Source: an uncultured Dehalococcoidales bacterium
GTDB lineage: Bacteria > Chloroflexota > Dehalococcoidia > Dehalococcoidales > UBA5760
NCBI GenBank assembly: GCA_964472625.1
Contig: CAYYLM010000002.1
Span: 9,366 to 73,365 of the forward strand
Direction: 5' to 3'
DNA: 64,000 bases
In this document: in pieces, positions 1 through 64,000 of the stretch
How the letters are laid out: every line of letters starts with the position of its first letter
How positions within the stretch are numbered: position 1 is the first letter of the stretch
The notes under the pieces: generated by a model
Seen by the model: only the letters and a program-made list of their open reading frames with translations
Told to the model about the DNA's origin: nothing
The model's database searches: none
Position numbers and translations under genes: made by a program

Positions 1-1449
1 CGGGTCATTCCAGAAGTAGAGTGGCATGGAGGGGTAAGGGGTAGTGACCACCAGCTCACCTTTCTGGTTAAGGACTGGCCTACCGTCAGGGTCATAGCAC
101 TTTACGTCTACCCCCAGGCTGGGCCCCTGGAGTTCCCCGGCGTAGACGGGACCAATGGGATTCCCTCCCAGAAAGAGTCCGTTAATGTCGGTGCCTCCGG
201 AAATAGAGGCTAAAAGCACATCCGATTTAATATCCCGGTAGACAAATTCAAAGCTCTCCACAGAAAGGGGTGAGCCCGTGGAGGTGATTGTCTTAAGGCT
301 ACCGAGGTCATATTCCTTCCCTGGCTTAAGGCGGTGCTTTTCCAGTTCAGCGAGGTATCGGGCGCTGGTCCCGAATATGGTTATCTTTTCATCTTGGGTT
401 AGTCGCCACGGTGCCCCGGCGTCGGGATAGAAAGGATTACCATCAAAGAGTACCACCGTGGCTCCCAGAGCAAGGCTGCTTATCAGCCAGGTCCACATCA
501 TCCAGCTCAGGGTAGTAAAGTAGATGATAGTGTCTTCCCGCTTAATATCGATCTGAAGCATTAGCTCTTTCAGATGCACGGCGAGAATCCCGGCGATTCC
601 CTGTACGATGCACTTGGGCAGCCCAGTTGTCCCCGAGGTGTACATGATGTATAAGGGGTGGTCGGGGGGGAGTTGGGCAAACTGGATTTCAAGCCCGGTT
701 TCCTTAGTTAGGAAGTCCTGGTAGTGAACTGAATTGGGAAGCTGGCTAATATCTGGCTCCCTTTCAATATAGGGGATAACCACTACCTTCTGAATAGATG
801 GTATCTCCTTCAAGATGCCAGCCACTCGTTCCAAGGAATCAAATTTCTTCCCGTTGTAGAAGTAGCCATCGGCAGTGAAGAGGACCTCGGGCTTAATTTG
901 CCCAAAGCGGTCCAGAATCCCTTGGGTGCCAAAGTCTGGTGAGCAGGCTGACCAGGTAGCGCCGAGGCTGGTAGCGGCCAGCATGGCAATAGCGGCCTCC
1001 GTCATATTGGGTAGGAACCCGGCTACCCGATCCCCAGGCTTGACTCCGAGCTCACACAGAGACTTGGCCAGACGAGCTACTTGCTCGTAGAGTTCGGCAT
1101 AGGTAGTTCTGACGGCATCACGTCCCTCGCTCTTAAAGATGAGGGCGGTGTGATGGTCACGATAGCGGAGCAGGTTCTCAGCGAAGTTGAGACGGGCACC
1201 GGTAAACCATTTGGCATCCATCATCCGCTTCCCGGGAATCAGAACGTGGTCATAAGTCTTAGAGGCCCTAATCCCGGTAAACTCCCACACCAGCGCCCAG
1301 AAGTGAGCTAGGTTATTTATGGCCCAGTCATTAAGTTCGTTATAGGTGGTGAGCTTTGTCCCGTATCGCTCGTTAACTAGAGCAATGAAACGGGTAAGAT
1401 GAGCCTTTTTCTTACGTCCCTCCGACGGTTCCCAGAGGGGGGCCTTCAT
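1..1449 (-). CDS. Acetoacetate--CoA ligase (acyl-CoA synthetase), 3' end outside window
   Basis: Absent from the ORF track because it runs off the edge. Manual translation from ATG at 1449: MKAPLWEPSEGRKKKAHLTRF..., AMP-binding motif HPLYIMYTSGTTGLPKCIV, later STGSPLS and ASISGGTDI, typical of acetoacetyl-CoA synthetases. Confidence 0.85.
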   Translation of the reverse strand, partial: MKAPLWEPSEGRKKKAHLTRFIALVNERYGTKLTTYNELNDWAINNLAHFWALVWEFTGIRASKTYDHVLIPGKRMMDAKWFTGARLNFAENLLRYRDHHTALIFKSEGRDAVRTTYAELYEQVARLAKSLCELGVKPGDRVAGFLPNMTEAAIAMLAATSLGATWSACSPDFGTQGILDRFGQIKPEVLFTADGYFYNGKKFDSLERVAGILKEIPSIQKVVVIPYIEREPDISQLPNSVHYQDFLTKETGLEIQFAQLPPDHPLYIMYTSGTTGLPKCIVQGIAGILAVHLKELMLQIDIKREDTIIYFTTLSWMMWTWLISSLALGATVVLFDGNPFYPDAGAPWRLTQDEKITIFGTSARYLAELEKHRLKPGKEYDLGSLKTITSTGSPLSVESFEFVYRDIKSDVLLASISGGTDINGLFLGGNPIGPVYAGELQGPSLGVDVKCYDPDGRPVLNQKGELVVTTPYPSMPLYFWNDP

Positions 1450-1820
1450 GCTATCCTTTTCTCCTTAATCCGATTACGGTATTTTTAATGCCCTTCATCT
1501 GTGTGAAAAACTGGATGGGTGAAGTTGAGGGTTAAAAAGTGCCTGAGGCTAAATCATCGACGCTACCCCGATCTTACTCGAGAGCATTCAGTGAGGCTTA
1601 CGTTGGCTAATTATAGGGGACTGGGCAGCAGGTTTGCAACGCCCTAATCTGTAGTTCGGCGGATACTTAGAGGATGGGGATATTACTCCGACTAGTGGCT
1701 ATAGCGAGGCGATTGGGGAAAATGCTAGAATAAACTGGTTGCTGATGGATGAGAGAGGGTAGATTTCTATCGCTGGAACAATCGGATGCAGGTTCTTAAC
1801 AAACGTCAGGAGGTTATAGC

Positions 1821-2342
1821 ATGACAACAGGCGAAGAGCGCATAAAAAGGGCCAAGAGAAAAGCACTTGAGTATGACGTAGGTTACTCTGGTTGTTCTCA
1901 GAGTGTTTTGGGGGCTCTCCAGGAAGAGTTTGGTATCGGAAACAGGGAATCGTTCAAAGCAAGTACTGTGCTCTCCGGGGGGATCGCTCGCCAAGGGGAA
2001 ACTTGCGGGGCTATCATAGGTGCCCTCTCAGCGTTAGGTTTAGTTATCGGACGTAACCGCATCGAAGATACCGAAGCCTATCGAGCGATGCTAGATCCTT
2101 CCACGGAACTACGTGCCAGATTTATGAAAGAAATCAAAAAGCAGTTTGAACTCAGCGAAGACTTAGAAGACACACTATGTCGTCATATTCAAGAGAGAGT
2201 TTTCGGTCGGTCTTTTAACCTAGCAAATGAAAGGGACTTCCAGGCCTTCTTGGATGCCGGTGGTCATAGCGAGTTTGGGTGTCCTAAGGTATGTGGAATA
2301 GCTGCTGAAGTTGCTGCTGAAAAAATATTAGAGCTTATCTAA
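1821..2342 (+). CDS. C-GCAxxG-C-C family putative redox protein
   Basis: GCSQSV, GETCGAIIGA, LCRHI and CPKVC motifs; GGAGG ribosome-binding site upstream. Confidence 0.75.
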   Translation: MTTGEERIKRAKRKALEYDVGYSGCSQSVLGALQEEFGIGNRESFKASTVLSGGIARQGETCGAIIGALSALGLVIGRNRIEDTEAYRAMLDPSTELRARFMKEIKKQFELSEDLEDTLCRHIQERVFGRSFNLANERDFQAFLDAGGHSEFGCPKVCGIAAEVAAEKILELI

Positions 2343-2490
2343 ATACTCGACCACCGTCCACTTTAGGGTAGCCTCGGTAACCAGCGAAGCCTCGTCAGCG
2401 GTCAGATATAGCATCGCATAGGCTATATCCTATGGAGTAGCTAGGCCTGCCTGAGGGAATGGTGGCGATGAGCCTTTTTGCTTTCCTATT
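2341..2490 (-). pseudogene. Decayed C-terminal fragment of a short-chain dehydrogenase/reductase
   Basis: Minus strand reads IATIPSGR/LATP*DIAYAMLYLTADEASLVTEATL/VDGGRVF with two 1-nt frameshifts and an in-frame TAG. This matches the SDR C-terminal pattern IPxGRxxTPEDIAxxxLYLASDEASxVTGxxLxVDGG. Confidence 0.6.
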
Positions 2491-2539
2491 GAACGATAAT
2501 TAAAAAGTGGCTGGTAGCGGCGGCTGCCATTTTACTATC

Positions 2540-3694
2540 TCACCAGGCATTTATCCAAATCTGCCTGACATCCTCTAGCGTGAATTGCTTTGAGTTAACC
2601 TCTAGAAGCCGGGTGATGTCCATGGTGGCTATCGCCATTTCTTCAAGGGCGTCTTGGGGCACCCCTAGGTCTCGCAGGTGTAGAGGAATACCGACATCTG
2701 CTATCAGGCTCTTAACTGCGGCCACGCCTTGTTGCGCGGCTTCTTGGTGAGAAAGCCCTGGCGTCTTTACCCCCAGCATCTGAGCGACGATGGCGTATTT
2801 ATGAAGATTAGCTTCCAAGCTGGCCTGCGTGACATAGGGCAGTAAAATGCTATTGGCTACCCCGTGAGGCACGTGAAAGCGTGAGCCTAGCGGATAGGCA
2901 AGGGCGTGTACCGCAGCGACGCTGGTATTGGCGAAGGTGATACCAGCCAGCAGAGCTCCTTCGGCCATACGATTACGTGCCTCCCTGTCGGCGCCATTCT
3001 TGACCGCGGTTCGGAGGTTACCTGAGATGAGCCTCATTGCTTCCAGGGCTAGGGCATCGCAGAAGTTGTTGGCCTTCTTACAGGTATAGCCTTCAATGGC
3101 ATGGGTGAGAGCGTCTATTCCGGTGGCCGCTGTAAGCTGGGGTGGGCAGCGGTAGGTAAAGGTGGGGTCTATAATGGCCACTCGGGCGAGTAGGTGAGTG
3201 CTTATCATGGCTAGTTTAAGCCCCTTTTCCGGGTCACCAAAGACGGCGTGCTTGGTTGCCTCACTACCGGTTCCCGCTGTGGTCGGTATGGTAAAGATGG
3301 GGACTCCTGGACCGGGGACGTTATCGGTGCCGATATAATCTTCACCCCTGCCGCCGTGAGCCAGGAGAATAGAGAGCCCCTTAGTGGTATCTAGGCTTGA
3401 GCCACCACCAACGCCTACCAATAGGTCGTAGCTTTCCTTACGGAGCTCCCCGGCGATAGCATTTAGCCGGGGTAGAGTGGGTTCCGGCTCTGCCTCGGAA
3501 AAAATGTCCACTGAGATATTAGCCTGTGACAGCAGCTCCTTTACCGGCTCAACCAGCCCTGCCTGGTAAACCCCGGCATCGGTAACAATGAGAGCACGCC
3601 TGGCACCCAGCTGGCGAGCCTCATCCTTGATTAGATTGACTGAGCCTACCCCGAAGTAGACCTTCCCCGGTAGCGTAACCTGATAGGTATCCAT
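2540..3694 (-). CDS. Iron-containing alcohol dehydrogenase
   Basis: GGGSSLD, IPTTAGTGSEAT, DALTHAIE, HALAYPLG and HGVAN metal-binding motifs. Confidence 0.92.
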   Translation of the reverse strand: MDTYQVTLPGKVYFGVGSVNLIKDEARQLGARRALIVTDAGVYQAGLVEPVKELLSQANISVDIFSEAEPEPTLPRLNAIAGELRKESYDLLVGVGGGSSLDTTKGLSILLAHGGRGEDYIGTDNVPGPGVPIFTIPTTAGTGSEATKHAVFGDPEKGLKLAMISTHLLARVAIIDPTFTYRCPPQLTAATGIDALTHAIEGYTCKKANNFCDALALEAMRLISGNLRTAVKNGADREARNRMAEGALLAGITFANTSVAAVHALAYPLGSRFHVPHGVANSILLPYVTQASLEANLHKYAIVAQMLGVKTPGLSHQEAAQQGVAAVKSLIADVGIPLHLRDLGVPQDALEEMAIATMDITRLLEVNSKQFTLEDVRQIWINAW

Positions 3695-3863
3695 AGATGT
3701 AATATCCTTGTCTTTTTTACATTCTCTGGCATTATACTATTAGCATAAACCCAATTCAAGGGGTGCTCAGGCTGTCATAAGGCTTTCGGGTAGCGAAGCT
3801 GGCTTTATGGTTGTCAGGCCTGGTCTCAAATAGTTAGTATTAAGTTGTGTGGTGGTAGGGGGG

Positions 3864-3892
3864 TTGCAAAGTGATTAGTTTGCGGCTAAAAT
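3864..3892 (+). promoter_or_regulatory. Sigma70-type promoter
   Basis: TTGCAA-17 bp-TAAAAT upstream of ORF 3940. Confidence 0.55.
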
Positions 3893-3939
3893 GAGACACT
3901 TTAAAGATTAAACCGATTCGTCAGACGGAGGTAAATCTA

Positions 3940-4296
3940 ATGCTAAGATCGTGGAAATCAATAACGGCAGGTGTCATGAGCATAATCTCTGGGATAATAG
4001 GAATCGGTGGCGGTGCTATTGTTAGCCTTATGGGTGATTTTGTCAGTGAATCGGGAGGTATATTCGGGTTTGAGCCGTTTGGTGTCCCCACGATTATTCT
4101 CGGGATAGTGGCCGTTGTGGGTGGTATCTTTGCCTTAAGGAGGCGGGTATGGTGGCTGGCGGTTATCGGTGCCATCTTTGCCATGCCCTGTATGCCGGTT
4201 TTAGGAACACTGTCGATCATCTTTGTTACCCTGGCAGACCAGGAGTTTGTATCATCTTCAGGAAGTGCTGCTGAGAGTGAACAGCCGCTTGAGTGA
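3940..4296 (+). CDS. Small multi-pass membrane protein, paralog 1
   Basis: Hydrophobic, Gly-rich helices; WKSITAGVMSIISG...GGIFALRRRVWWLA...IIFVTLADQEF aligns with the next ORF. Confidence 0.8.
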   Translation: MLRSWKSITAGVMSIISGIIGIGGGAIVSLMGDFVSESGGIFGFEPFGVPTIILGIVAVVGGIFALRRRVWWLAVIGAIFAMPCMPVLGTLSIIFVTLADQEFVSSSGSAAESEQPLE

Positions 4297-4316
4297 AATT
4301 TGGGGTAAAAAACCTA

Positions 4317-4345
4317 TTGCACGTGGTCTAAAAATGGTGTAAAGT
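4317..4345 (+). promoter_or_regulatory. Sigma70-type promoter
   Basis: TTGCAC-17 bp-TAAAGT upstream of ORF 4380. Confidence 0.5.
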
Positions 4346-4379
4346 AGCGCCAGACTATCTAGAGAAGGAGGTAGTTCTG

Positions 4380-4793
4380 ATGGAACGAACTTGGAAACCA
4401 ACCACGGCGGGTATCATGACTATCATTACCGGGGCGATGGGTATTGTGGGAGGAATCTTCTTATTCCTTTTATCTGGTTTGGTGGGGGCGCTAGGTGGTG
4501 TCGACTGGAGTCAATGGGTAGATAAGTGGAGCGGTGAGTGGTGGGGGCCCGGCGCAGCTGATATTCCTGGTATGATGAGTGAAGTAATAGGTATCGGGAC
4601 AACCGTTTTCCTGATTGCCGGTATCGTGGTCCTTGTCTTTGGCATAATCGCCTTGTGTGGTGGTATCAGCGCTATAAAGCGGAGGCGCTGGGGATTATCG
4701 CTGGCTGGCTCCATTCTATCCCTTTTCATCATGCCGATTCTTGGACTATTGGCTATTATCTTTGTCTCTCTGGGCAAGGGAGAATTTGAATAG
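4380..4793 (+). CDS. Small multi-pass membrane protein, paralog 2
   Basis: WKPTTAGIMTIITG...GGISAIKRRRWGLS...IIFVSLGKGEFE; AAGGAGG ribosome-binding site. Confidence 0.8.
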   Translation: MERTWKPTTAGIMTIITGAMGIVGGIFLFLLSGLVGALGGVDWSQWVDKWSGEWWGPGAADIPGMMSEVIGIGTTVFLIAGIVVLVFGIIALCGGISAIKRRRWGLSLAGSILSLFIMPILGLLAIIFVSLGKGEFE

Positions 4794-4910
4794 CCCGCTA
4801 AAGAGGTAGTAGCTACTGGATTAGTGGCTTCTAAATGCTGAAGCCTTGAAGGGTCTTTGGTATAGCTCTAGACATCATTGCGGTGAGGTCAGGGTTGTGC
4901 TTGGTTTAGT

Positions 4911-4942
4911 AGGGGGTGGGTAGTCCCACCCCCTCTATTTTT
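4911..4942 (+). terminator. Rho-independent terminator
   Basis: AGGGGGTGGG-TAGT-CCCACCCCCT perfect 10-bp stem followed by CTATTTTT. Confidence 0.75.
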
Positions 4943-5205
4943 ATCGTCCCTCAGTCAGCGAGCACTTGTCGCGCTGAAATAAGCCGGTTTACCATTACGG
5001 TGAGTTATGGAAGATAAGCTATCTTTCATATCCCATTCAGTAGACTGCGTACGGTAGTTTTGCTGAGGCACCTGTGATAAAATAACGGCATGCCCGATGG
5101 GATGCGCTTTGCCTTCTGGGGGCGAGACAAGTAGCCCAGGCGTTGCGTTAGGTGCTTAGTTCGGCTAACGTTTTTGGATTGTAGTTCCTAGCTAACCTGA
5201 CTTTA

Positions 5206-5290
5206 GGGGGAGTGCCGGAATTGGCAGACGGGCGCGGCTTAGGACCGCGTGCCGCAAGGCGTGGGGGTTCGAGTCCCCCCTTCCCCACCA
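5206..5290 (+). tRNA. tRNA-Leu(TAG)
   Basis: Acceptor GGGGGAG/CTTCCCC, anticodon arm CGCGG-CTTAGGA-CCGCG, long variable arm GCC-GCAA-GGC, GTTCGAGTC T-loop, encoded CCA. Confidence 0.95.
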
Positions 5291-5380
5291 GGGGTTACCA
5301 TAGGCAGAACTCCCTTAGTGATGAAGTGGAATGTCTATCTCGTGTTCGAGTAACCAGCCGGTTAAGGAAGGGACCTTAGG

Positions 5381-6361
5381 ATGAATATTCTGGTTACCGG
5401 CGGAGCAGGATATGTCGGTAGCATCGTCGCTGAAAAGCTTCTGGGTAGGGACCATAGGGTTATCGTCCTAGATAATCTTCAGCAGGGGCATAGGGAGGCA
5501 GTCCCGCCTGAAGCCGAATTTCACTTGGCTGATATCTGTGATGCTCAGGCTATTGAGGATGTTTTTCGCCACACTAAGATTGATGCGGTAATGCATCTGG
5601 CTGCGGAGACAGCGGTAGCATATTCTGTCACTGACCCTAAGCGATACTTTAAGAATAATGTCGTCGGTGGCCTAAACCTCCTTGATGTGATGTTGAAGTA
5701 TGAGACCAATAAACTTGTCTTTTCCTCGAGCGCATCTGTTTACGGGCAGCCTAGTGCCACACGGGTTAGTGAACACCGGGCTAAGGCCCCACTGAATAGC
5801 TATGGTGAGTCCAAGCTAATGTTCGAGCGTATCCTAGGCTGGTATGGGAAGGCATCTGGACTCAAGCATATCTCCCTGAGGTATTTCAATGCCGCGGGAG
5901 CCAGTGAGCGCCTTGGGGAAGACCACCATCCGGAAACCCACCTCATCCCCAATGTCCTTAAGGCGGCTCAGGACAAGATGAGGCCAGTAGCCATATTTGG
6001 CACGGACTATCCCACCGAGGACGGGAGCTGTATTCGAGATTACGTTCATGTAGTGGACATCGCCCAAGCTCACATTCTAGCTCTGGGAAGAGTTGAGGAG
6101 CTGGGTGGCCGGGTCTACAACCTGGGTAGTGGTGAGGGGCATTCAGTATTTGAGGTGGTGGCCACAGCTAGGAAGGTCACCAAGCGAGACATCCCGCTGA
6201 AAATCTGCCCCCGGCGCTCTGGAGATCCGGCCGTTCTGGTAGCCAACTCAAGGCGGGCTAAGTCTGAATTAGGCTGGGAGCCAGCATTTCCTGACCTTGA
6301 GAGCATCATTGACAGCGCCTGGAGGTGGACGAAGCAGCATCCCAAGGGCTACGGGTGTTGA
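5381..6361 (+). CDS. galE: UDP-glucose 4-epimerase
   Basis: TGGAGYVGS, FSSSASVYG, YGESK (YxxxK), LRYFNAAGA, IRDYVHVVDIA. Confidence 0.93.
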   Translation: MNILVTGGAGYVGSIVAEKLLGRDHRVIVLDNLQQGHREAVPPEAEFHLADICDAQAIEDVFRHTKIDAVMHLAAETAVAYSVTDPKRYFKNNVVGGLNLLDVMLKYETNKLVFSSSASVYGQPSATRVSEHRAKAPLNSYGESKLMFERILGWYGKASGLKHISLRYFNAAGASERLGEDHHPETHLIPNVLKAAQDKMRPVAIFGTDYPTEDGSCIRDYVHVVDIAQAHILALGRVEELGGRVYNLGSGEGHSVFEVVATARKVTKRDIPLKICPRRSGDPAVLVANSRRAKSELGWEPAFPDLESIIDSAWRWTKQHPKGYGC

Positions 6362-6400
6362 CTTCGCGTAGTATAATATGCAACATAGGCACTAAAAACT

Positions 6401-6808
6401 GTGAGAGAGCGCAGAATGAGAATACCGGGTAAAATAACCATCTTACTTGCGGTTACTATCCTTGGCTTAGTGCCTCTGGTAGCCTGCGCCGAAGTGCAGT
6501 ACCAGCCTGAGGAAGTGCCGTCGGCTCCGCCAGCTGAGAGGTTGCCGATTCTCAACCTCAGTATGGTGCAGGACGAGCTGGGCTTTGTCATAATCAGAGG
6601 AACAGCCGAGAATATTAACCCCACCAGTTCTAGTTATGTTGAAGTCAGGGTGATGTTTTATGATGCCGAGGGGGTACTTCTTGATACCTTCCGGGATAAT
6701 ATAAGCAACCTGGGCCCGGGGGAAAGTTGGGATTTCGAGATCTTGTGTCCTGGCATCGATACTGATGGGGTTAAAAGGTATGAAGTTGTCGCCAGCTCAG
6801 CCTGGTAG
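6401..6808 (+). CDS. Secreted/lipoprotein with FxLYD-like domain
   Basis: Signal peptide with LVAC lipobox; VRVMFYDAEG...ISNLGPGESWDFEI pattern. True start may be ATG 6416. Confidence 0.65.
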   Translation: MRERRMRIPGKITILLAVTILGLVPLVACAEVQYQPEEVPSAPPAERLPILNLSMVQDELGFVIIRGTAENINPTSSSYVEVRVMFYDAEGVLLDTFRDNISNLGPGESWDFEILCPGIDTDGVKRYEVVASSAW

Positions 6809-6837
6809 CCAGTGCGGCAATTTGCGGCTGGTAGGTC

Positions 6838-8412
6838 TTATCTGTCAGGGTCGGCCCCTCCGTAGGTCAGGATGACTATGGTTTCATTGGTAAAACTGAT
6901 CTTAAAACCGGCGGCAAATAGGTCAGTAAGCGGGTTTTCCAGCGTCCCTCTATGTAGTAGCAGGAATTTAACCTGATATGCCTCTGCCAGACGGCGCAGT
7001 TCTTCGGGTTCGGCATCCGGTGACAGGAAGCGGTGAGCAATCTCGGCCTGAGCCCGCTCGTCACGGAAGGAAAGCCAGCGGGTGTCCACCGCCAGATAGG
7101 TGGGCAGCCGGGTATAGCCTTCCACCCACCAGCCGAGGATACCGCCGCGCGGCGTCTCGTTGGCGATAACCCGGTCCCCTGGAGTTCCGTGGCTTTGGAG
7201 CCAGTCTAGGGCAGCCAGTACCGGTCCGTCGACAACCTGGTAATGATTGAAGGCCCGCTCAGCCTGCTGCCCGCCAAGCACGAGCACGCTAGTCAGGGCG
7301 CTAACTATAACGGTGATGGTCAGGATGCGTATTGCCCGCTTTCCCAGCCTTGCCAGCCGGGAAAATGTTTCTTTATTCATGAGGATCGCAACGGCGACAC
7401 CAATCGAGAGTGTTAGCCCGACCTGCAGCAGGTGAGCCGACCTTATTTCGTGTATCGCTGCGAAGGTCAATATCGAGGAGATGCCGAGGGTTGCTGCCGC
7501 ATCGGCCAGGAGAAGGCGGCGCCTCTTCAAAACTGCCCAGCCAGTAAAAGCGCCCCCGGTCACCGCTATCGCCACCCACAGGTGGAGTTCGCCGTACCAG
7601 GAATCGGGATTGGCTAGGGTTCTCAGCAGGCTAAACTGCTGAGGGTTAAAGGGATTACTGGCTAGCAGAGTAACTGTCCTCAGGTAGACAGGAATGACTA
7701 AAGCCAATAGCGTGCCAGCAGTCACTAGGCATGCCACGTGCCGTCGGCTCAGGTGGCATCTTGGTAGCAGGGAGTGGGACCCCCGGTTCTCGTAGACACG
7801 GACTATCAGCAGGACACCCAGGGCTAGCGCTAACTGGATAGCGGCTAGGGTGTGCGTTGCCACCGTAGCCACGGTGGAGAAGGCGAAGCCCACCAAAAAC
7901 CAGACCCGGCCGGTACGTAGCCCCTGGAGCAGCAGGTAGATAGAGAGCACCAGGAAGGCAGCCCCCAGTAGTTGTGGGTAGCCTCCCCAGGCGAGCACCT
8001 CGTTGTGGTAACCCATGGCCGGTATGGCCGCCGCCAGCAGGGCGGCGAGCCAGGGATTCATCGATGTTCTAAGTAGGAGATAGGACGGGATGCTTAAGCA
8101 GGCGGCGGCTACCAGTCCCAGCACCTTCAGGGCAGTCAGCGGAGGCAGGAGGTAGAGAGTGCCGCGGAGCATCACCAGAAATAGCGGTGGGTAGGCCACC
8201 TCTGCCGCCTTGACGTGGTTGCCGAAGAGTTCAAGACTAAGGGCAAGCCAGTTGCCCCCATCGGGACCTGGCGGAGCTACCTCGGCACTCAGCATTATCC
8301 AATGGTGCAGGCTTAAGGCAGCCACTAGTCCGATGAGCAGTATAATGCTACCGGCGGTGGGTGAGATAAACTTACCGACTCTGGGCCATTTAATGTTGGC
8401 GAGCTCGGTCAT
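6838..8412 (-). CDS. Polytopic membrane protein, putative GT-C-fold glycosyltransferase
   Basis: About 12 TM helices, first loop PPGPDGGNW, YPPLF, WGGYPQ, THTLA, and a C-terminal soluble domain, in a glycosyltransferase cluster. Confidence 0.55.
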   Translation of the reverse strand: MTELANIKWPRVGKFISPTAGSIILLIGLVAALSLHHWIMLSAEVAPPGPDGGNWLALSLELFGNHVKAAEVAYPPLFLVMLRGTLYLLPPLTALKVLGLVAAACLSIPSYLLLRTSMNPWLAALLAAAIPAMGYHNEVLAWGGYPQLLGAAFLVLSIYLLLQGLRTGRVWFLVGFAFSTVATVATHTLAAIQLALALGVLLIVRVYENRGSHSLLPRCHLSRRHVACLVTAGTLLALVIPVYLRTVTLLASNPFNPQQFSLLRTLANPDSWYGELHLWVAIAVTGGAFTGWAVLKRRRLLLADAAATLGISSILTFAAIHEIRSAHLLQVGLTLSIGVAVAILMNKETFSRLARLGKRAIRILTITVIVSALTSVLVLGGQQAERAFNHYQVVDGPVLAALDWLQSHGTPGDRVIANETPRGGILGWWVEGYTRLPTYLAVDTRWLSFRDERAQAEIAHRFLSPDAEPEELRRLAEAYQVKFLLLHRGTLENPLTDLFAAGFKISFTNETIVILTYGGADPDR

Positions 8413-8417
8413 CCAAG

Positions 8418-9461
8418 CTAAGTCCCTTCTTGAGAGCGCCGGAGTATCTCTTCCATCAGGGCAACCACCTGCCAGCCGTCCTGCGCTCGCGTTGGGGGTT
8501 GCCTGCCATCTGATACCGCATCCAAAAACTGGCCTATCAGCCGGTCATGGCCGTAGGACAGCTGACCACATGTCGCGTGTAGGCCGGAGGTGCTAATCCC
8601 TCTCCACAAGCGGAGGGTACCCAACAGTGACATTTTTAAGACATCGCGTGCCCGATGAGCCTGCTCCGGGGGTAAATGGATGAGGATATCACGAAACAGG
8701 TCCAGTATTAACACTGCCCGGGAGCAGAACAGGATAAGTAGCCATTCCGAAAAGGGCGCCCCAAACCACATGGTCAGGTAACCGTCGCCGCAGGCCCCCT
8801 GCAAACGAGCCTCAGTTCGTGCTGCCCCTGGTGGCAAGTCCCGGGCGCCACTCATGTGCCAGGCCTGCTCTACTCTCAGTTCCCCCAGAAAATACCGCAT
8901 CAGGTAGAGAAAGTGAGGTGCCTCGTCGAAGAAGAGCCCCCCGGGCAGGTCGTTAAACCAGGTGGGCAGACGCCTCCGTGAGCTACTTAACTGGATTCCC
9001 ATCACCCAGTGCACCTTGCCAACCTTACCGCTCTCAAGCAGGGACTTTGCCTTCTCCAGTGACCGGGAGAAGAGGAAGTTGTGGGCCGGGCATAGTATCA
9101 CCCCGGCGCTACCGGCCAGTGCTTCCAAAGCCTGGCCCTCCCCAGAGGTCAGCGTCATCGGTTTTTCCACCAGCACGTGTTTACCGGCCCGGATAGCGGC
9201 CTCGACCAGCCAGGCGTGTGTCCCCGGCGGGGTGCACACGGAGACCACGTCCAGTGGTTCCTCGAGGAACTTCTCGAGGCTGGTGAAAGACCGGGAAATC
9301 CGGAATCGCCGGGCAACAGATTCGGTGCTAGTTGGCTCACGACCCAGAATTGCACTGAGGGTAGCTCGGCTATCCCGCTTAAAAGCGGGGATGTGACGCT
9401 TGAGCGCTACCCATCCTGTCCCTACAATACCCACCCGCACCCGTTTCTGTACATCATCCAC
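8418..9461 (-). CDS. Gfo/Idh/MocA family oxidoreductase
   Basis: VGIVGTGWVA Rossmann start, CTPPGTH, HVLVEKP motif. Confidence 0.88.
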   Translation of the reverse strand: MDDVQKRVRVGIVGTGWVALKRHIPAFKRDSRATLSAILGREPTSTESVARRFRISRSFTSLEKFLEEPLDVVSVCTPPGTHAWLVEAAIRAGKHVLVEKPMTLTSGEGQALEALAGSAGVILCPAHNFLFSRSLEKAKSLLESGKVGKVHWVMGIQLSSSRRRLPTWFNDLPGGLFFDEAPHFLYLMRYFLGELRVEQAWHMSGARDLPPGAARTEARLQGACGDGYLTMWFGAPFSEWLLILFCSRAVLILDLFRDILIHLPPEQAHRARDVLKMSLLGTLRLWRGISTSGLHATCGQLSYGHDRLIGQFLDAVSDGRQPPTRAQDGWQVVALMEEILRRSQEGT

Positions 9462-10605
9462 GACGGTGTATCTCCTCGTTGTAGACGTGCTCTGTCTGGT
9501 CTACGACAGCATCCCAGGTATAGCCGTCCTTCACGAGCTCCCGTCCCCGGCGCCCCATCTCCTGAGCCAGGGAGCGGTCATCTAGCAGCCTGACGATAGC
9601 CTGGGCCAGCGCCGTGCTGCTACCAACCGGAACCAGGAAGCCATGGACGCCGTCCTTCACCAGCTCGGGGGTGCCGCCAACGGGAGTCGCCACCACGGGT
9701 ATAGCCGATGCCATCGCCTCCAGCACCACTAGGGGCATACCCTCTAATGATGATGGTCTTACCAAGAGAGCTGCCTCACGCATCAACTGGGGTACATCTT
9801 TCCGTATTCCTAGGAACTGGACTGCACCCCTAAGCCCCAGCTTATGGGCCTGCCCTTGAAGTCGAGTTCGAAGGGGGCCGTCACCCACCACTACGAACTG
9901 CGCCTTCGGGTGCTGGGCTAAGACTAGCGGTACCGCTTGAATCAGCGTTTCTGGGCCCTTGTTAGGCACCAAACGTCCTACAAAAAGAACCGTCTCTCCC
10001 CAGTTACTCTGCTCCGGTCTGGGGTGGAATAGACTAGCATCAACCCCATTGGGGATTACCGACACCGGGGTCGAGTGCCCGCCTATGTGGCGGGCGTGCT
10101 CCGCCACAGCGTTGGACACGCAGGTCACGTGGTCACTGCGCCGCACGATGTATCTTCCCACGGTTAACTCATAGGTTCGGACGAACGTCCTGAGCGCCCT
10201 ACTGCCACCTTCCAATCGCCCTAGGTGGAGGGTGGTAACCAGCGGAACGTGAAACGTCGTTCTGAGCAGAGCTGCCACTTCGGTAGTGCGGGAGAATAGA
10301 TTGTGAGCATGGATTAGGTCTGGCTGGAAACTACGGATAAGCCGAGTTAGAGCACCCAGGACTGGCACCGAGGCAGTAAACTGGACACCAAGCCACCGGG
10401 TCAGCTCCAGAGCTGGCGCTCGGTAGACTGTTAGTCCGTTGCTAGACTCGGTGGCCGGTGCGGGACAGGTTTGTAAGGTCAAGACAGTAACCTTATGGCC
10501 GCGCCGAACCAGACCGTGACATAGCTCGGCAGCCACTCGCTCCACACCACCACCAACGTGGGGTGGAAAGTAATCACACAACATCAAAATGCGTAATCCC
10601 GGCAC
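9454..10605 (-). CDS. Glycosyltransferase family 4
   Basis: FPPHVGGG-VE, IPNGVD, FVGRLVPNKG, EGMPLVVLEAMA motifs. Confidence 0.92.
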   Translation of the reverse strand: MPGLRILMLCDYFPPHVGGGVERVAAELCHGLVRRGHKVTVLTLQTCPAPATESSNGLTVYRAPALELTRWLGVQFTASVPVLGALTRLIRSFQPDLIHAHNLFSRTTEVAALLRTTFHVPLVTTLHLGRLEGGSRALRTFVRTYELTVGRYIVRRSDHVTCVSNAVAEHARHIGGHSTPVSVIPNGVDASLFHPRPEQSNWGETVLFVGRLVPNKGPETLIQAVPLVLAQHPKAQFVVVGDGPLRTRLQGQAHKLGLRGAVQFLGIRKDVPQLMREAALLVRPSSLEGMPLVVLEAMASAIPVVATPVGGTPELVKDGVHGFLVPVGSSTALAQAIVRLLDDRSLAQEMGRRGRELVKDGYTWDAVVDQTEHVYNEEIHRRG

Positions 10606-10852
10606 CTTTCCATCTCGCTCAATACAGGCTTATCGTCTCACCCGAGGGCACACAGTGATATATTACATTCTTTCTTACCTTGCGGGCAACGTCTTTCCAT
10701 CTGCTCACAACAGCGTTTATGGGGCTTTACTGTCAAAGTAGTGGCTATTTTAGGTTATTGTCTCAAATAGTGTTTTGTGCTAAGGTATTGATGAAGACCA
10801 CATTTAAGGTAAGAGTCGCCGTCTCGCGCCCTCAGCCAGACGAATTTTAGTT

Positions 10853-11560
10853 GTGAAACAGGAGAAATACTGGTTGCGGCACTTAATTAGTGTCATTGTG
10901 CCCACTCTCAACGAGGCAGAGTGCATAGGGGCTCTGGTGTCAACTATACCCGTGGTAGAGTTTAGAGCTCGGGGATTTGAGACTGAGATATTGGTCGTGG
11001 ATAACGGTTCGGTAGATGGCACGGCAGAGCTGGCGAGAAACGCGGGCGCCCGGGTAGTCTCCGAACCACGGCGAGGATACGGTTTTGCCTATCTCCTAGG
11101 ATTTAAGGAGGCCAAGGGTGGCATCATCTGCACCCTTGATGCCGACGGCACCTATCCTGCGGCTGCCCTGCCTGAGATGGTCGACAGGCTGTTAGGGGAG
11201 GATCTGGACTTTGTCAATGCCGACCGTTTCTCGTTTATGATGAATGGCGTTATGCCTCGGACCAGACGGTTGGGTAATGCCATCCTGACGCTTACCAGTC
11301 ATGTTCTTTTCCGGCTGCCCTTCAGCGATTCACAATCAGGCATGTGGGTCTTCAGGAGGGAGTTACTCGATAAGATGCGGCTACGTGCCACCGGCATGGC
11401 TCTATCAGAAGAGATAAAAATTGAAGCTGCCTGGCGGGTAAAGGCCCGTTGCGCTGAGTTACCTATCCATTATGGTTACCGAAGCGGTGACTCAAAGCTA
11501 CGTATGTGGCGTGATGGGTTCGGTAACCTTATCTATCTGCTGCGGAAACGCCTCACCTAG
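10853..11560 (+). CDS. Glycosyltransferase family 2, polyprenol-phosphate glycosyltransferase (DPM1-like)
   Basis: VIVPTLNEA, VVDNGSVDGT, RRGYG, LDADGTYP, DSQSGM, R.GDSKL. Confidence 0.88.
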   Translation: MKQEKYWLRHLISVIVPTLNEAECIGALVSTIPVVEFRARGFETEILVVDNGSVDGTAELARNAGARVVSEPRRGYGFAYLLGFKEAKGGIICTLDADGTYPAAALPEMVDRLLGEDLDFVNADRFSFMMNGVMPRTRRLGNAILTLTSHVLFRLPFSDSQSGMWVFRRELLDKMRLRATGMALSEEIKIEAAWRVKARCAELPIHYGYRSGDSKLRMWRDGFGNLIYLLRKRLT

Positions 11561-11584
11561 CCGGATTAGTACCTTGGCTCATCT

Positions 11585-12097
11585 TCACGGATTTACTGTA
11601 GTCTCCCCAGTCTCATAATTGCCGCTAACGTAGGTCGTTACCCCTGGGGTGACGGTGACCACAGTTGGCGGTGGGGTCTGGTACCCGTCCATATCCTGGA
11701 AGGATACCGTGTAATCCCCTGCCTCCAGGTTTACCCAGAGCCCCCAGTCGTTCATCGGGTTACCATCAACGAATATCGTATTTGCCGTCGGCAGCACCGG
11801 GGACGTCTCTACCCTCAGATTACCCAACTGGATAAAAGAGACGACCACCTGGGTAGTGCCGTCGGAATTCACTACTACCGGTTGGCTTAGCGGCTGAGAT
11901 TGAGTTACCGGGTCGCCCTCCGGTGGGTAGTAGGTTACCTCAACCTCAGATGGGGTAAGGTAGCCGGTAACATCGCTTAGAGAGAGGGTATACTCCCCGG
12001 GGGGCATTTTTACCCAGTCAAGCCCCCAGTCATTTCGGGGGATACCGTCAACGGATATTGTGGTGGCAACTGCCGGTGAAGTCTCCACCCGGAGCAG
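11585..12097. repeat. Copy 1 of a 513-bp near-identical duplication (C-terminal module)
   Basis: Aligns without gaps to 13692-14204 (offset 2107); about 11 mismatches counted by eye. Confidence 0.95.
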
Positions 12098-13666
12098 CCC
12101 CGTGGGTAGATAGTCAAGCGCCATCCAGTCTATGTGAGGGCCACCGGTGGTACCAGCGGACTCAAGCCTTATGGTATTATCACCAGCATCAAGCGGGATA
12201 TCTATGCTCTGCCCCCGCCAGCACCTATCGGCGCCGGTCGGCTCGAACGAAAGGCTGTCACTGACCACAGTCTCGTTTACCATGACCTTAAGCGGCTTGT
12301 CAGCTGCACTTCCGTTGGCATACCTGATGACCAGGGTCTTGGCGGTGGCGTAAGCCGCATTTACCGTCATCTCAACGTAGCTTCCCATCTCATCGTCGAG
12401 ATTGACATACGAAGCGCCGGTAAAGCCTCTTTCTGTAGTTTCGATTGCTGCGTGGTACAGGGTTTCCTTCTCCGCCTGGTGTAACTCCCTCAGGTTACTA
12501 TACTTTGTCCTTTGCTGCTCATTGGCGAAGAGGAAGGCTCCCTGACCGTGGTTATCATTGGTTACCTGCTCTCGGTTGATATAATACGAGTAGGGGCTAC
12601 CGACATCGGTCCCCTGACAGGTGCCGTAGAGGTTGGTTTCGCCAAGGGCGTCAAGCTCTATGTTGCTCAGTATGCCTTCATAACCTTTCTTAGCGGTGGT
12701 CTCGTAGTCGGCGCTATCGATATAGCCTGCGTCGATTGCCTTGGACAGGGCGTAGGTATACATGCAGCCGCTGGACTGTTCCACCCAGTTATCGGTCAGG
12801 TCGCCTTTGTCCACGACCTGATACCACAGGCCGGTGGTGTCGTCCTGATAGTTTTTGATGCCCTCGAGGAGCTCAACCAGTATATCAATTACGGCCTGCC
12901 GGTTGGCATGGTCACTGGGAATCTTCTCCAGAACCTCGGTACAGGCAACCACGTACCAGCCCATTGCCCGGCACCAGACCTCGGGGGAAAGGTGGGTGGT
13001 CTCGTCAGCCCAGCTTGCCGAACCGTCCTCGTCCCAGGCATGGTACCCCAGTTTGATCGCCGGGTATTGCAGATGGCTATAGTATATAATCAGCTGGTTG
13101 GTGCACTCGTTATTGCAGTATTCGGTATCGCCAAACACCTCGCCGTAGTTAGCTAGGAAAATCGTCAGCATGAAAGCCCCATCCAGCCAGAGCTGATCCA
13201 CAGTCCAAGTGTTGTGAACCAAGCCCCCGTCGGTGGTGCGGGGATAGGTGTCAATCCGGTCTCTTATCTGCTGGGCGGCGGTCTGATATTTGGTCTCCCC
13301 GGTCGCTTCATAGAGGTGGCAGAGCAGTAACCCGGGCATCATGTTATCCAGTCTATCAAGAGGAATGCTACCGTCCAGCCCACTATCGCTGACAAATCTG
13401 TCTACCCAGTCCTTAATAAAGTTATAGTAAGCAGTGTCACCCGTCCGCTGGTACACCCGCCACATACCCTCTAGAAATAACCCTTGAGGATACTGCCAGC
13501 TCCCAAACGTCTCGGGGGTGTACCTTGCCATAACTGAATCGCAGAGCTCTACCGACCAGTCGGTATCTTCACCCTGAGCCACAGCCGGGCTCGTGCTGCC
13601 GAAGAATGAGGCGGCACTACCCGTCAGGAGTATCAGGATAAGTATTACACCTAAAATCCTTTTCAT
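11585..13666 (-). CDS. Secreted glycoside hydrolase family 105/88 with CBM35-like module and C-terminal PEGA-like repeats
   Basis: Signal peptide; WLDGAFM, YHAWDE and WCRAMGW GH105 motifs; QAE...GFTGASYVN...IRYANG...NTIRL...GPHIDW CBM6/35 pattern; shared C-terminal module. Confidence 0.8.
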   Translation of the reverse strand: MKRILGVILILILLTGSAASFFGSTSPAVAQGEDTDWSVELCDSVMARYTPETFGSWQYPQGLFLEGMWRVYQRTGDTAYYNFIKDWVDRFVSDSGLDGSIPLDRLDNMMPGLLLCHLYEATGETKYQTAAQQIRDRIDTYPRTTDGGLVHNTWTVDQLWLDGAFMLTIFLANYGEVFGDTEYCNNECTNQLIIYYSHLQYPAIKLGYHAWDEDGSASWADETTHLSPEVWCRAMGWYVVACTEVLEKIPSDHANRQAVIDILVELLEGIKNYQDDTTGLWYQVVDKGDLTDNWVEQSSGCMYTYALSKAIDAGYIDSADYETTAKKGYEGILSNIELDALGETNLYGTCQGTDVGSPYSYYINREQVTNDNHGQGAFLFANEQQRTKYSNLRELHQAEKETLYHAAIETTERGFTGASYVNLDDEMGSYVEMTVNAAYATAKTLVIRYANGSAADKPLKVMVNETVVSDSLSFEPTGADRCWRGQSIDIPLDAGDNTIRLESAGTTGGPHIDWMALDYLPTGLLRVETSPAVATTISVDGIPRNDWGLDWVKMPPGEYTLSLSDVTGYLTPSEVEVTYYPPEGDPVTQSQPLSQPVVVNSDGTTQVVVSFIQLGNLRVETSPVLPTANTIFVDGNPMNDWGLWVNLEAGDYTVSFQDMDGYQTPPPTVVTVTPGVTTYVSGNYETGETTVNP

Positions 13667-13691
13667 TTTTTCGCTCGGCTAAGGGGGTTAA

Positions 13692-14204
13692 TCACGGGCC
13701 TACTGTAGTCTCCCCAGTCTCATAATTGCCGCTAACGTAGGTCGTTACCCCTGAGGTAACTGTCGCCACAGTTGGTGGTGGGGTCTGGTACCCATCCATA
13801 TCCTGGAAGGATACCGTGTAATCCCCTGCCTCCAGGTTTACCCAGAGCCCCCAGTCGTTCATCGGGTTACCATCAACGAATATCGTATTTGCCGTCGGCA
13901 GCACCGGGGACGTCTCTACCCTCAGATTACCCAACTGGATAAAAGAGACGACCACCTGGGTAGTGCCGTCGGAATTCACTACTACCGGTTGGCTTAGCGG
14001 CTGAGATTGAGTTACCGGGTCGCCCTCCGGTGGGTAGTAGGTTACCTCAACCTCAGATGGGGTAAGGTAGCCGGTAACATCGCTTAGAGAGAGGGTATAC
14101 TCCCCGGGGGGCATTTTTACCCAGTCAAGCCCCCAGTCATTTCGGGGGATGCCGTCAACGGATATTGTGGTGGCAACTGCCGGTGAAGTCTCCACCCGGA
14201 GCAG
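13692..14204. repeat. Copy 2 of the 513-bp near-identical duplication
   Basis: Same as 11585-12097; both encode LLRVETSPAVATTISVDGIPRNDWGL...GETTV. Confidence 0.95.
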
Positions 14205-15512
14205 ACCAGGCGGCTCGGTGGTGAAGCTCGTATCATCTCCGTAGTTAGTGCCGTCACCAACTGCCTTAGCCCGGAAATGGTAGGTAGTATCAGGCGACAG
14301 GCTGGGCAGGCTGAAGCTAAACGGTCCGGTGGTAACCATTGACTCTGGCGTTGTTTCATTACCATAGGCGGCAGTCTCTCCCCACTCGAAGGATACGTCT
14401 ACATCTGAGGTGGTGCCGAGGTCGTCCAGATTACCATTTAGGGTGGCGGAGATGGCGGTGATGTCAGAGGCATCACTGGTAGTTACTGAAGGCATTATTG
14501 TCGCCAGTTGAATAGCGCTAACCCCAATGTGTTGATGACCCGAGTAGATCCCCCCCCAGGTCATCGTATGGGTACCGTAGTCCCAGGTATCGTGCAGATA
14601 GACGGTGTCGCCGCTAACGTCGTACCCGAAGCCGAGCATGGTATGGCCCTCGATGTGAATCAGCACCGGCCGCCCGGCGTCAATTTCAGCCGTATAATCA
14701 TCGAAGGTAAACCCCAAGTCTGGGTTAGTGCCCTGCCCCTTTATATACTGGTTGAAGTTGGTTATTACGCTGTAACCGCGTGACTCGGCAAATAGCTTCA
14801 TGCCGTGGCAGCCGTCCCGCAGTCCATAAGGCGATAAGTCAGGGTCAACCCAAGGACTGCCATCGGTATAGTAGCCAAAAATAGTGGAGCCATCTGGATT
14901 GTCAAACGTAGACTGGCTGGTCCCCATGAAATCCCCGGTGCAGCCCTCGTGGGTGTGCTCTATCCAGCCATTAACAATCCAGGGGTCGTCGGTGTCATCG
15001 AGATAGTATATCCAGTAGTCGTCGACATGCCCCCGGGTTGTTCGCCCGTCTATGCCGTCATGGGTGGCACTTAGGGGGCACTCACCATCAGAGCCCCCAA
15101 TCCCGTAACCCCAGATGGAGTTATCCAGGGGACAGACGCCACCGTTGGTGGGCCCGGTATACATGTCGCGGTAACCGGTCCGGTCGTAGTAGCCGAACAG
15201 CATCGCCGCCGAGGTAGCCGAGCACCCGTAGCTCCAGTTAAAGGCGGGTACCTCGCTGAGAGCACCAGTCGCTGTCCGAATATCGACCTCAGGGACAGTG
15301 GCTGCGGCGGCCCTGGTTTCCGGCGGTTTTCCGGGAACACTAATCACGTCTATCTGCCTTCCGTCTTCATCAACAAACGTCTCGACCAGATACGGATTCT
15401 CAGTCTCGGCCGCCACGGGGCCCGTGCTGACAAAAAACGGGGCACTGCTACCAATGAGCAATGTCGAGATAGCGATGATACCGGCGATCCATTTGAACTT
15501 TACTTTTAGCAT
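13692..15512 (-). CDS. Secreted protein: papain-like (C39/C10-like) cysteine peptidase domain, Ig/FnIII-like domain, PEGA-like repeats
   Basis: Signal peptide; WSYGCSATSAAM (Cys), GRPVLIHIEGHTMLGFGY (His), YLHDTW (Asp); VTTSDASDITAISATLNG Ig-like repeat. Confidence 0.65.
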   Translation of the reverse strand: MLKVKFKWIAGIIAISTLLIGSSAPFFVSTGPVAAETENPYLVETFVDEDGRQIDVISVPGKPPETRAAAATVPEVDIRTATGALSEVPAFNWSYGCSATSAAMLFGYYDRTGYRDMYTGPTNGGVCPLDNSIWGYGIGGSDGECPLSATHDGIDGRTTRGHVDDYWIYYLDDTDDPWIVNGWIEHTHEGCTGDFMGTSQSTFDNPDGSTIFGYYTDGSPWVDPDLSPYGLRDGCHGMKLFAESRGYSVITNFNQYIKGQGTNPDLGFTFDDYTAEIDAGRPVLIHIEGHTMLGFGYDVSGDTVYLHDTWDYGTHTMTWGGIYSGHQHIGVSAIQLATIMPSVTTSDASDITAISATLNGNLDDLGTTSDVDVSFEWGETAAYGNETTPESMVTTGPFSFSLPSLSPDTTYHFRAKAVGDGTNYGDDTSFTTEPPGLLRVETSPAVATTISVDGIPRNDWGLDWVKMPPGEYTLSLSDVTGYLTPSEVEVTYYPPEGDPVTQSQPLSQPVVVNSDGTTQVVVSFIQLGNLRVETSPVLPTANTIFVDGNPMNDWGLWVNLEAGDYTVSFQDMDGYQTPPPTVATVTSGVTTYVSGNYETGETTVGP

Positions 15513-15731
15513 GCTAACTTAATTCTTACTTCTCATTTGGGTAATTGTCAATTGTTCTAAAGTATAGCTTAATGGTGTGCCTAGAGAATATGACGGACTG
15601 TACAATCTGTGAGGCCGGTTGGTTGTGTGTGGCATCGTGTAGGCGCTATGTCACAGTCTTATGACTTGACTGTCTTGCTACGATAGCAATCTCATGGTTG
15701 ATAAGCCGGTAGAACTCATAGCCTATGTGGA

Positions 15732-16946
15732 CTATGCACGCCTGAGGTTCCGGATAATCTCCCCGAGGTTTGGTCTTTTACCATACATCAGCATATAAGT
15801 CCTCAGAAGCTTCGATGCCAGCACCAACCCACCAATAATGCACGAGACCAACACAGCCATGCTAGCGGCTAGTTGCCAGCCGGGGACGCCAGTCAGGCCA
15901 AGCCGTAATATCACCAGCACCGGCGCCGAGAAGGGGAAAATGCTGAGCACAACCCAGGCTGGGCTGTATGGGAATTCCATGATTAGCGACAGGATCCAAA
16001 AAGGCGCGATTACCCACAGGGCAAAGAACGAGGCCAAGTGCTGTGCCTCACGGACACTGCTGCTGACGGCGGCGGTACCAATTGAAAGCACGCCAAACAT
16101 GAGGTAGCCCAGAATGAAATAGACCACGGCCAGGCCGAGAAGGTTGGGCGGTATTTGTATCGCACTGATAAAGCCGCCGATGGATGACGAGGCCAGGTTC
16201 AGCAGGAGCGGGGTAACGGCCACCCAAATGGCCACCTGCATAAGGCCGGCAGTACCGATTCCTAAAACCTTGCCGGTGACGAGCTGACGGGGCGAGACCG
16301 AGGATAACAGTATCTCCATGAGGCGGTTTTCTTTCTCCGCACCAAGTCCCTGCAAGAGATAGATTGTTGAGAACATCAGAGACACCGCCAGCAGAGCGCC
16401 GAAAATACCGGGGATGACTAGGTTTGCGTATCCGCCTTGCTCCGGAGCCACGGTTCCGGTGGCAGTAAGCGTGGTGGTAACCAGGTTTAAGGGTGCTTTA
16501 ATCCTGACGGCAGTAGCCTCAGGCACCTTCTCCACCAGAAGGTTACTTGAAATGAATTCCTCAACCGCCGCCGCCGTGGCCGTGGGCGGTCTAAGCTCTC
16601 GCTGGGTAGTGTAGCGCCTGATTATCCCCGTCGCAATGAAGTCCGACGGAATGACGAAGTACTCCTTAATATCTTCCGCAACCAAGGCCTCAGTAGCGGC
16701 TTCGGGGGTATCAAAGGGGACCAGGGTGATGTTTCCCTGGGTGGTAAACTGGTCGAACCCTCCGGCTTCATCAACGTATCCGATTTTAGTTACCTCTGCC
16801 GGGGGTTTGGCGATTCCTGATACGACGCCATAGACCCCAATGCCCACGAGAATCAGCAGGGGCGGGAGAATGGTCAAGAAGATAAACCCCTTCTTCTTTA
16901 TCGTGTGCCGGAATTCGTGCTTGAAAACTAAAAGCGTCTTATTCAT
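15732..16946 (-). CDS. ABC-2 type transporter permease (NatB/YhaP-like)
   Basis: EKENRLMEILLSSVSPRQLVTGK and PFSAPVLVILR motifs; six TM helices plus an extracellular domain. Confidence 0.88.
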   Translation of the reverse strand: MNKTLLVFKHEFRHTIKKKGFIFLTILPPLLILVGIGVYGVVSGIAKPPAEVTKIGYVDEAGGFDQFTTQGNITLVPFDTPEAATEALVAEDIKEYFVIPSDFIATGIIRRYTTQRELRPPTATAAAVEEFISSNLLVEKVPEATAVRIKAPLNLVTTTLTATGTVAPEQGGYANLVIPGIFGALLAVSLMFSTIYLLQGLGAEKENRLMEILLSSVSPRQLVTGKVLGIGTAGLMQVAIWVAVTPLLLNLASSSIGGFISAIQIPPNLLGLAVVYFILGYLMFGVLSIGTAAVSSSVREAQHLASFFALWVIAPFWILSLIMEFPYSPAWVVLSIFPFSAPVLVILRLGLTGVPGWQLAASMAVLVSCIIGGLVLASKLLRTYMLMYGKRPNLGEIIRNLRRA

Positions 16947-17835
16947 GGTTCTTACTTACGACCTTCAAGAATATCTCGTTCAGTGAAGGCGTGGCTACCT
17001 CGAATCGATTAATTACTCTGCCGGTGCTAACCAATCGTTCCAGCACCTGCTTAGGCGTTGTATTTTCGTCGAGGATAAGCTCAACGTAGCCTTTATGAGT
17101 CCGCTGCTCGGTAACTCCTGGTACTGTTCCCAGGTCATCTTCAGCATCAATAATAACTGAGTTACTTCTATACTGTGCCTTGATTTCGATGAGATTTCCC
17201 TGAAGAACAGAGCGCCCGTTGTCTATCATCAGTATACGGTCGCAGAGTTCCTCCACCTGATTCATCTGGTGTGTGCTCAGAATTACGGCTTTACCCTGGT
17301 TCCTCAGGTCAACAAATATCCTTTTCAGTAGCTCAGTGTTAACCGGGTCTAGACCACCGAATGGTTCATCAAGAACAACCAGTTCCGGGTCGTGGATGAT
17401 AGTAACGATGAATTGGATGATCTGACCCATGCCCCGGCTCAACTCCTCAATCTTCTTTCCTTTATGGGGCAGCATGCCGGTCTGGTTGAGCAGTTCGTCA
17501 GCCTTTTCCTCGGCCGAGTGCCTATCCATTCCCTTGAGCGAGGCTAGGTAGATGATAGAATCGATGACCGTCAGATTCCGGTATAGCCCTCTTTCCTCAG
17601 GCAGGTAGCCAAGCTTGTTCTTACTGGCTTCGGTCAGCCTCTCACCGAGGATCGTCACCTCGCCTGAGTCTGGCTTGATTATGTCCATCATTATCCTGAT
17701 GGTGGTGGTCTTGCCGGCACCGTTAGGCCCGATTAGACCAAATATCTCGTTTTGGGCGACAGCGAAAGATAGGTCGTTAACTGCGACCTTATCGGCGTAG
17801 GACTTGACTATGTTATTGACTTCAACTACGGGCAT
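16939..17835 (-). CDS. ABC transporter ATP-binding protein
   Basis: GPNGAGKTT Walker A, LSRGM signature, LDEPFGGLDP, STH; 8-nt overlap with the permease. Confidence 0.93.
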   Translation of the reverse strand: MPVVEVNNIVKSYADKVAVNDLSFAVAQNEIFGLIGPNGAGKTTTIRIMMDIIKPDSGEVTILGERLTEASKNKLGYLPEERGLYRNLTVIDSIIYLASLKGMDRHSAEEKADELLNQTGMLPHKGKKIEELSRGMGQIIQFIVTIIHDPELVVLDEPFGGLDPVNTELLKRIFVDLRNQGKAVILSTHQMNQVEELCDRILMIDNGRSVLQGNLIEIKAQYRSNSVIIDAEDDLGTVPGVTEQRTHKGYVELILDENTTPKQVLERLVSTGRVINRFEVATPSLNEIFLKVVSKNHE

Positions 17836-17928
17836 ATTAGTAGCTCTTTTAGCTTTGTATCATAGCATGGCGGTCATCAGCAATGCCAATCACCTTGCTA
17901 CCGCACCATACTATGTCTTTCATCGAGA

Positions 17929-18567
17929 CTATACTCTCCCCTGAGCATTTTCTCCAATACCTTCAATAATTACCCTTGCTACTTCACTAGATAGAACTTC
18001 AAGTGGTACGCTGTGGAGCTTACCACTCTTCCCCTCAAACTTGTATAGCACTACCAAGCCTATCCAAACTCCCATAACAATACGTGCTGTCAAGTCGTTA
18101 TCCAGCGATTTTAGTTTTTTTTCTGAAACACCTGATTCTATACACCGGCTTGTCATTCCAAGCAGCGGTTCCATGACTCGTTCTCTATAATATTCTCTCA
18201 ACTGGGAATCTCGCTGGATCTCACTGAAAATAATCATCAAGCTGTCGACGTTGGTAAACGCGTTCTTAAGCCGGTTATGAATAATTCCAGCCAGAACCGA
18301 AACTGTGTCACCTTGTGGTGGATACTTTATTACTTCTACGAACGACTGAGCAGCTAAGTATCTTTCAGCAATGGCCATGAGCAAGTCGTGTTTGGTAGGG
18401 AAGTAATGGAAAATCGTACCCTGGGCAACACCAGCTTTCCGAGCTATCTCTAAAGTGCTTGAGTTAGCAAAACCTTTCGTAGAAAAGACAGAGAGAGCCG
18501 CGTCTAAAATCTGTTGTTTCCTTTTACTGGAAATGCTCTCACTACTTTCTCGTCTGGTAGGTGCCAT
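17929..18567 (-). CDS. TetR/AcrR family transcriptional regulator
   Basis: QILDAALSVFSTKGF...IARKAGVAQGTIFHYFPTKHDL HTH. Confidence 0.92.
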   Translation of the reverse strand: MAPTRRESSESISSKRKQQILDAALSVFSTKGFANSSTLEIARKAGVAQGTIFHYFPTKHDLLMAIAERYLAAQSFVEVIKYPPQGDTVSVLAGIIHNRLKNAFTNVDSLMIIFSEIQRDSQLREYYRERVMEPLLGMTSRCIESGVSEKKLKSLDNDLTARIVMGVWIGLVVLYKFEGKSGKLHSVPLEVLSSEVARVIIEGIGENAQGRV

Positions 18568-18588
18568 ACTTATCCCCCACTTAATACG

Positions 18589-18635
18589 TTAATTGAGCAC
18601 TCAATCAATATATTATAAAGAAATTCCCTTGTCAA
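18589..18635 (-). promoter_or_regulatory. tetR promoter with palindromic operator
   Basis: TTGACA(18635-18630)-17 bp-TATATT(18612-18607); inverted repeat TTAATTGAG-CA-CTCAATCAA at 18589-18608 overlaps the predicted start site. Confidence 0.7.
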
Positions 18636-18683
18636 GAACCTTGGGGATTATAGCGAAACTGCAAGGCCTATTCGGGGATTAGT

Positions 18684-19109
18684 CTATCGGAGGTGACCCG
18701 CCTTGGCTCTAAATGCTAGAACGGCTGGCTTGTCTTCACCATCAGGGAACTCTATACTCACTGCCATCCCGATTTTGATATCGTTTGGCCTTTGTGTATC
18801 CAGTCCGACTATCAGAGCACAGACTCGTGGTCCTTCATCTAGCTCCACAATACCGCAGCAGTAGTGTCGATTCCTGTCGTAGCCTTGAGAGATCATTGAG
18901 TTAGTCCCGACAGCTATAGTGGTGAAGCTTGTGAGCTTGCCTTCTCCTGTCAAAGATACCCACTCTAGCTCAGCGCTCCGACACTGGAAACAGACCTGGC
19001 GTGGGGGCAAATACACAGCCCCGCACCCTTTACATCTGGTTCCCCTAAGTCTCTTGTCACGAAGAGCCTGGTAAAACGAGGCGCTGGTAAACTCCATCTC
19101 AGTCACCAT
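18684..19109 (-). CDS. Zn-ribbon/OB-fold (DUF35, ChsH2-like) thiolase partner
   Basis: GTRCKGCG..PPRQVCFQC, GEGKLTSFT, VELDEGPRV; 2 nt from the thiolase stop. Confidence 0.88.
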   Translation of the reverse strand: MVTEMEFTSASFYQALRDKRLRGTRCKGCGAVYLPPRQVCFQCRSAELEWVSLTGEGKLTSFTTIAVGTNSMISQGYDRNRHYCCGIVELDEGPRVCALIVGLDTQRPNDIKIGMAVSIEFPDGEDKPAVLAFRAKAGHLR

Positions 19110-19111
19110 TA

Positions 19112-20374
19112 TTATCTCCTCTCATAGATATGCACGAGGCAGCTAGCTCCGTGGGCACCGACGTTGTGTGTCAGAGCGAGATTAAGCTCTCGGTTCTTAA
19201 TCTGTCTAGCTCCAGCTCCACCCCGCATCTGATGCCAAACCTCAACCGTCTGAGCAATGCCGCTGGCACCAACGGGGTGTCCCTTAGCCTTTAGTCCCCC
19301 GGATGGGTTGACCGGTTTCGGGCCCTGTAGGGCAGTTAGTCCCTGTTCTGCTGCCTTGGCCCCCTCTCCTGGCTCAAAAAGGCCCAGATCTTCAGTGGCT
19401 ATGATTTCGGCAATGGTAAAGCAGTCGTGTACCTCGGCCATCTGGATATCCTCAGGGTGGACTCCCGCCATCTCATAGGCCTGCCGTGCCGCCTCTTTGG
19501 CGCCAGCTAAGGTTGTCAAATCCCTTCGGCCACTCAACGAATAATCGCTTGCCTGCCCTGAGCCAACAACATAAATTGGCGTGTCGGTAAAACTCTTAGC
19601 TAAATGCTCTGCCACTAGAAGGACGCAAGCCGCGCCATCGGTTATCGGCGAGCAGTCAAACAATCTCAACGGCCAAGCGACGACAGGGTTAGCCTGGGGA
19701 TCTTTCAGAAAATCCATCTCGGTACGCCAATTGGGAACAGGTTGCCCCTTCTCCTTCATCTTGGCCAGTCGGTTGGTCATGATGTCGCTAATGGTGCAGT
19801 AAAACTGAGCTATAGGGTTAAGCGCTCCATTCTGGTGGTTCTTCATAGCAACCGCCATAAGCTGTTCTTCAGTAAGCCCATACTTGTGCCGGTAGGCGGT
19901 AGCCAACAAGGCATAAGCTCCCGGGAAAGTGATGCCAGTGCGTGCCTCATAGGGTGCATCTGCGAAAGCGGCTAGAACCTCGGTGACCTCAGAAGTCGGC
20001 AGGTTGGTCATCTTCTCTACACCACCAACGAGAACGACTTCGTATGTTCCGGAAGCAATGCCAATAATGCCTTCACGCAGCGCTAGGCCGCCGCTGGCGC
20101 AGGCGCTTTCAACCCTTATGGCTGGTCGGTTGACCAGACCAACCTGATCAGCGATAACTGGTGCCAAATGTGCCTGCCCTTCAAAGGACAGCGGAGCGGC
20201 ACTGCCCACATACAAAGCCTCGATATCCTGAGTCTCAATCCCTCGGTCTACCGAGCCCAGCATCGTAAGAAATGCTTCGGTAAAGAGCTCTCGCCCCAGC
20301 TTATCTGGAAAAGCCCCGAACTTGGAAGAGCCCACCCCTACTATGGCAGCCATTCTATTCATTTTGTGAGTCAT
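19112..20374 (-). CDS. Thiolase (SCP-x/archaeal-type acetyl-CoA acyltransferase family)
   Basis: VESACASG (Cys), AEVHDCFT, NPSGGLKAKGHPVGASG. Confidence 0.9.
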   Translation of the reverse strand: MTHKMNRMAAIVGVGSSKFGAFPDKLGRELFTEAFLTMLGSVDRGIETQDIEALYVGSAAPLSFEGQAHLAPVIADQVGLVNRPAIRVESACASGGLALREGIIGIASGTYEVVLVGGVEKMTNLPTSEVTEVLAAFADAPYEARTGITFPGAYALLATAYRHKYGLTEEQLMAVAMKNHQNGALNPIAQFYCTISDIMTNRLAKMKEKGQPVPNWRTEMDFLKDPQANPVVAWPLRLFDCSPITDGAACVLLVAEHLAKSFTDTPIYVVGSGQASDYSLSGRRDLTTLAGAKEAARQAYEMAGVHPEDIQMAEVHDCFTIAEIIATEDLGLFEPGEGAKAAEQGLTALQGPKPVNPSGGLKAKGHPVGASGIAQTVEVWHQMRGGAGARQIKNRELNLALTHNVGAHGASCLVHIYERR

Positions 20375-20557
20375 GCTTTCCTCTATTCCTTTTTAGTATT
20401 CTGTGCCATCATTGATAGTAGTGGCTTAACTGAGGCGAAGTGACCATCGTCAGTAACAATTGTCTGACCCATTATATAGCTTGACGCCTCTGAAGCCAAA
20501 AATATGGCGTTGCTGGTAATCTCCTCAGGTTACGCGCTGCGTCCTTCTGTTACCTTG

Positions 20558-21217
20558 TCAGCGGCTGAGCTGATATTTAACAGTATCCAAGAGCCAGTGG
20601 CTGTCTCTGGTGATAGTCCTGCTCTCTCTTAGACGTATTCTTCTGGTGAAAATAGGCCCATTAGTCACCAAGGTGTGGTACTCACCGTTCTCGCCACAGA
20701 TCTCAATGTTCTTCCTCTTAAGGTACTCTAAAAACGACTTATCTACTTGTCGACCTATCCAGTCTTCATCGATCAGCTCAGATTTAGCACTAACGATAAC
20801 CGCTTCAAACCCTTCATCGATGAAGCTAGATAATATCTGTTCTGTACTCCTGCCCCAGAGGGGCTCAATCGCCTTAATGCCTAGGTCACGGCAAGCCTTT
20901 TCCACCCAATCTTTGTGTTCCTCCAGGCATATATCACCAAAAACCATCCCCTTTACACCCTCGGGAATTAGACTTCTGACTGCGTCCTTGAAATCCTGCT
21001 CATACCCCTCCTGGGTAGTTTCTTTCTGCAAAAGAGGAATACCTATAGCCTGGCTTTGCAGTTGAATTAGCTTGGCTTCTGTGCCGTGAAAGCTTACTCT
21101 GCGGAATTCTTTAGAGATGAAGTTCACGAGGTGGGAGATGCTGTATCCCTGGCGCACTGCCTCATAATAGGCAAAACAACTATCCTTGCCACCACTCCAG
21201 GATGCTACATAACTCAT
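20558..21217 (-). CDS. Diphthine--ammonia ligase-like PP-loop ATPase (DUF71/Dph6 family)
   Basis: SWSGGKDSC, VFGDI, EPLWG, CGENGEYHT motifs. Confidence 0.85.
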   Translation of the reverse strand: MSYVASWSGGKDSCFAYYEAVRQGYSISHLVNFISKEFRRVSFHGTEAKLIQLQSQAIGIPLLQKETTQEGYEQDFKDAVRSLIPEGVKGMVFGDICLEEHKDWVEKACRDLGIKAIEPLWGRSTEQILSSFIDEGFEAVIVSAKSELIDEDWIGRQVDKSFLEYLKRKNIEICGENGEYHTLVTNGPIFTRRIRLRESRTITRDSHWLLDTVKYQLSR

Positions 21218-21315
21218 AAGCCCATTGCTCCGCTTAACTTGAGGTTAATTATAATGCATTCCGACATCAATGGGACGGTACGCTTTCAAGCACAGCTTGT
21301 GAACACGAAAGTCAG

Positions 21316-22641
21316 TTAATAATACATCTTGCCCATGTCAATACGCTCGCCAAGACTCCGCTTATAGGGAACAAAGTGAATCGCTTCTTCTGGGCAAACT
21401 AACAAGCACAGCCCGCAGGCGGCACAATTGTCCTGGTCAACATGAGCTACCTCGTGCTCCATATATATAGCCGGGCAAATACCATCGGCACAAATTCCAC
21501 AGCCGGTACACTTACTTACATCTACCTCAGATCCCAGTTTCAGCTTCCTTGCTTCGTTTACAGCTTGATTAATGGGTTTGATGTATTTCAAAGCAATACC
21601 TCGAAAGTCATCAATGGTTTTGTATCCGTGATCATCCATAAACTTAGAAAGGAAACTGGCAATCTTTCCGAGCTGGCGGGTACCACGGAACATAACACCA
21701 GACGCAGTTTGTCCAGCTATAGCCCCAAGCATTATAGATTCTACAAGGTGCTCCCCGGTGATTAGGCCACCTCCAGCCCAGATATCAATCTTCCCTGGGA
21801 AAAACATGGCAGTACAAGCTGTATAGAAATTACTAGGTATTCTAATTGGGTCGCTAGCACCGGCACAGGTTAGTTGGTTGGTTTCTACCTCCTTTAGAAT
21901 AGGCCATAAGGGCTTGCCCCCATTGTGGATGTCGATAGGTCCCACTGCTAATGGGTAATGAATACTCTGTACGAATTTTGCCCCAGCATTTATGGAAGCT
22001 TCAACTACTGCCATCACACCAGGAAAGCCCGCTTGGGGTGTCATTTTCAATCCAACCGGAATCTTCACCGCTTCCACCGTTGCTTTTACTATTGGTCCAA
22101 CCAGCGATGCTGAAGCCCCCAACATAACACCGTATTTTTCTTCCATTGTTAAGGCTTTTCCTGGCTTTTCCATAAGAGATAGGGGACAACCCCCGTTTAT
22201 CTCCAACATGTCAGCACCAGCCGATTCTAGCTGCTTGGCGAGGTCAGCGTAAACTTCGGGTCTACCTATAGGGTCAATCAAGCTGGCAACTATTGGTATC
22301 TCAGGAGGGATGGCTTTCTTTAATGCCTCTGTAAATCGCAGGTTCGTGCTAAGAGCCTGATTCACCTCTTCGGGACAGCAAAGATAATATCCATGACGTT
22401 TTCGTTCTCCATAACCCACGTACTGCCCAATCTTAAATTGTCTTATCGGCTGGGGCTCCTCGCCGGGCAGGGTAGATGGTGTGTATACAAAACCGGCTCC
22501 ATGATCTATACAACGCTTATGCCAGTCTACGATCTTCTCCATGGGTCCGGCAGGATACCACCAGTTTAACGGTGCTAAGGATGCGGCACCAATAGGTGAT
22601 CGCATTTTTATTCCGCCTACTGTCGTCGAAATATCAGCCAT
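21316..22641 (-). CDS. Dihydropyrimidine dehydrogenase PreA-like FMN protein with 2x[4Fe-4S] domain
   Basis: EINGGCP active loop, GLKMTP, GGL, C-terminal CTGCGICADGICP and CAACGLCLLVCP. Confidence 0.75.
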   Translation of the reverse strand: MADISTTVGGIKMRSPIGAASLAPLNWWYPAGPMEKIVDWHKRCIDHGAGFVYTPSTLPGEEPQPIRQFKIGQYVGYGERKRHGYYLCCPEEVNQALSTNLRFTEALKKAIPPEIPIVASLIDPIGRPEVYADLAKQLESAGADMLEINGGCPLSLMEKPGKALTMEEKYGVMLGASASLVGPIVKATVEAVKIPVGLKMTPQAGFPGVMAVVEASINAGAKFVQSIHYPLAVGPIDIHNGGKPLWPILKEVETNQLTCAGASDPIRIPSNFYTACTAMFFPGKIDIWAGGGLITGEHLVESIMLGAIAGQTASGVMFRGTRQLGKIASFLSKFMDDHGYKTIDDFRGIALKYIKPINQAVNEARKLKLGSEVDVSKCTGCGICADGICPAIYMEHEVAHVDQDNCAACGLCLLVCPEEAIHFVPYKRSLGERIDMGKMYY

Positions 22642-22713
22642 TTTTCTTTCCTCCTACCTCTAGTATATTTACTTCCGCCATTTCCAGTTAGTCTCTCTTA
22701 GCCTAACTCGAAG

Positions 22714-23154
22714 CTACTTATCTATCCACTTAGTGTAAACCTTGAAGCGGACTTTACCTAGACCGCCATATTCCAGTCCCTGATCCGCACAGTCTACCGC
22801 TTTAATAAAAAGTCCGTTAGGATCAAGCCCTTCAGCGACTCTGTCGAAAATCATGAATATAAAGGTCTGCATACGATCAAGAGCATTAATGCATAGGGGG
22901 AAGGTGGATTCCTCCACATTTATCAATTGACGGTCAACGACTAACTTGTCTCCCACCTTAGCCCGCACAGCACAATTTTTCACGTCAATAACCTCAAAAA
23001 TCGTCCTCAGCTTGGCTTGATCCTCACGATGTGCTATTAACTTTAGCCATCCTGGCGTCAGTTTTTCCAAATCTTTATCTTTGAAGCCAAAACGCCCTTC
23101 TATATACTTCCGTGTTGCTTCGTCGATCTTTTCCATTTTCTTACCGACCTCCAA
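22714..23154 (-). CDS. Conserved hypothetical protein (TIGR04076-like)
   Basis: KNC..RAKVGDK...LCINAL...DCADQG...GKVRFKV pattern; co-oriented with the PreA-like gene. Confidence 0.5.
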   Translation of the reverse strand: MEVGKKMEKIDEATRKYIEGRFGFKDKDLEKLTPGWLKLIAHREDQAKLRTIFEVIDVKNCAVRAKVGDKLVVDRQLINVEESTFPLCINALDRMQTFIFMIFDRVAEGLDPNGLFIKAVDCADQGLEYGGLGKVRFKVYTKWIDK

Positions 23155-23266
23155 ACAACGAAATATTAGCCTTCAGCAACGTAAGTCACATGTGAGGGAT
23201 ATAGACTGTGTCGTATGCTATAGGGTATTATACCATATATGAAGTAGGAACAAGGAGGTTAGTTAA

Positions 23267-23626
23267 ATGAAGAAATATCGTATTGTGCCTTTACCTATAG
23301 GCACACTGGAGGTTGATAAATCGTGCATGATGTATTTCACAGAACCAGGAGTGCCTATTACCCTTCCAACGATATCTTTTTTCATTGAAGGGGGGGAGAA
23401 AAATATTTTGGTGGATACGGGTGCGTCGGCGGAGGTAATGAAAAAACATTGGGCTGGAGCTGTTAGTGATGTCCAATCTTTTGAGGAAGCATTAGCAAAA
23501 CTGGGCCTAAAACCCGAAGACATAGATATTGTTATACAAACGCATTTGCATTTTGACCATGCTGGAAATACTAGAAGCTGGGACCCCATCAGGTCAGGTT
23601 TCAGGATCTTACGGATATCTTTATGA
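23267..23626 (+). pseudogene. 5' half of an N-acyl-homoserine-lactonase-like metallo-beta-lactamase
   Basis: ILVDTG and IQTHLHFDHAGN motifs, then unrelated sequence from about 23576; the distal His/Asp metal ligands are missing. Confidence 0.75.
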
Positions 23627-24932
23627 ATTCCTCATAACAGGAGCTTTCAGTAGCGTTTCTAGAGAGGCTGAAGACCTTGACATCAAATACAATTTCTTAG
23701 CATATTTAGCAAACTTCATGTTTGAAAATGACATTAGAGATGTTGGGGGGGAGACCTTGAGCGAAATAGCTTCGAACTTCAGCAGATATGCCAAGGTGAC
23801 GATAGCGCACGAGAACCTCAAACGGGAACTCATCATCTCTAAGGTGATGAAGATAAAAGACGGTGCGTATTGTTTTAATCATCCATATGTATATCACTAC
23901 TTTGTGGCACGATATTTGAGTACCATCATTAGAGATCCTGATGCAAGTGCTGAATTCGAGACCAAACTAAGCAATATTATCAACAATCTACAGGATGATG
24001 AGTCAGCGAATATTGTCGTTTTTCTCTGCTATCTAGTGCCAGGTGATGCTTCTCTCATTGATAAAATCATTAGGAAAGCTAGGGAACTCTTCACTAGCCA
24101 GAAAGAATTCAATTTTCCATCAGATGCAGAATTCTTTGACCGGTTTTCTTACAAGGAACCCGTCATAACTGTCTATGCTGTTGCCCCTGAAACAGCAAGG
24201 ACAATGTCAAGACGGGCTTTGGATGAACAACAACATGAAGATAAGCTAGAAAAGAGCCACTCACGAGAAATTGGGGTTAATGAGAAGGAAATCATTACAG
24301 AAATCAGACTTGCCAATAAAGTCATGCTTGTTCTTGGTCAGATTCTACGGTCCTTTCCTGGTTCTCCAGGCAAAAGAAAGCATCCCTTGGCAGAAGAGTG
24401 CTGCAAACTTGGAATGCGTTTGCTATCCGCATCAATGAAGGAACTTATACAGAAGTCGCCTGCAGTCAGAAAGCAATTCGTAGACTTCTTCAAGAAAGAA
24501 TTTCCCAAAGCCCGAGAGGGATATGCTATTGCTCATGCCAATAGTTTTGTTTTCATGTTGGGAGAAATGAGTTCACAAAATATCATCAAATCGGTAGCCA
24601 TGTCAATTGGCTCACCAAGATTAGCACCACTGTATGATGAAATGTTGCAAATAGACCAGTCAGTGACATTCCAATTGATAAACATATGTATTCGATTGAA
24701 TCACTTTAAAGCCATCCCAGAGCGAGAAATGGTGGCGACCTATAAAGCTGTCAAGGGAAGACACTTCTCCTCAACGCTATTGAAAATACTCGCTATTGAG
24801 TGTCTGCTTAGACACCCGCCTTCTATATCAAAGCAGCAAAGTATCTTTAAAAAACTAGGTATTGTTATTGATGATAAGCCATCATTATCTACCAGGCTTG
24901 CCAAAGCGAGGTTAGTTAAACGGGGTAGATAA
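23550..24932 (+). pseudogene. C-terminal part of a STAND-like NTPase (P-loop and effector missing)
   Basis: SYGYLYEFLIT helical region, YCFNHPYVYHYFVARYL winged-helix motif, long helical tail; no Walker A; AT-rich relative to flanks; no credible own start. Confidence 0.55.
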
Positions 24933-25050
24933 GTTCATCAGCGTGTAAATATAACCCCACCCTAATGAAGGCTCCAGTGCTAAAGTTAGTTTAGAACATC
25001 TCTCGGAATCAATGATGATTATCTCCATAAAACAACCAATTGTCCAAAGT

Positions 25051-25075
25051 TGACCTGCCCCCAAAAACTAGTCCA
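25051..25075 (+). mobile_element. Orphan IS3-family terminal inverted repeat remnant
   Basis: TGACCTGCCCCCAAAAACTAGTCCA resembles IS3/IS150-type ends (TG...CCCC-A-run...CCA); no transposase or partner IR seen. Confidence 0.4.
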
Positions 25076-25339
25076 GTTATAATGTTAGCCTAGTGACTAG
25101 AAAGGGGTATGAATGGTTAGAAGGGCCGAATCTGAATGCACATATTTGTTCAGAGGGGTCAATCATCAGCAAAAATGGGGCACAATGGGTAGATTTTGAA
25201 GACACATTAGATTATATTGTTCAATAAAATGCTGGCTATGTTGGCTTATCCTCTTGACTTAGGTTCAGGGTGTGACACAGTTCATTATCTAGAATTTAAT
25301 ATAACCTGGCTCGACTCCTGTATTACAGATCTACTAATG

Positions 25340-26293
25340 TCATTTATTTGGTGGAGGTATATAGACGTCTTTAACAGATGGGGGTCGTACTATTCTATAT
25401 GTTTTGCCATCGACTGATTTTATTATTAGTCCATCCTTGTCCTTAAGCTCTTTCTTTCTTTTCACAGGCTTTCTATCCGGAATAGTATCCAGAAGGTTAA
25501 CGGTTTCTCTAAGATGCTTTGGTAGTAAGCTTAAATAGGCCTCCGTTGTACCTATCCTTGAATGTCCTAACAGTTCCTGAACAGCTTTAATGTTTGCCCC
25601 TTTTTCCAATAGACGGGTGGCGTAACCATGCCGTAAGCTGTGAACGTGAATATTCACCCCGGCCTTCTTGGCTATTCTACTTATTTTGTCGCTTATGGCG
25701 ACGGGTTTAACGTTGAATATACTATCTCCCGAACTCATACTCTTAATATGCTTTTCTAATAATCTGACTATGCGAGATGGCAAAGGAACCGTTCTATCCT
25801 TTTGGCCCTTACCCTTTCTGACAATTAGAGCTTCTTCGGCTATAAGAATGTCGCTGACCTTAAGATTGGCAAGTTCCTCGTGCCTTAAGCCGGAGTTATA
25901 GGCAAGCTCGATAAGTAAAATGTCACGATCAATGTCCTGTTTATGAGTTCGTTTTTGCTTTACGGTATCGATCATCTTTTGTACGCTCTCATCTTCGACA
26001 TATTCGGGAAGCTGGTGCGGGAGTTTCACCTTCAGGTCGATGTCTTCCCCGTACCACTCAAGGAATCCCTTAATGATGCTCAGGTATTTATAGAGGGTGG
26101 CCGGTCTGCTTTTACTCCATTTACTTAGGAAGCTTTTGGCGTGCATGGCCGAGGGCTGATCGCCCCTGAGGAATTCTTGGAATTGGTCGAGTACCTGGCC
26201 GTAGCGGATGAGGTTTCTCTGATTACGGATGCGAAGGGCCAGTTCCGCTTGATAGAGGGTGAATAAATCTTCGTTTGTTTTAGTTCTCAGCAA
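25340..26293 (-). CDS. Tyrosine recombinase/integrase
   Basis: Catalytic set SGLRHEEL (R), GKGQKDR (K), HSLRH, LLGHS, TEAY intact. Start reassigned to TTG 26293, 6 nt after AGGAGG. Confidence 0.92.
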   Translation of the reverse strand: MLRTKTNEDLFTLYQAELALRIRNQRNLIRYGQVLDQFQEFLRGDQPSAMHAKSFLSKWSKSRPATLYKYLSIIKGFLEWYGEDIDLKVKLPHQLPEYVEDESVQKMIDTVKQKRTHKQDIDRDILLIELAYNSGLRHEELANLKVSDILIAEEALIVRKGKGQKDRTVPLPSRIVRLLEKHIKSMSSGDSIFNVKPVAISDKISRIAKKAGVNIHVHSLRHGYATRLLEKGANIKAVQELLGHSRIGTTEAYLSLLPKHLRETVNLLDTIPDRKPVKRKKELKDKDGLIIKSVDGKTYRIVRPPSVKDVYIPPPNK

Positions 26294-26384
26294 GAGTCGC
26301 CTCCTGCTTTTCCCGTCTAGGACAAATAGTAGCAGTTCTCCTAATGATGAATCAAGACTAGAACTGACGTCTTTTTGGTAAAAA

Positions 26385-26456
26385 AGCGGGTGAAGGGATT
26401 CGAACCCTCGACGTCTTGCTTGGGAAGCAAGCACTCTGCCACTGAGTTACACCCGC
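26385..26456 (-). tRNA. tRNA-Gly(CCC)
   Basis: GCGGGTG/CACCCGC acceptor, CTTGC-TTCCCAA-GCAAG anticodon arm, GTTCGAATC T-loop, U discriminator, CCA not encoded; TTGATT-17-TAGAAT promoter upstream. Confidence 0.95.
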
Positions 26457-26565
26457 ATCTGTGGCCTGTGCGTAGATTCTACTCCATAAATAATGGAAAA
26501 TCAACCTGTAGACTGCTTAACTTGAGAATATCCTAAGATACTAATAACCGCCTCAACTTCCTTAT

Positions 26566-27078
26566 TTAGGGAATGATAGGCCCATTTCTACGGGGGTAAG
26601 CTCCAGAATTATATACTACCGTTTCTGAAGCAATGTCTACAGCGATCTGCATTTGTCTTTCACTGCCAATAATAGTTAGTCCTGGGTAGAAATTAGCTTC
26701 ATTTGGCAACGGATTGGGAGCTCCCATCTTAAGTTCTTTGAGTCTTTCTTCATCATAATGGGACATACCACTGTCCCATAAGGCATACCAACTAATGTCT
26801 GACAAAGTGTATTGTTGACCTTTGAACCATTCAGATGCCTCTGCTACTTTCAAAGCTATCTCAATAACCTTTTCCTTTTCGCTATCTGTTAATTCCCACG
26901 GCAATTGTCCAGTAGGTTCCCAAGGTGTAGGGGTACTAAACTTCTCTACAGGTGGCTCTGGTACTTCTGTTACCATTGGCTCTTCTGGTGGTTGCTCAGT
27001 TGTACGGCAGCCGAATGCGATTAATAAACAGCCTAGCAGTAGCAAGTTTAACCAGCGAATGTTCATTACAGACCACAT
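26566..27078 (-). CDS. Hypothetical lipoprotein
   Basis: MWSVMNIRWLNLLLLGCLLIAFGC lipobox, Pro/Glu-rich linker; start chosen at ATG 27078 or 27066 rather than 27192. Confidence 0.6.
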   Translation of the reverse strand: MWSVMNIRWLNLLLLGCLLIAFGCRTTEQPPEEPMVTEVPEPPVEKFSTPTPWEPTGQLPWELTDSEKEKVIEIALKVAEASEWFKGQQYTLSDISWYALWDSGMSHYDEERLKELKMGAPNPLPNEANFYPGLTIIGSERQMQIAVDIASETVVYNSGAYPRRNGPIIP

Positions 27079-27313
27079 TTTATCACTTTGTTGCTTCCTG
27101 TCAATGAGAAGAGTCATCATAAATGGTGTTCCTAATATATAACTATCAATCTCGCCCAGAGTTACCAGTTTTGGTGAGCCTTTTTGAAACAAGCGGGCAG
27201 AGCGGTATTTCCATTTGACCTAAAATGTAGTTTTTGGTCATTGTCGCAGGAGACCAATCGGAGTAAAATAGGGAAGATAGGCTGCGAATACAAAGGAAAG
27301 GGAGGCTATTCAT

Positions 27314-28111
27314 ATGGAATGGGGAATGGCTAACCGTATGGCGCAATTAATTCAATCAGACGGGCATGCGCTTTTCTTGCCGGTAGACCACGGGTATTTC
27401 CAGGGTCCTACCAGAAGATTGGAAGAGCCGCGTAAAACTATTGAGCCGCTGCTACCCTATGCGGATGCTATTTTCATTACTAGGGGTGTGTTACGCTCGT
27501 CGGTGTCGCCTGATAATACCAAACCAATTATTCTTAGGGTGTCGGGGGGGACCAGCGTGGTGGGGAAGGACCTGGCCAACGAAGGGATTATCACTTCTAT
27601 GGAGGAGGTTATCCGCCTTAATGCTTCGGCGATAGGCATTTCTATCTTTGTGGGTAGCGATTATGAGAAAGAGTCTTTACTTAACCTGTCAAAGCTCGTC
27701 GACGAGGGAGAGAGGTACGGCATACCGGTGATGGCGGTGACTGCGGTGGGTAAGGAGCTTGAGAAGAGGGACGCGCGCTACCTAGCCCTAGCCTGTCGTA
27801 TCGCCGCTGAGTTGGGGGCGCGGGTGGTGAAAACCTACTGGTGTCCCGGCTTTGACAGGGTGGTTCGCGGTTGTCCGGTTCCCGTGGTTATGGCTGGTGG
27901 CCCCCAGGTTGATACTGAACTTGAGGTGTTTCAATTTGTCGATGATGGTATGCAGAAGGGTGCTATCGGGGTGAATCTGGGCCGGAACATCTGGCAGAGT
28001 GACTATCCGGTGGCCATGATTAAGGCGATTAGGGCTATTATTCATGATGGAGCTAGCGCAGAACAAGCTCAAGAGGTGTTCAGTGCGGAAAAAGAGGCGA
28101 AAAGCCGGTGA
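27314..28111 (+). CDS. lsrF: LsrF-like thiolase/class I aldolase (DhnA family)
   Basis: PVDHGYFQGP, ILRVSGG, LGARVVKTY (Schiff-base Lys), MAGGP, GRNIWQ. Confidence 0.8.
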   Translation: MEWGMANRMAQLIQSDGHALFLPVDHGYFQGPTRRLEEPRKTIEPLLPYADAIFITRGVLRSSVSPDNTKPIILRVSGGTSVVGKDLANEGIITSMEEVIRLNASAIGISIFVGSDYEKESLLNLSKLVDEGERYGIPVMAVTAVGKELEKRDARYLALACRIAAELGARVVKTYWCPGFDRVVRGCPVPVVMAGGPQVDTELEVFQFVDDGMQKGAIGVNLGRNIWQSDYPVAMIKAIRAIIHDGASAEQAQEVFSAEKEAKSR

Positions 28112-29160
28112 CTCGCGGTAGCCAGGCGGCCATGCACGTCGCTATGTGGTATAACAACCGGGACGTGCGCATAGAGGAAATACCTGTCCCTGGGATAGGT
28201 GCCGGTGAGCTCTTGGTACGGGTGGAGGCCTGTGGTATCTGCGGCAGTGATGTCATGGAGTGGTATCGGCGTGACCGGGCGCCTCTGGTGCTGGGCCATG
28301 AGATTGGTGGACAGGTTGCGGCGGTGGGTGAGGGGGTGGCGGCTTATCGAGAGGGTGACCGAATAACCGCTGCCCATCATGTTCCGTGTAATACCTGTCA
28401 CTACTGCTTGAGGGGGCATCATACGGTTTGTGATACACTCCGCCGGACGAATTTTGACCCCGGTGGTATGGCGGAGTACCTTCGTTTGTCGGCAATTCAT
28501 GTTGACCGGGGGGTATTCCAGTTACCAGACGCCATATCTTATGAAGAGGCAACCTTCATCGAGCCGTTGGCTTGCGTCCTGCGGGGGCAAAGGCTGGCAA
28601 ACATGCGACCTGGGAGCAGTGTGCTCGTTATTGGTAGCGGTATTACCGGGCTTTTGCATGTCCAGCTAGCGCATGCTTCAGGAGCTAGTCAAGTAGTGGC
28701 TACCGACATAAGTGATTACCGCCTCAAGGCAGCCGAGCGGTTTGGGGCTGAGATTACCCTCCATGCTGATGAGGACTTGCCTAGCTACCTGCGCCAGGTT
28801 AACCAAGGTCGTCTGGCTGACTTGGTGATATTATGTACTGGTGCCAAATCAGCCATTGGCCAGGCACTAGGGTCAGTGGAACGCGGGGGTACTGTGCTGC
28901 TCTTTGCTCCGACGGATCCCGGGGTTAATATCCCGATTTTCATAAACGAGCTTTTCTTCCGCAATGATGTCACACTGACCACTTCCTATGCTGGGAGTCC
29001 GGCTGACTACCAGACAGCGCTAGAGCTAATCCGGGCCGGTACCTTGTCGGTGCGCCAGATGATTACCCACCGCCTGAGTCTGGCCGAGGCAGGCTTAGGC
29101 TTCCAGCTGGTTGCTGGGGCCAAAGACTCTCTTAAGGTGATAATTGAGCCTCAGCGCTAG
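28108..29160 (+). CDS. Zn-dependent (MDR) dehydrogenase, sorbitol/threonine dehydrogenase-like
   Basis: CGICGSD, GHE, CNTCHYCLRGHHTVC, GSGITG; true start may be ATG 28132. Confidence 0.85.
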   Translation: MTRGSQAAMHVAMWYNNRDVRIEEIPVPGIGAGELLVRVEACGICGSDVMEWYRRDRAPLVLGHEIGGQVAAVGEGVAAYREGDRITAAHHVPCNTCHYCLRGHHTVCDTLRRTNFDPGGMAEYLRLSAIHVDRGVFQLPDAISYEEATFIEPLACVLRGQRLANMRPGSSVLVIGSGITGLLHVQLAHASGASQVVATDISDYRLKAAERFGAEITLHADEDLPSYLRQVNQGRLADLVILCTGAKSAIGQALGSVERGGTVLLFAPTDPGVNIPIFINELFFRNDVTLTTSYAGSPADYQTALELIRAGTLSVRQMITHRLSLAEAGLGFQLVAGAKDSLKVIIEPQR

Positions 29161-29221
29161 AGCAGTGTTGAGAAGTTGCTAGAAGTGTTGGCAATAGCCA
29201 GAGTCATGCGGGTAAACTTCG

Positions 29222-29250
29222 TTGACATTATCGGGTTGCTATGCTAGTTT
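29222..29250 (+). promoter_or_regulatory. Sigma70 promoter of the dehydrogenase operon
   Basis: TTGACA-17 bp-TAGTTT with extended TGn. Confidence 0.6.
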
Positions 29251-29342
29251 GATGGCAGAATTCGGTGGCGAGAAGTAGGCAGGGGGTGGGGTAGAAATAT
29301 GTGCGTGAACTCTATCGAGCCAATGAGGGGGGAGGATAACTA

Positions 29343-30302
29343 ATGGATATTGAAAAGGAAAAGCTAGTGTGGATGTACCGGACAATGGTCCGAATCAGAA
29401 CCTTTGAAGAGAGGGTAGGTGAGGAGTTTGCCGCTGGCAAGATTCCTGGTTTTGTCCATTTGAGCTCGGGACAGGAGGCTAATCCGGCTGGGGTGTGTGC
29501 TAATCTTAGGCCTGACGATTATATCACTAGTAACCATCGGGGGCACGGCCATCTGATTGCTAAAGGCTTGAAGCTGGACGTGATGACGGCGGAGGTCTTT
29601 GGTAAGAAGACCGGTGTTAATAAGGGTAAGGCCGGCTCTCAGCACCTTACTGATATGGCAGTTGGCTGTTTAGGGGCTGAGGGGATTCAGGGCACTCCCG
29701 TGCCGGTGGCGGTTGGTGCTGCCCTCTCGGCTAAGTTGAGGGGTACCGACCAGGTTGCGGTGGCTTTCATTGGAGACGGTACCCTGAATACGGGGAGATT
29801 CCACGAGGGATTGAACCTGGCAGCAGCCTGGAAGCTGCCCCTTATCTGCTACTGTGAAAACAATATTTGGGCGGAGTCAACCAATATCTATGATGTTACC
29901 GCGCTGACTAACATTACTGATAGGGCTGTTGGCTATGGTATCCCCGGGGTAGCTGTTGACGGTAATGATGTACTCGCCGTCTATGAGGCGGTGCGCGAGG
30001 CAGTTGCCCGAGCCAGAAGAGGTGAGGGTCCTACCTTTATAGAAGGTAGAACCTGCCGGCGGCGCGGTCACTTTGAGGGCGATACCCATCTCTACCGCAC
30101 CCAGGAGGAGAAGGACGAGTGTCGGAAGCGGGACCCCATCCCCAGATTCAGGGAGAAGCTGATTGAAATGGGAGTTTTAACCGAGGGGGAAGCGGATAAG
30201 ATTGACCAAGAGGTAGCGGAGGAAATGGAGAAAGCGGCCAAGTTTGCTGAGGAAAGCCCGTTCCCTGAGCCTGGGGAGGTCTACGCTGACGAATTCGCTT
30301 AA
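29343..30302 (+). CDS. TPP-dependent dehydrogenase E1 alpha (acetoin/pyruvate dehydrogenase family)
   Basis: GFVHL..GQEA, SNHRGHGH, GDG...ENN TPP motif, RGHFEGD. Confidence 0.9.
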   Translation: MDIEKEKLVWMYRTMVRIRTFEERVGEEFAAGKIPGFVHLSSGQEANPAGVCANLRPDDYITSNHRGHGHLIAKGLKLDVMTAEVFGKKTGVNKGKAGSQHLTDMAVGCLGAEGIQGTPVPVAVGAALSAKLRGTDQVAVAFIGDGTLNTGRFHEGLNLAAAWKLPLICYCENNIWAESTNIYDVTALTNITDRAVGYGIPGVAVDGNDVLAVYEAVREAVARARRGEGPTFIEGRTCRRRGHFEGDTHLYRTQEEKDECRKRDPIPRFREKLIEMGVLTEGEADKIDQEVAEEMEKAAKFAEESPFPEPGEVYADEFA

Positions 30303-30314
30303 GGAGGCAAGATA

Positions 30315-31301
30315 GTGAGAGAGATAACCTTAACTCAAGCCATAACTGAAGCCGTTGATGAGGAAATGACCAGAGATGCCACGGTATTTCTGTTTGGCGA
30401 GGATGTAAGGCAGTGGGGGGCTCCTCTGGGAGAGTTCAAGGGTCTTTATAAAAAATATGGGCCAGGCAGAGTGCTGGACACGCCGATCTCGGAGACAGCC
30501 ATGATTGGTGCCGCCATAGGTTCGGCCGCCACGGGAATGAGACCGATCGTGCACATCATGTTCGCTGAGTTTTTGACGGTGTGCTTTTCTGATATCTTCA
30601 ACGCCATGTGTAAGCCGAGGTACATGTCGGGGGGGAAGATAAAGTTTCCGGTGACGATTATGAGCTATTGTGGTGCTGGTATATCGGCGGCGGGGGAGCA
30701 CTCGGGGTGTCTTGACGGTATGATGATGAGCATTCCGGGACTTAAAATTGTGCAACCGTCCACTCCCTATGATGCCAAAGGCCTAATCAAGTCGGCGATC
30801 AGGGATGATAATCCCGTTCAGGTTTTTTATCATAAGAAGCTGATGCTTAGCGGTCTAAAGGGTGGGGTGCCAGAGGAGGAATACACAGTACCCTTGGGGA
30901 AGGCGGATATCAAGAGAAAGGGTAGCGATGTTACCGTGGTGGCTACTGCCCTGATGCTTCACCGGGCGCTGGCTGCAGCCGAAAAGCTTCAGGCGAAGGG
31001 TATCAGCGTCGAGGTTATTGACCCACGCACTTTGGCACCTCTTGACAAGGAGACTATCATAAGCTCGCTTAAGAAGACAGGCAGGCTGGTGATTATGGTT
31101 GAAGAGCCAAAGACGGGAAGCTCGGCGTCTGAGATCGCGGCGGTAGTAGCTGAGGAAGCCCTTGACCTGCTTAAGACACCCATCAAGAGAGTCTGTGCTC
31201 CTGATACGGCTATCCCCTTCACTCCAGCGCTGGAGAAGGTTTGGATGCCGAGTGAGGAGGATTTGATCCAGGCGGTAACCAAGCTCGTAGGAAGTAAGTA
31301 A
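30315..31301 (+). CDS. TPP-dependent dehydrogenase E1 beta
   Basis: FGEDV, DTPISE, EVIDPRTLAPLD, KKTGRLVI. Confidence 0.9.
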   Translation: MREITLTQAITEAVDEEMTRDATVFLFGEDVRQWGAPLGEFKGLYKKYGPGRVLDTPISETAMIGAAIGSAATGMRPIVHIMFAEFLTVCFSDIFNAMCKPRYMSGGKIKFPVTIMSYCGAGISAAGEHSGCLDGMMMSIPGLKIVQPSTPYDAKGLIKSAIRDDNPVQVFYHKKLMLSGLKGGVPEEEYTVPLGKADIKRKGSDVTVVATALMLHRALAAAEKLQAKGISVEVIDPRTLAPLDKETIISSLKKTGRLVIMVEEPKTGSSASEIAAVVAEEALDLLKTPIKRVCAPDTAIPFTPALEKVWMPSEEDLIQAVTKLVGSK

Positions 31302-31418
31302 GAGACCGGCGGGTAAGATAGCAGCTTAGAGTATAGTAGGTAGGCGTTAGGCTAAGAGGGATTGATACCCTTAATTTCCATTATAGTGTGGCCCCGGGTG
31401 CATTGTAATCTGAAGTGA

Positions 31419-32444
31419 TTGGTGCTAATTATGGGTGAGGTAAGTCCAGCCAAGATTAAGGTTCGAAAGATTACTCAGGTAGCCATCGCAGTGCATAATC
31501 TGCCCATGGTGGTGGAGAATTACTGGAAGATCCTGGGCATCGGTCCGTGGAATATCTATGCCTGGGAATACCCCCTGGTTTCCAGTCGTACCTACCATGG
31601 CCAACCAGCCTGGTCACGGGAGAAGATATGCCATGCTATGGTGGGTGATGTCGAGTTTGAGTTGATGCAACCGGTTGATGGTCCCTCACTTTACCGTGAT
31701 TTCCTCGAGGAGCATGGCGAAGGAATCCATCACCTGCAGTTCCTAGTTGATGATTTCGACGAGACAACGAGGATACTGACTGAGGAATATGGTTTTACTA
31801 GCCTACAGAGTGGTAGCTGTGGGCGCACTGAAAAGGGCTGTCGTTATAACTATGTCTATTTTGAGCCTCTCGGCTGTATTTGGGAGGTAGTCGACTGTGA
31901 AGAGGGTATCGGTGGGGAACCTACCAGCCGCTATCCAGAAAGAGCTCAGGACAGCCCGGCTAAACTCAAGGTGAAGAATATCAACCGGGTGGCTATTGTG
32001 GTCGAGGATGTGCCGAGGGCAGCGGAGAGTTACTGGAATGTGTTGGGTATTGGCCCCTGGGCTATGTATGAGTGGGAGGAGCCTCTTATCTACGATCGGA
32101 AATACCGTGGTAAGCCAGCTTGGGGTAGGGAGAGGGTTGCTATCGCCGATGTCGGTGGAGTTCGGCTTGAGCTATGCCAACCGGTGGCGGGAGACTCTGC
32201 CTATCGTGACTTCCTCGAGGAGCACGGACCAGGCCTTCACCATATTAGCTTCTTGGTTGATGATGTCGATAAGGCGAGCCAAGTACTAGCTCAGGACGGT
32301 TTCCCCAGTCTCCAGAGCGGGCGTTTTGGAGACCCTGAGTCGGGGGATGCCTATAATTATATCAATATTAAGCCGCTCCGTGCTATCTGGGGACTAGCCC
32401 ATTATGACGAGAGGAATTTGGCGCCTACTTTGTATCCACGTTAG
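31419..32444 (+). CDS. VOC/methylmalonyl-CoA epimerase-like protein with two tandem VOC domains
   Basis: Two repeats of (Q/R)VAI.V...LGIGPW...EL.QPV.G.S.YRDFLEEHG.G.HH..F.VDD. Confidence 0.8.
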   Translation: MVLIMGEVSPAKIKVRKITQVAIAVHNLPMVVENYWKILGIGPWNIYAWEYPLVSSRTYHGQPAWSREKICHAMVGDVEFELMQPVDGPSLYRDFLEEHGEGIHHLQFLVDDFDETTRILTEEYGFTSLQSGSCGRTEKGCRYNYVYFEPLGCIWEVVDCEEGIGGEPTSRYPERAQDSPAKLKVKNINRVAIVVEDVPRAAESYWNVLGIGPWAMYEWEEPLIYDRKYRGKPAWGRERVAIADVGGVRLELCQPVAGDSAYRDFLEEHGPGLHHISFLVDDVDKASQVLAQDGFPSLQSGRFGDPESGDAYNYINIKPLRAIWGLAHYDERNLAPTLYPR

Positions 32445-32620
32445 CAGTAAATAGCTGGCTGGTGGTTGATTATATCGGTTGCCAAATGGTAGAATGGTTT
32501 CGGGAATCAGTGACTTCGCTTGATGACTTGGCAGCAGGGACTCAGCTGAAATTTAGCTGATAAAGAATTCAAAGGCAGAGGGTCTCTGCTGTTTTATTTA
32601 GTAGTTTTGGAGGTGAAGCA

Positions 32621-34171
32621 GTGGCTACTAAAGTAATTGTCCCCAAGCTAGGCATGAGCACGGAGCCGATTACGCTGGTTGAGTGGAAGGCTAAGGAAGG
32701 CGACCGGGTCGAGAAGGGTAGTGTTGTTCTGGTGGTGGAGACGGAGAAGATCAGGCACGATATTGAGGCTGAGGCGTCGGGGTTTCTTCACATTCTGGTT
32801 GAGGCAGGAAAGGAGGCACCCATCGGTTCAGCGGCGGCTCTTATTGCTGAAACCAAGGAGGAATTGGCGACCCTTAAGAAGGGCGAGGGGGCAGCAGCGG
32901 CCGCTGAGGTTGAGGAGGTTTCCCCAGTTGAAGCTCCCGCTAAGGCGAAAGAGCCCCCCCCGACTGAAGCTTTAGTCGCCGGAACCAAGGTTGTCGTCCC
33001 CAAGCTAGGCATGAGCACGGAGCCGATTACGCTGGTTGAGTGGAAGGCTAAGGAAGGCGACCGGGTCGAGAAGGGTAGTGTTGTTCTGGTGGTGGAGACG
33101 GAGAAGATCAGGCATGATGTTGAGGCTGAGGCATCGGGGTTTCTTCACATCCTGGTTGAGGCAGGAAAGGAGGCGCCCATCGGCTCAGCGGCGGCTCTTA
33201 TCGTCGCTGCCAAGGAGGAACTGGAGGCCCTTCAAAAGGGTGAGGTACCGCTAGCGGCCGCCGAAGTTAAAGAGGCTCCCCCGGCTGAGGCGGAAAAAGA
33301 GCGTATTCAAATCTCCCCCGTAGCTCGTAAGATGGCTGAGGAGCACAGGATAGATATCGCCGAAGTAGTCGGTAGCGGTCCCGAAGGCAGGATTGTGAAG
33401 GAGGATATCGAGAGAGAGATTGCCAAGAAGGCGGCACCTCCCGTTGAAGCCGTAGCTGAGGGGTATCAGGGTAGACGAGTAAAATCCAAGCTCCCGCTTA
33501 CGGGTATCCGTAAGGCAGTTGCGGAGCATATGCACCGGAGCCTATCGGTCTCGGCTCAGCTTACGGTCATGGGCGAATTGGATGTAGCTGAGCTAGTAAA
33601 GTTGCGCAAAAAGCTGGTGGGGCAGGAAGAGAAGCTCGGCGCCCGCGTTACCTATACCGACCTTATGGTAGCCGCGGTGGCTAGGCTGCTCAAAGAATAT
33701 CCACTGGTTAATGCTAGCCTGATAGGTAACGAGATTATACAGTGGGAGGATATCAACGTCTCGGTTGCGGTGGCTATGGAGGAGGGGCTAATTGTTCCGG
33801 TGGTAAAAAATGCCGATCAGAAATCACTGGTTGAGATAAGCAAAGAGTTACGGACGCTAGCTAAGAAGGCGCGGGAGAGGACACTGGCACCGGAAGAGGT
33901 TCAGGGAGGCACCTTTACCATAACTAACCTTGGGGCGTTGGGTGGTGGCTATCGTTTTGAGACGGTAATCATAAATCAACCCGAGTCCGCCATTTTAGGC
34001 ACTGGGGGCCTAAGCGACCGGGCTGTGGTCAGGGAGGGGCAGATTGTGATTCGACCAATCATGACCTATTACCTAACCTACGACCACCGGGTATTTACCG
34101 GGGCGGTGGCAGCGGCATTCATTAACAGCTTAGCCGAGCTATTGCAAACCCCAGAACCTTTAACAGTCTAG
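32621..34171 (+). CDS. Dihydrolipoamide acyltransferase E2 with two lipoyl domains
   Basis: Two VETEKI lipoyl-Lys motifs, ISPVARKMA...GSGPEGRI binding domain, GGTFTITNLG, DHRVFTG. Confidence 0.9.
   Translation: MATKVIVPKLGMSTEPITLVEWKAKEGDRVEKGSVVLVVETEKIRHDIEAEASGFLHILVEAGKEAPIGSAAALIAETKEELATLKKGEGAAAAAEVEEVSPVEAPAKAKEPPPTEALVAGTKVVVPKLGMSTEPITLVEWKAKEGDRVEKGSVVLVVETEKIRHDVEAEASGFLHILVEAGKEAPIGSAAALIVAAKEELEALQKGEVPLAAAEVKEAPPAEAEKERIQISPVARKMAEEHRIDIAEVVGSGPEGRIVKEDIEREIAKKAAPPVEAVAEGYQGRRVKSKLPLTGIRKAVAEHMHRSLSVSAQLTVMGELDVAELVKLRKKLVGQEEKLGARVTYTDLMVAAVARLLKEYPLVNASLIGNEIIQWEDINVSVAVAMEEGLIVPVVKNADQKSLVEISKELRTLAKKARERTLAPEEVQGGTFTITNLGALGGGYRFETVIINQPESAILGTGGLSDRAVVREGQIVIRPIMTYYLTYDHRVFTGAVAAAFINSLAELLQTPEPLTV
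32639..33223 (+). repeat. Near-identical tandem lipoyl-domain coding repeats (32639-32866 and 32996-33223)
   Basis: Long identical nucleotide runs at offset 357. Confidence 0.9.
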
Positions 34172-34188
34172 ATTGATAAGGAAGGTGC

Positions 34189-35598
34189 ATGGAACAAAGG
34201 GACGTAGTTGTCATTGGCGGTGGTCCTGCTGGCTACGTAGCGGCGATAAGGGCCGCCCAGCTGAGGGGTAAGGTAACCCTAGTGGAAGAGGCTAAACTGG
34301 GTGGCACCTGTCTCAATCGTGGCTGTATTCCCACCAAATTCATGCTACGCAGCGTTGAGGCCTACCAATCACTGAAAACTGCGGAGCGATATGGTATCAG
34401 TGTGTCCGGGGCTAATCTGGAACTAACCAAGATGCAAGCCGGTAAGAACGAAGTAATATCAGCTTTAGCTTCAGGGGTTAAGGGGCTTCTTTCGGGTAAC
34501 AAGGTTGAGGTCTTAAACGGGCGGGCTAAACTTACTTCTTCAGGTCAGATAGCAGTGGGCTCCGCTCAGGGGAAGAAAGAGACTATCACTGCTGACAAAA
34601 TAATCCTGGCAACCGGGGCAAAACCAATAGTGTTACCTATTCCTGGGGCTGATAGCCCGAACATAATGAGTGTTGATGATCTGCTAGAGGTAAAGGAGCT
34701 CCCCAAGAGCCTAGTGATTATCGGCGGGGGTGTCGTCGGGGTGGAAATGGCCACGGTCTTTGCCAAGCTGGGCTCACGGGTAAGTCTGGTGGAGATGATG
34801 CCCCACTGTCTGCCAGCTCAGGATGATGAGATAGCCCTAGTTCTAGAGGGTGTGCTTAGGGATGAGGGGATTCAGGTATGCTGCAGTGCCCGGGTGAGCC
34901 GAATTGATGACACTGACGGTGGTAAAGCAGTCGTCTTTTCCGAAGGTGGAGCTGAGCAGAAGATAGAGGCAGAAGCGGTGGCCATAGCGGTAGGCTATCG
35001 ACCGAATGTAGACGGCTTGGGTCTAGAGGAATGTGGCGTGGCGGTCGAGAGGGGTGGTATCCAGGTCAACGAAAAGATGGAAACCAGCGTACCTAATATT
35101 TATGCGGCTGGTGATGTCGTCGGCGGTATGATGCTGGCTTATGTTGCCATCGCTGAGGGGATGGTGGCGGCTGAGAATGCTCGGGGGCTGGATTCAAAAC
35201 TGGATTATAACGCTATTCCGCAATGCATCTTTACCCTGCCCGAGGTAGCCGGCGTCGGCCTCACCGAACAGGAAGCCACAGCTCAGGGGCATGAAATACA
35301 GATTGGCAGATTCCCCTTCATGGCTAACGGGATGGCGGCTATCATTGGCGAACAGCGGGGGCTGGTTAAGATAATTACCGAGCCGAAATACGGACAGGTA
35401 TTGGGGGTTCATATTATTGGCCCTCAGGCAACGTGTCTCATCGCTGAAGCCGCTACGGCTATAAAGCTAGAGAGTACCGTTGATGACATTCTGGCCATGA
35501 TTCATGCTCATCCTTCTCTCTCAGAGGCAATCTGGGAAGCGGCGGCGGATGTTAAGGGTGAGGCAATTCACATCCTGTCGCAGAAAAAGAGCGGGTGA
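34189..35598 (+). CDS. lpdA: Dihydrolipoyl dehydrogenase E3
   Basis: GGGPAGY, GGTCLNRGCIPTK, GGGVVGVE, HAHPSLSE. Confidence 0.95.
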   Translation: MEQRDVVVIGGGPAGYVAAIRAAQLRGKVTLVEEAKLGGTCLNRGCIPTKFMLRSVEAYQSLKTAERYGISVSGANLELTKMQAGKNEVISALASGVKGLLSGNKVEVLNGRAKLTSSGQIAVGSAQGKKETITADKIILATGAKPIVLPIPGADSPNIMSVDDLLEVKELPKSLVIIGGGVVGVEMATVFAKLGSRVSLVEMMPHCLPAQDDEIALVLEGVLRDEGIQVCCSARVSRIDDTDGGKAVVFSEGGAEQKIEAEAVAIAVGYRPNVDGLGLEECGVAVERGGIQVNEKMETSVPNIYAAGDVVGGMMLAYVAIAEGMVAAENARGLDSKLDYNAIPQCIFTLPEVAGVGLTEQEATAQGHEIQIGRFPFMANGMAAIIGEQRGLVKIITEPKYGQVLGVHIIGPQATCLIAEAATAIKLESTVDDILAMIHAHPSLSEAIWEAAADVKGEAIHILSQKKSG

Positions 35599-35628
35599 TA
35601 TAATTCACTTTACATAAAATTATGTGAG

Positions 35629-36390
35629 ATGTTGTGTTCGGTCTATCAACTGGGGCGGGTAGGTTATGGCGAGGTGTATCAGCTGCAGACGGACCTCCTA
35701 GACCGGAGGCTAACCGACGGTATCGGAGATACCCTTTTGCTAGTAGAACACCCACCAACGATTACTATCGGTAAGTCAGGTAAAGTAGAGAACATCCTGG
35801 CTTCTCAGGCGGAACTAAGAGAGGGGGGTATCTCGTTATTCTTTGTAGATAGGGGAGGGGATGTTACCTATCATGGCCCCGGTCAGCTGGTGGTCTACCC
35901 GATTATTGATCTTAAGGATAGGGGAAGAGATCTTCACCAGTATATTTATGACCTTGAAGAGGTAATCATAAGGGCTCTTGGCGACTTTAGTATTGGGGCG
36001 GTGAGGGATAAATCCCATCGTGGGGTTTGGGTCGCGGATAAGGAGATGGCGGCCATTGGGCTTAGAGTCAGAAGATGGGTAACCATGCACGGCTTTGCCC
36101 TCAATGTAAATACGGATTTAGACCCCTTTTCACTGATAAACCCCTGTGGCTTCACTGATAGGGGGGCTACCTCAATGGCAGTGGTACTAGCTCAAGAAAT
36201 ACCAATGACGGCCGTAAGCGATAGGATACTGGCCCGTTTTTCAGAAGTTTTTAATGCCGAGATGAAACTTTTCCAAATTCGGACGAAGCCTAGTTCAGAT
36301 GATATGGGTCATGATTTACTTAGGCAAACTAATCTTGATACTCTGGTGAGGGATAAGACTCATGAGAGCCAGACTACCACCCTGGTTTAA
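35629..36390 (+). CDS. lipB: Lipoyl(octanoyl) transferase
   Basis: EHPPTITIG, DRGGDVTYHGPGQLVVYP, HGFALNV, INPCG. Confidence 0.93.
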   Translation: MLCSVYQLGRVGYGEVYQLQTDLLDRRLTDGIGDTLLLVEHPPTITIGKSGKVENILASQAELREGGISLFFVDRGGDVTYHGPGQLVVYPIIDLKDRGRDLHQYIYDLEEVIIRALGDFSIGAVRDKSHRGVWVADKEMAAIGLRVRRWVTMHGFALNVNTDLDPFSLINPCGFTDRGATSMAVVLAQEIPMTAVSDRILARFSEVFNAEMKLFQIRTKPSSDDMGHDLLRQTNLDTLVRDKTHESQTTTLV

Positions 36391-37219
36391 GCAGCGGGCT
36401 AACCCCGAGGCCATGATGGCTATGGAAGGACTTCTTAATAGCCTGAGCCTGCATACTATTTGCCAGAGTGCCCACTGCCCTAACGCCGGAGATTGTTTTT
36501 CGCGAAAGACAGCTACGTTTTTGATTCTGGGTAATATCTGCACCAGGGACTGCCGCTTTTGCGCGGTGGAGAAGGGCTACCCCCTGCCGGTGGATAAAGA
36601 AGAGCCCGAGCACCTGCTTGAGGCAGTAGAGGCGCTGAGTCTGTGTTACGTAGTCATAACCTCGGTCACCAGAGATGACCTTCCCGATGGTGGCGCCGCT
36701 CAGTTTGCTAGAACCGTAAATCTGCTCCGTGAAAAGAGGCCGGGGATTATGGTCGAGGTTCTCGTTCCCGATTTCCTTGGCTCCCGTGAGGCTCTGAGCA
36801 CGGTGGTAGCCGCTTTACCTAGCGTGCTAAACCACAACGTGGAGACAGTGCCCCGTCTTTATTCCGGGGTCAGGTCGAGGGCAGATTACCGGCGCTCTAT
36901 AAGACTCCTCGGTATGGTGAAGGATCTGGACCCGGGGATGGTTACCAAGTCAGGACTGATGCTTGGGCTTGGGGAAACGAAGGACGAAGTAGTCGCCGTC
37001 ATGGAGGACTTAAGGGAAGCCGGATGTGATTTGCTTACCCTTGGTCAGTACCTGCCGCCTTCGCCACAACATTATCCTCTATCCCGGTATGTCTCTCCCG
37101 AGGAGTTTGCTGAGTTCGAGGCGATGGGCAGAAGCCTTGGCTTTGCCGAGGTTGCCTCAGCACCTCTGGTGAGAAGCTCCTTTAGAGCCGCCGAACTCTA
37201 TGCCAAAGCCAAAAACTGA
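36362..37219 (+). CDS. lipA: Lipoyl synthase
   Basis: CQSAHCPNAGDC, CTRDCRFC, HNVETV, RSSF. Confidence 0.95.
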   Translation: MRARLPPWFKQRANPEAMMAMEGLLNSLSLHTICQSAHCPNAGDCFSRKTATFLILGNICTRDCRFCAVEKGYPLPVDKEEPEHLLEAVEALSLCYVVITSVTRDDLPDGGAAQFARTVNLLREKRPGIMVEVLVPDFLGSREALSTVVAALPSVLNHNVETVPRLYSGVRSRADYRRSIRLLGMVKDLDPGMVTKSGLMLGLGETKDEVVAVMEDLREAGCDLLTLGQYLPPSPQHYPLSRYVSPEEFAEFEAMGRSLGFAEVASAPLVRSSFRAAELYAKAKN

Positions 37220-37242
37220 CTAACCGATGGGGATAGCTTACC

Positions 37243-38157
37243 ATGCGAATTGTCTTAATTGCCCACCTCTCACTCGGCTCTAAACTCCTTGAAGCCATTC
37301 TGAAAAAGGGTGAAGAGGTAGTGAGTGTATTTATCCCCGGTGGCGACTCTTCGAAACCATCCCCTCTCAAGACCCTGGCTCAAGATAACGACATTCCGGT
37401 TCATGAGCCAGTTCACATGAAGGATGCCGGCGTTTACAAGGTGATGGCTCCCTACGAGCCAGAGCTGGGGGTGCTTGCCTTTGTTCAGGACATCGTGCCC
37501 GTGGCTATCCTCAACTGTCCCCGGAAGGGAATGATTATGTATCACCCCTCGCTACTACCGAGGCATCGGGGCGGTAGTGCCATGAACTGGGCCGTAATTC
37601 AGGGTGAGACCAAGACTGGGTTGAGTGTCATCTGGCCGGATGCCGACATTGACAGCGGATCGATACTGCTTCAGAAAGGGGTTGACATCCTTCCCGACGA
37701 TACCGTGGGTTCGCTGTTCTTTGATAAGTTGTATCCCATGGGAATTGATGCCCTGACTGAGGCGATTCAGCTTGTTAAGGAGGGTAGAGCTCCGCGCATC
37801 CCCCAGGATGAAAGCCGGGCAACCTGCGAGCCGTTGTGTCAGGAGCGCCACGGCATCATCAACTGGGCTGAGCCTAACCAGGAAGTCTATAACCTGATCC
37901 GGGGCACCAATCCCCGGCCGGGTGCCAGCACTACCTATCGGGGAGAGAAATTGAAAATTTTTGATTCTAGGGTGGTAGGCTCGGCTCCTGGGGCGGCTCC
38001 CGGTGAGGTTATCCTGGTAAGTGATGAGGGGTTTTCGGTTGCCTCTCAGGACGGCAGCATCATGGTCAGGCAGGTGCAACCCCCAGGCTCCGGTAAGATT
38101 AGTGCCGCTGAGTTTGCTGAGAACGTCAATTTGAGGGAAGGCGACCGGCTGGGATAG
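37243..38157 (+). CDS. Formyltransferase family protein (ALDH1L1 N-terminal/Fmt-like)
   Basis: YHPSLLPRHRGGSAMNW, WPDADIDSG, and an Fmt C-terminal domain (IRGTNPRPGA). Confidence 0.8.
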   Translation: MRIVLIAHLSLGSKLLEAILKKGEEVVSVFIPGGDSSKPSPLKTLAQDNDIPVHEPVHMKDAGVYKVMAPYEPELGVLAFVQDIVPVAILNCPRKGMIMYHPSLLPRHRGGSAMNWAVIQGETKTGLSVIWPDADIDSGSILLQKGVDILPDDTVGSLFFDKLYPMGIDALTEAIQLVKEGRAPRIPQDESRATCEPLCQERHGIINWAEPNQEVYNLIRGTNPRPGASTTYRGEKLKIFDSRVVGSAPGAAPGEVILVSDEGFSVASQDGSIMVRQVQPPGSGKISAAEFAENVNLREGDRLG

Positions 38158-38338
38158 CTCTAAGCTACCTTCCTTAAGTTACTCTCCAGGCGCTGGCGAG
38201 GTAGAGCTTTAGTAGTATTGACGGGTATCGTTTTATCGTTTATTATCACAGAAAACCTGGGCTTATGGCATGGAGTTGTGAAATGAGGCGTAATTCTTTA
38301 AGGATTTTGGTCGGGCTTTACAACAGGAGGCAAGGGGT

Positions 38339-40048
38339 ATGCTTTCCAGGCTAACGGGGGAAAGACAGGGGCAATACTCTAGAATCTTCGGCTGGCTGGC
38401 ATTGAGCATTATCCTGTCCTTACTGCTGGTGGTATTCCCGGCTGTACCTGCTCAGGCTCAGGTTGAGCTTTTTCTTGATCCGACTGAGGGTAAGGTCGGC
38501 GACAAGGTTTATGTTACGGGCACTGAGTTTGAGCCCGGGGAGTATTTTTATCTCTATTTCTCCAGTGATAAGGCTAGCATCGGTAGTTACATTGAGGAAA
38601 AACTCACTCATTACAAGCTACTGGAGAGGAATATCAAACCGAATGAGGAGACTGACCCGCTTCCCGGTGAATTTTATACCCAATTCCGTGTCCCCGATAA
38701 ACTTGACGATGGCGAAGATATTGAGGATGTGCATGGTGGTGAGCATTATGTCTATGTTGCCACTCGTATTGACAAGCAGATAGTTGCCTATGCCACGTTC
38801 AGCGTACCCCATGGTGAAATTGAGCTGACCCCAGAAGCAGGGACGGTAGGTTCTGAAATTGAGATTAGCGGCCAGGGGCTTCGCCCTGACCAGCAGATCA
38901 CCATTAAATACGATGGCAAAGAAGTTAACATAATAAGTGGTGATACCAAGACTGATGGCGACGGCGGGTTCATCAGCACTATTACGGTTCCCGAGGGGCC
39001 GGCTGACGACTATATCATAACTGCGATTGATGAGTCGGGCAATCGGCCGGAAGCGGAGTTCAGGGTAACGCCAAAGATATCCGTAAGCCCCACGTCACAG
39101 GATGTAGATGAGATGGTGGAGGTTAGAGGCACCGGCTTTGGTGTCAGAGAGCGGGTTACCGTTACTCTGGATGGCACTGAGATTGTCACGACTCCGGTAA
39201 CCCTGCATACCACTCGCCTTGGCAGTCTTGGCGGGAGTTTCGTGATACCACCGCGCCCAGCTTATACCGATGGTAGCCTGGTTAAGGTACGGGTCCGCGA
39301 TGAAAGTGATAATGTGGCTGAGACCGAATTGACTGTTCTACCTATCCCGGCTTCCATCTGGCTAAATCCGGCTACCAGCCTGGACGCACCGGGTCACGTC
39401 GGTATGGGGCTTACTGCCAGCGGCATCTGGTTTGTGCCCGGTGCCACCATTGACATCACTTATGATAATGGTGAGACCTCAGCGATTGCCACCACTGAGG
39501 CGCTTGATAGTAGAAATTTTTCGGTGACCTTCACGGTACCGCCCAGTGTTCCCGGTAGCCATACGGTAACCGCCAGTGATGGCATCAATAGTGTAGCCGC
39601 TGTCTTTACCATGGAATCAGAGAGACCGCTGACGCCAGTGCCACTATTGCCAAAAGCTGCCGCCCCGCTAGAGGCTGAGGGGCTTTTTGACTGGGAGGAC
39701 GTTAGCGACCCCAGTGGCATAACCTATGTGCTTCAGGTCGCGGGCGATAGTGATTTTGCCTCCGTAGTGCTGGAGAGGGGAGAGCTAGCTGACTCAGAAT
39801 ATACTATTAGTGGAGAGGAGAGGCTTAGGCTAGCCGAGAGGCAGACTCCCTATTACTGGAGGGTGAAGGCAGTCGATGGTACCTTTAGTGAGAGCTACTG
39901 GATGATATCCATCCCGTTCTATGTTGGCAGTCCTCAAGGAGCACCACTGCCCGGCTGGATGAAGTATTTATGGATTGGTGTTGGCTGTGGCCTGGCTGCT
40001 TACTTTATAACAAGGGCATGGAAGAAGCATGCCGAGTCGCCTGACTAA
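38339..40048 (+). CDS. Cell-surface protein with Ig-like (IPT/TIG-like) repeats, FnIII-like domain and C-terminal TM anchor
   Basis: Signal peptide; repeats of P..G.VG..I.I.G.G...F; WEDVSDPSGITYVLQ..YYWRVKAVD; hydrophobic tail followed by KK. Confidence 0.75.
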   Translation: MLSRLTGERQGQYSRIFGWLALSIILSLLLVVFPAVPAQAQVELFLDPTEGKVGDKVYVTGTEFEPGEYFYLYFSSDKASIGSYIEEKLTHYKLLERNIKPNEETDPLPGEFYTQFRVPDKLDDGEDIEDVHGGEHYVYVATRIDKQIVAYATFSVPHGEIELTPEAGTVGSEIEISGQGLRPDQQITIKYDGKEVNIISGDTKTDGDGGFISTITVPEGPADDYIITAIDESGNRPEAEFRVTPKISVSPTSQDVDEMVEVRGTGFGVRERVTVTLDGTEIVTTPVTLHTTRLGSLGGSFVIPPRPAYTDGSLVKVRVRDESDNVAETELTVLPIPASIWLNPATSLDAPGHVGMGLTASGIWFVPGATIDITYDNGETSAIATTEALDSRNFSVTFTVPPSVPGSHTVTASDGINSVAAVFTMESERPLTPVPLLPKAAAPLEAEGLFDWEDVSDPSGITYVLQVAGDSDFASVVLERGELADSEYTISGEERLRLAERQTPYYWRVKAVDGTFSESYWMISIPFYVGSPQGAPLPGWMKYLWIGVGCGLAAYFITRAWKKHAESPD

Positions 40049-40091
40049 GACGGTTTAGCCTAGAAAGCCTAATGCTTTGACGCTAGTTGGG

Positions 40092-40463
40092 CTATTCTGC
40101 TTCTAGAGTAATCTGAGCTGTCTTACCCTTCTTAGTCACTTGGGCCACCGGGGGCATATCCCTGAGGATATCCAGTAAGGGGATGGGACTCTCTGCGGAG
40201 ACAACAATCTCGGTACCTTCAGCTACGGAACCACCAATCAACACTAGCTGCAGTTCTGGAACCTGAGACAAGTGCTCTTCTAATTTCCTGACCTGACCTG
40301 AGTCTACTGGTGGCACTATTGTCAGTCTCACTGTGCCCTTATACAGTTCCGTACCTGATTCTTTGCCTTCCTTCTTGGCTACTTGCTCTGTCTCTTTCTT
40401 GGCTTGGGCTTTCGCCTTCTTAGCTTCCTTTTTGGCTCTTTCCCCGTCTTCTTTAGCTTCCAT
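40092..40463 (-). CDS. Hypothetical protein
   Basis: Charged N-terminus and a compact ferredoxin-like C-domain (LYKGTVRLTI...); GGAGAG ribosome-binding site. Confidence 0.65.
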   Translation of the reverse strand: MEAKEDGERAKKEAKKAKAQAKKETEQVAKKEGKESGTELYKGTVRLTIVPPVDSGQVRKLEEHLSQVPELQLVLIGGSVAEGTEIVVSAESPIPLLDILRDMPPVAQVTKKGKTAQITLEAE

Positions 40464-40605
40464 TGGCTCTCTCCTTGGTTACCCGCTCTGCCTAGGGCTA
40501 CTTGGTGCTAGGCTGCTGCCTGTATTGTGGTCAGATTATTCTAACATTCGTTAGTATAAACACAGCCGGGAACCCCTGTCAATCACGGCTGAGAATTATT
40601 ACTTA

Positions 40606-40645
40606 TATCCTATCTTATCCTATCTTATCCTTACTTTACTTTACA
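40606..40645 (+). repeat. Array of eight 5-mers in a divergent promoter region
   Basis: TATCC TATCT TATCC TATCT TATCC TTACT TTACT TTACA (10-bp period). Confidence 0.8.
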
Positions 40646-40790
40646 ATCTAATCATTATTTGTTACCCTTATTGTCGCACTACTAATGGGGGACTGTTTCA
40701 CAGTCTAAATGACTCGTTTGGGTGATTGAACTGGGTATTAGGATAAGGCAGAATAGGGAGAGGTAAGTTTAAGGTAGTTTAAGAGAGGAG

Positions 40791-41087
40791 GTGGAGATGC
40801 CGAGTCACGAAGAGATTAACCCTATGTTGACGACGAGTGAGGTGGCTCGTCTGCTTAATGTGCATATCAATACGGTAAGGCGGTGGAGTAATCAGGGAGT
40901 ACTAAAGACATACCGTATCGGCACGCGTGGTGATCGCCGGTTTCACCGTGAAGATATCGCCACTTTCCTTTCGCAGAAGTCGAAGATGGCCAATCTAGAT
41001 ACTGAGATGGAAATCCCCTCCCTATCAGACCAATCGTCAGGAAGTCGCCAGAACCTACCAGCGTCGGTAGCCTATGACCGTAAGTAA
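40791..41087 (+). CDS. Excisionase/MerR-like HTH (HTH_17, BldC-like) DNA-binding protein
   Basis: LTTSEVARLLNVHINTVRRWSNQGVLKTYRIG.RGDRRF. Confidence 0.85.
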   Translation: MEMPSHEEINPMLTTSEVARLLNVHINTVRRWSNQGVLKTYRIGTRGDRRFHREDIATFLSQKSKMANLDTEMEIPSLSDQSSGSRQNLPASVAYDRK

Positions 41088-41110
41088 TATCTATATGTGA
41101 GGGTGAGCAA

Positions 41111-41791
41111 ATGAACAAAATCGTGGTAATGATAATTGATGAGGAAGCATTCTTTAGAGCTGGCGTGCGTCAGGCACTTGCTCAACAGACTGACTTCGAG
41201 GTATTGGATTGTGATCCGTCTGATAGCCCATTAGATATGATTGACGCTAGTCTTCCCAATATTGCCCTGCTCGGCTCAGCCCTCGGTGCCCACAGTGGAC
41301 TAGAATTGGGAAGAAAAATCGCCCGCTATTACCCCAATACCAAGGTAATAATGCTGAGTCCCAATCCTGATGATGAAGAGCTCTTTGAGGTTATCAAGAC
41401 AGCGGCCGTAGCCTGCTTAAACAGGAATACCGCTGCTGATGAGCTCGCTAACACGATAAGGCGGGCATCTCAGGGTGAATACCCAATAAATGAGAGCCTT
41501 ATGACAAGACCCAAGGTCGCCCAGCGGGTGTTAAAGCAATTTGAAGATATCTCATCGATGGGTAGGGCGATCGAAACAGTAATTGCACCCCTCACCCGTC
41601 GTGAGACGCAGATTCTGGACTACGTTGCTGAAGGCAATACAAATAAGCAAATTGCTGATATCTTGGGGATTAGTGAGCAAACGATTAAGAGCCATGTCAG
41701 TGCTATCCTTCGCAAGCTGAATGCTAATGATAGGGCTCATGCTGTTGCCCTAGCCATTCGTAATGGTTGGATTTCACCAGGTGAGAAATAG
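41111..41791 (+). CDS. NarL/LuxR-family response regulator with atypical receiver
   Basis: LTRRETQILDYVAEGNTNKQIA..LGISEQTIKSHV LuxR HTH; phosphoacceptor Asp replaced (IALLGS). Confidence 0.88.
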   Translation: MNKIVVMIIDEEAFFRAGVRQALAQQTDFEVLDCDPSDSPLDMIDASLPNIALLGSALGAHSGLELGRKIARYYPNTKVIMLSPNPDDEELFEVIKTAAVACLNRNTAADELANTIRRASQGEYPINESLMTRPKVAQRVLKQFEDISSMGRAIETVIAPLTRRETQILDYVAEGNTNKQIADILGISEQTIKSHVSAILRKLNANDRAHAVALAIRNGWISPGEK

Positions 41792-41874
41792 TGAGGGGAT
41801 ATAGCAGCAGGATTTCAAGGGGACATAAAGGGTAGTTTTAGGGGCGTTTAGTCCTGTCGGTCTAAAATTGAGAA

Positions 41875-44283
41875 ATGGCTAATCTGAGTAAAGAGAAGGT
41901 TGCGAGTAAGAATGATGAGTTTGATTCTCGCCAGTCAGTAAAGCTTAATGCCTTTGAGTCACTAGGAGGGGGAGGCAAAGTGCCACAATTGGAGATTGAC
42001 CTTAAACTAAGTGACCAGATTTGGGAATATCTGCGCAAGCAGGGTTACAAGGTAACCGAGGGGGCAAGGCTCGTCGGCAAGTCGGGGGTTGAGCATACCT
42101 TTGACATGCTGGCGCAGAGGGATGACGGTTTTATCAGCTACACTATGGCGATATGCATTGCGGCTGGGGGAGATAAGGAAGCAGAGGTACAAACTATTTT
42201 CAACTTCGCCAACAAGGCCTATGATACTGGTATTATTGACCGGGTGCTTATTGCTGTCCCGGAGATTAGTCCTGAGGCGAAGCAACTGGCTGGTAAACAG
42301 CGGATAAAGGTTATTGAAGCCGAAAAGATGGGGGCTTTGCTTGACACTAAGCCTGTGGCGCAGCTTAAGCCTGGGGAGCCACTTAGGTTTGAGACACAAG
42401 CAGAGCTGGTGAAATCTTTGCTGAGTCGGGGTTACCAGGTCGAGGAAAAGGCTAAGGTTAAGAGCCGATCTGGGGTTGAGTATAGCTTTGACATACTGGC
42501 TTATGTTGATATGGATGGGGCTAATCACAGCCTAGGTATCGACTTTCTGAGTGCGGAGAAGGAAGTAGGTTTGGATCAGGTATCCATATTTGATACTAAA
42601 GCCTACGAGGTTGGCATTGATGATAAAGTCATTGTTGTCTCGCCGGTGCTTAGCCTGGAAGCGAAGCAGTTTGCCCAGCATCAGCGAATAAGGGTTTTCG
42701 AAGTGGGCGCAAAGCCAGCTTCCAAGGATTCAACGTCAGCAGAGGAAGCAACTAAACCTGATTCGGCTAAGGTTAAAACGAGACAGCTACGGCAGATGGT
42801 TCAGGCTGAGGCATTACAAATGATACCCGAGGTGATGGCAAGAAGGTATAATGCCGTACCACTAACTCTCTCGGGTAACACGCTGAAGGTTGCTATGGCC
42901 GACCCGACCGATATCTTTGCTCTGGAGGCTTTCTCTGCCCAGAGTAAAAAGAGGATTCAACCGATAGGCGCCAGTGCTAAGGAAGTCAGGGAGGCTATTG
43001 ACTTTAACTACAAAGGCCATAGCGAGATCGAGAAGCAGATTGCTCATATCTCTATCCCGGCCGATGCCCTTGATGAAAGGCTGGCCATTGATGCGGCTAT
43101 TGATGCCCCTCTGGCTCAGGCTCTTAACCTTATTGTTGAGGAAGCGGTGAGAGCACACTCATCTGATATTCACATTGAACCCGAGGAGGATAGGGTGAGG
43201 GTACGCTACCGCATTGATGGTACCCTTCAGGATATGATGTCTCTACCGGTGACGGTGCATCGTGCTGTTATTTCTCGAATTAAGATTTTGGCTGATATGA
43301 ATATTGCTGACCACCATCGTCCTCAGGATGGACAGTTTTCTACTAAAGCCAAGGGGCGAGAGATAGATGTTCGTGTCGCTACCGCACCTACCGTCTTCGG
43401 TGAGATGGCGGTGCTGCGGCTTCTTGACAAAGCTCGGGCTACTTTGGGGTTATCGGAACTTGGTTTCTTGCCAGATAGCCAGGCCAAGTACGAAAGTTTG
43501 CTCAAGGTACCCTATGGTATGCTCTTGATCAGTGGTCCCACCGGAGCCGGGAAAACCACCACCTTATACGCTTCCATTAATTCCCTTGATACCATGGGGC
43601 GGAACATAATTACGATTGAAGACCCGGCCGAGTATCGGTTTAAGGATATTAATCAGATTCAGGTTAATTCTCAGGCTGGCATTACCTTTGCCCGAGGACT
43701 GCGGTCGATACTCCGTCTTGACCCCGATGTTATCATGGTCGGCGAAATACGTGATGTTGAGACAACTCAAATCGCAGTTCAGTCAGCTTTGACTGGGCAC
43801 CTGATGCTTACCTCCATCCACGCTAGTGATGCGGCTGGTGTACTCACCCGTCTCATTGACCTCGGAGTTGAGCCGTTCTTGATCGCTTCCTCCGTTATTG
43901 GTGTTGTCGCTCAGCGGATGGTGCGTCGCATTTGCCCGGATTGCGGCCACCCTATTGAGGCACCCCTGGTGGAAAGACTGGCTTATGAAAAGGAGATGGG
44001 GGAGGAAAAGACCGAGTTTTTATACGGTACCGGTTGTGCTACCTGTGCCTATACTGGTTATGTGGGCCGAACCGGAATCTTTGAGATTCTGGTGGTGAGT
44101 GATGGCATCCGAGCTCTGGTTACTAATCGAGCTAATAGCAATGAGATTCGTTCTCTGGCGTTTGAGGAGGGGATGAGGGCAATGATGAATGATGGTATGC
44201 GCAAGGTGCAAAGCGGGATTACTACCCCGTCTGAAGTGCTGCGCAGTGCCTACTCCCCCGACCTTAGGCCTGAAGCAAAATAG
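41875..44283 (+). CDS. pilB: Type IV pilus extension ATPase PilB/GspE with two N-terminal restriction-endonuclease-like repeats
   Basis: GSPII_N region, GPTGAGKTT, TIEDPAEY, LRLDPDVIMVGEIRD, HLMLTSIH, CPDC..GCATC Zn motif. GTG 41980 is an alternative start with a GGAGG site. Confidence 0.9.
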   Translation: MANLSKEKVASKNDEFDSRQSVKLNAFESLGGGGKVPQLEIDLKLSDQIWEYLRKQGYKVTEGARLVGKSGVEHTFDMLAQRDDGFISYTMAICIAAGGDKEAEVQTIFNFANKAYDTGIIDRVLIAVPEISPEAKQLAGKQRIKVIEAEKMGALLDTKPVAQLKPGEPLRFETQAELVKSLLSRGYQVEEKAKVKSRSGVEYSFDILAYVDMDGANHSLGIDFLSAEKEVGLDQVSIFDTKAYEVGIDDKVIVVSPVLSLEAKQFAQHQRIRVFEVGAKPASKDSTSAEEATKPDSAKVKTRQLRQMVQAEALQMIPEVMARRYNAVPLTLSGNTLKVAMADPTDIFALEAFSAQSKKRIQPIGASAKEVREAIDFNYKGHSEIEKQIAHISIPADALDERLAIDAAIDAPLAQALNLIVEEAVRAHSSDIHIEPEEDRVRVRYRIDGTLQDMMSLPVTVHRAVISRIKILADMNIADHHRPQDGQFSTKAKGREIDVRVATAPTVFGEMAVLRLLDKARATLGLSELGFLPDSQAKYESLLKVPYGMLLISGPTGAGKTTTLYASINSLDTMGRNIITIEDPAEYRFKDINQIQVNSQAGITFARGLRSILRLDPDVIMVGEIRDVETTQIAVQSALTGHLMLTSIHASDAAGVLTRLIDLGVEPFLIASSVIGVVAQRMVRRICPDCGHPIEAPLVERLAYEKEMGEEKTEFLYGTGCATCAYTGYVGRTGIFEILVVSDGIRALVTNRANSNEIRSLAFEEGMRAMMNDGMRKVQSGITTPSEVLRSAYSPDLRPEAK

Positions 44284-44292
44284 AGGTGAAAT

Positions 44293-45501
44293 ATGGAGTA
44301 TTCTTATGTAGCGTATACCAGGGATAAAAAATTAGTGAAGGGCAAGCTCTCGGCGACCAACCAAGAGGCAGCAGCTGGTGTGTTGAGCTACGGTGGCTAC
44401 CAGGTGCTTAGCCTTAAGCAGGTGGTTCCCTTCTTTGATACGGGAAAGCTGGGCACCAGTTTCTCCCGGGTAAAGCCGACAGAAATCATAATGTTCTCCC
44501 GCCAGCTGGCTTTACTACTTGAAGCTGGCACTGATATTGTTACCGCTTTGGAGTTATTACAGAACCAGACAACTAGCCATACCCTGAAGAGGGTGATTGC
44601 TGAGGTGGTCGCTGACATCCGTGCTGGTAGCTCGCTGTCAAAGGCGCTAAGTAAGCACCCGCGGGCTTTCTCGCAACTTTACCACCGGGCAATATCGGCT
44701 GGTGAGCAGGGTGGTAATCTGGAGGAGACACTTAGGCAGATGGCAAATCATATCGAGAGGGCCACCGTCACGGAAAAGAAGATAAAAGGAGCCCTGCGCT
44801 ACCCCATTATTGTTTTTATCATTGCGATTGTTGTGGTTGGGATATTAGTTAAATTTGTTCTGCCCCGTTTTATCCTTCTGTACGCCGCGTTTGGGAGTGA
44901 GTTGCCGACACTGCCGAGGATGCTTATCGGGTTTACCAATTGGTTTGATCAGTATGGCCTCTGGCTGGTGCTGGGGGTAGTCGCTGCCATTGGCATAACC
45001 TTTGCTTATATCAAAACCCCAGCGGGCAAAATCTGGTGGCATAGAACGCTGCTTAATCTGCCGGTATTTGGGCGTATTAACCTCCTGAATCAGCTGTCAC
45101 GCTGCTGTCGCACCATAGCGCTACTATTTAAGGTTGGCGTACCGCTACCGGAGATTATGGCGGTAGCCATTTATGGCACCACCAATAATATTGTGGCTCA
45201 GGAGTTGACTGAGGTGCAACAGGAGTTGCTTAAGGGTGAGGGCTTATCCCGTCCTATGGGCAGGCGGAAGCTGTTTCTGCCCCTGATGGTGCAGATGACC
45301 GGGGTCGGTGAGGAAACCGGTAACCTCGATAAAACACTAACTACGGTAGCGCAGGCCTATGAGGCTGAGGCTGAGGACAAGACCAGCGCGGCGGTAGCTA
45401 TGATCCAGCCAATGATGACGATGGTTATTGGTGGCATTGTTGCCTTTATTGCAATCGCTCTGGTGCAGGCTATGTATTCTGTCTACGGGAACTTCGGTTA
45501 A
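44293..45501 (+). CDS. pilC: Type IV pilus/T2SS platform protein PilC/GspF
   Basis: FSRQLALLLEAG, AGEQGGNLE, GEETGNLD, IQPMM. Confidence 0.92.
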   Translation: MEYSYVAYTRDKKLVKGKLSATNQEAAAGVLSYGGYQVLSLKQVVPFFDTGKLGTSFSRVKPTEIIMFSRQLALLLEAGTDIVTALELLQNQTTSHTLKRVIAEVVADIRAGSSLSKALSKHPRAFSQLYHRAISAGEQGGNLEETLRQMANHIERATVTEKKIKGALRYPIIVFIIAIVVVGILVKFVLPRFILLYAAFGSELPTLPRMLIGFTNWFDQYGLWLVLGVVAAIGITFAYIKTPAGKIWWHRTLLNLPVFGRINLLNQLSRCCRTIALLFKVGVPLPEIMAVAIYGTTNNIVAQELTEVQQELLKGEGLSRPMGRRKLFLPLMVQMTGVGEETGNLDKTLTTVAQAYEAEAEDKTSAAVAMIQPMMTMVIGGIVAFIAIALVQAMYSVYGNFG

Positions 45502-45514
45502 GGGGGACTAAGGG

Positions 45515-45874
45515 GTGATGAAAGGTGAAAAGGGGTTTTCCTTTATTGAGGTAGTAATTGCCCTGGCGATACTGGGTATAATTGCGGTTGGCTTTCTTGG
45601 TGGTTTAGGTACTGCCTCAAGGGGTCTCCTCACTGCCGATGAGCGAGAGACGGCTAATAACCTGGCCGAAGCTCAGATGGAGTATGTGAAAAACCTGCCT
45701 TACAGCGTTGCCTACTCGAAGTCAACGGCAATCCTTGGTGAATATGAATATTATGATGTTGAGATAGTTACCACCTCCCTGGAGGATGGAAATATTCAGA
45801 AAATAGAGGTGACGGTAAGTCATCAGGATAAACCAGAGGTAATTACTCTGGCGGATTACAAGGTGAACCGATGA
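45515..45874 (+). CDS. Minor pilin (PilV/GspI-like)
   Basis: Class III signal KG|FSFIEVVIALAILG. Confidence 0.85.
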   Translation: MMKGEKGFSFIEVVIALAILGIIAVGFLGGLGTASRGLLTADERETANNLAEAQMEYVKNLPYSVAYSKSTAILGEYEYYDVEIVTTSLEDGNIQKIEVTVSHQDKPEVITLADYKVNR

Positions 45875-46407
45875 TACTTAAAAAATTAGGCTACATAAAT
45901 AAAAAGCAGCGGGGCTTTACCCTGCTCGAGCTGATAATAGCCCTAGCTATTACCGGTGCTATCACTGGTGGACTAGCCACGAGTATCTTTCAGACGCTTG
46001 ACTACAGCGCCCGGGACAATATGCGCATGGTGGCTGTCAAGCAGGTGGAGAACGCCATCCACTACATTAACCGTGATGTCCAGATGGCTCAGATTATAGA
46101 GCCGACTGAAGACGCAGATGGTTTCCCCTTGGTCCTGACCTGGGTAGAGTGGGACGTGGACAATACCGAGCATGTGGTTACGTATAGCATAGTGGGTAAC
46201 GAGCTACAGCGTAGTCATTCCGAGGATGGTGGTACACCGACTGAACTTACACTGGCACAGCATATTGATACGGACTCGGATGACACTTATTGTGACTTTG
46301 ACGAAGATCTCTGGATATTTACCTTTAGAATAACCGTTACCGTAAGCGGCTATCCGGAAGATATAAGTGAGATGAGAGAAGTGAGGATTACTCCCAGAAC
46401 TTCATAA
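45871..46407 (+). CDS. Minor pilin (PilW/GspJ-like)
   Basis: RG|FTLLELIIALAITG; 4-nt overlap with the previous gene. Confidence 0.85.
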   Translation: MILKKLGYINKKQRGFTLLELIIALAITGAITGGLATSIFQTLDYSARDNMRMVAVKQVENAIHYINRDVQMAQIIEPTEDADGFPLVLTWVEWDVDNTEHVVTYSIVGNELQRSHSEDGGTPTELTLAQHIDTDSDDTYCDFDEDLWIFTFRITVTVSGYPEDISEMREVRITPRTS

Positions 46408-46423
46408 CAGGGGGTGTGGCACC

Positions 46424-49234
46424 ATGATTAGAAGGATAACAGTTTTACTGCGTAGCGCCAAAAGGGAAGAGGCGGGACAGGCTTTCATCTTGGTTCTAAT
46501 CCTGCTGTTGGTGGGTGGTCTCATCATTGCGCCACTGCTAGCCTTTATGGGTACCGGCCTCCAGAGTGGTCAGGTTTTCGAACAGAAGACGAGTGAGTTA
46601 TATGCCGCTGATGCCGGCATCGAGGATGGTATTTGGCAGGTGCAGTTTGATGAACTCGAGTCACTCAGTAGCCCCACGGTCTATAGCGTGTATGACTACA
46701 GCACGGTGTGGGATTTCCAGCTGGATGAGCAGGTAAACGAAGAGGACGTGACGGGCACCATTGAGAATGTCTGGATTCCCAAGGATTTGGCAGCGCCCGG
46801 TGAGGCTCAGGCGGAGGATATTATTGAGGGGGTTGATGGTAAACCCCCCAAAGCGGTAGTAACCGGCACTGTTCCCGACACAGAAGAATATAAAATCAAG
46901 ATAACCTATAATAAGGAACAAGAGGACGTCTATCAATACGGTGATGAATTCGTAATAGAAGAGATCGGGATATGGCTACCGCCCGGGTTTGAATATGTAG
47001 TTGGCTCCAGTAACCTCGAGGCTGACTCCTTCGCTGATTATTATTCGGTGCCGGTAGTCTCAGATCACTCCGGGGGACAGGCGGTCATCTGGAGCTTCAG
47101 CTCAGTTCCTATGTCTGTTTTCCCGGGTGTGAATCCGTCGGACATGCCCATGGTGACTCAGGTCACCTTCCAGTTTACGGCGCGCCGGGAGGGAAGTAAC
47201 CCCGAAGCCCTGTCCTGGGTAGATACCAATATGAACTTGAGTGGCAGTATTAGTTATGCCTGGGATGCCGACACCAAGGTTTATAAGATTACCTCTCAAG
47301 CTGGCGATACCAACCTTGAAGCCCATACCGCCAAGACCGAGCTACGCGAGGTCGGTGGGGCGATAGCGGGAGACTACCGTGCCATCGGCAACACCCTGAT
47401 GACCAACGAATACGGCGGTTCGACTCCGGTGGTGCGGGATACTCTGCTGGCTGAGAGCGATGCTACTGTCAGTGATATCCCCGACAGCGCCGAGATCCAG
47501 GCGGCTTATCTCTACTGGTCAGCCTGGCTGGAAGAGGAGCTGGAGCAAGAGTCTGGTGACACGACGGTATTCGAAGACGACTGTTCCAACTTCAGTAATT
47601 GGAATAATCCGGGTAATGATTGGGTAATCTCCAGTGGCACTTTCCGGGGGCATCATTATGGCAGTGCCCAGTATAGATTCCTGACCCTGCAGTCAAGCCT
47701 AGACCTGAGCTCATATTCAGGTAAACTGACGACCGTTTACTGGCAGCAGTGGGAATATGGTACCCTGGAGAGTAATGACTACCTCTGGCTTGCCTTTTCC
47801 GGTGATGGCGGCAGCAGCTGGAGCAGCAATATTGTGGCCTTCAGCAATGATATCGGGAGCACGCCGCAGGATTTCAGCTACACCATTCCGGATGAGTATC
47901 TCACCGCTAACTTCAAGATGAGACTTCAAATAGGTGACGATAATGGCTGGGTTGGCGGTGGCGAGTACTGCTTTGTCGATAACATTGGTATCTCGGTATC
48001 CAATGCCATACTTTATGATGACTGTTCTGACTTCGTAGCTGGCCCTATTAATTGGACTAACGGTAGCCACTGGACAATCTACAACGGTGATGAATTTAGG
48101 GGGCAGGGTGGGGGCAGTACCGCCGATAGGCGTCTCACCATGACCGACAGCCTGGATTTAAGTGCCTACTCCGACAAGACGATTGTCGTCTCCTGGGAGC
48201 AACGTGAGAGCGGGTACCTAGAGTCCAGCGACTATCTCTACTTTGCCTTCTCCGGCAATGGTGGCAGCAGCTGGAGCAGTAATATTCAGGCCTTCCGTGA
48301 TGATATCGGGAGCACACCACAGGAGTTCAGCTACACCATTCCAGAGCAGTATCTTACCGCCAACTTTAAGATGAGGTTTTACCTCTACTTCAACTATTAT
48401 AATGAGTACGCCTATGTTAACAATATTACTATCTATGAAACCTCAGGGGACGCCTGGGCCGATGCCACGGCTATCTTCAAGATAGATGGCACCCAGGTTT
48501 ACTTTGATGAATATGGAGTCCCTCAGACGGGTGGGGAGGAAATAGTTGCTTCGGAGTGGACAATCCTGGAAAATCAGACCGGCGAGTATTCCTATGCCTG
48601 CTTCTTGGACGTGACCGACCTGGTGCAGGCGTTTAGTGCTGAGGGTGATGATGGCAATCACCCCGGTAACGGCGCCTATACCGTCGGGGGAGTGTATGGG
48701 GATACCGACGATGAGTGGTCCTATGCCGCCTGGTCGCTGATACTTGTCTACGCCAGCGCGGAGACGTATGGTCACCAGCTCTATCTCTACGATGACTTTG
48801 TCTACTCGAGTATGGACGTCAATGTTGATTTTAATGGTGACGGGCAACCGGGTGGTCGAATCAGTGGCTTTCTGGTTCCAGAACAGATTGAAGGCGAGGG
48901 CGACGATGCCGATGCCGCTACGATGACCTGCTTTGTCGGTGAGGGAGATGATTACTATAACTACGACTATTTTAGGTTCGAGGGAACCAACCTCTCCGAC
49001 GGTAGGAGCTCTAATGATGTCTGGAACTCATGGTCGGTTGGGCTGGTAGAGGACGGCATTGATATTGACACCTTCCATGTTACCTGGGGGAGTGGCCTGC
49101 TGGAGGCTGGGGATACCTCGGCTCAGATAGACCTGCCTACCCAGACTGATTCCTGGAACCTAGTGTATATCATCCTTTCTTTCCGCAGCGAGGTCGTCGC
49201 TGGGGGCACTATTAGCTACTTGATAAAAAGTTAG
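46424..49234 (+). CDS. Large PilX/GspK-like tip pilin-adhesin with tandem internal beta-sandwich domains
   Basis: EAG|QAFILVLILLLVGG prepilin lacking Glu5, AADAGIEDG PilX motif, very acidic, two internal repeats. Confidence 0.75.
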   Translation: MIRRITVLLRSAKREEAGQAFILVLILLLVGGLIIAPLLAFMGTGLQSGQVFEQKTSELYAADAGIEDGIWQVQFDELESLSSPTVYSVYDYSTVWDFQLDEQVNEEDVTGTIENVWIPKDLAAPGEAQAEDIIEGVDGKPPKAVVTGTVPDTEEYKIKITYNKEQEDVYQYGDEFVIEEIGIWLPPGFEYVVGSSNLEADSFADYYSVPVVSDHSGGQAVIWSFSSVPMSVFPGVNPSDMPMVTQVTFQFTARREGSNPEALSWVDTNMNLSGSISYAWDADTKVYKITSQAGDTNLEAHTAKTELREVGGAIAGDYRAIGNTLMTNEYGGSTPVVRDTLLAESDATVSDIPDSAEIQAAYLYWSAWLEEELEQESGDTTVFEDDCSNFSNWNNPGNDWVISSGTFRGHHYGSAQYRFLTLQSSLDLSSYSGKLTTVYWQQWEYGTLESNDYLWLAFSGDGGSSWSSNIVAFSNDIGSTPQDFSYTIPDEYLTANFKMRLQIGDDNGWVGGGEYCFVDNIGISVSNAILYDDCSDFVAGPINWTNGSHWTIYNGDEFRGQGGGSTADRRLTMTDSLDLSAYSDKTIVVSWEQRESGYLESSDYLYFAFSGNGGSSWSSNIQAFRDDIGSTPQEFSYTIPEQYLTANFKMRFYLYFNYYNEYAYVNNITIYETSGDAWADATAIFKIDGTQVYFDEYGVPQTGGEEIVASEWTILENQTGEYSYACFLDVTDLVQAFSAEGDDGNHPGNGAYTVGGVYGDTDDEWSYAAWSLILVYASAETYGHQLYLYDDFVYSSMDVNVDFNGDGQPGGRISGFLVPEQIEGEGDDADAATMTCFVGEGDDYYNYDYFRFEGTNLSDGRSSNDVWNSWSVGLVEDGIDIDTFHVTWGSGLLEAGDTSAQIDLPTQTDSWNLVYIILSFRSEVVAGGTISYLIKS
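47567..48438 (+). repeat. Two ~145-codon tandem repeats inside the adhesin gene (47567-47995 and 48011-48438)
   Basis: Shared DDCS.F...SLDLS.YS.K...LES.DYL..AFSG.GGSSWSSNI.AF..DIGSTPQ.FSYTIP..YLTANFKMR; nucleotide similarity is visible at 47791-47920 vs 48245-48374. Confidence 0.85.
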
Positions 49235-49263
49235 ATTTATTTAGAGTATGGGGTGAATAAAGT

Positions 49264-49887
49264 ATGAAATTTGGTAAGGTAGCTCAATTAGCTCTGGCGA
49301 TTGGCATTTTCGCCATCGCGCTTATCTTCCTCTACCGCATGAACCAGGGGCGGGCGGCCGAGCATGAACAGCTCAGTGCCCAGCTGGATGTGGCCCAGCA
49401 ACTGCTGCCCCAGCTCGTTTCTGAAAGTGAGGATTTGGAAAGCCGCCTTAACCAGCTGCAAGCTGAGCTGGATCAGGCTAATGCCTCGCTTAGTGAGGGT
49501 AAAGCAAGGTTTCCCCTCTCCATAGATGGCATTAGGTACGACGAGTTATTATGCCAGATGGCTCATGACCGTGACCTGGAGGTAATGAGACTGGTCACTT
49601 CGGAGCCAACCGAGCGAAAAGTGGAAGAGGTTACCTATACCATCAGCTCTTTTGATCTGGAAGTGATGGGTCAGGTGGCTGACATCCTCGATTTCGTTAA
49701 TGCCATAGCCATCGGTGAAGACTTTACCACGGCTACCGTGGAGCTGGTGGATATTAAGGTTCCTGAGCCGATAACCATGCAAGAGGAGGAGGCGTTAGCT
49801 GGGCAAGAGCAGGAAGAGGAGGAAGAGGAACCAGAGGCGCCATCAGCTGTTATTAAAGTGAATATCTATAGCTACAAAGGGGATTAG
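49264..49887 (+). CDS. PilO-like alignment protein
   Basis: N-terminal TM, coiled coil, ferredoxin-like C-domain; position in the pil operon. Confidence 0.65.
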   Translation: MKFGKVAQLALAIGIFAIALIFLYRMNQGRAAEHEQLSAQLDVAQQLLPQLVSESEDLESRLNQLQAELDQANASLSEGKARFPLSIDGIRYDELLCQMAHDRDLEVMRLVTSEPTERKVEEVTYTISSFDLEVMGQVADILDFVNAIAIGEDFTTATVELVDIKVPEPITMQEEEALAGQEQEEEEEEPEAPSAVIKVNIYSYKGD

Positions 49888-49889
49888 AT

Positions 49890-51431
49890 ATGGCCGAAGT
49901 TACTCTATTTATTGAAGATAGTGCTGTCAAGCTACTGGTAGCCAGAGGCCGGCGGGTAGAAAAATGGGCGAAGCTACCGCTGGAGCCGGGGCTGGTTAGC
50001 GATGGCTTGATCCTTGATGAAGCCAAGGTAGCCGATAAGATTCGTGAGCTCTTTAAGCTACAAAAGGTAGGGGCAAGAACGGTAGTGGCTGGTTTAAGCG
50101 GATTCAATTCGGTTTATCGTTTGATTTCGCTACCTGAGCTACCGGAGGCAATCCTTCCCGAGGCGGTAGAGCAGGAGGCAAGTCGAGTGATACCGGTGCC
50201 CCGGGACCAGGTCTACCTGTCGTATCAGTTGATGCCTACCTCGGCTGCGGAGACATTAATCTTCTTGGCGGCTTTTCCTCGCAACACCACCGACGCTCTG
50301 CTCCGGACGCTGCAGAAGGCTGGGCTGAGGGCCGATGTTTTGGACTTAGCTCCTTTAGCTCTGTGTCGCACTGTTGATGCTCCGGAGGCGATAGTTGTCG
50401 ACGTCAGTTCAGCCAGCCTTGATATTGCCATTATATTGGAAAGGATACCTCAGGTAATTCGTAGCCTCTCTCTTCCCGGTGAGGCACAGTCGCTGGCGGA
50501 ACGGCTGACGACTATTGTTGAGGAGCTTAATCGAACTATTGCCTTCTATAACTCCAGTCATCGTGATAAGCAGTTAGCAACCTCAGTACCTATATTTGTC
50601 TCTGGTGACCTGGCTCAAGCGCCGGACACCTGGCAGTCGCTCAGCGGTACGGAGGGCTATCCTACCTCAGCCTTACCATCGCCGATGGAGCCAATCGAGG
50701 GATTTGACCCGAGTCAATTCATGGTCAATATTGGGCTGGCGCTCAAGCAGCTACCTCTTGAGAAAGAAGCAGCTAACTTCTCGATAGTAAACTTCAATGC
50801 TCTACCACACGCAGAGAAGCCCAAGAAGAAGGTATCTCCAGCCAGCATTCTTCTGCCCATTATTATTGTCCTGGGCTGTGGCGGGGTTTTCTATATGTTT
50901 AACCTTGGCCGGAATGCTGAGGCTGGTAATGAGCTTTTACGTGCCCAGTTGGAGCTTACCCAGAGCCAAATTCCTGAGCAGCAGGCGGTAAAGACAGGGC
51001 TTGAGGAGCAGCTTGCCGAGCTAGAACCCCAGATTGAGCCCGTAAAGGCTGAAGCTGACATCTTTAATACTACCTTTGCCGACGTGCAGGAGGGGCGCAA
51101 CCGGATTGACCAGGAGGTGACTCAGATTGCGCATCTGGTGCCGGAGGAGGTAGCTTTAGTTTATGGTGGTGATGAGATAATGGGGTATGATGCACCTATA
51201 TGTGAAGCTAGCATTAAGCATACCGGTGATGAAGTAACAGTAGTCGGCAGGAGCCAAGACCTAGACGCCATCTTTAAGTATGCTAGAGGTTTAAGAGCTA
51301 GTGGTGGCTTCTCCGAGGTCATTATCTCATCTATTGAAGCTTATGAAGTTGTAGTATCGGAAGAGGGTGAGGAGGAGGAAGAAGAGGAAGTAATTAGGGG
51401 GTATAACTTCCAGTTTACCCTGCTACAGTAG
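49890..51431 (+). CDS. pilM: PilM-PilN fusion protein
   Basis: Actin-like PilM domain (EQEASRVIP, LDLAPLAL), TM, coiled coil, PilN-like C-domain (VVGRS...YARGL..SGGFSEV). Confidence 0.75.
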   Translation: MAEVTLFIEDSAVKLLVARGRRVEKWAKLPLEPGLVSDGLILDEAKVADKIRELFKLQKVGARTVVAGLSGFNSVYRLISLPELPEAILPEAVEQEASRVIPVPRDQVYLSYQLMPTSAAETLIFLAAFPRNTTDALLRTLQKAGLRADVLDLAPLALCRTVDAPEAIVVDVSSASLDIAIILERIPQVIRSLSLPGEAQSLAERLTTIVEELNRTIAFYNSSHRDKQLATSVPIFVSGDLAQAPDTWQSLSGTEGYPTSALPSPMEPIEGFDPSQFMVNIGLALKQLPLEKEAANFSIVNFNALPHAEKPKKKVSPASILLPIIIVLGCGGVFYMFNLGRNAEAGNELLRAQLELTQSQIPEQQAVKTGLEEQLAELEPQIEPVKAEADIFNTTFADVQEGRNRIDQEVTQIAHLVPEEVALVYGGDEIMGYDAPICEASIKHTGDEVTVVGRSQDLDAIFKYARGLRASGGFSEVIISSIEAYEVVVSEEGEEEEEEEVIRGYNFQFTLLQ

Positions 51432-51447
51432 AAATGGGGGTGAGGGT

Positions 51448-52518
51448 ATGGATATTTTTTCCTTGCTTCGTGAAGCAGCATCAAAGGGGGCCTCAGACCT
51501 ACATATGGTCGTCTCTAGCCCGCCCTTACTGCGCGTGAATGGTCTGCTTGAGGCGGTAAACGGCACCAAGCTACTAACTGCCAATGAGATAAACCAGGCG
51601 TTTCTTCAGATAACTACCCCTGAGCAAAGAGAAAGCTTCCATCACCATCTGGAGCTTGATTTTAACTATTCCCTGTCTGAGGTTGGGCAGCTTCGTTGCA
51701 ATGCCGCTCAGCAGCGCGGGGCAATCAGCCTTGCCGTGCGTCTGTTGCCGGCGGAGGTTCCGACTATAGATGAGCTGGAGCTGCCGGCAATATATAAAGA
51801 GCTTGCCATGAAACAGAGGGGTTTGATCGTAGTTACCGGTCCTACCGGCAGTGGTAAATCCACCTCACAGGCGGCCATGATTCAGCATTTGAATGAAAAT
51901 GAGAGCCGTCATGTGGTTACTATTGAGGACCCCATTGAGTATGTCCATCCCAGTATTAAGTGTGCCATAACCCAGCGTCAGCTGGGCAGTGACACTCTCT
52001 CCTTCGCTGAGGCGCTAAGGCGGGTCCTAAGGCAGGACCCAGATGTGATTCTGGTCGGCGAGATGAGAGACCTGGACACTGCGGCTGCGGTACTGTCTAT
52101 CGCTGAGACCGGGCATTTGATACTGACCACCGGTCATGCGCCCAGTGCCAGCCAGGCGGTGGAGAGGGTGATAGACCTGTTTCCGCCTCACGAGCGTCCT
52201 TTGGCTCAAACGCGGTTGGCGTCTCTGCTGGTAGCGGTGCTTTTTCAGACGCTCGTCCCCAGGATTGACGGCTCGGGGAGAATAGCGGCTACTGAGATTC
52301 TGCTGGCTAATGCGGCGGCACGTAACCTTATCCGGGAAGGCAAAACCTATCAGCTGCCCAATGTAATCCGCACTAGCCGGGAAATCGGTATGGTTTCGCT
52401 TGATGAGGCGCTGGTTAACCTTTACTTAAAACGCATCATAAGCTATGAAGCCGTGCTTACTTTCTGCTGGGATCGCAAGGAAGTGGAAAAGCTCACTGGT
52501 AGCGTGGGTATAAAGTAG
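51448..52518 (+). CDS. pilT: Type IV pilus retraction ATPase PilT
   Basis: GASDLH, GPTGSGKST, TIEDPIEY, LRQDPDVILVGEMRD, AARNLIREGK (AIRNLIRE-like). Confidence 0.92.
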   Translation: MDIFSLLREAASKGASDLHMVVSSPPLLRVNGLLEAVNGTKLLTANEINQAFLQITTPEQRESFHHHLELDFNYSLSEVGQLRCNAAQQRGAISLAVRLLPAEVPTIDELELPAIYKELAMKQRGLIVVTGPTGSGKSTSQAAMIQHLNENESRHVVTIEDPIEYVHPSIKCAITQRQLGSDTLSFAEALRRVLRQDPDVILVGEMRDLDTAAAVLSIAETGHLILTTGHAPSASQAVERVIDLFPPHERPLAQTRLASLLVAVLFQTLVPRIDGSGRIAATEILLANAAARNLIREGKTYQLPNVIRTSREIGMVSLDEALVNLYLKRIISYEAVLTFCWDRKEVEKLTGSVGIK

Positions 52519-52564
52519 TCCTTTGGGAACTATCGGCTAACGTTACCTTAATTTTTAAAGTTAG

Positions 52565-52596
52565 TAAGAGAGGGGCATTAAGCCCCTCTTAATCTT
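52565..52596. terminator. Terminator between convergent pilT and pilin genes
   Basis: AGAGGGGC-ATTAA-GCCCCTCT stem. Confidence 0.65.
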
Positions 52597-52826
52597 TCGC
52601 TTACCTAACTGGTATTATTCCTCCCACAGTTGTGGTTCTCATCAAATTGCCCTCGGCTGCTGTCACTGATTCTGGCGAGAGACAACATCATAAAACAGGA
52701 AAGCCCGCCGGCAGCTTGGAGGTGAACCTTCTGTCGACGAGCTTTTAGGAAGCAAGCTTCACTTTTGATAATTGGTCTTAGGCTGCTAGATTAGCAGTTT
52801 GTGTCTCAGTTTTGTTAATCTGGTTA

Positions 52827-53228
52827 CTAATAACCGTCGTCGGTCTGGGTGACTACGCCTTCTGTGGTAACATTATAGGTGCCGACCAGTATTTCGTTAC
52901 CGCCCATGATAAAGGTGCCTACATCTGAAGTACCAACAACCACATCTGAATCAGCATCTAGCTCGCCACCTGCTGTAGTGGAGACTCCTTCGGAAGCCAT
53001 GGCGGCAATCACCGCGGTCTGGACGTTGGCTAATTCTGTGGCTGCCGCCTCTGATTCGCCCTCATCCATGAAGCCAGCGATATTGGGGATGGCGACCGCA
53101 GCCAGCACGCCCAGGATGGCGACCACCACAAGCAGTTCAATCAGGGTGAAACCCTTCTGCCCGCGGCGGAACTTCCTAGCAAACCTCTTCTCGCCGTAGT
53201 GAAGCCTTCTCATTAGTGTCTTCATCAT
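52827..53228 (-). CDS. pilA: Major type IVa pilin
   Basis: KG|FTLIELLVVVAILGVLAAVAIP; start at ATG 53228 after AAGGAGGTG; own promoter. Confidence 0.88.
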   Translation of the reverse strand: MMKTLMRRLHYGEKRFARKFRRGQKGFTLIELLVVVAILGVLAAVAIPNIAGFMDEGESEAAATELANVQTAVIAAMASEGVSTTAGGELDADSDVVVGTSDVGTFIMGGNEILVGTYNVTTEGVVTQTDDGY

Positions 53229-53293
53229 TTGTTGTTTCACCTCCTTTCTCAAATTTATGATGAAGCTTAAGTGATTTCTAGTGACTTAAGTCC

Positions 53294-53321
53294 AGTTTAG
53301 CATAGCTACCGGCACAGTCAA
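53294..53321 (-). promoter_or_regulatory. Pilin promoter
   Basis: TTGACT-16 bp-TAAACT with extended TGn. Confidence 0.6.
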
Positions 53322-53355
53322 TCACGCAATAGTAATAGTAAGATGGTATGAGTTC

Positions 53356-53484
53356 ACGGGGTATTCCGTCTGGCTTTCCCCTTGCGGGCGGTGGGAGGAA
53401 GCTAGAGAGTGAGCTATGCCTTGCTTATGCTCACCCGTTAGTATCATCGTCGTGTTTCCGCCGGCATCCGGGTTTTGCCCTCGT
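53356..53484. ncRNA. Candidate structured non-coding RNA, 6S-like long hairpin with central bubble
   Basis: Nested helices GGC/GCC, CCC/GGG, TGC/GCA, GGCGG/CCGCC, an unpaired central bubble, then GGGTGAGC/GCTCACTC; strand uncertain. Confidence 0.4.
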
Positions 53485-53491
53485 TAAGGTT

Positions 53492-53519
53492 AAAAAAGAA
53501 GGGGCGTTAACCCCTTCTT
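53492..53519 (-). terminator. Rho-independent terminator of the 53553-54920 gene
   Basis: AAGAAGGGG/CCCCTTCTT stem with a U-tract on the minus strand. Confidence 0.75.
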
Positions 53520-53552
53520 AACTCTGTGGTGATAGCTAGAGGTAATAGATGC

Positions 53553-54920
53553 CTAGCCAGGTGAGTCTAGCTTCTCGACTTCAAAGGCCTTGATACGTTG
53601 CCTTTCCACAAACTGTTTAGCCTCCTGGCTGAGCCCAGGGGAGGCAATGAAAACCTTGTCCTGAATACCGGTATCATAGGCCTTATCATCAAAATCAAAC
53701 ACCTTGTCCAGTTCTACCGGTTTGTCGCTTGCCTCAATGCCGATGGCAATGCGGTGGGTAACGATGCCGTCATCCCTGATAGCCAGAATATCTATATTGT
53801 GTTCGGCACCAGACCGGCCCTTAACCGCAGTATTTTTCTTGACCTCATAGGCATGTCGCTTCAGGTGTTCTATTAGCTGAGAAATGGACTTGAATTCAAA
53901 TGGCTCCTTCTCTGTTTCTACCGCCAGTGATGGGGTAGCTCTGGCCAGTACTGTCTTCAGATCCTCAAGCGGCAGCACCTTAATCCTCTGGTGACTGGCA
54001 AACGTAGCTGCTTCCTTGTCTAACGGCGGGTCAACAAGCAAGACCTTCTCATGAACGCCAGTGTCGTAGGCTTTGTCATCAAATTCAAATACGTCTCGCA
54101 GAGAGACTATATCCCCAGCGACTTTAATCCCGATGGCAATATCATAAGTTATGATGCCATTTTCCCTGGTTGCCAGGATATCAAAACTATGTTCGGCACC
54201 CGACCGACCCTTTTTAGTGGCATTTTCACTAACCTCAAAACCGCGCTGTTTCAGAAACTCGGTGAGCTGGGCTTTAGGCTTGAGCTCAAACTCCAGCCAA
54301 CTTCTTTTGGCTTCATCAAGGCTGTAGGAATAGACGTTTACCTCGGCGACTTTATCCTCGCTGGTGATCGAGGAACATTTCAGGCAGCGCCATTTCATTA
54401 TCGGTGCGGGGAAAACGTCACCGCAGACATGACACTTGTGCATTAGACCTTGGCTCCGATAGTCGCTTTCGAGCTTTCTTAGCTCCGATTTGCACTTAGG
54501 ACATATGAGTCTCCCTTGAGTTGCAAACTCGTCTTCAAGCCCGACATATCCGCAGATAGAGTGTTCTAGGACCCGGCCGCGAGCAATGTTGCCGGAACCA
54601 CACTTGGGGCAGTGGGTGGTTGGTCTCAGATTCACTGACTGGCACTGAGGACAGTGGAGAAACCGGTCAAAGAAGTCCTTATTGAGAATACCCTTACTAG
54701 CCAGGGACTCCAGAACTGATACCGCTTCTTGCCCCGTGATCTCCAGTGTTTCTTCGACGAAGGGATAGGTAAAGCCCATGTCGCTGGTGAAATCAAGCTC
54801 GGGTTTAATATCAGTAACGTTCTCCGCCAGCATTTTCGTCACCAGTTTGGTGATTTTTTCATCGCCTATTAGACTGGGGAGAGCGTTGGCTGGTTCTGGA
54901 GCTTCACTATCTTCCGCCAT
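53553..54920 (-). CDS. Multi-Zn-ribbon (TackOD1-like) protein with two C-terminal restriction-endonuclease-like repeats
   Basis: CPQC, CPKC, H..CG, CPKC, CHVC and CLKC motifs; two GRSGAEH.(F/I)DILA...FDDKAYDTG...QRIK repeats homologous to the PilB N-terminus. Confidence 0.75.
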   Translation of the reverse strand: MAEDSEAPEPANALPSLIGDEKITKLVTKMLAENVTDIKPELDFTSDMGFTYPFVEETLEITGQEAVSVLESLASKGILNKDFFDRFLHCPQCQSVNLRPTTHCPKCGSGNIARGRVLEHSICGYVGLEDEFATQGRLICPKCKSELRKLESDYRSQGLMHKCHVCGDVFPAPIMKWRCLKCSSITSEDKVAEVNVYSYSLDEAKRSWLEFELKPKAQLTEFLKQRGFEVSENATKKGRSGAEHSFDILATRENGIITYDIAIGIKVAGDIVSLRDVFEFDDKAYDTGVHEKVLLVDPPLDKEAATFASHQRIKVLPLEDLKTVLARATPSLAVETEKEPFEFKSISQLIEHLKRHAYEVKKNTAVKGRSGAEHNIDILAIRDDGIVTHRIAIGIEASDKPVELDKVFDFDDKAYDTGIQDKVFIASPGLSQEAKQFVERQRIKAFEVEKLDSPG

Positions 54921-55037
54921 TTTCTGCCTTCACCAATTTTGGACTTGCGAGCAAAGTATACCGTTGTCACTCACTAAAATCAATAATCCTTTTCCCTATT
55001 GACTAGATCCTGAAAAGCATCCAAAATAGAGACTGAA

Positions 55038-55835
55038 GTGGAAGGTGCCCTGATCGCCATATTTACCATACTGGGGATGGTCATCGCTAGTTTCCTTAAT
55101 GTCGTGATTGACCGCTTGCCCCAGAATGAGTCGATTGTTTCTCCTCCCTCTCATTGTCCTTCTTGTCAGCGTCGCCTGGCTGCCAAAGACCTGATCCCCG
55201 TTTTTAGCTACCTGTGGCTGCGCGGTCGCTGTCGTTATTGCCGGGCTCCAATTCCTCGGCGGATATTGGGGATGGAGATTACAATCGGGGCGCTACTGCC
55301 GCTTCTCTACTGGCACTATGGTTTGAGTGCGGCACTGGGGATTATGGCTTTCTATTGCTGCCTGTTCATTATGCTCCTGGTGATTGATTGGGAGAAAGGG
55401 CTTATCCTCAACCGGCTGGTATACCCCAGCATGATAGTCGCGGTACTGTTTAGTATCTTCTTGGCCGGGAGGGTAGATGTTTTCGTGCTGGGGGGCAGAA
55501 TTGTGCAGCTGCCGCCTGGAATCGCTGACGCGGCAATCGGAGGCGCGATTGGCTTCGGGCTGGCCTTGTTGGTGGTGCTGCTTTCCAGAGGCGGTATGGG
55601 TTTTGGTGATGTCAAGATGGCGGCCCTGATTGGGCTGGTGGTCGGTTTTCCCGTCGTGTTTTTTACGCTAATTATGGCGGCAATTTTAGGTGGTGTGGTA
55701 GCGGCAATTCTGCTCCTCTTAAAGAAAAAGAAGCGGAAAGAGGCGATCCCCTTCGGTCCGTCGCTTTCGGTAGCTACTATAGTTACCCTGATATGGGGTG
55801 CCGACATCCTCATCTGGTGGCTGGGGCTGTTCTAA
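55038..55835 (+). CDS. pilD: Prepilin peptidase/N-methyltransferase
   Basis: ASFLNVVIDRLP, SHCPSC, GRCRYC, VID, GMGFGDVK, IPFGP. Confidence 0.93.
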   Translation: MEGALIAIFTILGMVIASFLNVVIDRLPQNESIVSPPSHCPSCQRRLAAKDLIPVFSYLWLRGRCRYCRAPIPRRILGMEITIGALLPLLYWHYGLSAALGIMAFYCCLFIMLLVIDWEKGLILNRLVYPSMIVAVLFSIFLAGRVDVFVLGGRIVQLPPGIADAAIGGAIGFGLALLVVLLSRGGMGFGDVKMAALIGLVVGFPVVFFTLIMAAILGGVVAAILLLLKKKKRKEAIPFGPSLSVATIVTLIWGADILIWWLGLF

Positions 55836-55913
55836 GCCCCAATCTCTAACCGTCCCACCACAGTAAGATTGCCTGCCTTCAGCTTTGGTCTCAAGGAAAG
55901 TGGCCTCAGGGTA

Positions 55914-55967
55914 TTGACATTTACCATCTGGCGAATTATAGTGTATATAATTAGTACTATAGTACTA
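55914..55967 (+). promoter_or_regulatory. Consensus promoter with perfect 16-bp palindromic operator
   Basis: TTGACA(55914)-17 bp-TATAGT(55937); TAGTACTATAGTACTA at 55952-55967. Confidence 0.75.
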
Positions 55968-55998
55968 GGGCGAAAGTTGTAACTAGCAGGTAATTAGG

Positions 55999-56262
55999 AT
56001 GGAACGCCGAAGGTCAAGCATTCAAGTAATAGCCGACATATTGAGGCTGGGTGAAGCGGGTAAGACCGAGATTATGTATAGCGCCAACATGAGCTTCTTC
56101 CAGCTGAAGAAGTATCTCAACTTCCTGCTTGAACTGAGACTGATAGACAAGGTGACGGTAGGGAATCCCACGGTTACCTACCGGGTGACCCGGAAAGGTC
56201 TTAGGTTGCTCAAGAGCATAGACACCGTCCTAGAGATGCTCGAGTTAAAGGAAGCTGATTGA
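55999..56262 (+). CDS. Winged-helix transcriptional regulator (archaeal-type HTH_45-like)
   Basis: RRRS..QVIADIL...KTEIMYSANMS..QLKKYL..L...YRVTRKG. Confidence 0.8.
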   Translation: MERRRSSIQVIADILRLGEAGKTEIMYSANMSFFQLKKYLNFLLELRLIDKVTVGNPTVTYRVTRKGLRLLKSIDTVLEMLELKEAD

Positions 56263-56283
56263 GCTTAGAGAAAGGGTAGTTGT

Positions 56284-56646
56284 ATGGCTGAGAAAAGAAT
56301 GCTGATAGTATCGGCTGAGTTGGTGAGGCGGATCGATGAAAATCGCGGTGATATGAGCCAGGCTGAGTTTATCGATTTTCTGATTGACAGTCAGCTAGAG
56401 GAGACCCAGACTAAGACTAAAGAGGAAGCAAAATATGTCACCGAAGAACAGTTTCGTTCTCTAGAACAGGATATAAAGAAGCTCCTCCGGAGCTTTCTTG
56501 ATTTTTTCGTCAGCTATGGCCTTGAACTGGGTAAGCAGGCTCCCCAATCTGAGTTTGAGGAACTTGCCAGCCGGCTGCAGGGACTGGAGAAGGAACTGGA
56601 AGCCGACGGCGGCGGAAAAGGTAAGGCTACCATAAAGTGGAAGTAG
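56284..56646 (+). CDS. Hypothetical protein with ribbon-helix-helix-like N-terminus
   Basis: MLIVSAELVRRIDENRGDMSQAEFIDFLID resembles CopG-type RHH; coiled-coil tail. Confidence 0.6.
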   Translation: MAEKRMLIVSAELVRRIDENRGDMSQAEFIDFLIDSQLEETQTKTKEEAKYVTEEQFRSLEQDIKKLLRSFLDFFVSYGLELGKQAPQSEFEELASRLQGLEKELEADGGGKGKATIKWK

Positions 56647-56679
56647 CCGCTTAAGTTTTACAACTTTAGGGAAAGCATG

Positions 56680-56710
56680 ACCCCCCTCATAAAGAGGGGG
56701 TTTTTATTTT
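56680..56710 (+). terminator. Rho-independent terminator
   Basis: CCCCCTC-ATAAA-GAGGGGG followed by TTTTTATTTT. Confidence 0.8.
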
Positions 56711-56873
56711 GGGTGGTTAATAATCTAAGGGTAGGTAAAAGATGTTGAGGTATGGTTAGTTCGAGTTAGTTGGGCTGATTTTAGGTGTCCCCAGGGTGTA
56801 GAACATTGTTCTAGTATTCAATACCTTCCCATTCTCAAGGCTATCCCTGATAGTAATATTTGGGGAAGGTATT

Positions 56874-57449
56874 ATGCTTTACATAATAATTGGGGCCATC
56901 GGTTTTGTGGTAGTCCATATTTTTGACCTCGTTGCCCTGAAGAGGATTCCCAGGCTAAAGCCGGTTGTCTGGTGTATCGGGTCCGGCTTATTAATCTACT
57001 CGCTGGTGATGATATGCCGGTATCCGGTTAAGATTGAGCTGCCGGCCTGGTCAATGTGGTTGGGGTGGGGGATACTCGCCGTATCGGCTTCCTTATTAAT
57101 ACATTCACTATTTGTCAGTCTTCCCTTTCGTAAGACATATGTTGATCCCGGGGTCGGCGATAAGCTGGTAAAAACTGGGCTCTATGCCCTGGTGCGCCAC
57201 CCCGGGATTTTGTGGTTTCCCCTCTTTATGCTATCTCTAATCCCGATTTCAAGGTCCAGCCTATTACTTATTGCTGCCCCGACCTTTATTGCCCTGGATA
57301 TCGTGCTGGTATTTATCCAGGACAGGTTTATCTTTGGCCGTATGTTTCATGGCTATGAGAGATACCGGCGGGAAACCCCGATGTTACTGCCGAATAGAAA
57401 GAGCGTCGGCGCTTTTCTGCGCTCCTTACGGCAGGTTAAGTCTCAGTAA
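56874..57449 (+). CDS. Isoprenylcysteine carboxyl methyltransferase/PEMT-like membrane methyltransferase
   Basis: LVKTGLYALVRHPG, YERYRRETPMLLP. Confidence 0.8.
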   Translation: MLYIIIGAIGFVVVHIFDLVALKRIPRLKPVVWCIGSGLLIYSLVMICRYPVKIELPAWSMWLGWGILAVSASLLIHSLFVSLPFRKTYVDPGVGDKLVKTGLYALVRHPGILWFPLFMLSLIPISRSSLLLIAAPTFIALDIVLVFIQDRFIFGRMFHGYERYRRETPMLLPNRKSVGAFLRSLRQVKSQ

Positions 57450-57473
57450 TCTAACTCAAGGAGGTTAGACGAC

Positions 57474-59123
57474 ATGAGTAGAGAAGCAGAACTAATTGTC
57501 CAGGGTAAAAACCAGGAGCTGTGGCAGAGGTGCTGTGGCTTTATCGATCTGAGCTTAAAAGATTTTATGGGCATCCAGGAACGGTTACTGCTGGAGCAGC
57601 TAGAATCGCTTAAAAAGTGTAAGCTGGGTAGGAGCATCATGCGTGGTGCCGGACCCAGAACTGTGGCCGAATTCCGGGAACAGGTGCCGCTAACTACCTA
57701 TACCGATTATGAGCCATTCCTGCTGACCAAAAACGAGCGTGCCCTACCGGCGAAACCGCTCTTCTGGCAGCATACCTCAGGTCGGTCTGGTGAATATGCC
57801 TTTAAGTGGGCCCCGGTTACTGCCCGCCAGTTTGAAGAAACACGTGCCCTGCTGTTTGGCTGTCTCGCCTTCTCCTGCTGCAGTGAGAAGGGTGAGATTG
57901 CTTACAAGTGGAAGGACAAATTCCTTTACGCTCTAGCCCCACCTCCCTACACGACCGGGGCGCTGATACACAACGCACCACACGAAGTGTTTAACTTCTT
58001 ACCGCCAATACGGGCCGCCGAAAATATGTCTTTTGAGGAAAGGGTACAACTTGGTTTCCAGCTGGCTCTATCTGAAGGCCTGGATCTATTCTTCGCCATG
58101 TCCAGCGTGCTAGTTGCCATTGGTGAGCGCTTCGGCCAGAGAAAAGGAAGCGTTAACATTAAATCTCTGTTGGCTAGGCCTGGACTTCTGTCGCGTTTGC
58201 TAAGGGGAGTAGTGAAGAGTAAGCTGGCTCGTCGGAGAATGATGCCTCGGGATATCTGGAGTCTCAAGGGCTTGGTCTCAACCGGCTCAGATGGTGCCGT
58301 GTTTCGGGAAAAGGTTAAGAAGATGTGGGGGCGGTATCCGCTGGATGTCTATGCCGGCACCGAGGGGCTGATTATGGCGACACAAACCTGGGACTACGCG
58401 GGGATGACCTTTATACCCCACATTAACTTCTTTGAGTTTATCCCTGAGGAGGAGTCCCTCCGGTCCAAGGCTGACCCTGATTATGAGCCAGAGACGGTAC
58501 TTTTAGACGAAGTTAAGGCGGGCGAGAACTACGAGGTGGTTATCACCAGCTTCCACGGCATGCCCTTTACCAGATACCGGCTGGGTGACATGATTAAAAT
58601 AACATCACTGCGTAACGAGAAGCTCGGGATAGATATACCTCAAATGACATTCCACAGTCGCGTGGATGACATAATCGACATCGCTGGTTTTACCCGGCTA
58701 ACAGAGAAGGTTATCTGGCAGGCGATAGAGAACACGGGTGTCCCTTATGAGGAGTGGACGGCGCGTAAAGAGCTACAGGACAAGCCGGTATTACACCTCT
58801 ACCTTGAGCTCAAAGAGGACGGACGCGTTACATCCGAAGAGTTGGCTACCGCAGTTCATAGGGAACTGGCCAAGTTAGACCCTCCCTATGCTGATTTGGA
58901 GGCATTTATCGGCTTGAGACCGCTTGAGGTTACCCTGCTACCGCAAAATGCCTTTCGGAGCTACATGTTACAGCAGCAGGCGGCTGGTGCCGACCTAGCT
59001 CATCTGAAGCCGCCGCACATTAATCCCTCAGATAGCATGCTAGAGAGTTTGGTCAAAGGTGTGGAGGCGGTGCCGGTATCTGCCGAGCCAGAGCACGAGC
59101 CTGAAATAGTTCAGAGTCGGTAA
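57474..59123 (+). CDS. GH3-family acyl-adenylate/amide synthetase
   Basis: VPLTTYTDY, HTSGRSG P-loop, YAGTEG, FFEFIP, YEVVITS, RYRLGD. Confidence 0.85.
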   Translation: MSREAELIVQGKNQELWQRCCGFIDLSLKDFMGIQERLLLEQLESLKKCKLGRSIMRGAGPRTVAEFREQVPLTTYTDYEPFLLTKNERALPAKPLFWQHTSGRSGEYAFKWAPVTARQFEETRALLFGCLAFSCCSEKGEIAYKWKDKFLYALAPPPYTTGALIHNAPHEVFNFLPPIRAAENMSFEERVQLGFQLALSEGLDLFFAMSSVLVAIGERFGQRKGSVNIKSLLARPGLLSRLLRGVVKSKLARRRMMPRDIWSLKGLVSTGSDGAVFREKVKKMWGRYPLDVYAGTEGLIMATQTWDYAGMTFIPHINFFEFIPEEESLRSKADPDYEPETVLLDEVKAGENYEVVITSFHGMPFTRYRLGDMIKITSLRNEKLGIDIPQMTFHSRVDDIIDIAGFTRLTEKVIWQAIENTGVPYEEWTARKELQDKPVLHLYLELKEDGRVTSEELATAVHRELAKLDPPYADLEAFIGLRPLEVTLLPQNAFRSYMLQQQAAGADLAHLKPPHINPSDSMLESLVKGVEAVPVSAEPEHEPEIVQSR

Positions 59124-59173
59124 ACCCGCAAGCTACGGGTTAGTTAGCTAACAACGGCAAGAGGTAGTGGTTA

Positions 59174-60433
59174 ATGACCGCAGGTACTGATAACGACAAG
59201 CGAGTAGTGATTACTGGACTAGGGGTTGTCAGTCCACTGGGACTGACGGTGCCCGATATGTGGCAGGCCCTCGTTTCGGGTAAGTGTGGAATTAACTATA
59301 TTTCTAACTTCGATGCCACAATCTTTAGGACTAAGTATGCGGCTGAGGTGAAGGGCTTTGACCCATATGCCTACGTCGGACCTAAAGAGGCGAGGCGTAT
59401 GGACCGATTTGCCCAGTTTGCGGTTGCTGCTAGCCTTCAGGCGGTAGAGGCAGCTGGTTTAAGGCTGGATAACGGCGACGCTGAGGAGGCTGGTGTTATC
59501 ATTGGCGACAGTATCTGTGGGCTGCTTCAGATTTGCGACCAACTTAGGGTATTAAGTGAAGCTGGTCCGGAGAAGGTGAGCCCGGTTCTAGCTCCGACCA
59601 TGTCTGGCGATGCTGCCTCGGTACAGGTCTCACTGATACTGGGTACCAAGGGCATTAACTACTCCCCATCATCGGCCTGTTCCAGCAGCAGTGACGCCAT
59701 CGGGCAGGCCTACGAGATAATTAGGGGGGGTGGGGCTAAGGTGATTATTGCCGGCGGTGCTGAAGCTCCGATAATGCCCATCATCCTAGCGGCCTTTAAT
59801 TCCTGCCGGGCACTCTCGACCAATAATAATGGGGTTGAAACCGCGTGTCGCCCCTTTGATGCCGAGCGAGATGGTTTTGTCTTAGGCGAGGGCGCGGCCA
59901 TTATGGTTCTGGAGGAGGCTAATTATGCTCTGGAGCGCGGGGCGCTCATCTTGGGGGAGATCATCGGCTATAGTGCGACCAGTGATGCTTTCCACCTGAT
60001 ACAACCCTCTCCCGATGGTGAAGGTGCGGCCAGAGCCTTAAGGCTAGCGATGAAGCGGGCTAATGTTACCCCAGGCGATATTGACTATATCAATGCTCAT
60101 GGCACCGCGACCTTACTCAACGACCGTACTGAAACCCAGGCCATGAAAAGCGTGTTTGGTGAGCATGCTTATCGGATTCCTATCTCAGGCAGCAAATCCC
60201 AGACAGGGCATCTTCTGGGAGCCTCCGGGAGCCTTGAGGCGGTGATCTGTGTTCTGGCCTTAAATCACGGGGTTGTTCCCCCGACCATTAACCTTAGTCA
60301 CCCCGACCCTGAGTGCGACCTGGATTACGTACCCAACAGGGCACGGTGCGTTGAGGTAGAGACGGCAATCTCAAACTCCTTTGGCTTCGGGGGACATAAC
60401 TCAACACTTATCTTTCGTCACTACTCCGAATAG
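59174..60433 (+). CDS. fabF: Beta-ketoacyl-ACP synthase II family protein
   Basis: SACSSS (Cys), INAHGTAT, KSQTGHLLGASG, SNSFGFGGHN. Confidence 0.88.
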   Translation: MTAGTDNDKRVVITGLGVVSPLGLTVPDMWQALVSGKCGINYISNFDATIFRTKYAAEVKGFDPYAYVGPKEARRMDRFAQFAVAASLQAVEAAGLRLDNGDAEEAGVIIGDSICGLLQICDQLRVLSEAGPEKVSPVLAPTMSGDAASVQVSLILGTKGINYSPSSACSSSSDAIGQAYEIIRGGGAKVIIAGGAEAPIMPIILAAFNSCRALSTNNNGVETACRPFDAERDGFVLGEGAAIMVLEEANYALERGALILGEIIGYSATSDAFHLIQPSPDGEGAARALRLAMKRANVTPGDIDYINAHGTATLLNDRTETQAMKSVFGEHAYRIPISGSKSQTGHLLGASGSLEAVICVLALNHGVVPPTINLSHPDPECDLDYVPNRARCVEVETAISNSFGFGGHNSTLIFRHYSE

Positions 60434-60509
60434 TAACCTTAACTATGTCAAAAAGGGGGCACGATGTTTTTTAGGGCTCCCCAGCGGGCTTTAAGAAGAG
60501 GTAGAAGTA

Positions 60510-61967
60510 ATGGATATACTGCTTATTGATCCGCCTTATACTAGCCTAAAGGGTGTGTCAACAGATTGTGGCTATCACATAGGTCTAACCAGTATTGCGG
60601 CGTATATTCGTAATGAAGGGATTGAAACTGCCGTGTTAATGGGAGACCTGTTGGTGGATTCACTGCGTAGCAACAAAAATAAGGGGTTTACTTATAACGT
60701 CAAAGAATATGCCGCCGGACAGCGAGCTTATGAGGCGATTGTAAGCGATAAAAATCACATTGTCTGGAGAAAGTTGACTGACATTGTGATTAAGGCTAAT
60801 CCCATGGCGGTGGGAATATCGTATTTATCACCACTAAAGTATGTGGTTGAAAGAATAGCTGGTCTGGTTAAGGAGATTGATCGCGGTATTAAGGTTATTG
60901 CCGGCTCGTCTCATCCGACCTTTTGCCCTGAAGAAGTAATGCAGAACCCAGATATAGATTTTGTTATTAGAGGCGAGGGTGAGATCCCGCTGCTAAGCCT
61001 CGTTAGAGAGTTCAAGAAAGCCAGTCCTAGGTGGGAGAGAGTCCCCGGGATTTACTACCGGGACGGCGGCGGGCAGGTATCGAATACTAATGGCGTAAAG
61101 CTAATCGAAAATCTTGATGAACTGCCATTTCTTGCTCGAGACCTGGTGCTTAATTGCGATTATGATTGCTATCGGCTCCACAGTATCGCTACCACCCGTG
61201 GTTGTCCCTATACCTGTTCTTTCTGTGCCGATAAAAGGCTCTGGGGTGGCAAGGTGCGCCGCCGTAGTGTGGCTAAGGTCATTGAAGAGATGCAACTCCT
61301 GAAGGATACCTACAAGATCGATTATGTTGACTTCGCCGATGGCACCTTTACCTATGACCGTAGGTATTTACAGGGATTCTGTAAGGCAATGATTGACCAG
61401 AAGCTGAATATTAAGTGGCGGTGTACCGCCCGGTACGATAACCTGGACGAAGACCTGCTTCAGTTGATGAAGCAGGCTGGCTGTGCCGGGCTTTATTTCG
61501 GTTTAGAGTCGGGAAGCGATCGGGTGTTGAGGGCTATTGATAAAAAGATAACCGTTGACCAGATTATCAAGGTGAGCGAAATGGTCTATGACAGTGGCAT
61601 CCCTGCTGCAACCTCAGTCTTGCTGGGTCTGCCGGATGAGACCAAAGAAGATATGGAAGAGACTCTGAAACTAATGAAAAGGGTTAAGGCTGACCTCTTT
61701 GATGTCAATAGTTATACCCCGTTACCCGGCACCCCATTGTACGATGCCATGAGTGAAGAAGATAAGAAAAATATCGATTGGCGCAAAGTGTCGCTTAAGT
61801 CCTTTGATAGTTACTTCTCGAAGAGTGTATCACAGGATGATTTCAGGAAATATATATCTGAGGCTTATGGGATAGCAAATAGGGTGCGGCGGAAAACCCT
61901 TGTCCGTTTCGCAGCCAAGATGTTTTTCCATTCTGTAGCCGGGATGTTTAGAAAACTACGAAGATAG
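60510..61967 (+). CDS. B12-binding-domain radical SAM protein
   Basis: N-terminal cobalamin-binding Rossmann domain (HPT, RGEGE), TRGCPYTCSFC. Confidence 0.9.
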   Translation: MDILLIDPPYTSLKGVSTDCGYHIGLTSIAAYIRNEGIETAVLMGDLLVDSLRSNKNKGFTYNVKEYAAGQRAYEAIVSDKNHIVWRKLTDIVIKANPMAVGISYLSPLKYVVERIAGLVKEIDRGIKVIAGSSHPTFCPEEVMQNPDIDFVIRGEGEIPLLSLVREFKKASPRWERVPGIYYRDGGGQVSNTNGVKLIENLDELPFLARDLVLNCDYDCYRLHSIATTRGCPYTCSFCADKRLWGGKVRRRSVAKVIEEMQLLKDTYKIDYVDFADGTFTYDRRYLQGFCKAMIDQKLNIKWRCTARYDNLDEDLLQLMKQAGCAGLYFGLESGSDRVLRAIDKKITVDQIIKVSEMVYDSGIPAATSVLLGLPDETKEDMEETLKLMKRVKADLFDVNSYTPLPGTPLYDAMSEEDKKNIDWRKVSLKSFDSYFSKSVSQDDFRKYISEAYGIANRVRRKTLVRFAAKMFFHSVAGMFRKLRR

Positions 61968-62116
61968 GCCGGGCCAATAGATTGGCCGATTGTATATTCT
62001 AAAGCGCAGTTAGTTCTAATCTGATTACTCCCCATCTGTGACATTTACCGTTTCTTCCCTGAATTCCCGTTTTGCTCCTACCCCTGCCTTAACAGGTGTC
62101 CCAGACCAAGGCGCTA

Positions 62117-62145
62117 TTGACAAGCCTAGAGCCATAAGGCATAAT
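62117..62145 (+). promoter_or_regulatory. Sigma70-type promoter
   Basis: TTGACA-17 bp-CATAAT upstream of the cyclase gene. Confidence 0.55.
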
Positions 62146-62213
62146 CTCTAATATATGAAACATTATGTAATGATTAGCCGTTTGCGCCTCGTTGGGTAGT
62201 AGAGGGGGATGCT

Positions 62214-64000
62214 GTGAATGTATGGGCGGTAATTCCATTAGTTAGCTTTCTACTGTTTGCTATCTTAGCGATAGTAGTTCTGCGGCAGGATGGCCGGCGC
62301 ATAAATCGGGTATTTGCCCTGTTTCTCATTGCCTCCAGCATATGGAGTTTCTCCTCCTTTATGCTGCATCTTAATCCTTATCCTCAATATGCCCTCCTGT
62401 GGAATGAGATACTAGCGGCCATGCTTGTCTGGGTGGTAGTCAGTTACTACCATTTCGTCAGGGCTTACAATAATAAACCAGGTGGCTTAGCTTTATACCT
62501 GGGCTATGGTGCGGTATTCACAGTCTTGGCGCTGGCGCTGAATGGCTACTTGATAAAATATGCCTTCGTCATTAACGGGGTTTTATACCATGATGTGGGG
62601 TCTGCGCTCTACGTAATAGGTGGTATTAGTGCCGGCTTCTTGATCAGTGCCACATTAGGACTGATTAACCGATACCGTAGCTCTATTGATGCCGTCGACC
62701 GCAACCGAACCATGTATCTCGTCATCGGCTCCGTGATAGTAATCGTCTCAACCTACGTCACTAACCTGACCCCGGCTATAGCTGGCCTGTCTATTGACCA
62801 CGTTGGCAACATGGTCAACGCTGGAGTGATCGCCTATGCCATTACGAAATACCAGTTGCTTAACGTCAGATTTGTGACACGTAAGGTACTGGCCTATGCC
62901 TTATTGATTGCCTGTATCGGTGGCATATATAGCGGTCTTTTACTGCTTGGCCAGAGGTACTTACCTTCCCAACCGGTGTATGCTTCCGTTACCTATAACA
63001 TCGGGGTGGTCATCTTTCTGGCATTTCTGACCCGTCCCTTGCTGCGTAAAATCGAAGATTGGGTGTACCGCTCATTTCACTGGGGAACATATAAATACCG
63101 CCGAGCCCTGATTGACTTTGGTGATCGGATGAGCCACATCATTAACCTGGATGAGCTGGCTGATGAAATGTTGAGCGCCATGACCAAGGCGCTGCACTTA
63201 AAGCAGGCGAAACTCTTGTTCCAGGACTATAGTAGCGGTGACTTCACCACCAAATTTGCCCACCCTAAGGTGGAGGATGAGGAGTTGGATGACGAGTTTA
63301 AATTTAGCGTGGATAACCCGGTAGCGGCTTGGCTCAATAAGAAGGGCGAGCCACTTACCCTGGAATCAATTGATAATATGCCGGAGTTTAAGGGGCTGCG
63401 GGAGCCAGAAAGGGAGCAGATAATAGCCTCCAACCTAGGACTCTTGTGTCCCATCAAGAGCCGGGATAGGCTGATTGGTATCATTGCCCTGGGGAAAAAG
63501 GAGGCAGATACCATCTATTCTCACGAGGACTTAGAGCTGGTGATGAGCATGGCAAGTCAGGCCAGCACTATAATCGAGAATGCCCAGCTTTACTCTCAAG
63601 CGGTGACCAGGGCGAATACGGATGGACTCACCGGACTTTATAACCACCGTCATTTTCACGAACGTCTCGACCACGAGATCGCCAGGGGCTCTCGCTTTGG
63701 TACCACCTTTTCCTTAATCATGCTGGATATAGACCTCTTTAAGGCCTTCAACGATATTCATGGTCATCTGGCCGGAGATGAAATTCTGCGTCGCATCGCA
63801 ATTTGCATTCAAACATCAATCCGAAGTCTAGATATTGCCTTCCGTTATGGAGGTGAGGAGTTCACTATTATTCTACCTGAGGCGCGACTCGATGATGCTC
63901 ATAAGGTGGCCGAGCGCATTCGTAAGACCATAGCCGCCAGAACAAGCTCTACGGCGCCTCCGATTACTGCCAGTATCGGCGTGGCTAACTGGCCGATTGA
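62214..64000 (+). CDS. 7TM sensor-GAF-GGDEF diguanylate cyclase, 3' end outside window
   Basis: Absent from the ORF track. Manual translation from GTG 62214: MNVWAVIPLVSFLL... TM helices, GAF-like LIGIIALG, DGLTGLYNHR, DIDLFKAFNDIHGHLAGD, RSLD I-site, YGGEEF. Confidence 0.88.
   Translation, partial: MNVWAVIPLVSFLLFAILAIVVLRQDGRRINRVFALFLIASSIWSFSSFMLHLNPYPQYALLWNEILAAMLVWVVVSYYHFVRAYNNKPGGLALYLGYGAVFTVLALALNGYLIKYAFVINGVLYHDVGSALYVIGGISAGFLISATLGLINRYRSSIDAVDRNRTMYLVIGSVIVIVSTYVTNLTPAIAGLSIDHVGNMVNAGVIAYAITKYQLLNVRFVTRKVLAYALLIACIGGIYSGLLLLGQRYLPSQPVYASVTYNIGVVIFLAFLTRPLLRKIEDWVYRSFHWGTYKYRRALIDFGDRMSHIINLDELADEMLSAMTKALHLKQAKLLFQDYSSGDFTTKFAHPKVEDEELDDEFKFSVDNPVAAWLNKKGEPLTLESIDNMPEFKGLREPEREQIIASNLGLLCPIKSRDRLIGIIALGKKEADTIYSHEDLELVMSMASQASTIIENAQLYSQAVTRANTDGLTGLYNHRHFHERLDHEIARGSRFGTTFSLIMLDIDLFKAFNDIHGHLAGDEILRRIAICIQTSIRSLDIAFRYGGEEFTIILPEARLDDAHKVAERIRKTIAARTSSTAPPITASIGVANWPI

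Follow-up and report, generated by a model that had tools for sequence, protein, structure and literature searches.

What made the ends of two adjacent genes, which code for unrelated secreted enzymes, almost identical in sequence, and what might this common end do? The window, i.e. the whole 64,000-nucleotide stretch of DNA of an uncultured Dehalococcoidales bacterium analysed here, contains two neighbouring genes on the same strand. Analysis of their sequences showed that the product of each is predicted to consist of a signal peptide, a catalytic head unrelated to that of the other, a small adapter domain (FN3-like or CBM35) and a common module of 171 residues. The genes and their parts are as follows.

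10853..11560, plus strand: convergent GT2 glycosyltransferase gene, syntenic with locus L140 together with module copy 1
11585..13666, minus strand: gene for a secreted GH105 unsaturated rhamnogalacturonyl hydrolase-like protein of 693 residues, with a CBM35 and module copy 1
12107..12478, minus strand: CBM35 domain, residues 397-520 (Pfam PF16990 match)
12524..13558, minus strand: GH105 catalytic domain, residues 37-381 (Pfam and YteR matches)
13577..13666, minus strand: predicted signal peptide of the GH105 protein, residues 1-30, read from the sequence, with a putative cleavage site between ...SPAVA and QG
13667..13691, minus strand: intergenic spacer of 25 nt
13692..15512, minus strand: gene for a secreted C39-like cysteine peptidase of 606 residues, with signal peptide, C39-like head, FN3-like adapter and module copy 2
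14208..14501, minus strand: FN3-like adapter, residues 338-435 (weak Pur_ac_phosph_N match)
14502..15407, minus strand: putative C39-like catalytic head, to residue 337, with conserved NWSYGC and GHT motifs
15408..15512, minus strand: predicted Sec signal peptide of the C39-like protein, residues 1-35, read from the sequence, with a putative cleavage site between ...STGPVAA and E

The first-pass annotation, made from the letters alone, had described a GH105-CBM35 hydrolase and a C39-like peptidase, and domain matches above cut-off agree with both architectures. The ORF at 11585-13666 (minus strand) matches Glyco_hydro_88/105 (PF07470) with E = 7.6e-89, and the closest solved relative of its product is YteR (1nc5; E = 1.2e-77 over residues 23-379). 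GH105 entries score above GH88 entries for this hydrolase, which by homology would belong to GH105. Its CBM_35 domain (PF16990, residues 397-520) scores 37.0 bits against a cut-off of 28 and can be assigned to that family; an exact look-up of the whole protein in public assemblies returned no record. The ORF at 13692-15512 (minus strand) matches Peptidase_C39_2 (PF13529) with 38.5 bits against a cut-off of 24, the best stretch covering only residues 252-310. Sequence searches yielded no solved relative of the C39-like head (residues 1-337), and 176 homologous loci from many phyla were found with the patterns AFNWSYGC and WDYGTHTM. The two proteins have a signal-peptide motif in common. As the 25-nt spacer harbours no terminator-like site, the two genes are probably co-transcribed.

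We then compared the common ends, in which the following segments are distinguished.

11585..12100, minus strand: module copy 1, 171 codons and stop (repeat A 11825-12100, repeat B 11588-11824)
13692..14207, minus strand: module copy 2, 171 codons and stop (repeat A 13932-14207, repeat B 13695-13931)
11688..12043, minus strand: tract of perfect identity, 356 bp, putative latest conversion tract or assembly-collapsed part

An ungapped comparison at an offset of 2107 aligned 11585-12097 with 13692-14204 (both minus strand) over 513 nt with 11 mismatches, i.e. ~98% identity (97.8-97.9), and a repeat search of the window recovered the same pair. The near-identity of the C-terminal ends of two unrelated secreted enzymes, its extension to silent sites and its abrupt stop at the domain boundary, all pointed out in the first-pass annotation, were thus borne out. 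Outside the aligned stretch, identity is no better than random (0.23-0.37), both past 12098/14205 and downstream of the stop codons. The mismatching positions, numbered as in copy 1, are 11591-93, 11647, 11651, 11654, 11657, 11658, 11669, 11687 and 12044. Seven of the differences are synonymous and four non-synonymous (pS 0.054 overall, pN/pS 0.2), leaving three substitutions (V/A, P/S and N/G) over the 171 residues. They are very unevenly placed: ten of the 11 are within the last 103 nt of the module, and 356 nt have no difference at all, silent sites included. Under random placement of the differences, so long an identical run has a probability of 2e-5, although a collapse of the copies during assembly would cluster them likewise.

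These data make it extremely improbable that, in place of recombination, strong purifying selection acting to preserve an essential tag, or a module-bearing mobile element, produced the near-identity. Some motif residues of the module are highly conserved, as selection would have it, which is nothing specific, but the copies have no synonymous difference over 356 nt, against a divergence of ~20% between orthologous modules, and selection is thereby already contradicted. As for a mobile element, identity ends exactly at coding boundaries, and we found neither inverted repeats (0 pairs at the settings used) nor transposase-like ORFs near the repeat.

Comparison with relatives points rather to an exchange of sequence between the two copies. 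They are 97.8% identical to each other and only 80-81% identical to the modules of gene 1 of locus L024 and of L140. Paralogues within the genome are thus closer than orthologues between genomes, silent sites included, as expected for gene conversion. In addition, copy 1 agrees with L024 gene 1 and L140 at 11647, 11651, 11658, 11669, 11591-93 and 12044, and, at the one site where a comparison is possible, copy 2 agrees with the module linked to FN3 in L024 gene 2. The clustering of the differences, with the same reservation regarding assembly collapse, and copy edges that side with different relatives give the pair the features of a mosaic. They favour conversion between existing modules over a one-off graft. 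We infer, with good support from these alignments, that the near-identity arose by homologous recombination between pre-existing modules, i.e. by gene conversion and possibly by unequal crossing-over. The latest conversion tract would have homogenized at least the first ~410 nt of the module, and the last ~100 nt would have kept an older divergence of ~10%.

The close relatives also indicate how such gene ends may be re-used. In L024, a signal peptide 84% identical in amino acids to that of the GH105 protein is followed by a metallophosphatase, an FN3-like domain (82% amino acid identity to the adapter of the C39-like protein) and the module (38 of 38 residues identical). The stretch that comprises the module stop codon, the spacer and the next signal peptide is 84-90% identical in nucleotides between L024 and the window. 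In L140, the order is Ig_Rha78A_N, module and GT2; homology to the window begins at the module boundary and amounts to ~80% of nucleotides over the module and ~90% over the GT2 gene. Judging from these alignments, heads have clearly been exchanged at the module boundary in this lineage. Module, adapter and signal peptide are common to several genes and would thereby serve as recombination joints, and the same gene ends appear to carry various heads in close relatives: GH105, a C39-like peptidase, a metallophosphatase or an Ig_Rha78A_N-containing protein.

This exchange of heads would also fit a single recent graft or duplication, in which one gene was devoid of a module until a whole one was copied on, by integration of a signal peptide-GH105-CBM35-module unit or by tandem duplication. 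The A-R-B-R-C layout of the locus, with 513-bp direct repeats around 1594 bp (the spacer and the GH105-CBM35 head), is what a single-crossover insertion leaves. Furthermore, the closest C39-like orthologues (L043, 77%, and L025, 73%) have no module, and an earlier graft onto the C39-like gene is possible. However, a single graft predicts an even spread of differences, in contrast with their strong clustering, and the copy edges match different relatives. The module is also already present on C39-like proteins of other Dehalococcoidales (L026, and P0011 on L022/L023), and a Campbell-type integration itself needs a resident homologous module. We thus consider a single graft decidedly unlikely. 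The first-pass annotation had left the choice between recent domain grafting and gene conversion; conversion explains the clustering and the edges best and a one-off graft is disfavoured, even though heads have been swapped at the boundary. A direction of conversion from the GH105 to the C39-like gene, suggested by a 22-residue insertion in repeat A, was dropped, since the C39-like orthologue in L026 has this insertion too.

Recombination between pre-existing modules presupposes that the window contains two genuine copies. Logan contigs from sediment runs X1-X3, which are independent of one another, contain all four junctions between repeat and unique sequence. Both module copies are real, and the concern of the first-pass annotation that reads might show one copy only did not materialize. 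The junctions were found again in run X9, in a strain ~91% identical, whose contigs are interrupted at equivalent points of the two copies.

The interiors of the copies are another matter. In the Logan contigs (k=31), the repeat is collapsed into one node of 504 nt, which in X1 has the copy-1 edges and 12 further interior differences and in X2 the copy-2 edges and 15. The k-mer depth of this node, 18.6 in X1 and 28.8 in X2, is not double that of the single-copy flanks (12-16 and 26-27.5, respectively). Both copies might therefore exist with a single consensus threaded through their interiors, and the real number of differences would then be ~23-26 (~95% identity) instead of 11. Such a partial artefact is quite possible, if on the whole rather doubtful. 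It would account for the collapsed nodes, for their near-single-copy depth and for the position of all differences within 103 nt of one edge of the repeat or 54 nt of the other, in reach of reads anchored in the flanks. On the other hand, a contig of X3 joins the unique left flank to the whole of copy 1, exact including the window interior. Logan contigs pop bubbles independently, and the nodes may thus be chimeric or reflect strain variation; run X4 has a third haplotype. The true identity of the copies may be ~95% rather than ~98%, but the qualitative finding holds even at 95%.

Similar near-identity was found elsewhere. In an Actinomycetes MAG (L006, 117-kb contig), the genes of an S8 subtilase and of an unrelated neighbour share 882-907 bp at 97.7-98.4%; this MAG comes from the Microflora Danica project, which used Nanopore reads (PMC12313526), and it speaks against a mere artefact in our window. 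Identity between tandem modules reaches 99.2% in L001 and 100% in L014/L015.

We next turned to the module itself. Structure predictions suggest that it is a pair of transthyretin-like beta-sandwiches of ~70-85 residues each, single repeats aligning over 69-79 residues; the models are all-beta, with pLDDT values of 93 and 91. Its two-repeat organization, already proposed in the first-pass annotation, is apparent in the sequence, as repeats A and B are 59% identical over 49 residues (E = 6e-17). Foldseek searches with a single repeat gave transthyretin-like and CnaB matches at TM 0.57-0.69, with a best E-value of only 3e-3, including carboxypeptidase D and N domains (TMq 0.57-0.61) and CnaB2 (0.65). 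The two-domain model gave only weak matches to pilin, SpyCEP and Ig-like domains, with poor TM-scores. A CnaB-type isopeptide domain was rejected because the module has no invariant set of Lys, Asp and Glu residues. Near-invariant Trp residues are found in its loops, in the motifs NDWGLDW of repeat A and NDWGxW of repeat B.

The window module has no usable match in Pfam (to E = 10) or NCBIfam and no PDB relative by profile sequence search, and an exact 40-mer from it had no match in the reference genomes. A profile search nevertheless retrieved 3366 clusters at 50% identity: the family is large and has no curated Pfam or NCBIfam model. A genome scan could not be based on an alignment of 25 diverse modules, which proved too variable. 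The carriers are mostly Chloroflexota and Actinomycetota, and the proteins are Sec-type secreted multidomain proteins, complete ORFs having signal-peptide-like N-termini. The domains with which the module is combined vary widely and include S8, M4, M11 and trypsin peptidases, RCC1, NHL and other propellers, and pentapeptide proteins. A conserved Cys pair in the actinobacterial copies fits an extracytoplasmic location.

The module ends at most five residues from the C-terminus in 105 of 150 representatives, and 0-3 residues from it in most complete genome ORFs. The expectation that it would always be C-terminal on secreted proteins does not hold, as ~11 of the 150 representatives have it at the N-terminus, directly after the signal peptide; a few have long tails behind it. 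Archaeal relatives, proposed for Thermoplasmata in the first-pass annotation, receive some support, 3 of 36 module loci being labelled 'Methanobacteriota archaeon' (MAGs), but the family is mainly bacterial. In these archaeal-labelled loci, a hydrophobic C-terminal stretch adjoins the module.

The closest known relatives of the module are PEGA (PF08308) and CarboxypepD_reg (PF13620) of the transthyretin-like clan. As in the module, these are all-beta units of ~70 residues that occur on surface or secreted proteins, with a similar pattern, G-x-L-x-V-x-T-x-P ... V-D-G ... G ... P-G-x-Y-x-V ... G-Y. The whole window module, repeat A and repeat B give no PEGA match at E = 10, short of the gathering score of 20.8 bits, and the module has no CarboxypepD_reg match either. 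Of 23 single repeats from close relatives, two match PEGA weakly (best E = 0.0013); among full-length relatives, 15 of 71 match PEGA (E <= 0.001) and 11 of 71 CarboxypepD_reg. The term 'PEGA-like' of the first-pass annotation is thus apt only in a loose sense, for the predicted fold and part of the family, but not for the window module by sequence. Unlike PEGA and CarboxypepD_reg, members of this family have A and B as a fixed pair, which is often doubled as A-B-A-B, with near-invariant Trp motifs of their own and a strong preference for the extreme C-terminus.

What the module does may be approached by looking at what takes its place in other phyla. Where the module sits in the window protein, homologues of the C39-like head have a Por_Secre_tail (52-60 bits), a type I dockerin or a membrane helix. 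Por_Secre_tail (PF18962), the C-terminal sorting domain of the T9SS in Bacteroidota, is like the module a small beta-sandwich that ends many unrelated secreted enzymes, and it is in the equivalent position on head homologues of Bacteroidota and Cloacimonadota. The likeness is positional only, with no match of the module to Por_Secre_tail or TIGR04183-type models, and unlike the T9SS tail the module is a double domain of about twice the size. To our knowledge, the monoderm Chloroflexota and Actinomycetota have neither a T9SS nor an outer membrane. Dockerins and SLH, CWB2 and choline-binding repeats, found on surface enzymes of Gram-positive bacteria, are also non-catalytic terminal units on many heads per genome and common sequences prone to recombination and domain shuffling; they are unrelated to the module in fold and sequence.

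Because the module occupies the position of T9SS tails, dockerins or membrane anchors on homologues from other phyla, it might be a non-catalytic retention or binding domain that holds secreted enzymes at the monoderm envelope or on a glycan. By this analogy, the plug-in anchoring or export tag proposed in the first-pass annotation is plausible; the module has no recognizable sorting motif, lipid anchor or known wall-binding repeat. Alternatively, it could target the enzymes to an environmental polymer, as a carbohydrate-binding domain that is neither an envelope anchor nor a sorting tag. A beta-sandwich with near-invariant Trp residues in its loops fits substrate binding equally well, the weak fold matches include CBM41 and domain II of rhamnogalacturonan lyase, and the module is found at either terminus, like CBM2. 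However, its partners differ widely and for the most part do not act on carbohydrates, a CBM35 is already present in the GH105 protein, and archaeal-labelled copies have a hydrophobic stretch beside them. A role in carbohydrate binding appears somewhat unlikely. Taken as a whole, we regard as probable an explanation that combines a common module, recombination between existing copies and, as its weaker part, a role in retention.

A more specific proposal, made tentatively and improbable in this full form, is that, in monoderm Chloroflexota and Actinomycetota and in some archaea, the A+B module is a domain dedicated to surface display or retention, with a putative receptor in the envelope. Together with the conserved signal peptide, it would provide constant gene ends between which heads are swapped by homologous recombination in tandem arrays. 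If so, the module would be functionally equivalent to T9SS tails, SLH domains or dockerins. Many Dehalococcoidia and other uncultured carriers are abundant in sediments and soils, and how their secreted hydrolases are held at the surface is poorly known. A family of thousands of members that terminates peptidases, glycosidases and adhesin-like proteins and has neither a curated model nor a solved structure offers a concrete starting point for annotation work and simple binding experiments. For metagenome assembly, the locus shows the collapse of such repeats in short-read assemblies.

The locus is also a clear example of how common terminal modules may drive concerted evolution and head swapping among secreted enzymes. 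As in concerted evolution by intragenomic gene conversion of E2 lipoyl domains or surface-protein repeats, paralogues are closer than orthologues, silent sites are homogenized and the remaining differences form a mosaic. Unlike in those systems, the converted unit would be a whole terminal domain on two genes with unrelated catalytic heads. As a separate observation, lipoyl-domain repeats at 88% identity are present elsewhere in the same window.

The C39-like and GH105-CBM35 genes of the window are separated by a spacer of 25 nt, in which no terminator-like site was found, and both are predicted, by eye, to encode proteins with hydrophobic signal-peptide-like N-termini:

15408-15512 (-), predicted signal peptide of the C39-like protein, assigned by eye
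13692-15512 (-), C39-like gene, ORF of 606 aa, upstream gene of the pair
13577-13666 (-), predicted signal peptide of the GH105 protein, assigned by eye
11585-13666 (-), GH105-CBM35 gene, ORF of 693 aa, downstream gene of the pair

The GH105 protein matches the Glyco_hydro_88/105 (Pfam; E = 7.6e-89) and CBM_35 (37 bits, cut-off 28) families, and, among solved proteins, it is closest to the GH105 enzyme YteR (E = 1.2e-77). The C39-like protein matches Peptidase_C39_2 (38.5 bits, cut-off 24) and harbours an FN3-like domain of ~100 aa between its C39-like head and the C-terminal module. The two signal peptides have the motif S-[AS]-[AP]-x-F-F-[GV]-S-T-[SG]-P-[AV]-[VA]-A in common before the likely cleavage site.

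Ungapped comparison of 11585-12097 with 13692-14204 (offset 2107) gave 11 mismatches in 513 nt, and a repeat search of the window returned the same pair of intervals. The first-pass annotation, which had described a two-repeat module of this length and divergence, was thus correct in its figures. Its claim that identity stops abruptly also holds, with values of 0.87-1.00 within the 513-nt stretch versus 0.23-0.37 directly outside it on both flanks. The encoded product comprises 171 residues, with three substitutions between copies; the 11 nucleotide differences are seven synonymous and four non-synonymous (pN/pS ~0.2). Internal repeats A (~92 aa including an insertion; signature G-L-L-R-V-x-T-S-P ... 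D-G-I-P-R-N-D-W-G-L-D-W-V-K) and B (79 aa; G-N-L-R-V-E-T-S-P ... N-D-W-G-x-W) are 59% identical over 49 aa.

The differences between the copies are clustered. The last 103 nt contain ten of the 11, a divergence of ~10%, and the first 410 nt a single one; the 356-nt identical run has P = 2e-5 under random placement. We compared the copies with those of two related contigs used as outgroups, L024 and L140. The modules of L024 gene 1, which ends in CBM35-module, and of L140, where Ig_Rha78A_N-module precedes the convergent GT2 gene that the window also has, are 80-81% identical to each window copy. At sites that differ between the copies (11591-93, 11647, 11651, 11658, 11669 and 12044), copy 1, that of the GH105 gene, agrees with both outgroups, and copy 2 agrees with the FN3-linked module of L024 gene 2 at the sole comparable site. 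Because each copy keeps its own ancestry at the edges and the interior is common to both, the near-identity appears to be the mark of gene conversion between already existing modules rather than of a single graft. Thus, of the two origins proposed at first, recent domain grafting or gene conversion, the clustered differences and relative-specific edges favour the second, and the original observation stands with that part of its interpretation. The near-identity is probably ordinary concerted evolution, its exact value being subject to short-read collapse. Among other Dehalococcoidales, a C39-like protein with the module is found on L026 and on L022/L023 (P0011). The closest C39-like orthologues (L043 and L025) have a different, Trp-rich domain at the end, in the module's place; it matches no Pfam family. 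Their C-terminal ~90 aa, which follow Ig_Rha78A_N, read WWWN[GS]xEWVFW[VI]PG...GLEADYS[VI]LVSG.

Sequence of the module locus is present in sediment metagenomes. All four repeat/unique junctions were found in the Logan contigs of three sequencing runs, X1, X2 and X3, whose flank contigs each reach ~30-39 nt into the repeat; the repeat therefore truly exists twice, in separate contexts. In the k=31 graph it is one node of 504 nt, covering 11594-12097. In X3, a single contig links the unique left flank to the entire copy 1 with zero differences from the window. The X2 node carries copy-2 edge variants and 15 interior differences from the window, the X1 node copy-1 edges and 12 of those interior differences, at 11873-11984, and a further run, X4, has a third haplotype. 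As this collapsed node differs between X1 and X2 and its depth (18.6 and 28.8) is close to single-copy flank depth rather than double, the 356-bp perfect identity is provisional for the interior of copy 2: the true identity of the copies could be ~95%, or the runs could contain strain variants. In X9, a marine-sediment strain ~91% identical to the window with unchanged gene order, contigs break at 11636/11942 and 13743/14049, matching relative positions in both copies, so that the module interior is common to both there too. The 12 substitutions of X1 and X2 fall in a 112-nt patch (13980-14091 in copy 2) whose flanks match the window exactly for kilobases. At six of the 12 sites the patch agrees with the modules of L024 gene 1 and L140, and its source may be a further module of the same genome.

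Homogenised modules also occur elsewhere. On L006, a 117-kb contig of an Actinomycetes MAG, an S8 subtilase gene and an unrelated neighbour have 882-907 bp in common at 97.7-98.4% identity, and a third neighbour gene shares ~81%. This MAG is from the Microflora Danica project, in which Nanopore sequencing was used (PMC12313526), and its name suggests that it was built from those reads. Identity between tandem modules of the same protein is 99.2% in L001, 100% in L014/L015, 90.5% in L009 and only 65-77% in L003, L004, L005 and L007; homogenisation is therefore common in the family, though not universal. L014/L015 (contig CAVXEH010000005.1) are two LamG-rich paralogues separated by 7.5 kb.

The outgroup contigs also bear on the rest of these genes. 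L024 gene 2 codes for a signal peptide (L024 852-950; 84% aa identity with that of the window GH105 protein), a metallophosphatase head, an FN3-like domain that shares 82% identity with its counterpart in the window C39-like protein, and a module without differences over the 38 aa that precede the contig end. The stretch running from module stop through spacer to signal peptide is 84-90% identical in nucleotides between L024 and the window. From the GT2 gene to the 5' boundary of the module, where homology ends, L140 and the window are collinear. These comparisons suggest that, in the window's lineage, signal peptide, adapter and module are constant ends between which the catalytic heads differ. 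Recombination between common ends would generate the window layout, in which 513-bp direct repeats surround 1594 bp (spacer plus GH105-CBM35 head), and could also undo it. Such head exchange between constant ends is modestly interesting.

A profile built from 18 modules matched 3366 representative clusters with E <= 0.001, of which 590 reached E <= 1e-30. Among the best 150 representatives, 142 have a tandem double module (A-B-A-B); the module ends within 5 residues of the C-terminus in 105 and within 15 in 119, and directly follows an N-terminal signal region in ~11. Most complete ORFs in reference genomes have 0-3 residues between module end and stop, and complete ORFs there have signal-peptide-like N-termini. 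Partner domains include peptidases (S8, M4, M11, M15 and trypsin), LamG, RCC1, NHL and further propellers, TIG and pentapeptide repeats. Carriers of the module are Dehalococcoidales (the closest, at 56-66%), Acidimicrobiia, Gaiella, further Actinomycetota and Chloroflexia. Three of 36 module loci (L113, L119 and L127), from MAGs with taxonomy by label, are called 'Methanobacteriota archaeon'; they have two modules per protein, after which L113 and L119 have a tail of 45-50 aa that includes a hydrophobic stretch. A conserved Cys pair in actinobacterial copies would fit an extracytoplasmic location.

The module matched nothing in Pfam, even at E = 10, in NCBIfam or in a PDB sequence search. AlphaFold models are all-beta (pLDDT 93 for the A+B pair, 91 for a single repeat), and the single-repeat model resembles CnaB2 and the transthyretin-like domains of carboxypeptidases D and N (TMq 0.57-0.69, best E only 3e-3). 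Of 71 full-length relatives, 15 match PEGA and 11 CarboxypepD_reg. Given this resemblance and these matches, we provisionally assigned the module to the transthyretin-like clan, as a bipartite outlier. The initial label 'PEGA-like' agrees loosely with the PEGA matches of relatives, but the module is not PEGA by Pfam's criterion. This large family without a curated model merits description as a domain.

As to function, the C39-like head has 176 homologous loci in many phyla. The homologues end in Por_Secre_tail (T9SS) in Bacteroidota and Cloacimonadota, in the module in Dehalococcoidales, and in others in a type I dockerin or a membrane helix with a basic tail; T9SS tails, dockerins and membrane helices thus hold the module's C-terminal place. 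On this positional evidence, the strongest of the indirect kind, and on the terminal bias, signal peptides and diverse partners, we tentatively favour a role in envelope retention or envelope-glycan binding. The main alternative is a substrate-binding (CBM-like) domain, and the conserved Trp residues are compatible with both readings. The gene pair is flanked on one side by glycan-synthesis genes (GT2, GT4, Gfo/Idh/MocA oxidoreductase and epimerase), which may be linked to the module genes, and on the other by an ABC-2 exporter and a TetR regulator. L022/L023 are partly syntenic with window 6838-11560: there, GtrA, GT1 and a 579-aa protein come after the C39-like-module gene, and in the window the GH105 gene, GT2, GT4, the oxidoreductase and a protein of 524 aa that looks membrane-like by eye and has no Pfam match.

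A second case of repeated-domain similarity in the window is the direct repeat 32627-32926/32984-33283 (88% identical), corresponding to two lipoyl domains of an E2 2-oxoacid dehydrogenase (ORF 32621-34171). ORF 46424-49234 (936 aa, no Pfam match) has internal repeats of ~151 aa (70% nt; 47646-47922/48099-48375) and lies within a cluster similar to those for type IV pili or type II secretion. The segment 22000-26500, where GC falls to 0.41-0.44, adjoins a tRNA gene (26385-26456, -) and may have been acquired. Other features are as follows:

41875-44283, T2SSE ATPase of the pilus/secretion-like cluster
49890-51431, PilM-like protein of the same cluster
53553-54920 (-), protein with a TackOD1 output domain and an Mrr-type restriction endonuclease domain

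Follow-up and report, generated by a model that had tools for sequence, protein, structure and literature searches.

Why would an operon for a lipoamide-dependent dehydrogenase complex carry a formyltransferase gene? Known lipoamide dehydrogenase complexes yield acetyl-, succinyl-, glutaryl- or branched acyl-CoA. We investigated this question in a window of 64,000 nucleotides (the whole stretch of DNA that was analysed) from an uncultured Dehalococcoidales bacterium. The operon it contains is a variant of the acetoin-dehydrogenase system with a formyltransferase (FT), and it belongs to a group of uncultured sediment bacteria. We tentatively propose, at slightly less than an even chance, that in this Dehalococcoidales lineage FT is a recruited partner of an acetoin-dehydrogenase-family complex (AcoAB-E2-E3) whose products include formyl-CoA.

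An acetoin-dehydrogenase-type operon

The gene order given by a first-pass annotation of this DNA, E1a-E1b-VOC-E2-E3-lipB-lipA-formyltransferase, was confirmed: all eight open reading frames are present on the plus strand and their coordinates match. Families were assigned with Pfam and NCBIfam profiles. E1a (29343..30302) is the alpha subunit of an AcoA-type ThDP enzyme (PF00676) that does not reach the PDH equivalog cut-offs, and E1b (30315..31301) is an AcoB-type beta subunit that retains the catalytic Glu60 and His129. They are followed by a VOC gene (31431..32444 in the gene list, with the start at 31419 according to the ORF finder), by an acyltransferase, E2 (32621..34171), with two lipoyl domains, an E3-binding domain and a catalytic domain, and by a dihydrolipoyl dehydrogenase, E3 (34189..35598; TIGR01350, 534 bits against a cut-off of 409). 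The octanoyltransferase gene lipB (35629..36390; TIGR00214) and the lipoyl synthase gene lipA (36362..37219; TIGR00510) both score above cut-off and are each single-copy in the genome. FT (37243..38157) begins 23 bp downstream of the lipA stop. We rejected a role for lipB and lipA in glycine cleavage because a search for GcvH gave only one weak match of 46 residues. Promoter and terminator scans of the locus gave results at about chance level, and the hairpin between VOC and E2 had a z of -1.85.

The E1 component is of the AcoAB type, with a His in the xHRGH motif, a GHFEG loop and nearest relatives in aco operons. It is 53-55% identical to the canonical acoAB of locus L229, and its best plasmid match among those inspected is also an aco operon. 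The ThDP motifs GDG and NN are intact in E1a. E1a has a polar variant of the active site (H65, Q100, E113, Q116), and the polar substitutions of this E1 were not observed in AcoA/AcoB. Residue Q116 lies at the position of human Val138, which is mutated in 6CER, and E1b has AGEHS in the place of AAQHS. Databases annotate the operon as a plain pyruvate dehydrogenase complex, and the PDH E1 and E2 models are the nearest in NCBIfam. This annotation is hardly credible, since all of these models stay under their cut-offs (E1a, TIGR03182, 331 vs 394; E1b, PRK09212, 318 vs 321; E2, TIGR01349, 316 vs 445), E1 carries a His for the Tyr of PDH (NHRGH) and its neighbours are AcoA-type. Moreover, the genome also encodes POR-family oxidoreductases, ACS/CODH, Fhs and FolD and therefore does not need a plain PDH. 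Three E1 pairs in the genome probably share the single full-length E2/E3, and a divergently oriented aldehyde:ferredoxin oxidoreductase gene neighbours one paralogous pair. A tblastn search of the genome (93% complete) with the L229 AcoX did not find acoX.

The E2 has lipoyl lysines K43 and K162, a lipoyl-domain duplication that is 88% identical over 300 nt, and the catalytic residues T435 and H489. Its motifs are atypical, with Glu447 in RFET(V) and an HRxxTG motif (HRVFTG). RFET occupies the acyl-pocket loop in 117 of 120 E2 homologues, in contrast to FTP in canonical AcoC/E2p; FTP and HRxxDG occur together in the Bacillus and L229 aco E2s, and FTP occurs in the Enterococcus one. Most members of the RFET-type clade have Thr or Asn in the position of the catalytic Asp. 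The placement of Glu447 in the acyl pocket comes from sequence alignment and may include a one-residue insertion, because the loop has a pLDDT below 50 in the AF2 model of the catalytic domain. A role of Phe568 in the acyl pocket is taken as background, and our literature search found no paper on it. A search for a viral copy of the E2 found none. The sister clade of this E2 is located in acoX-containing acetoin operons (G289 and G283).

Among the closest known systems is the acetoin dehydrogenase system AcoABCL(S,X), known from Pelobacter carbinolicus and Bacillus. It has in common with the operon an AcoAB-type E1, E2, E3 and dedicated lipB and lipA genes (PMC3543383). As here, the Pelobacter cluster also includes a Zn-dehydrogenase and the MCE-family VOC gene Pcar_0333 (PMC3543383). 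However, the locus studied here differs in the failure to find acoX, the altered E1 pocket residues, the RFET and HRxxTG motifs of E2, the three E1 pairs per full E2 and the formyltransferase inside the operon.

The formyltransferase and its link to the complex

What kind of formyltransferase is FT? The first-pass annotation placed it nearer to the formyl-THF hydrolase domain of ALDH1L1 than to Fmt, and our results agree. The motifs quoted are present (MYHPSLLP at 99, GGSAMNW at 110 and DADIDSG at 133), and among solved structures the ALDH1L1/FDH N-terminal domain (E 6e-56) matches better than Fmt (E 2.6e-45). FT scores 149.8 on the Fmt profile TIGR00460, below the cut-off of 201.5, and a separate Fmt gene with an NIH motif, scoring 290.6, is present on another contig (C5), so FT is not the sole Fmt of the genome. 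The catalytic Asn of Fmt (NxH, two residues before the His) is replaced in FT by Met99, and M or Q stands at this position in 119 of 120 FT homologues. Residues H101/S103/D137 correspond to the His106/Ser108/Asp142 triad of the ALDH1L1 formyl-transfer domain (PMC6802093), which likewise has a hydrophobic residue for the Fmt Asn (1s3i, 2bw0). Unlike ALDH1L1/FDH, FT is a stand-alone protein of 304 aa in which Pfam detects only PF00551 and PF02911 and no fused ACP-like or aldehyde dehydrogenase domain. Profiles, structure matches and the tree all set FT apart as a subfamily distinct from Fmt.

Its neighbours and co-occurrence pattern make FT a probable 10-formyl-THF:CoA formyltransferase. LctF has been proven to carry out such folate-CoA formyl exchange (PMC11730586), and the HypX N-domain is proposed to do so (PMC6802093), in both cases from 10-formyl-THF toward formyl-CoA and in biosynthetic settings (lactacystin and a CO ligand, respectively). 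FT is set beside LctF by chemistry, not sequence, and HypX is only a distant relative (E about 2e-12). A Paracoccaceae plasmid carries an oxc-frc-FT-fhs cluster, and in such oxalate (oxc-frc-'fmt2'-fhs) and HACL-type clusters the same FT family apparently disposes of or supplies formyl-CoA beside a ThDP enzyme. The ThDP enzyme of those clusters, a CoA-ester lyase, carries out no redox step, whereas here a lipoamide-dependent dehydrogenase complex is encoded and the lyase was not found. Nine of 40 Dehalococcoidia FT loci have OXC/HACL-like lyases, class III CoA-transferases or fhs-folD alongside; most of the distant FT homologues lack informative neighbours. Of 301 genomes of the class, 113 have FT, and 103 of these carry a gene for an OXC/HACL1-like lyase, a formyl-CoA-forming ThDP enzyme; of the 188 without FT, 19 do. 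The counts were taken among kin and overstate independence. In the five operon-carrying genomes checked, this lyase was not found beyond ALS-level matches (~30% identity), a result we describe as not found rather than absent because the MAGs are incomplete; Fhs is present in all five. Neither a class III CoA-transferase nor another source of formyl-CoA was found in the genome of the window.

Relatives show the linkage of FT with the complex as well, as the first-pass annotation would lead one to expect. In all 11 further close homologues with genomic context (62-89% identity), FT lies downstream of lipA in an E2-(E3)-lipB-lipA block, with E2 visible upstream in 10. In the tree, the lipA-linked copies group in a single clade (SH-like support 100%). 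A genome of the same genus (G198, 97% complete) retains E3-lipB-lipA and has lost E1a, E1b, VOC, the E2 catalytic domain and FT. What is left of E2 is a lipoyl-only remnant, and of FT a scar of 17 residues; FT was removed by a deletion separate from the E1/E2 loss. Starting from the E2, FT was adjacent in only two of five sampled contigs. The same RFET-type E2 occurs without an adjacent FT at L130, L132 and L133; FT was sought there and at L229 and L044 on the contigs themselves. FT also occurs with several E1 subtypes, near-canonical AcoAB among them (L047). At L046/G301 we considered whether FT survives without E2 and rejected this counter-example, because the E2 'remnant' abuts an assembly gap of Ns.

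A possible route to formyl-CoA

The consistent co-encoding of E1-E2-E3 and FT suggests that the complex may make formyl-CoA and not just the usual acetyl-CoA. In our preferred reading, which we put at somewhat below even, the substrate of the AcoAB-type complex is a small 2-hydroxyaldehyde or glyoxylate, its cleavage yields formyl-CoA, and FT transfers the formyl group onto THF to supply the Wood-Ljungdahl/Fhs branch. In E1, ThDP would add either to glyoxylate or to the aldehyde carbon of a small 2-hydroxyaldehyde of the glycolaldehyde or lactaldehyde kind, release of the aldehyde half or of CO2 would follow, and the E2 lipoyl arm would be reductively formylated. E2, whose catalytic residues are present, would then move the formyl group to CoA, and E3 would reoxidise the arm to give NADH. 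From the family context and LctF chemistry, FT would transfer the formyl group from CoA to THF; the 10-formyl-THF could enter the Wood-Ljungdahl methyl branch or yield formate and ATP through Fhs. Plant plastid PDH is reported to accept glyoxylate as an alternative substrate (cited in PMC12655727). Our literature search, thin on subscription journals, turned up no report of a link between an Aco/PDH-type complex and a formyltransferase and none of formyl-CoA production by an Aco-type complex. A stronger version, in which a dedicated formyl-CoA-forming lipoamide complex oxidatively cleaves 2-hydroxyaldehydes or glyoxylate and replaces OXC/HACL in subsurface Dehalococcoidales, feeding C1 into the Wood-Ljungdahl folate branch with a gain of ATP, is conceivable but doubtful.

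The first-pass annotation had also proposed a one-carbon acyl product that shuttles directly between lipoyl arm and folate. The formyl product is favoured by the usual partners of the FT family, which make formyl-CoA, and by the co-loss with E1/E2, and we infer the substrate. Direct shuttling was not supported, and hand-off is probably through CoA. For FT to take or load formyl at the E2 arm and bypass CoA, as ALDH1L1 does with a phosphopantetheine arm, is very unlikely, even though its nearest structures are the ALDH1L1 domains that formylate a swinging arm and most E2s of the clade lack the catalytic Asp, with Thr or Asn instead. The thiol used by ALDH1L1, HypX and LctF is that of pantetheine rather than of lipoamide (PMC6802093, PMC11730586), and elsewhere the FT family is encoded next to CoA-dependent enzymes where no lipoyl protein is adjacent. 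Moreover, E2 retains His489 and Thr435, and G198 lost FT while keeping a lipoyl domain and lipAB. A predicted complex of the E2 catalytic domain with FT scored 0.00 and counts neither for nor against this reading.

Could the complex be an ordinary acetyl-forming acetoin or acyloin dehydrogenase, with FT salvaging the formyl-CoA that arises whenever E1 mistakenly accepts glyoxylate or a hydroxyaldehyde? This is unlikely but deserves weight: it fits the AcoAB-type E1, the VOC, lipB and lipA genes known from the Pelobacter aco cluster (PMC3543383), the paralogous E1 pair beside the aldehyde:ferredoxin oxidoreductase gene and the same-clade loci where FT is dispensable, and it accounts for the co-loss equally well. 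However, canonical aco clusters manage without FT, acoX was not found, the polar E1 substitutions are foreign to AcoA/AcoB and the FTP and HRxxDG motifs of AcoC are missing from E2. It is quite improbable that FT is a passenger, serving folate housekeeping (for example as a PurU-like 10-formyl-THF hydrolase) or another formyl-CoA source, inserted behind lipA in an ancestor of the lineage. A single insertion may account for the linkage, since all linked copies fall in one clade, and most of the distant homologues have uninformative neighbours; the separate FT deletion in G198, with lipA and lipB left in place, and the failure to find another formyl-CoA source argue against it. Extremely unlikely is a reverse C1 elongation, in which FT makes formyl-CoA from 10-formyl-THF and the complex, with NADH, joins formyl to an aldehyde to give a 2-hydroxyaldehyde: no acceptor pathway is linked, we know of no lipoamide dehydrogenase complex that works other than in the oxidative direction, and the glyoxylate version is impossible because CO2 loss is effectively irreversible. 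In its favour, the Wood-Ljungdahl pathway of the host could supply 10-formyl-THF, and LctF operates toward formyl-CoA (PMC11730586).

If the preferred reading, formyl-CoA from the complex and transfer to THF by FT, is true, a natural formyl-CoA-forming member would add a new acyl specificity to the 2-oxoacid/acetoin dehydrogenase family and a redox-coupled enzyme for formyl-CoA-based synthetic C1 pathways. It would also explain how sediment Dehalococcoidia use their expanded, misannotated 'PDH' genes and would assign a testable function to the 'second Fmt' family, which is widespread. Every component is soluble and can be assayed after expression in E. coli.

The VOC protein and the upstream genes

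The VOC protein is a tandem, methylmalonyl-CoA-epimerase-like protein with two PF13669 domains, and its paired beta-alpha-beta-beta-beta modules and four-ligand metal site place it in the VOC superfamily. Domain 1 carries the metal ligands Q16/E77/H101/E152, and domain 2 is degenerate in the window copy; the ligand columns are conserved in 58-60 of 60 homologues. In the AF2 model (pLDDT 95.7), the closest single-domain folds are the MCEs 3gm5 (Z 17.9, rmsd 2.6, 144 aligned) and 6wf6. The fold and four-residue metal site are common to methylmalonyl-CoA epimerase and glyoxalase I, but VOC differs in its tandem single chain, its Q/E/H/E ligands and its score of 84 against a cut-off of 115 on the epimerase profile TIGR03081. 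It had been suggested as an upstream isomerase of the formyl pathway, and a dedicated role there is now weakened: VOC is optional in FT operons, and its relatives occur in canonical aco clusters without FT. By analogy with what is proposed for acetoin clusters generally, its most likely function is that of a metal-dependent enediol racemase/isomerase acting on alpha-hydroxycarbonyls.

Two further genes in the same orientation upstream of the operon (27314-29160) were absent from the first-pass annotation. An lsrF-like gene (27314..28111, plus strand) encodes an LsrF-type class I aldolase/thiolase (NF006081, 362 bits against a cut-off of 297) with no lsr operon surroundings seen, and overlaps by 4 bp a gene for a medium-chain Zn-dehydrogenase of the Tdh/polyol type (28108..29160, plus strand; PF08240/PF00107), whose best NCBIfam model, tdh, is below cut-off. 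We regard the pair as a loosely associated module and not as a core part of the operon: the lsrF-like gene occurs in 66 of the 301 class genomes, mostly without E1/E2 close by and with the Zn-dehydrogenase travelling along, it was not found in the FT-operon genome G227, and the pair is retained in G198.

An acetoin dehydrogenase-type operon with a terminal formyltransferase

The Dehalococcoidales genome studied here (1.37 Mb, 93% complete) carries eight co-oriented genes in the window: E1a, E1b, a two-domain VOC protein, E2 with two lipoyl domains, E3, lipB, lipA, and a stand-alone formyltransferase (FT). Open reading frames and family assignments confirm the gene set and positions of the first-pass annotation. 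Successive intergenic gaps are 12, 129, 176, 17, 30, -29, and 23 bp, and because the last four are so short, the genes from E2 through E3, lipB, and lipA to FT are packed most tightly.

FT is not Fmt: against the Fmt model TIGR00460 it reaches 150, under the cut-off of 201.5, whereas a separate true fmt on contig C5 passes (291) and carries the Asn-x-His motif; the genome's third PF00551 match is short and PurN-like. FT had been placed nearer to ALDH1L1 than to Fmt, and solved structures agree: its best match is the ALDH1L1/FDH N-terminal domain (E 6e-56), followed by Fmt (E 2.6e-45). The FDH catalytic triad His106/Ser108/Asp142 (PMC6802093) maps onto H101/S103/D137 of FT, and Met stands at the Fmt Asn position. 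A FastTree tree separates Fmt-like sequences from the FT family (SH-like support 99%) and groups the ten operon-linked FT copies in a single clade (100%).

Linkage of FT to the complex

Every part of this operon is a member of a known family, and VOC and lipoate genes have precedents in aco clusters. In the literature we found no Aco-type complex described as coupled to a formyl-CoA/folate formyltransferase. Support for the coupling comes from conserved gene order, one co-loss, and a distribution complementary to that of OXC/HACL. The coupling is limited to one lineage, within which it is not universal.

Conservation of gene order, a check that the first-pass annotation suggested, held when viewed from FT. 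Close homologues with context (62-89% identity) lie directly after lipA in 11/11 loci (L034, L035, the L037 group, L039, L040, L043, L044, L046, L047, L131, and contig P0142), with E2 visible upstream in 10. It held less well from E2, where FT is adjacent in only 2/5 contigs; L130, L132, and L133 encode the same E2 type with no adjacent FT. The E1 genes ahead of FT also differ: some loci have the window subtype, others two tandem pairs or a near-canonical AcoAB. VOC is present in some FT operons and absent from L044 and L047. The operon of L047 and L130 is flanked on one side by an oxygen-defence cluster (SUF, rubredoxin, desulfoferrodoxin) and on the other by dimethylamine methyltransferase genes, accompanied in L130 by pyl-like biosynthesis genes; at this same site, L047 has FT and L130 does not.

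The co-loss occurs in G198, a 97% complete genome of the same genus. Its syntenic site retains lsrF, a Zn-dehydrogenase gene, E3, lipB, and lipA; E1a, E1b, and VOC are missing, E2 is cut down to a lipoyl domain plus the last 15 residues, and a 17-residue FT scar follows lipA. The relic operon (L185, G198:C12, 10753-14412) thus keeps a lipoyl-only E2, and we found no further E1, E2 catalytic domain, or FT genome-wide. FT was therefore removed by a separate deletion, in the same lineage that gave up E1/E2 catalysis. Although a single event, this links FT with E1/E2 and not with lipoate synthesis.

The FT family is present in 113/301 Dehalococcoidia genomes searched. An OXC/HACL1-like gene (E <= 1e-90; the query itself scores above the PRK09259 cut-off) occurs in 103/113 FT-positive versus 19/188 FT-negative genomes, a table that overstates independence because the genomes are kin; the 103 include the unpublished G244, and the picture is the same either way. 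Among 40 FT loci inspected, nine have FT next to an OXC/HACL-like ThDP lyase, a class III CoA-transferase (one Frc-like), or fhs-folD, and a Paracoccaceae plasmid has the order oxc-frc-FT-fhs. OXC and HACL release formyl-CoA. LctF has been shown to transfer formyl from 10-formyl-THF to CoA (PMC11730586), and the same reaction is proposed for HypX (PMC6802093). Given these partners and this chemistry, we read the FT family as 10-formyl-THF:CoA formyltransferases. The five operon-carrying genomes checked (G000, studied here; G227; G301-G303) gave just ALS-level lyase matches, about 30% identical to the query, and all five encode Fhs; most simply, the dehydrogenase complex would have taken over from the lyase as formyl-CoA partner. 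No class III CoA-transferase was found in the 93% complete window genome. Separately, L051, L052, and L054 encode CoA-transferase III, FT, and 2-hydroxyacyl-CoA dehydratase with its activator, and a long ThDP lyase gene is divergent from them. This set is a candidate for an anaerobic 2-hydroxyacid pathway via formyl-CoA.

Substrate and product of the complex

The window E1 is of the acetoin dehydrogenase (AcoAB) type, and its best plasmid match inspected lies in an acoR-lpdA-acoABC-butanediol dehydrogenase operon. A plain PDH is highly improbable, as the window genes score under the cut-offs of PDH models. Near the cofactor, E1a has Gln100 where Met is usual, Glu113, and Gln116 aligned with human Val138, and Glu128 of E1b adjoins the catalytic His129. 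These polar changes point to a polar substrate that is neither acetoin nor pyruvate, with no specific compound named. E2 retains Thr435 and His489. Its acyl-pocket loop is RFET in 117/120 homologues, whereas canonical AcoC and E2p have FTP; the loop's Glu447 may replace the pocket Phe or be an insertion, the predicted model being poor here. The catalytic Asp position is Thr in 55, Asn in 39, and Asp in 19 of these homologues. A sister E2 clade is found in acoX-containing operons, so an acetoin-like substrate stays in play. An acetyl-forming complex with FT as a salvage enzyme is an unlikely but credible alternative, set against the polar E1 pocket.

We tentatively favor formyl-CoA as a physiological product, at somewhat less than even confidence. 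Formyl-lipoamide would arise either by acetoin-type cleavage of a 2-hydroxyaldehyde or by decarboxylation of glyoxylate, and E2 would turn it into formyl-CoA; FT would then make 10-formyl-THF, which could enter the Wood-Ljungdahl branch or yield ATP via Fhs. Glyoxylate is a reported substrate of plant plastid PDH, according to work cited in PMC12655727. That FT is a passenger would fit the single clade of linked copies and is rather doubtful beside the co-loss. The first-pass annotation suggested that formyl may shuttle between lipoyl arm and folate. Such direct transfer shares the formyl product and fits poorly with a CoA-dependent FT family; we consider it quite improbable. The demonstrated LctF direction would suit a complex running in reverse to elongate by C1; this reversal seems more improbable still.

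Three E1 pairs, which share 62-74% identity, are encoded in the genome alongside a single full E2; one lipoyl domain and one E2 catalytic domain each stand alone. POR-family oxidoreductases and Wood-Ljungdahl genes are also present. The second pair (L243, G000:C6:67845-69818) reads as a single fused ORF of 658 aa (660 aa in G303) and is divergent from an aldehyde:ferredoxin oxidoreductase gene. The third (L242, G000:C25:7362-17846) lies with a hydantoin/Asp-Glu racemase, two cupins, the lone lipoyl domain, and an AMDase-family protein, and the cluster converges on an adjoining GlcD-like/Fe-S/EtfAB dehydrogenase in a putative catabolic pathway. This dehydrogenase may bear on the glyoxylate version of the reaction, although the GlcD-like protein scores under the glcD cut-off and the dehydrogenase could use lactate. 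The stand-alone E2 catalytic domain (HRVLNG; G000:C20:27769-28515) has no lipoyl domains. The two lipoyl domains of the window E2 (32627-33283) arose by duplication and share 88% identity over 300 nt; many relatives possess a single domain.

VOC and flanking genes

VOC is MCE-like and built as a tandem: domain 1 has a conserved metal site (Q16/E77/H101/E152), and the second site is degenerate in the window copy. Its proposed role as an upstream isomerase stands in part: fold and context fit an enediol racemase/isomerase for alpha-hydroxycarbonyls, but VOC is not peculiar to the FT operon. L132 has VOC between E1 and E2 without FT, and the canonical aco cluster of L229 contains a homologue of 56% identity together with acoX, an SDR, and a sigma-54 activator; there, no FT lies within 10 kb. 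The Pelobacter aco cluster likewise encodes an MCE-family protein (PMC3543383). The L229 cluster (1844-21008), from another lineage, also holds a LipB-LipA fusion, Lin0512-family and DUF6506 proteins, GcvH, and an LplA-DUF116 fusion.

E1a is preceded, 182 bp away, by an lsrF-like gene and a Zn-dehydrogenase gene (27314-29160). Just upstream of lsrF is a low-GC segment (22000-26434, 41-44%) with a tyrosine integrase; in L044, L045, and L131 an integrase instead follows FT. The lsrF-Zn-dehydrogenase pair is widespread in Dehalococcoidia (lsrF in 66/301 genomes), with no lsr operon context seen around these pairs and a class II aldolase nearby in four loci. As C4 oxidation of 5-deoxyribulose-1-phosphate would give the exact LsrF substrate, the pair could salvage 5'-deoxyadenosine to acetyl-CoA and DHAP by a route not yet described.

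Follow-up and report, generated by a model that had tools for sequence, protein, structure and literature searches.

Why would the extension motor of a type IV pilus and a zinc-ribbon protein encoded in the same gene cluster carry the same pair of degenerate nuclease-fold domains? The arrangement occurs in a 64,000-nt stretch of contig CAYYLM010000002.1 (hereafter, the window) from an uncultured Dehalococcoidales bacterium, where a preliminary description had proposed a candidate new system of pilus control. We asked what the two pairs are, how far they travel with the pilus genes, and which account of their function the evidence favors.

Results

The region is a type IVa-like pilus cluster on the chromosome of a Dehalococcoidia (Chloroflexota) bacterium with a monoderm envelope, and its anatomy is well supported. 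All the genes named earlier lie within 40791–56646. They comprise a pilus set—the PilB extension motor, PilC, a PilM–N fusion, PilT, PilD, and pilins—and a lineage-specific control layer in which a small HTH protein and a pseudo-receiver LuxR-type regulator join a TackOD1 zinc-ribbon protein and an HTH_45 protein.

The PilB-type assembly ATPase (802 aa; 41875..44283, + strand; Pfam T2SSE, 1e-127) bears the N-terminal repeat pair and is followed on the same strand by the PilC platform protein (44293..45501; Pfam T2SSF in two stretches, E = 3e-57), two minor pilins of 119 and 178 aa (45515..46407; an N_methyl motif in each), and a 936-aa protein (46424..49234) that keeps its position in related loci. 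The latter carries a hydrophobic segment at its N terminus and, internally, a tandem duplication (aa 377–523 and 524–670, 58% identity), and matched no family above cut-off in Pfam and NCBIfam scans. A 207-aa coiled-coil membrane protein in the PilO position and a 513-aa PilM–PilN fusion (together 49264..51431, +) are likewise syntenic in related loci; the fusion matches Pfam PilM_2 (E = 2e-17) and, slightly under cut-off, PilN (E = 2e-4). The PilT retraction ATPase (51448..52518, +) scores 404.7 bits against the NCBIfam pilT_fam cut-off of 319.1 and has its AARNLIRE motif at aa 290; its presence had been noted earlier, as had the absence of a secretin, for which the locus returned zero family matches. 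On the opposite strand stand the probable major pilin (141 aa; 52827..53252, −; N_methyl E = 1.5e-10) and the TackOD1 gene (455 aa; 53553..54920, −), from which the PilD prepilin peptidase gene diverges (55038..55835, +; Pfam A24_N_bact and Peptidase_A24). A terminator-like hairpin may be discerned right behind the TackOD1 gene, and a promoter-like site ahead of the pilin gene.

The regulators were largely as first described. The 98-aa protein (40791..41087, +) is of the HTH_17/excisionase type (Pfam HTH_17 E = 1e-13; NCBIfam excisionase domain above cut-off), with a BldC-model match at E = 1e-10 that falls below cut-off; its gene is kept upstream of the psRR–PilB pair in synteny variant A. 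psRR, the pseudo-receiver NarL/LuxR-type regulator (226 aa; 41111..41791, +; Pfam Response_reg and GerE), has Gly for the phospho-acceptor Asp and Arg for the conserved Lys when aligned with VraR (5hev); the Gly recurs in 51 of 58 orthologues, and the gene lies directly upstream of a long PilB in 50 of the 60 loci with enough upstream sequence. The presumed winged helix proved to be an HTH_45 protein (87 aa, E = 3e-21), sharing the interval 55999..56646 (+) with a 120-aa protein that had been called RHH-like and for which we found no family and no PDB match. This gene pair is kept beside PilD or beside psRR–PilB.

The Two Repeat Pairs Are Paralogous and Degenerate

Four homologous repeats of ~118 aa are divided 2+2, as originally claimed, between PilB (aa 39–285) and the TackOD1 protein (aa 209–454). 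Those of PilB span aa 39–158 (41989..42348, +; repeat HMM E = 9e-51) and aa 168–285 (42376..42729, +; E = 2e-47); those of the TackOD1 protein span aa 209–327 (53940..54296, −; E = 4e-49) and aa 339–454 (53559..53906, −; E = 1e-51). BLASTP joined PilB residues 1–300 to the zinc-ribbon protein in a single collinear alignment covering both repeats (42% identity over 241 columns, E = 2e-60); single repeats share 33–45% pairwise identity and 21 invariant columns. The reported likeness of the inter-repeat linkers is real, but the segments belong to the repeats rather than linking them: Each of the four opens with this conserved stretch (LEIDLK, EPLRFE, LEFELK, and EPFEFK, respectively).

Fold comparisons placed the repeats among Mrr-like PD-(D/E)xK nucleases. 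Pfam Mrr_cat matches repeat 2 of the TackOD1 protein (aa 350–451; E = 7e-12, 46 bits against a cut-off of 21), and relatives carry precomputed Mrr_cat and NA-iREase1 matches on the PilB N terminus. Confident AF2 models of the TackOD1 protein (pLDDT 87) and PilB (pLDDT 82) contain a restriction-endonuclease (REase) core fold, and the top PDB match of both is the Mrr-like AF1548/1Y88 (Foldseek E = 7e-6 and 5e-6), with further matches to Can2, Cdn1, MspJI, and NucS. PilB repeat 1 is modeled as an α-β-β-β-α-β-α-β unit (block pLDDT mostly 88–97), again with 1Y88 as top Foldseek match. The repeats thus share with these nucleases an α-β-β-β-α-β core and a G[RK]SG...D motif with the PD-Asp, and 1Y88 is their best match by structure and profile alike.

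What they lack is the catalytic (E/Q)xK: Small or acidic residues take its place in each of the four, and orthologues have lost it too. In the profile alignment, the ExK of AF1548 faces A-I-G, A-I-C, or G-I-D. Judged by this loss, the repeats are catalytically inactive, which bears out the earlier description of a degenerate nuclease fold and supports the view that both pairs are true paralogues of one inactive REase-fold (iREase) domain. Although some relatives match Pfam NA-iREase1 (NACHT-associated inactive REase), the present family differs from both it and the Mrr-like enzymes in being always tandem in PilB and the Dehalococcoidia regulator, in a family-specific FDxKAYDxG motif, and in a pilus or polysaccharide context rather than restriction or NACHT defense.

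The models also bear on how the pairs are mounted. A pTM of 0.66–0.67 for both proteins suggests that the two repeats within each chain already pack together, so that the usual REase dimer face may be taken within one chain, a point against docking. Residues 279–305 of PilB (pLDDT < 50) are, in the AF2 model, a disordered tether of ~30 residues between the repeat pair and the MshEN/N1E domain (aa 309–380, Pfam). Beyond it, PilB has Walker A (554), Walker B (616), and tetra-Cys (687) motifs; a motif scan of the sequence found no c-di-GMP motif.

The Zinc-Ribbon Protein Belongs to the TackOD1 Family

The zinc-ribbon protein is a TackOD1 member (PF18551, E = 4e-42, 144 bits against a cut-off of 32), with the domain at aa 20–201 (54318..54863, −) and its CxxC/HxxC motifs at aa 90, 104, 120, 140, 163, and 179. 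It shares the Pfam family, the pattern of five CxxC and one HxxC (PMC5847659), and the setting in type IV pilus gene clusters with archaeal TackOD1/arCOG06883. The present protein, by contrast, is bacterial (Dehalococcoidia), has no REC domain, and carries two C-terminal iREase domains that go unmentioned in PMC4858521 and PMC5847659. Among its 1,271 homologues, the few with a named source are all Dehalococcoidia/Chloroflexi MAGs.

Some members, in the known family and here alike, have a REC domain at the N terminus; in these, TackOD1 is wired to a phosphorylatable REC, with the phospho-acceptor Asp and conserved Lys present in a rough alignment. The reference protein AFS80801 is such a REC–TackOD1 and is only 318 aa long. 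Many archaeal entries in the published table are of 303–336 aa, with no architecture given there, a length that would match the proteins with TackOD1 plus one repeat found here.

The Repeat Is Rare and Tied to Pilus Loci

A repeat-profile search of 1.84 billion representatives returned only 686 matches. Among the best 150 of these, 44 lie C-terminal to TackOD1 and 11 N-terminal to PilB cores, and the remainder beyond these fusions are mostly fragments. Within that set the repeat is nearly confined to these two settings, but the expected restriction to the two proteins fails: In other organisms, the repeat is fused to pseudo-receiver regulators (P0189 and P0201), to a helical protein whose gene adjoins AglB, and, as an N-terminal pair, to a Thermoplasmatales KaiC-like ATPase, a second type of hexameric ATPase. 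REC–TackOD1–repeat proteins also adjoin GT2 polysaccharide synthases without pil genes.

Synteny was conserved across the whole cluster in 68 long-PilB loci from uncultured Dehalococcoidia. In loci centered on the regulator, PilD adjoins the TackOD1 gene in 8 of 10 and the major pilin stands behind it in 5 of 10 (four of the other five being incomplete or config-2), and PilB and TackOD1 genes share an assembly or contig in every such locus with enough coverage. The pairing, put forward for testing as constant, is not universal: Two long-PilB loci (L063 and L068) have no TackOD1 gene in its usual place. Together, these data support a functional tie between the repeat pairs and the pilus locus that has been maintained throughout a class of bacteria.

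The strongest evidence for the pair acting together with the PilB motor comes from an alternation between cis and trans. In three independent loci (L074, L083, and L086), a TackOD1–iREase gene lies 3–36 nt upstream of a short PilB of 518–525 aa that has no repeats, and no further repeats occur within each 20-kb locus. Repeat 2 of these three TackOD1 proteins groups with PilB repeat 2 in a rough neighbor-joining tree.

Discussion

We tentatively favor a reading in which the iREase pair is a docking or assembly module of the PilB motor, supplied in trans or in cis, that relays TackOD1 input. Such a protein–protein module would belong functionally to the motor. In some Chloroflexota it would be provided in trans by the TackOD1–iREase protein encoded just ahead of the short PilB, whereas in the present lineage PilB would have captured its own copy. 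The free TackOD1–iREase protein could then co-assemble with the PilB-borne pair or compete for its partner site, which the PilB core or the PilC/PilM platform could provide, and TackOD1 would pass its input straight to pilus extension, after translation. We infer this mechanism, including which proteins touch and which way control runs, from what the data do show: the homology and fold of the pairs, their missing ExK, the gene order, the switch between cis and trans, and the fusion partners. Simple like-with-like docking of the repeats, the first model proposed, was rejected as a general mechanism because TackOD1–repeat genes stand beside a repeat-less PilB in three loci and beside GT2 synthases without pil. 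The GT2-associated REC–TackOD1–iREase proteins, with the helical fusion beside AglB, further indicate that the pair has a PilB-independent function.

These non-pilus settings suit a generic sensor, and a shared ligand, likewise proposed at the outset, is the rival we consider possible but doubtful. Here the pair would keep a remnant of the Mrr active-site pocket and bind a small phosphate-bearing ligand or nucleic acid. PilB and the TackOD1 protein, joined in some organisms by the pseudo-receiver regulator, would each sense the signal independently, without touching, which would coordinate motor activity with pilin supply and, elsewhere, with polysaccharide synthesis. The motif G[KR]SGxEHxxD(I/L)LA, including the ancestral PD-Asp, is near-invariant in all four repeat classes, and its G[KR]SGxEHxxD core is recognizable even in distant members such as the KaiC-fused archaeal copies; it would suit a pocket for a ligand or nucleic acid no less than a docking surface. 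Identity between PilB and regulator pairs is 38–43% within a genome and 36–48% across genomes, giving no sign of the same-genome covariation, concerted evolution, or obviously matched interface that docking might leave. Yet most of the motif goes back to active enzymes of the Mrr type, such as E. coli Mrr, and may therefore be structural; no inactive Mrr_cat domain is known to us to bind a ligand, and a shared ligand leaves the placement of the TackOD1–iREase gene 3–36 nt upstream of the short PilB unexplained.

Gene placement can also be read as transcriptional, which we judge improbable: The TackOD1 protein would bind DNA and regulate the pilin gene next to it or the pil operon (elsewhere, the GT2 operon), its iREase pair would serve only for oligomerization or DNA contact, and the PilB copy would have been captured independently for another purpose, for example to aid hexamer assembly. 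What immediately follows the TackOD1 gene is indeed the major pilin gene(s) in window-type loci and, in config-2 and GT2 loci, an operon that resembles a target; the hairpin and promoter-like site hint at separate transcription units, and REC-containing members, with Asp and Lys kept, resemble classical response regulators. Zinc ribbons often bind nucleic acids, and the MCM N-terminal zinc region gives a weak profile match (E = 0.007) that points the same way; however, no recognized DNA-binding family in Pfam or NCBIfam matched TackOD1, the locus already has four dedicated HTH proteins, and capture of the same di-domain by a motor ATPase, a KaiC-like ATPase, and another regulator is hard to explain on these terms. 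Very improbable, in our estimate, is a defense or DNA-uptake gate, suggested earlier, in which the repeats would bind (or, in a nuclease version, cut) incoming DNA or phage nucleic acid and so switch the pilus off. The Mrr-type restriction fold (with the Foldseek matches listed above) and the kept PD-Asp speak for it, and a conserved D-D-K in the next helix could be a migrated catalytic Lys. Against it stand the loss of (E/Q)xK, the relatives matching an inactive-REase model, the polysaccharide synthases adjoining the same module, zero PADLOC matches, and the absence of competence or defense genes from the locus and the rest of the window among scanned ORFs of at least 140 aa.

To call the locus a new system overstates the case, since TackOD1/arCOG06883 was found earlier in archaeal type IV pilus loci (Makarova, Koonin & Albers 2016, PMC4858521; Galperin et al. 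2018, PMC5847659), where its function was termed obscure (PMC5847659). We found no description of a motor and a TackOD1 protein bearing the same inactive REase-like pair, and it is this variant of pilus-motor regulation that is new; the shared pair makes the role of an obscure signaling protein testable.

Control of PilB-family ATPases is known through MshEN, which responds to c-di-GMP, and through FimX–PilZ–PilB. The docking module favored here would resemble both in placing an extra module N-terminal to N1E and the ATPase core to carry a signal to pilus assembly, with a separate regulator encoded in the same cluster. It differs from MshEN in being an iREase pair rather than a four-helix domain, without the c-di-GMP motif, and from both in that the presumed regulator carries the same module as the motor. 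In the archaellum, the KaiC-like ArlH is an accessory protein that docks on its partner ArlI, a PilB-family hexameric ATPase. The present locus has no KaiC-like gene; the likeness lies in one fusion architecture, the Thermoplasmatales KaiC-like ATPase that bears the same N-terminal repeat pair.

A Degenerate Nuclease-Fold Pair Common to the Pilus Motor and a Zn-Ribbon Regulator

Two proteins of the type IV pilus locus carry the same pair of ~118-aa repeats: the extension motor PilB (802 aa; 41875-44283) at its N terminus and a 455-aa Zn-ribbon regulator encoded on the minus strand (53553-54920) at its C terminus. PilB residues 1-300 and the C-terminal half of the regulator form a single collinear alignment over both repeats (42% identity, E = 2e-60). 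A repeat HMM places the units at residues 39-158 and 168-285 of PilB and 209-327 and 339-454 of the regulator, and 21 invariant columns are common to the four single repeats. The homology of four repeats, split two and two, that the preliminary description had read from this locus is therefore established. The similarity it saw between inter-repeat linkers is real; the segments, however, are the conserved opening stretch of each repeat and occur in all four.

AlphaFold models of the regulator (70 homologues; pLDDT 87) and of PilB 1-354 (46 homologues; pLDDT 82) resolve each repeat as an a-b-b-b-a-b-a-b unit of helices and strands. With Foldseek, the best PDB match for both models was Mrr-like AF1548 (1Y88; E = 5e-6 to 7e-6), followed by Can2, Cdn1, VC1899, MspJI, NucS/EndoMS, and Rpb5. 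Profile searches of PDB sequences with the 4 repeats and with 47 repeat sequences returned AF1548 alone, which for the 47-sequence profile was the sole meaningful match (E = 0.011), and one repeat scores 46 bits against the Mrr_cat cut-off of 21. In the 47-sequence profile alignment, the family's invariant Asp (FDiLA) falls on the catalytic Asp of AF1548. The E-C-K residues of AF1548 align with A-I-G, A-I-C, or G-I-D in the repeats, none of which retains the catalytic (D/E/Q)xK pattern, and relatives match Pfam NA-iREase1, an "inactive REase" model, by precomputed or direct search. Because AF1548 is the best structural match, ExK is lost, and relatives match NA-iREase1, the proposed degenerate nuclease fold is supported: both models have the REase core fold. 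From their sequences, the repeats are predicted to be enzymatically inactive. Judging from the pTM values (0.66-0.67), each protein's two repeats may form one rigid body, and in the PilB model ~27 disordered residues (279-305) tether the repeat pair to the N1E domain. The overall observation of one repeat pair on both motor and regulator is borne out, far beyond chance.

The regulator also matches TackOD1 (PF18551; E = 4e-42, 144.2 bits against a cut-off of 32) in addition to Mrr_cat (E = 7e-12). Its TackOD1 domain contains 11 conserved Cys in five CxxC motifs and one HxxC, and these Cys and His residues are invariant across 70 homologues. TackOD1 was originally defined in archaeal response regulators, as an output domain (PMC5847659), and since 2016-2018 TackOD1/arCOG06883 has figured in the literature as linked to pili but without a known function (PMC4858521, PMC5847659). 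The reference TackOD1 protein, AFS80801, fits REC and TackOD1 into 318 aa with no space for a repeat, unlike the regulator. Many archaeal TackOD1 entries tabulated without an architecture are 303-336 aa long (PMC5847659), a length that appears to match the proteins with TackOD1 and one repeat recovered here. Our literature search, whose coverage excluded most subscription journals, found no paper on an REase-fold domain on PilB or TackOD1 proteins; this is not proof of novelty.

The Pilus Cluster and Its Pseudo-Receiver Regulator

ORFs between 40.8 and 56.6 kb constitute a complete type IV pilus cluster in Pfam and NCBIfam searches. The cluster begins with a small HTH_17/excisionase-type protein (40791-41087) and a regulator with REC and GerE domains (41111-41791; hereafter psRR). 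PilB is followed by PilC (44293-45501), two minor pilins (45515-46407), a 936-aa protein of no known family (46424-49234), a 207-aa coiled-coil protein (49264-49887), a PilM-PilN fusion (49890-51431), PilT (51448-52518), and a pilin on the minus strand (52827-53252). Beyond the regulator gene lie PilD (55038-55835), an HTH_45 winged-helix protein (55999-56262), and a 120-aa protein without a match (56284-56646); the last had been called RHH-like, an assignment for which Pfam, NCBIfam, and the PDB give no support. T2SSF, PilM_2, A24_N_bact with Peptidase_A24, and N_methyl (three ORFs) all scored above cut-off, and the PilN match (21.6 bits) lies slightly under its cut-off of 22.8. The presence of PilT was correctly read (NCBIfam pilT_fam, 404.7 bits against 319.1; AARNLIRE motif), as was the absence of a secretin, for which no ORF of the locus in the window has a family match. 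At its core this is an ordinary monoderm type IVa-like pilus system. The 936-aa protein contains an internal tandem duplication (residues 377-523 and 524-670, 58% identity); its sole family match is a sub-threshold Reelin_subrepeat-B, and related loci have homologues of differing lengths in this position.

PilB itself has intact Walker A (residue 554), Walker B (residue 616), and tetra-Cys Zn (residue 687) sites. It matches T2SSE (1e-127) and NCBIfam type_IV_pilB at E = 2e-152, yet falls below the equivalog cut-off of the latter. The Pfam MshEN match is restricted to the N1E-like part (residues 309-380), and neither a strict nor a relaxed regular expression for the MshEN c-di-GMP motif, RLGxx(L/V/I)(L/V/I)xxG(L/V/I/F)(L/V/I)xxxxLxxxLxxQ, found a match in PilB. 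Control by c-di-GMP through MshEN was rejected because the motif is absent.

In psRR, the REC fold match is above cut-off, and alignment to VraR shows the phospho-acceptor Asp replaced by Gly and the conserved Lys by Arg, so the Asp and Lys of a phosphorylatable receiver are both missing, as the term pseudo-receiver had implied. Gly takes the acceptor position in 51 of 58 orthologues, which makes the pseudo-receiver state characteristic of the family.

Distribution and Synteny

A search of 5.8 billion proteins recovered 1271 regulator homologues at E ≤ 1e-3. Almost all of the top 120 are full length, and the few named sources are all Dehalococcoidia/Chloroflexi MAGs. The single-repeat profile, run against 1.84 billion representatives, retrieved 686 proteins (153 at E ≤ 1e-10). 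The best 150 of these comprise 44 TackOD1 proteins with C-terminal repeat(s) and 11 PilB cores with N-terminal repeats; the remainder are mostly short metagenomic fragments. One candidate (P0206; 1433 aa, 16 stretches) was discarded as a low-complexity false positive, and a protein with a repeat and a C-terminal HTH_17 (P0292), on a 1.7-kb contig, was left out of the evidence. Stand-alone di-repeat proteins (P0294, P0161) were rejected as a further architecture; their contexts reveal PilB genes that are split or frameshifted, in one case outside any pil locus.

Scanning 185,579 genomes, one per species, yielded 151 confirmed stretches, from which we analyzed the best 80 with PilB matches ranked first. 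All 80 are labelled Chloroflexota/Dehalococcoidia save three MAGs with other labels. One of the loci (L084, 10001-12307) has a repeat-pair ORF of 243 aa and, ~300 nt away, a T2SSE ORF of 426 aa. The two are next to Ku and LigD, other pil genes are absent, and they probably represent an orphan long PilB that has been broken.

Six-frame ORFs of the 80 loci were searched with the window's proteins. Within this best 80 of 151, at least 68 long PilB genes carry both repeats (about 765-830 aa where complete), and psRR is the gene directly upstream of the long PilB in 50 of the 60 loci listed with enough upstream sequence. Two layouts recur: the window type, with a surface TIG protein, a 123-aa protein, HTH_17, psRR, and PilB; and a second with psRR-PilB divergent from an upstream group of GH3, the 120-aa protein, and HTH_45. 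PilD and the TackOD1 gene are divergent neighbors in 8 of 10 regulator-centered loci, where pilin(s), PilT, and PilMN follow the TackOD1 gene if the contig extends that far. A long PilB and a TackOD1 protein share one assembly in five cases besides the window; two loci with a long PilB (L063, L068) lack the TackOD1 gene and PilD at the usual place. Across six genomes, the similarity of same-genome PilB/regulator pairs is no greater than that of cross-genome pairs, and concerted evolution or a matched interface was accordingly rejected.

Several neighboring genes are also conserved. In window-type loci, the HTH_17-psRR-PilB block is directly preceded by two genes (38339-40463), one for a surface protein of 569 aa (IPT/TIG and Big_6 domains, hydrophobic segment at the C terminus), the other, on the opposite strand, for a 123-aa lysine-rich protein. 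A four-gene module (55999-59123) encodes the HTH_45 protein, the 120-aa protein, a PEMT-like membrane protein, and a GH3-family adenylating ligase weakly similar to the lyso-ornithine-lipid synthetase OlsH; across Dehalococcoidia it stands beside PilD or divergent from psRR-PilB. An otherwise syntenic pil locus (L082) has a HicA/HicB toxin-antitoxin pair (13387-14081) between its pilin genes and pilT.

The Repeat Pair Alternates between Cis and Trans

In three loci (L074, L083, L086), a TackOD1-repeat-repeat gene (453-460 aa) lies 3-36 nt upstream of a short, repeat-free PilB (518-525 aa) whose sequence begins with the N1E domain; these 20-kb loci contain no further repeat. The window's long PilB corresponds to the repeat pair, the tether, and this short PilB, and in a rough neighbor-joining tree repeat 2 of the three TackOD1 proteins clusters with PilB repeat 2. 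By a Rosetta-stone type argument, this cis/trans alternation suggests that the TackOD1 protein's repeat pair works jointly with the PilB motor. Other fusions point the same way: two regulators of the psRR family (P0189, P0201; 32% identity to the window's psRR, E = 7e-32), likewise without the acceptor Asp, bear one C-terminal repeat, and a KaiC-like ATPase from Thermoplasmatales archaeon MAGs (P0270) has two repeats at its N terminus.

The pair also occurs away from pilus genes. Many TackOD1-repeat proteins carry REC at the N terminus; in a rough alignment this domain keeps the acceptor Asp and conserved Lys. Two REC-TackOD1-repeat-repeat proteins with usable context (P0131 in L088, 7916-16290; P0149) are encoded directly upstream of a GT2 chitin/cellulose-synthase-like glycosyltransferase and sugar-nucleotide enzymes, with no pil genes nearby. 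An epimerase follows the GT2 gene in both, preceded in L088 by a UDP-glucose dehydrogenase, and in L088 a GAF histidine kinase and an OmpR-type regulator precede the REC-TackOD1-repeat-repeat gene. On another contig (P0152; JGI 3300075153), whose context looks archaeal, a repeat-pair protein with a helical C terminus is divergent from AglB/STT3 and sugar-nucleotide enzymes.

Candidate Roles of the Repeat Pair

The control layer of this pilus is a conserved variant in which an inactive Mrr-like domain pair is common to the extension motor and a TackOD1 signaling protein, and it appears to be undescribed to date. The anatomy is solid; from it we infer the mechanism. The reading we favor, with slightly less than even confidence, is that the repeat pair is a motor-directed docking/assembly module that acts in cis on the long PilB or in trans from the TackOD1 protein. 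Docking of like repeats upon one another, as first proposed to couple regulator and motor, fails as a strict and general mechanism, since REC-TackOD1-repeat proteins stand beside GT2 without pil genes and the GT2 and AglB contexts imply a role independent of a second copy on PilB. That both copies sense a shared ligand, as another early proposal had it, or a nucleic acid, we think unlikely. That the TackOD1 protein, initially seen as regulator-like, is a transcription factor seems to us decidedly unlikely. A nuclease, a defense system, or a DNA-uptake gate is very improbable: beyond the lost ExK, the TackOD1 protein, the PilB N terminus, the 120-aa protein, and the 936-aa protein have no significant PADLOC match, and nothing in the window points to competence genes; within this scope the suggested link between uptake and defense finds no support.

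A broader extension of the motor-directed docking module is unlikely. On this reading, TackOD1 with its inactive-REase pair would be a previously unrecognized, widespread output module in Chloroflexota and several archaeal phyla, and its direct targets would be the machines that make cell-envelope polymers: type IV pilus motors and processive GT2 polysaccharide synthases. The REase-derived pair would serve as the interface for docking on the hexameric ATPase, and Dehalococcoidia PilB would have internalized it. Such a module, if real, would parallel the control of pili and exopolysaccharide by c-di-GMP, with phosphorylation or zinc/redox state as its driver. New here are the finding that many TackOD1 members bear an unannotated inactive restriction-enzyme domain and the finding that this domain pair forms part of the extension motor across a bacterial class, with sister lineages encoding it beside a repeat-less motor. 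PilB-family ATPases thereby gain a new type of N-terminal regulatory domain, dead nuclease folds reused as signaling or assembly modules gain a further example, and what TackOD1 proteins touch becomes a concrete, testable hypothesis. Uncultured Dehalococcoidia are abundant in sediments and aquifers, and to our knowledge their surface biology is almost unknown.

Remainder of the Window

Outside the cluster, the window is unremarkable chromosomal DNA that encodes a 2-oxoacid dehydrogenase complex, glycosyltransferases, a thiolase, and radical-SAM enzymes. Between 22000 and 27000, GC content falls to 0.41-0.47, and a tyrosine integrase ORF on the minus strand (25340-26434) overlaps tRNA-Gly(ccc) (26385-26456); this region resembles a small element that has integrated at a tRNA gene.
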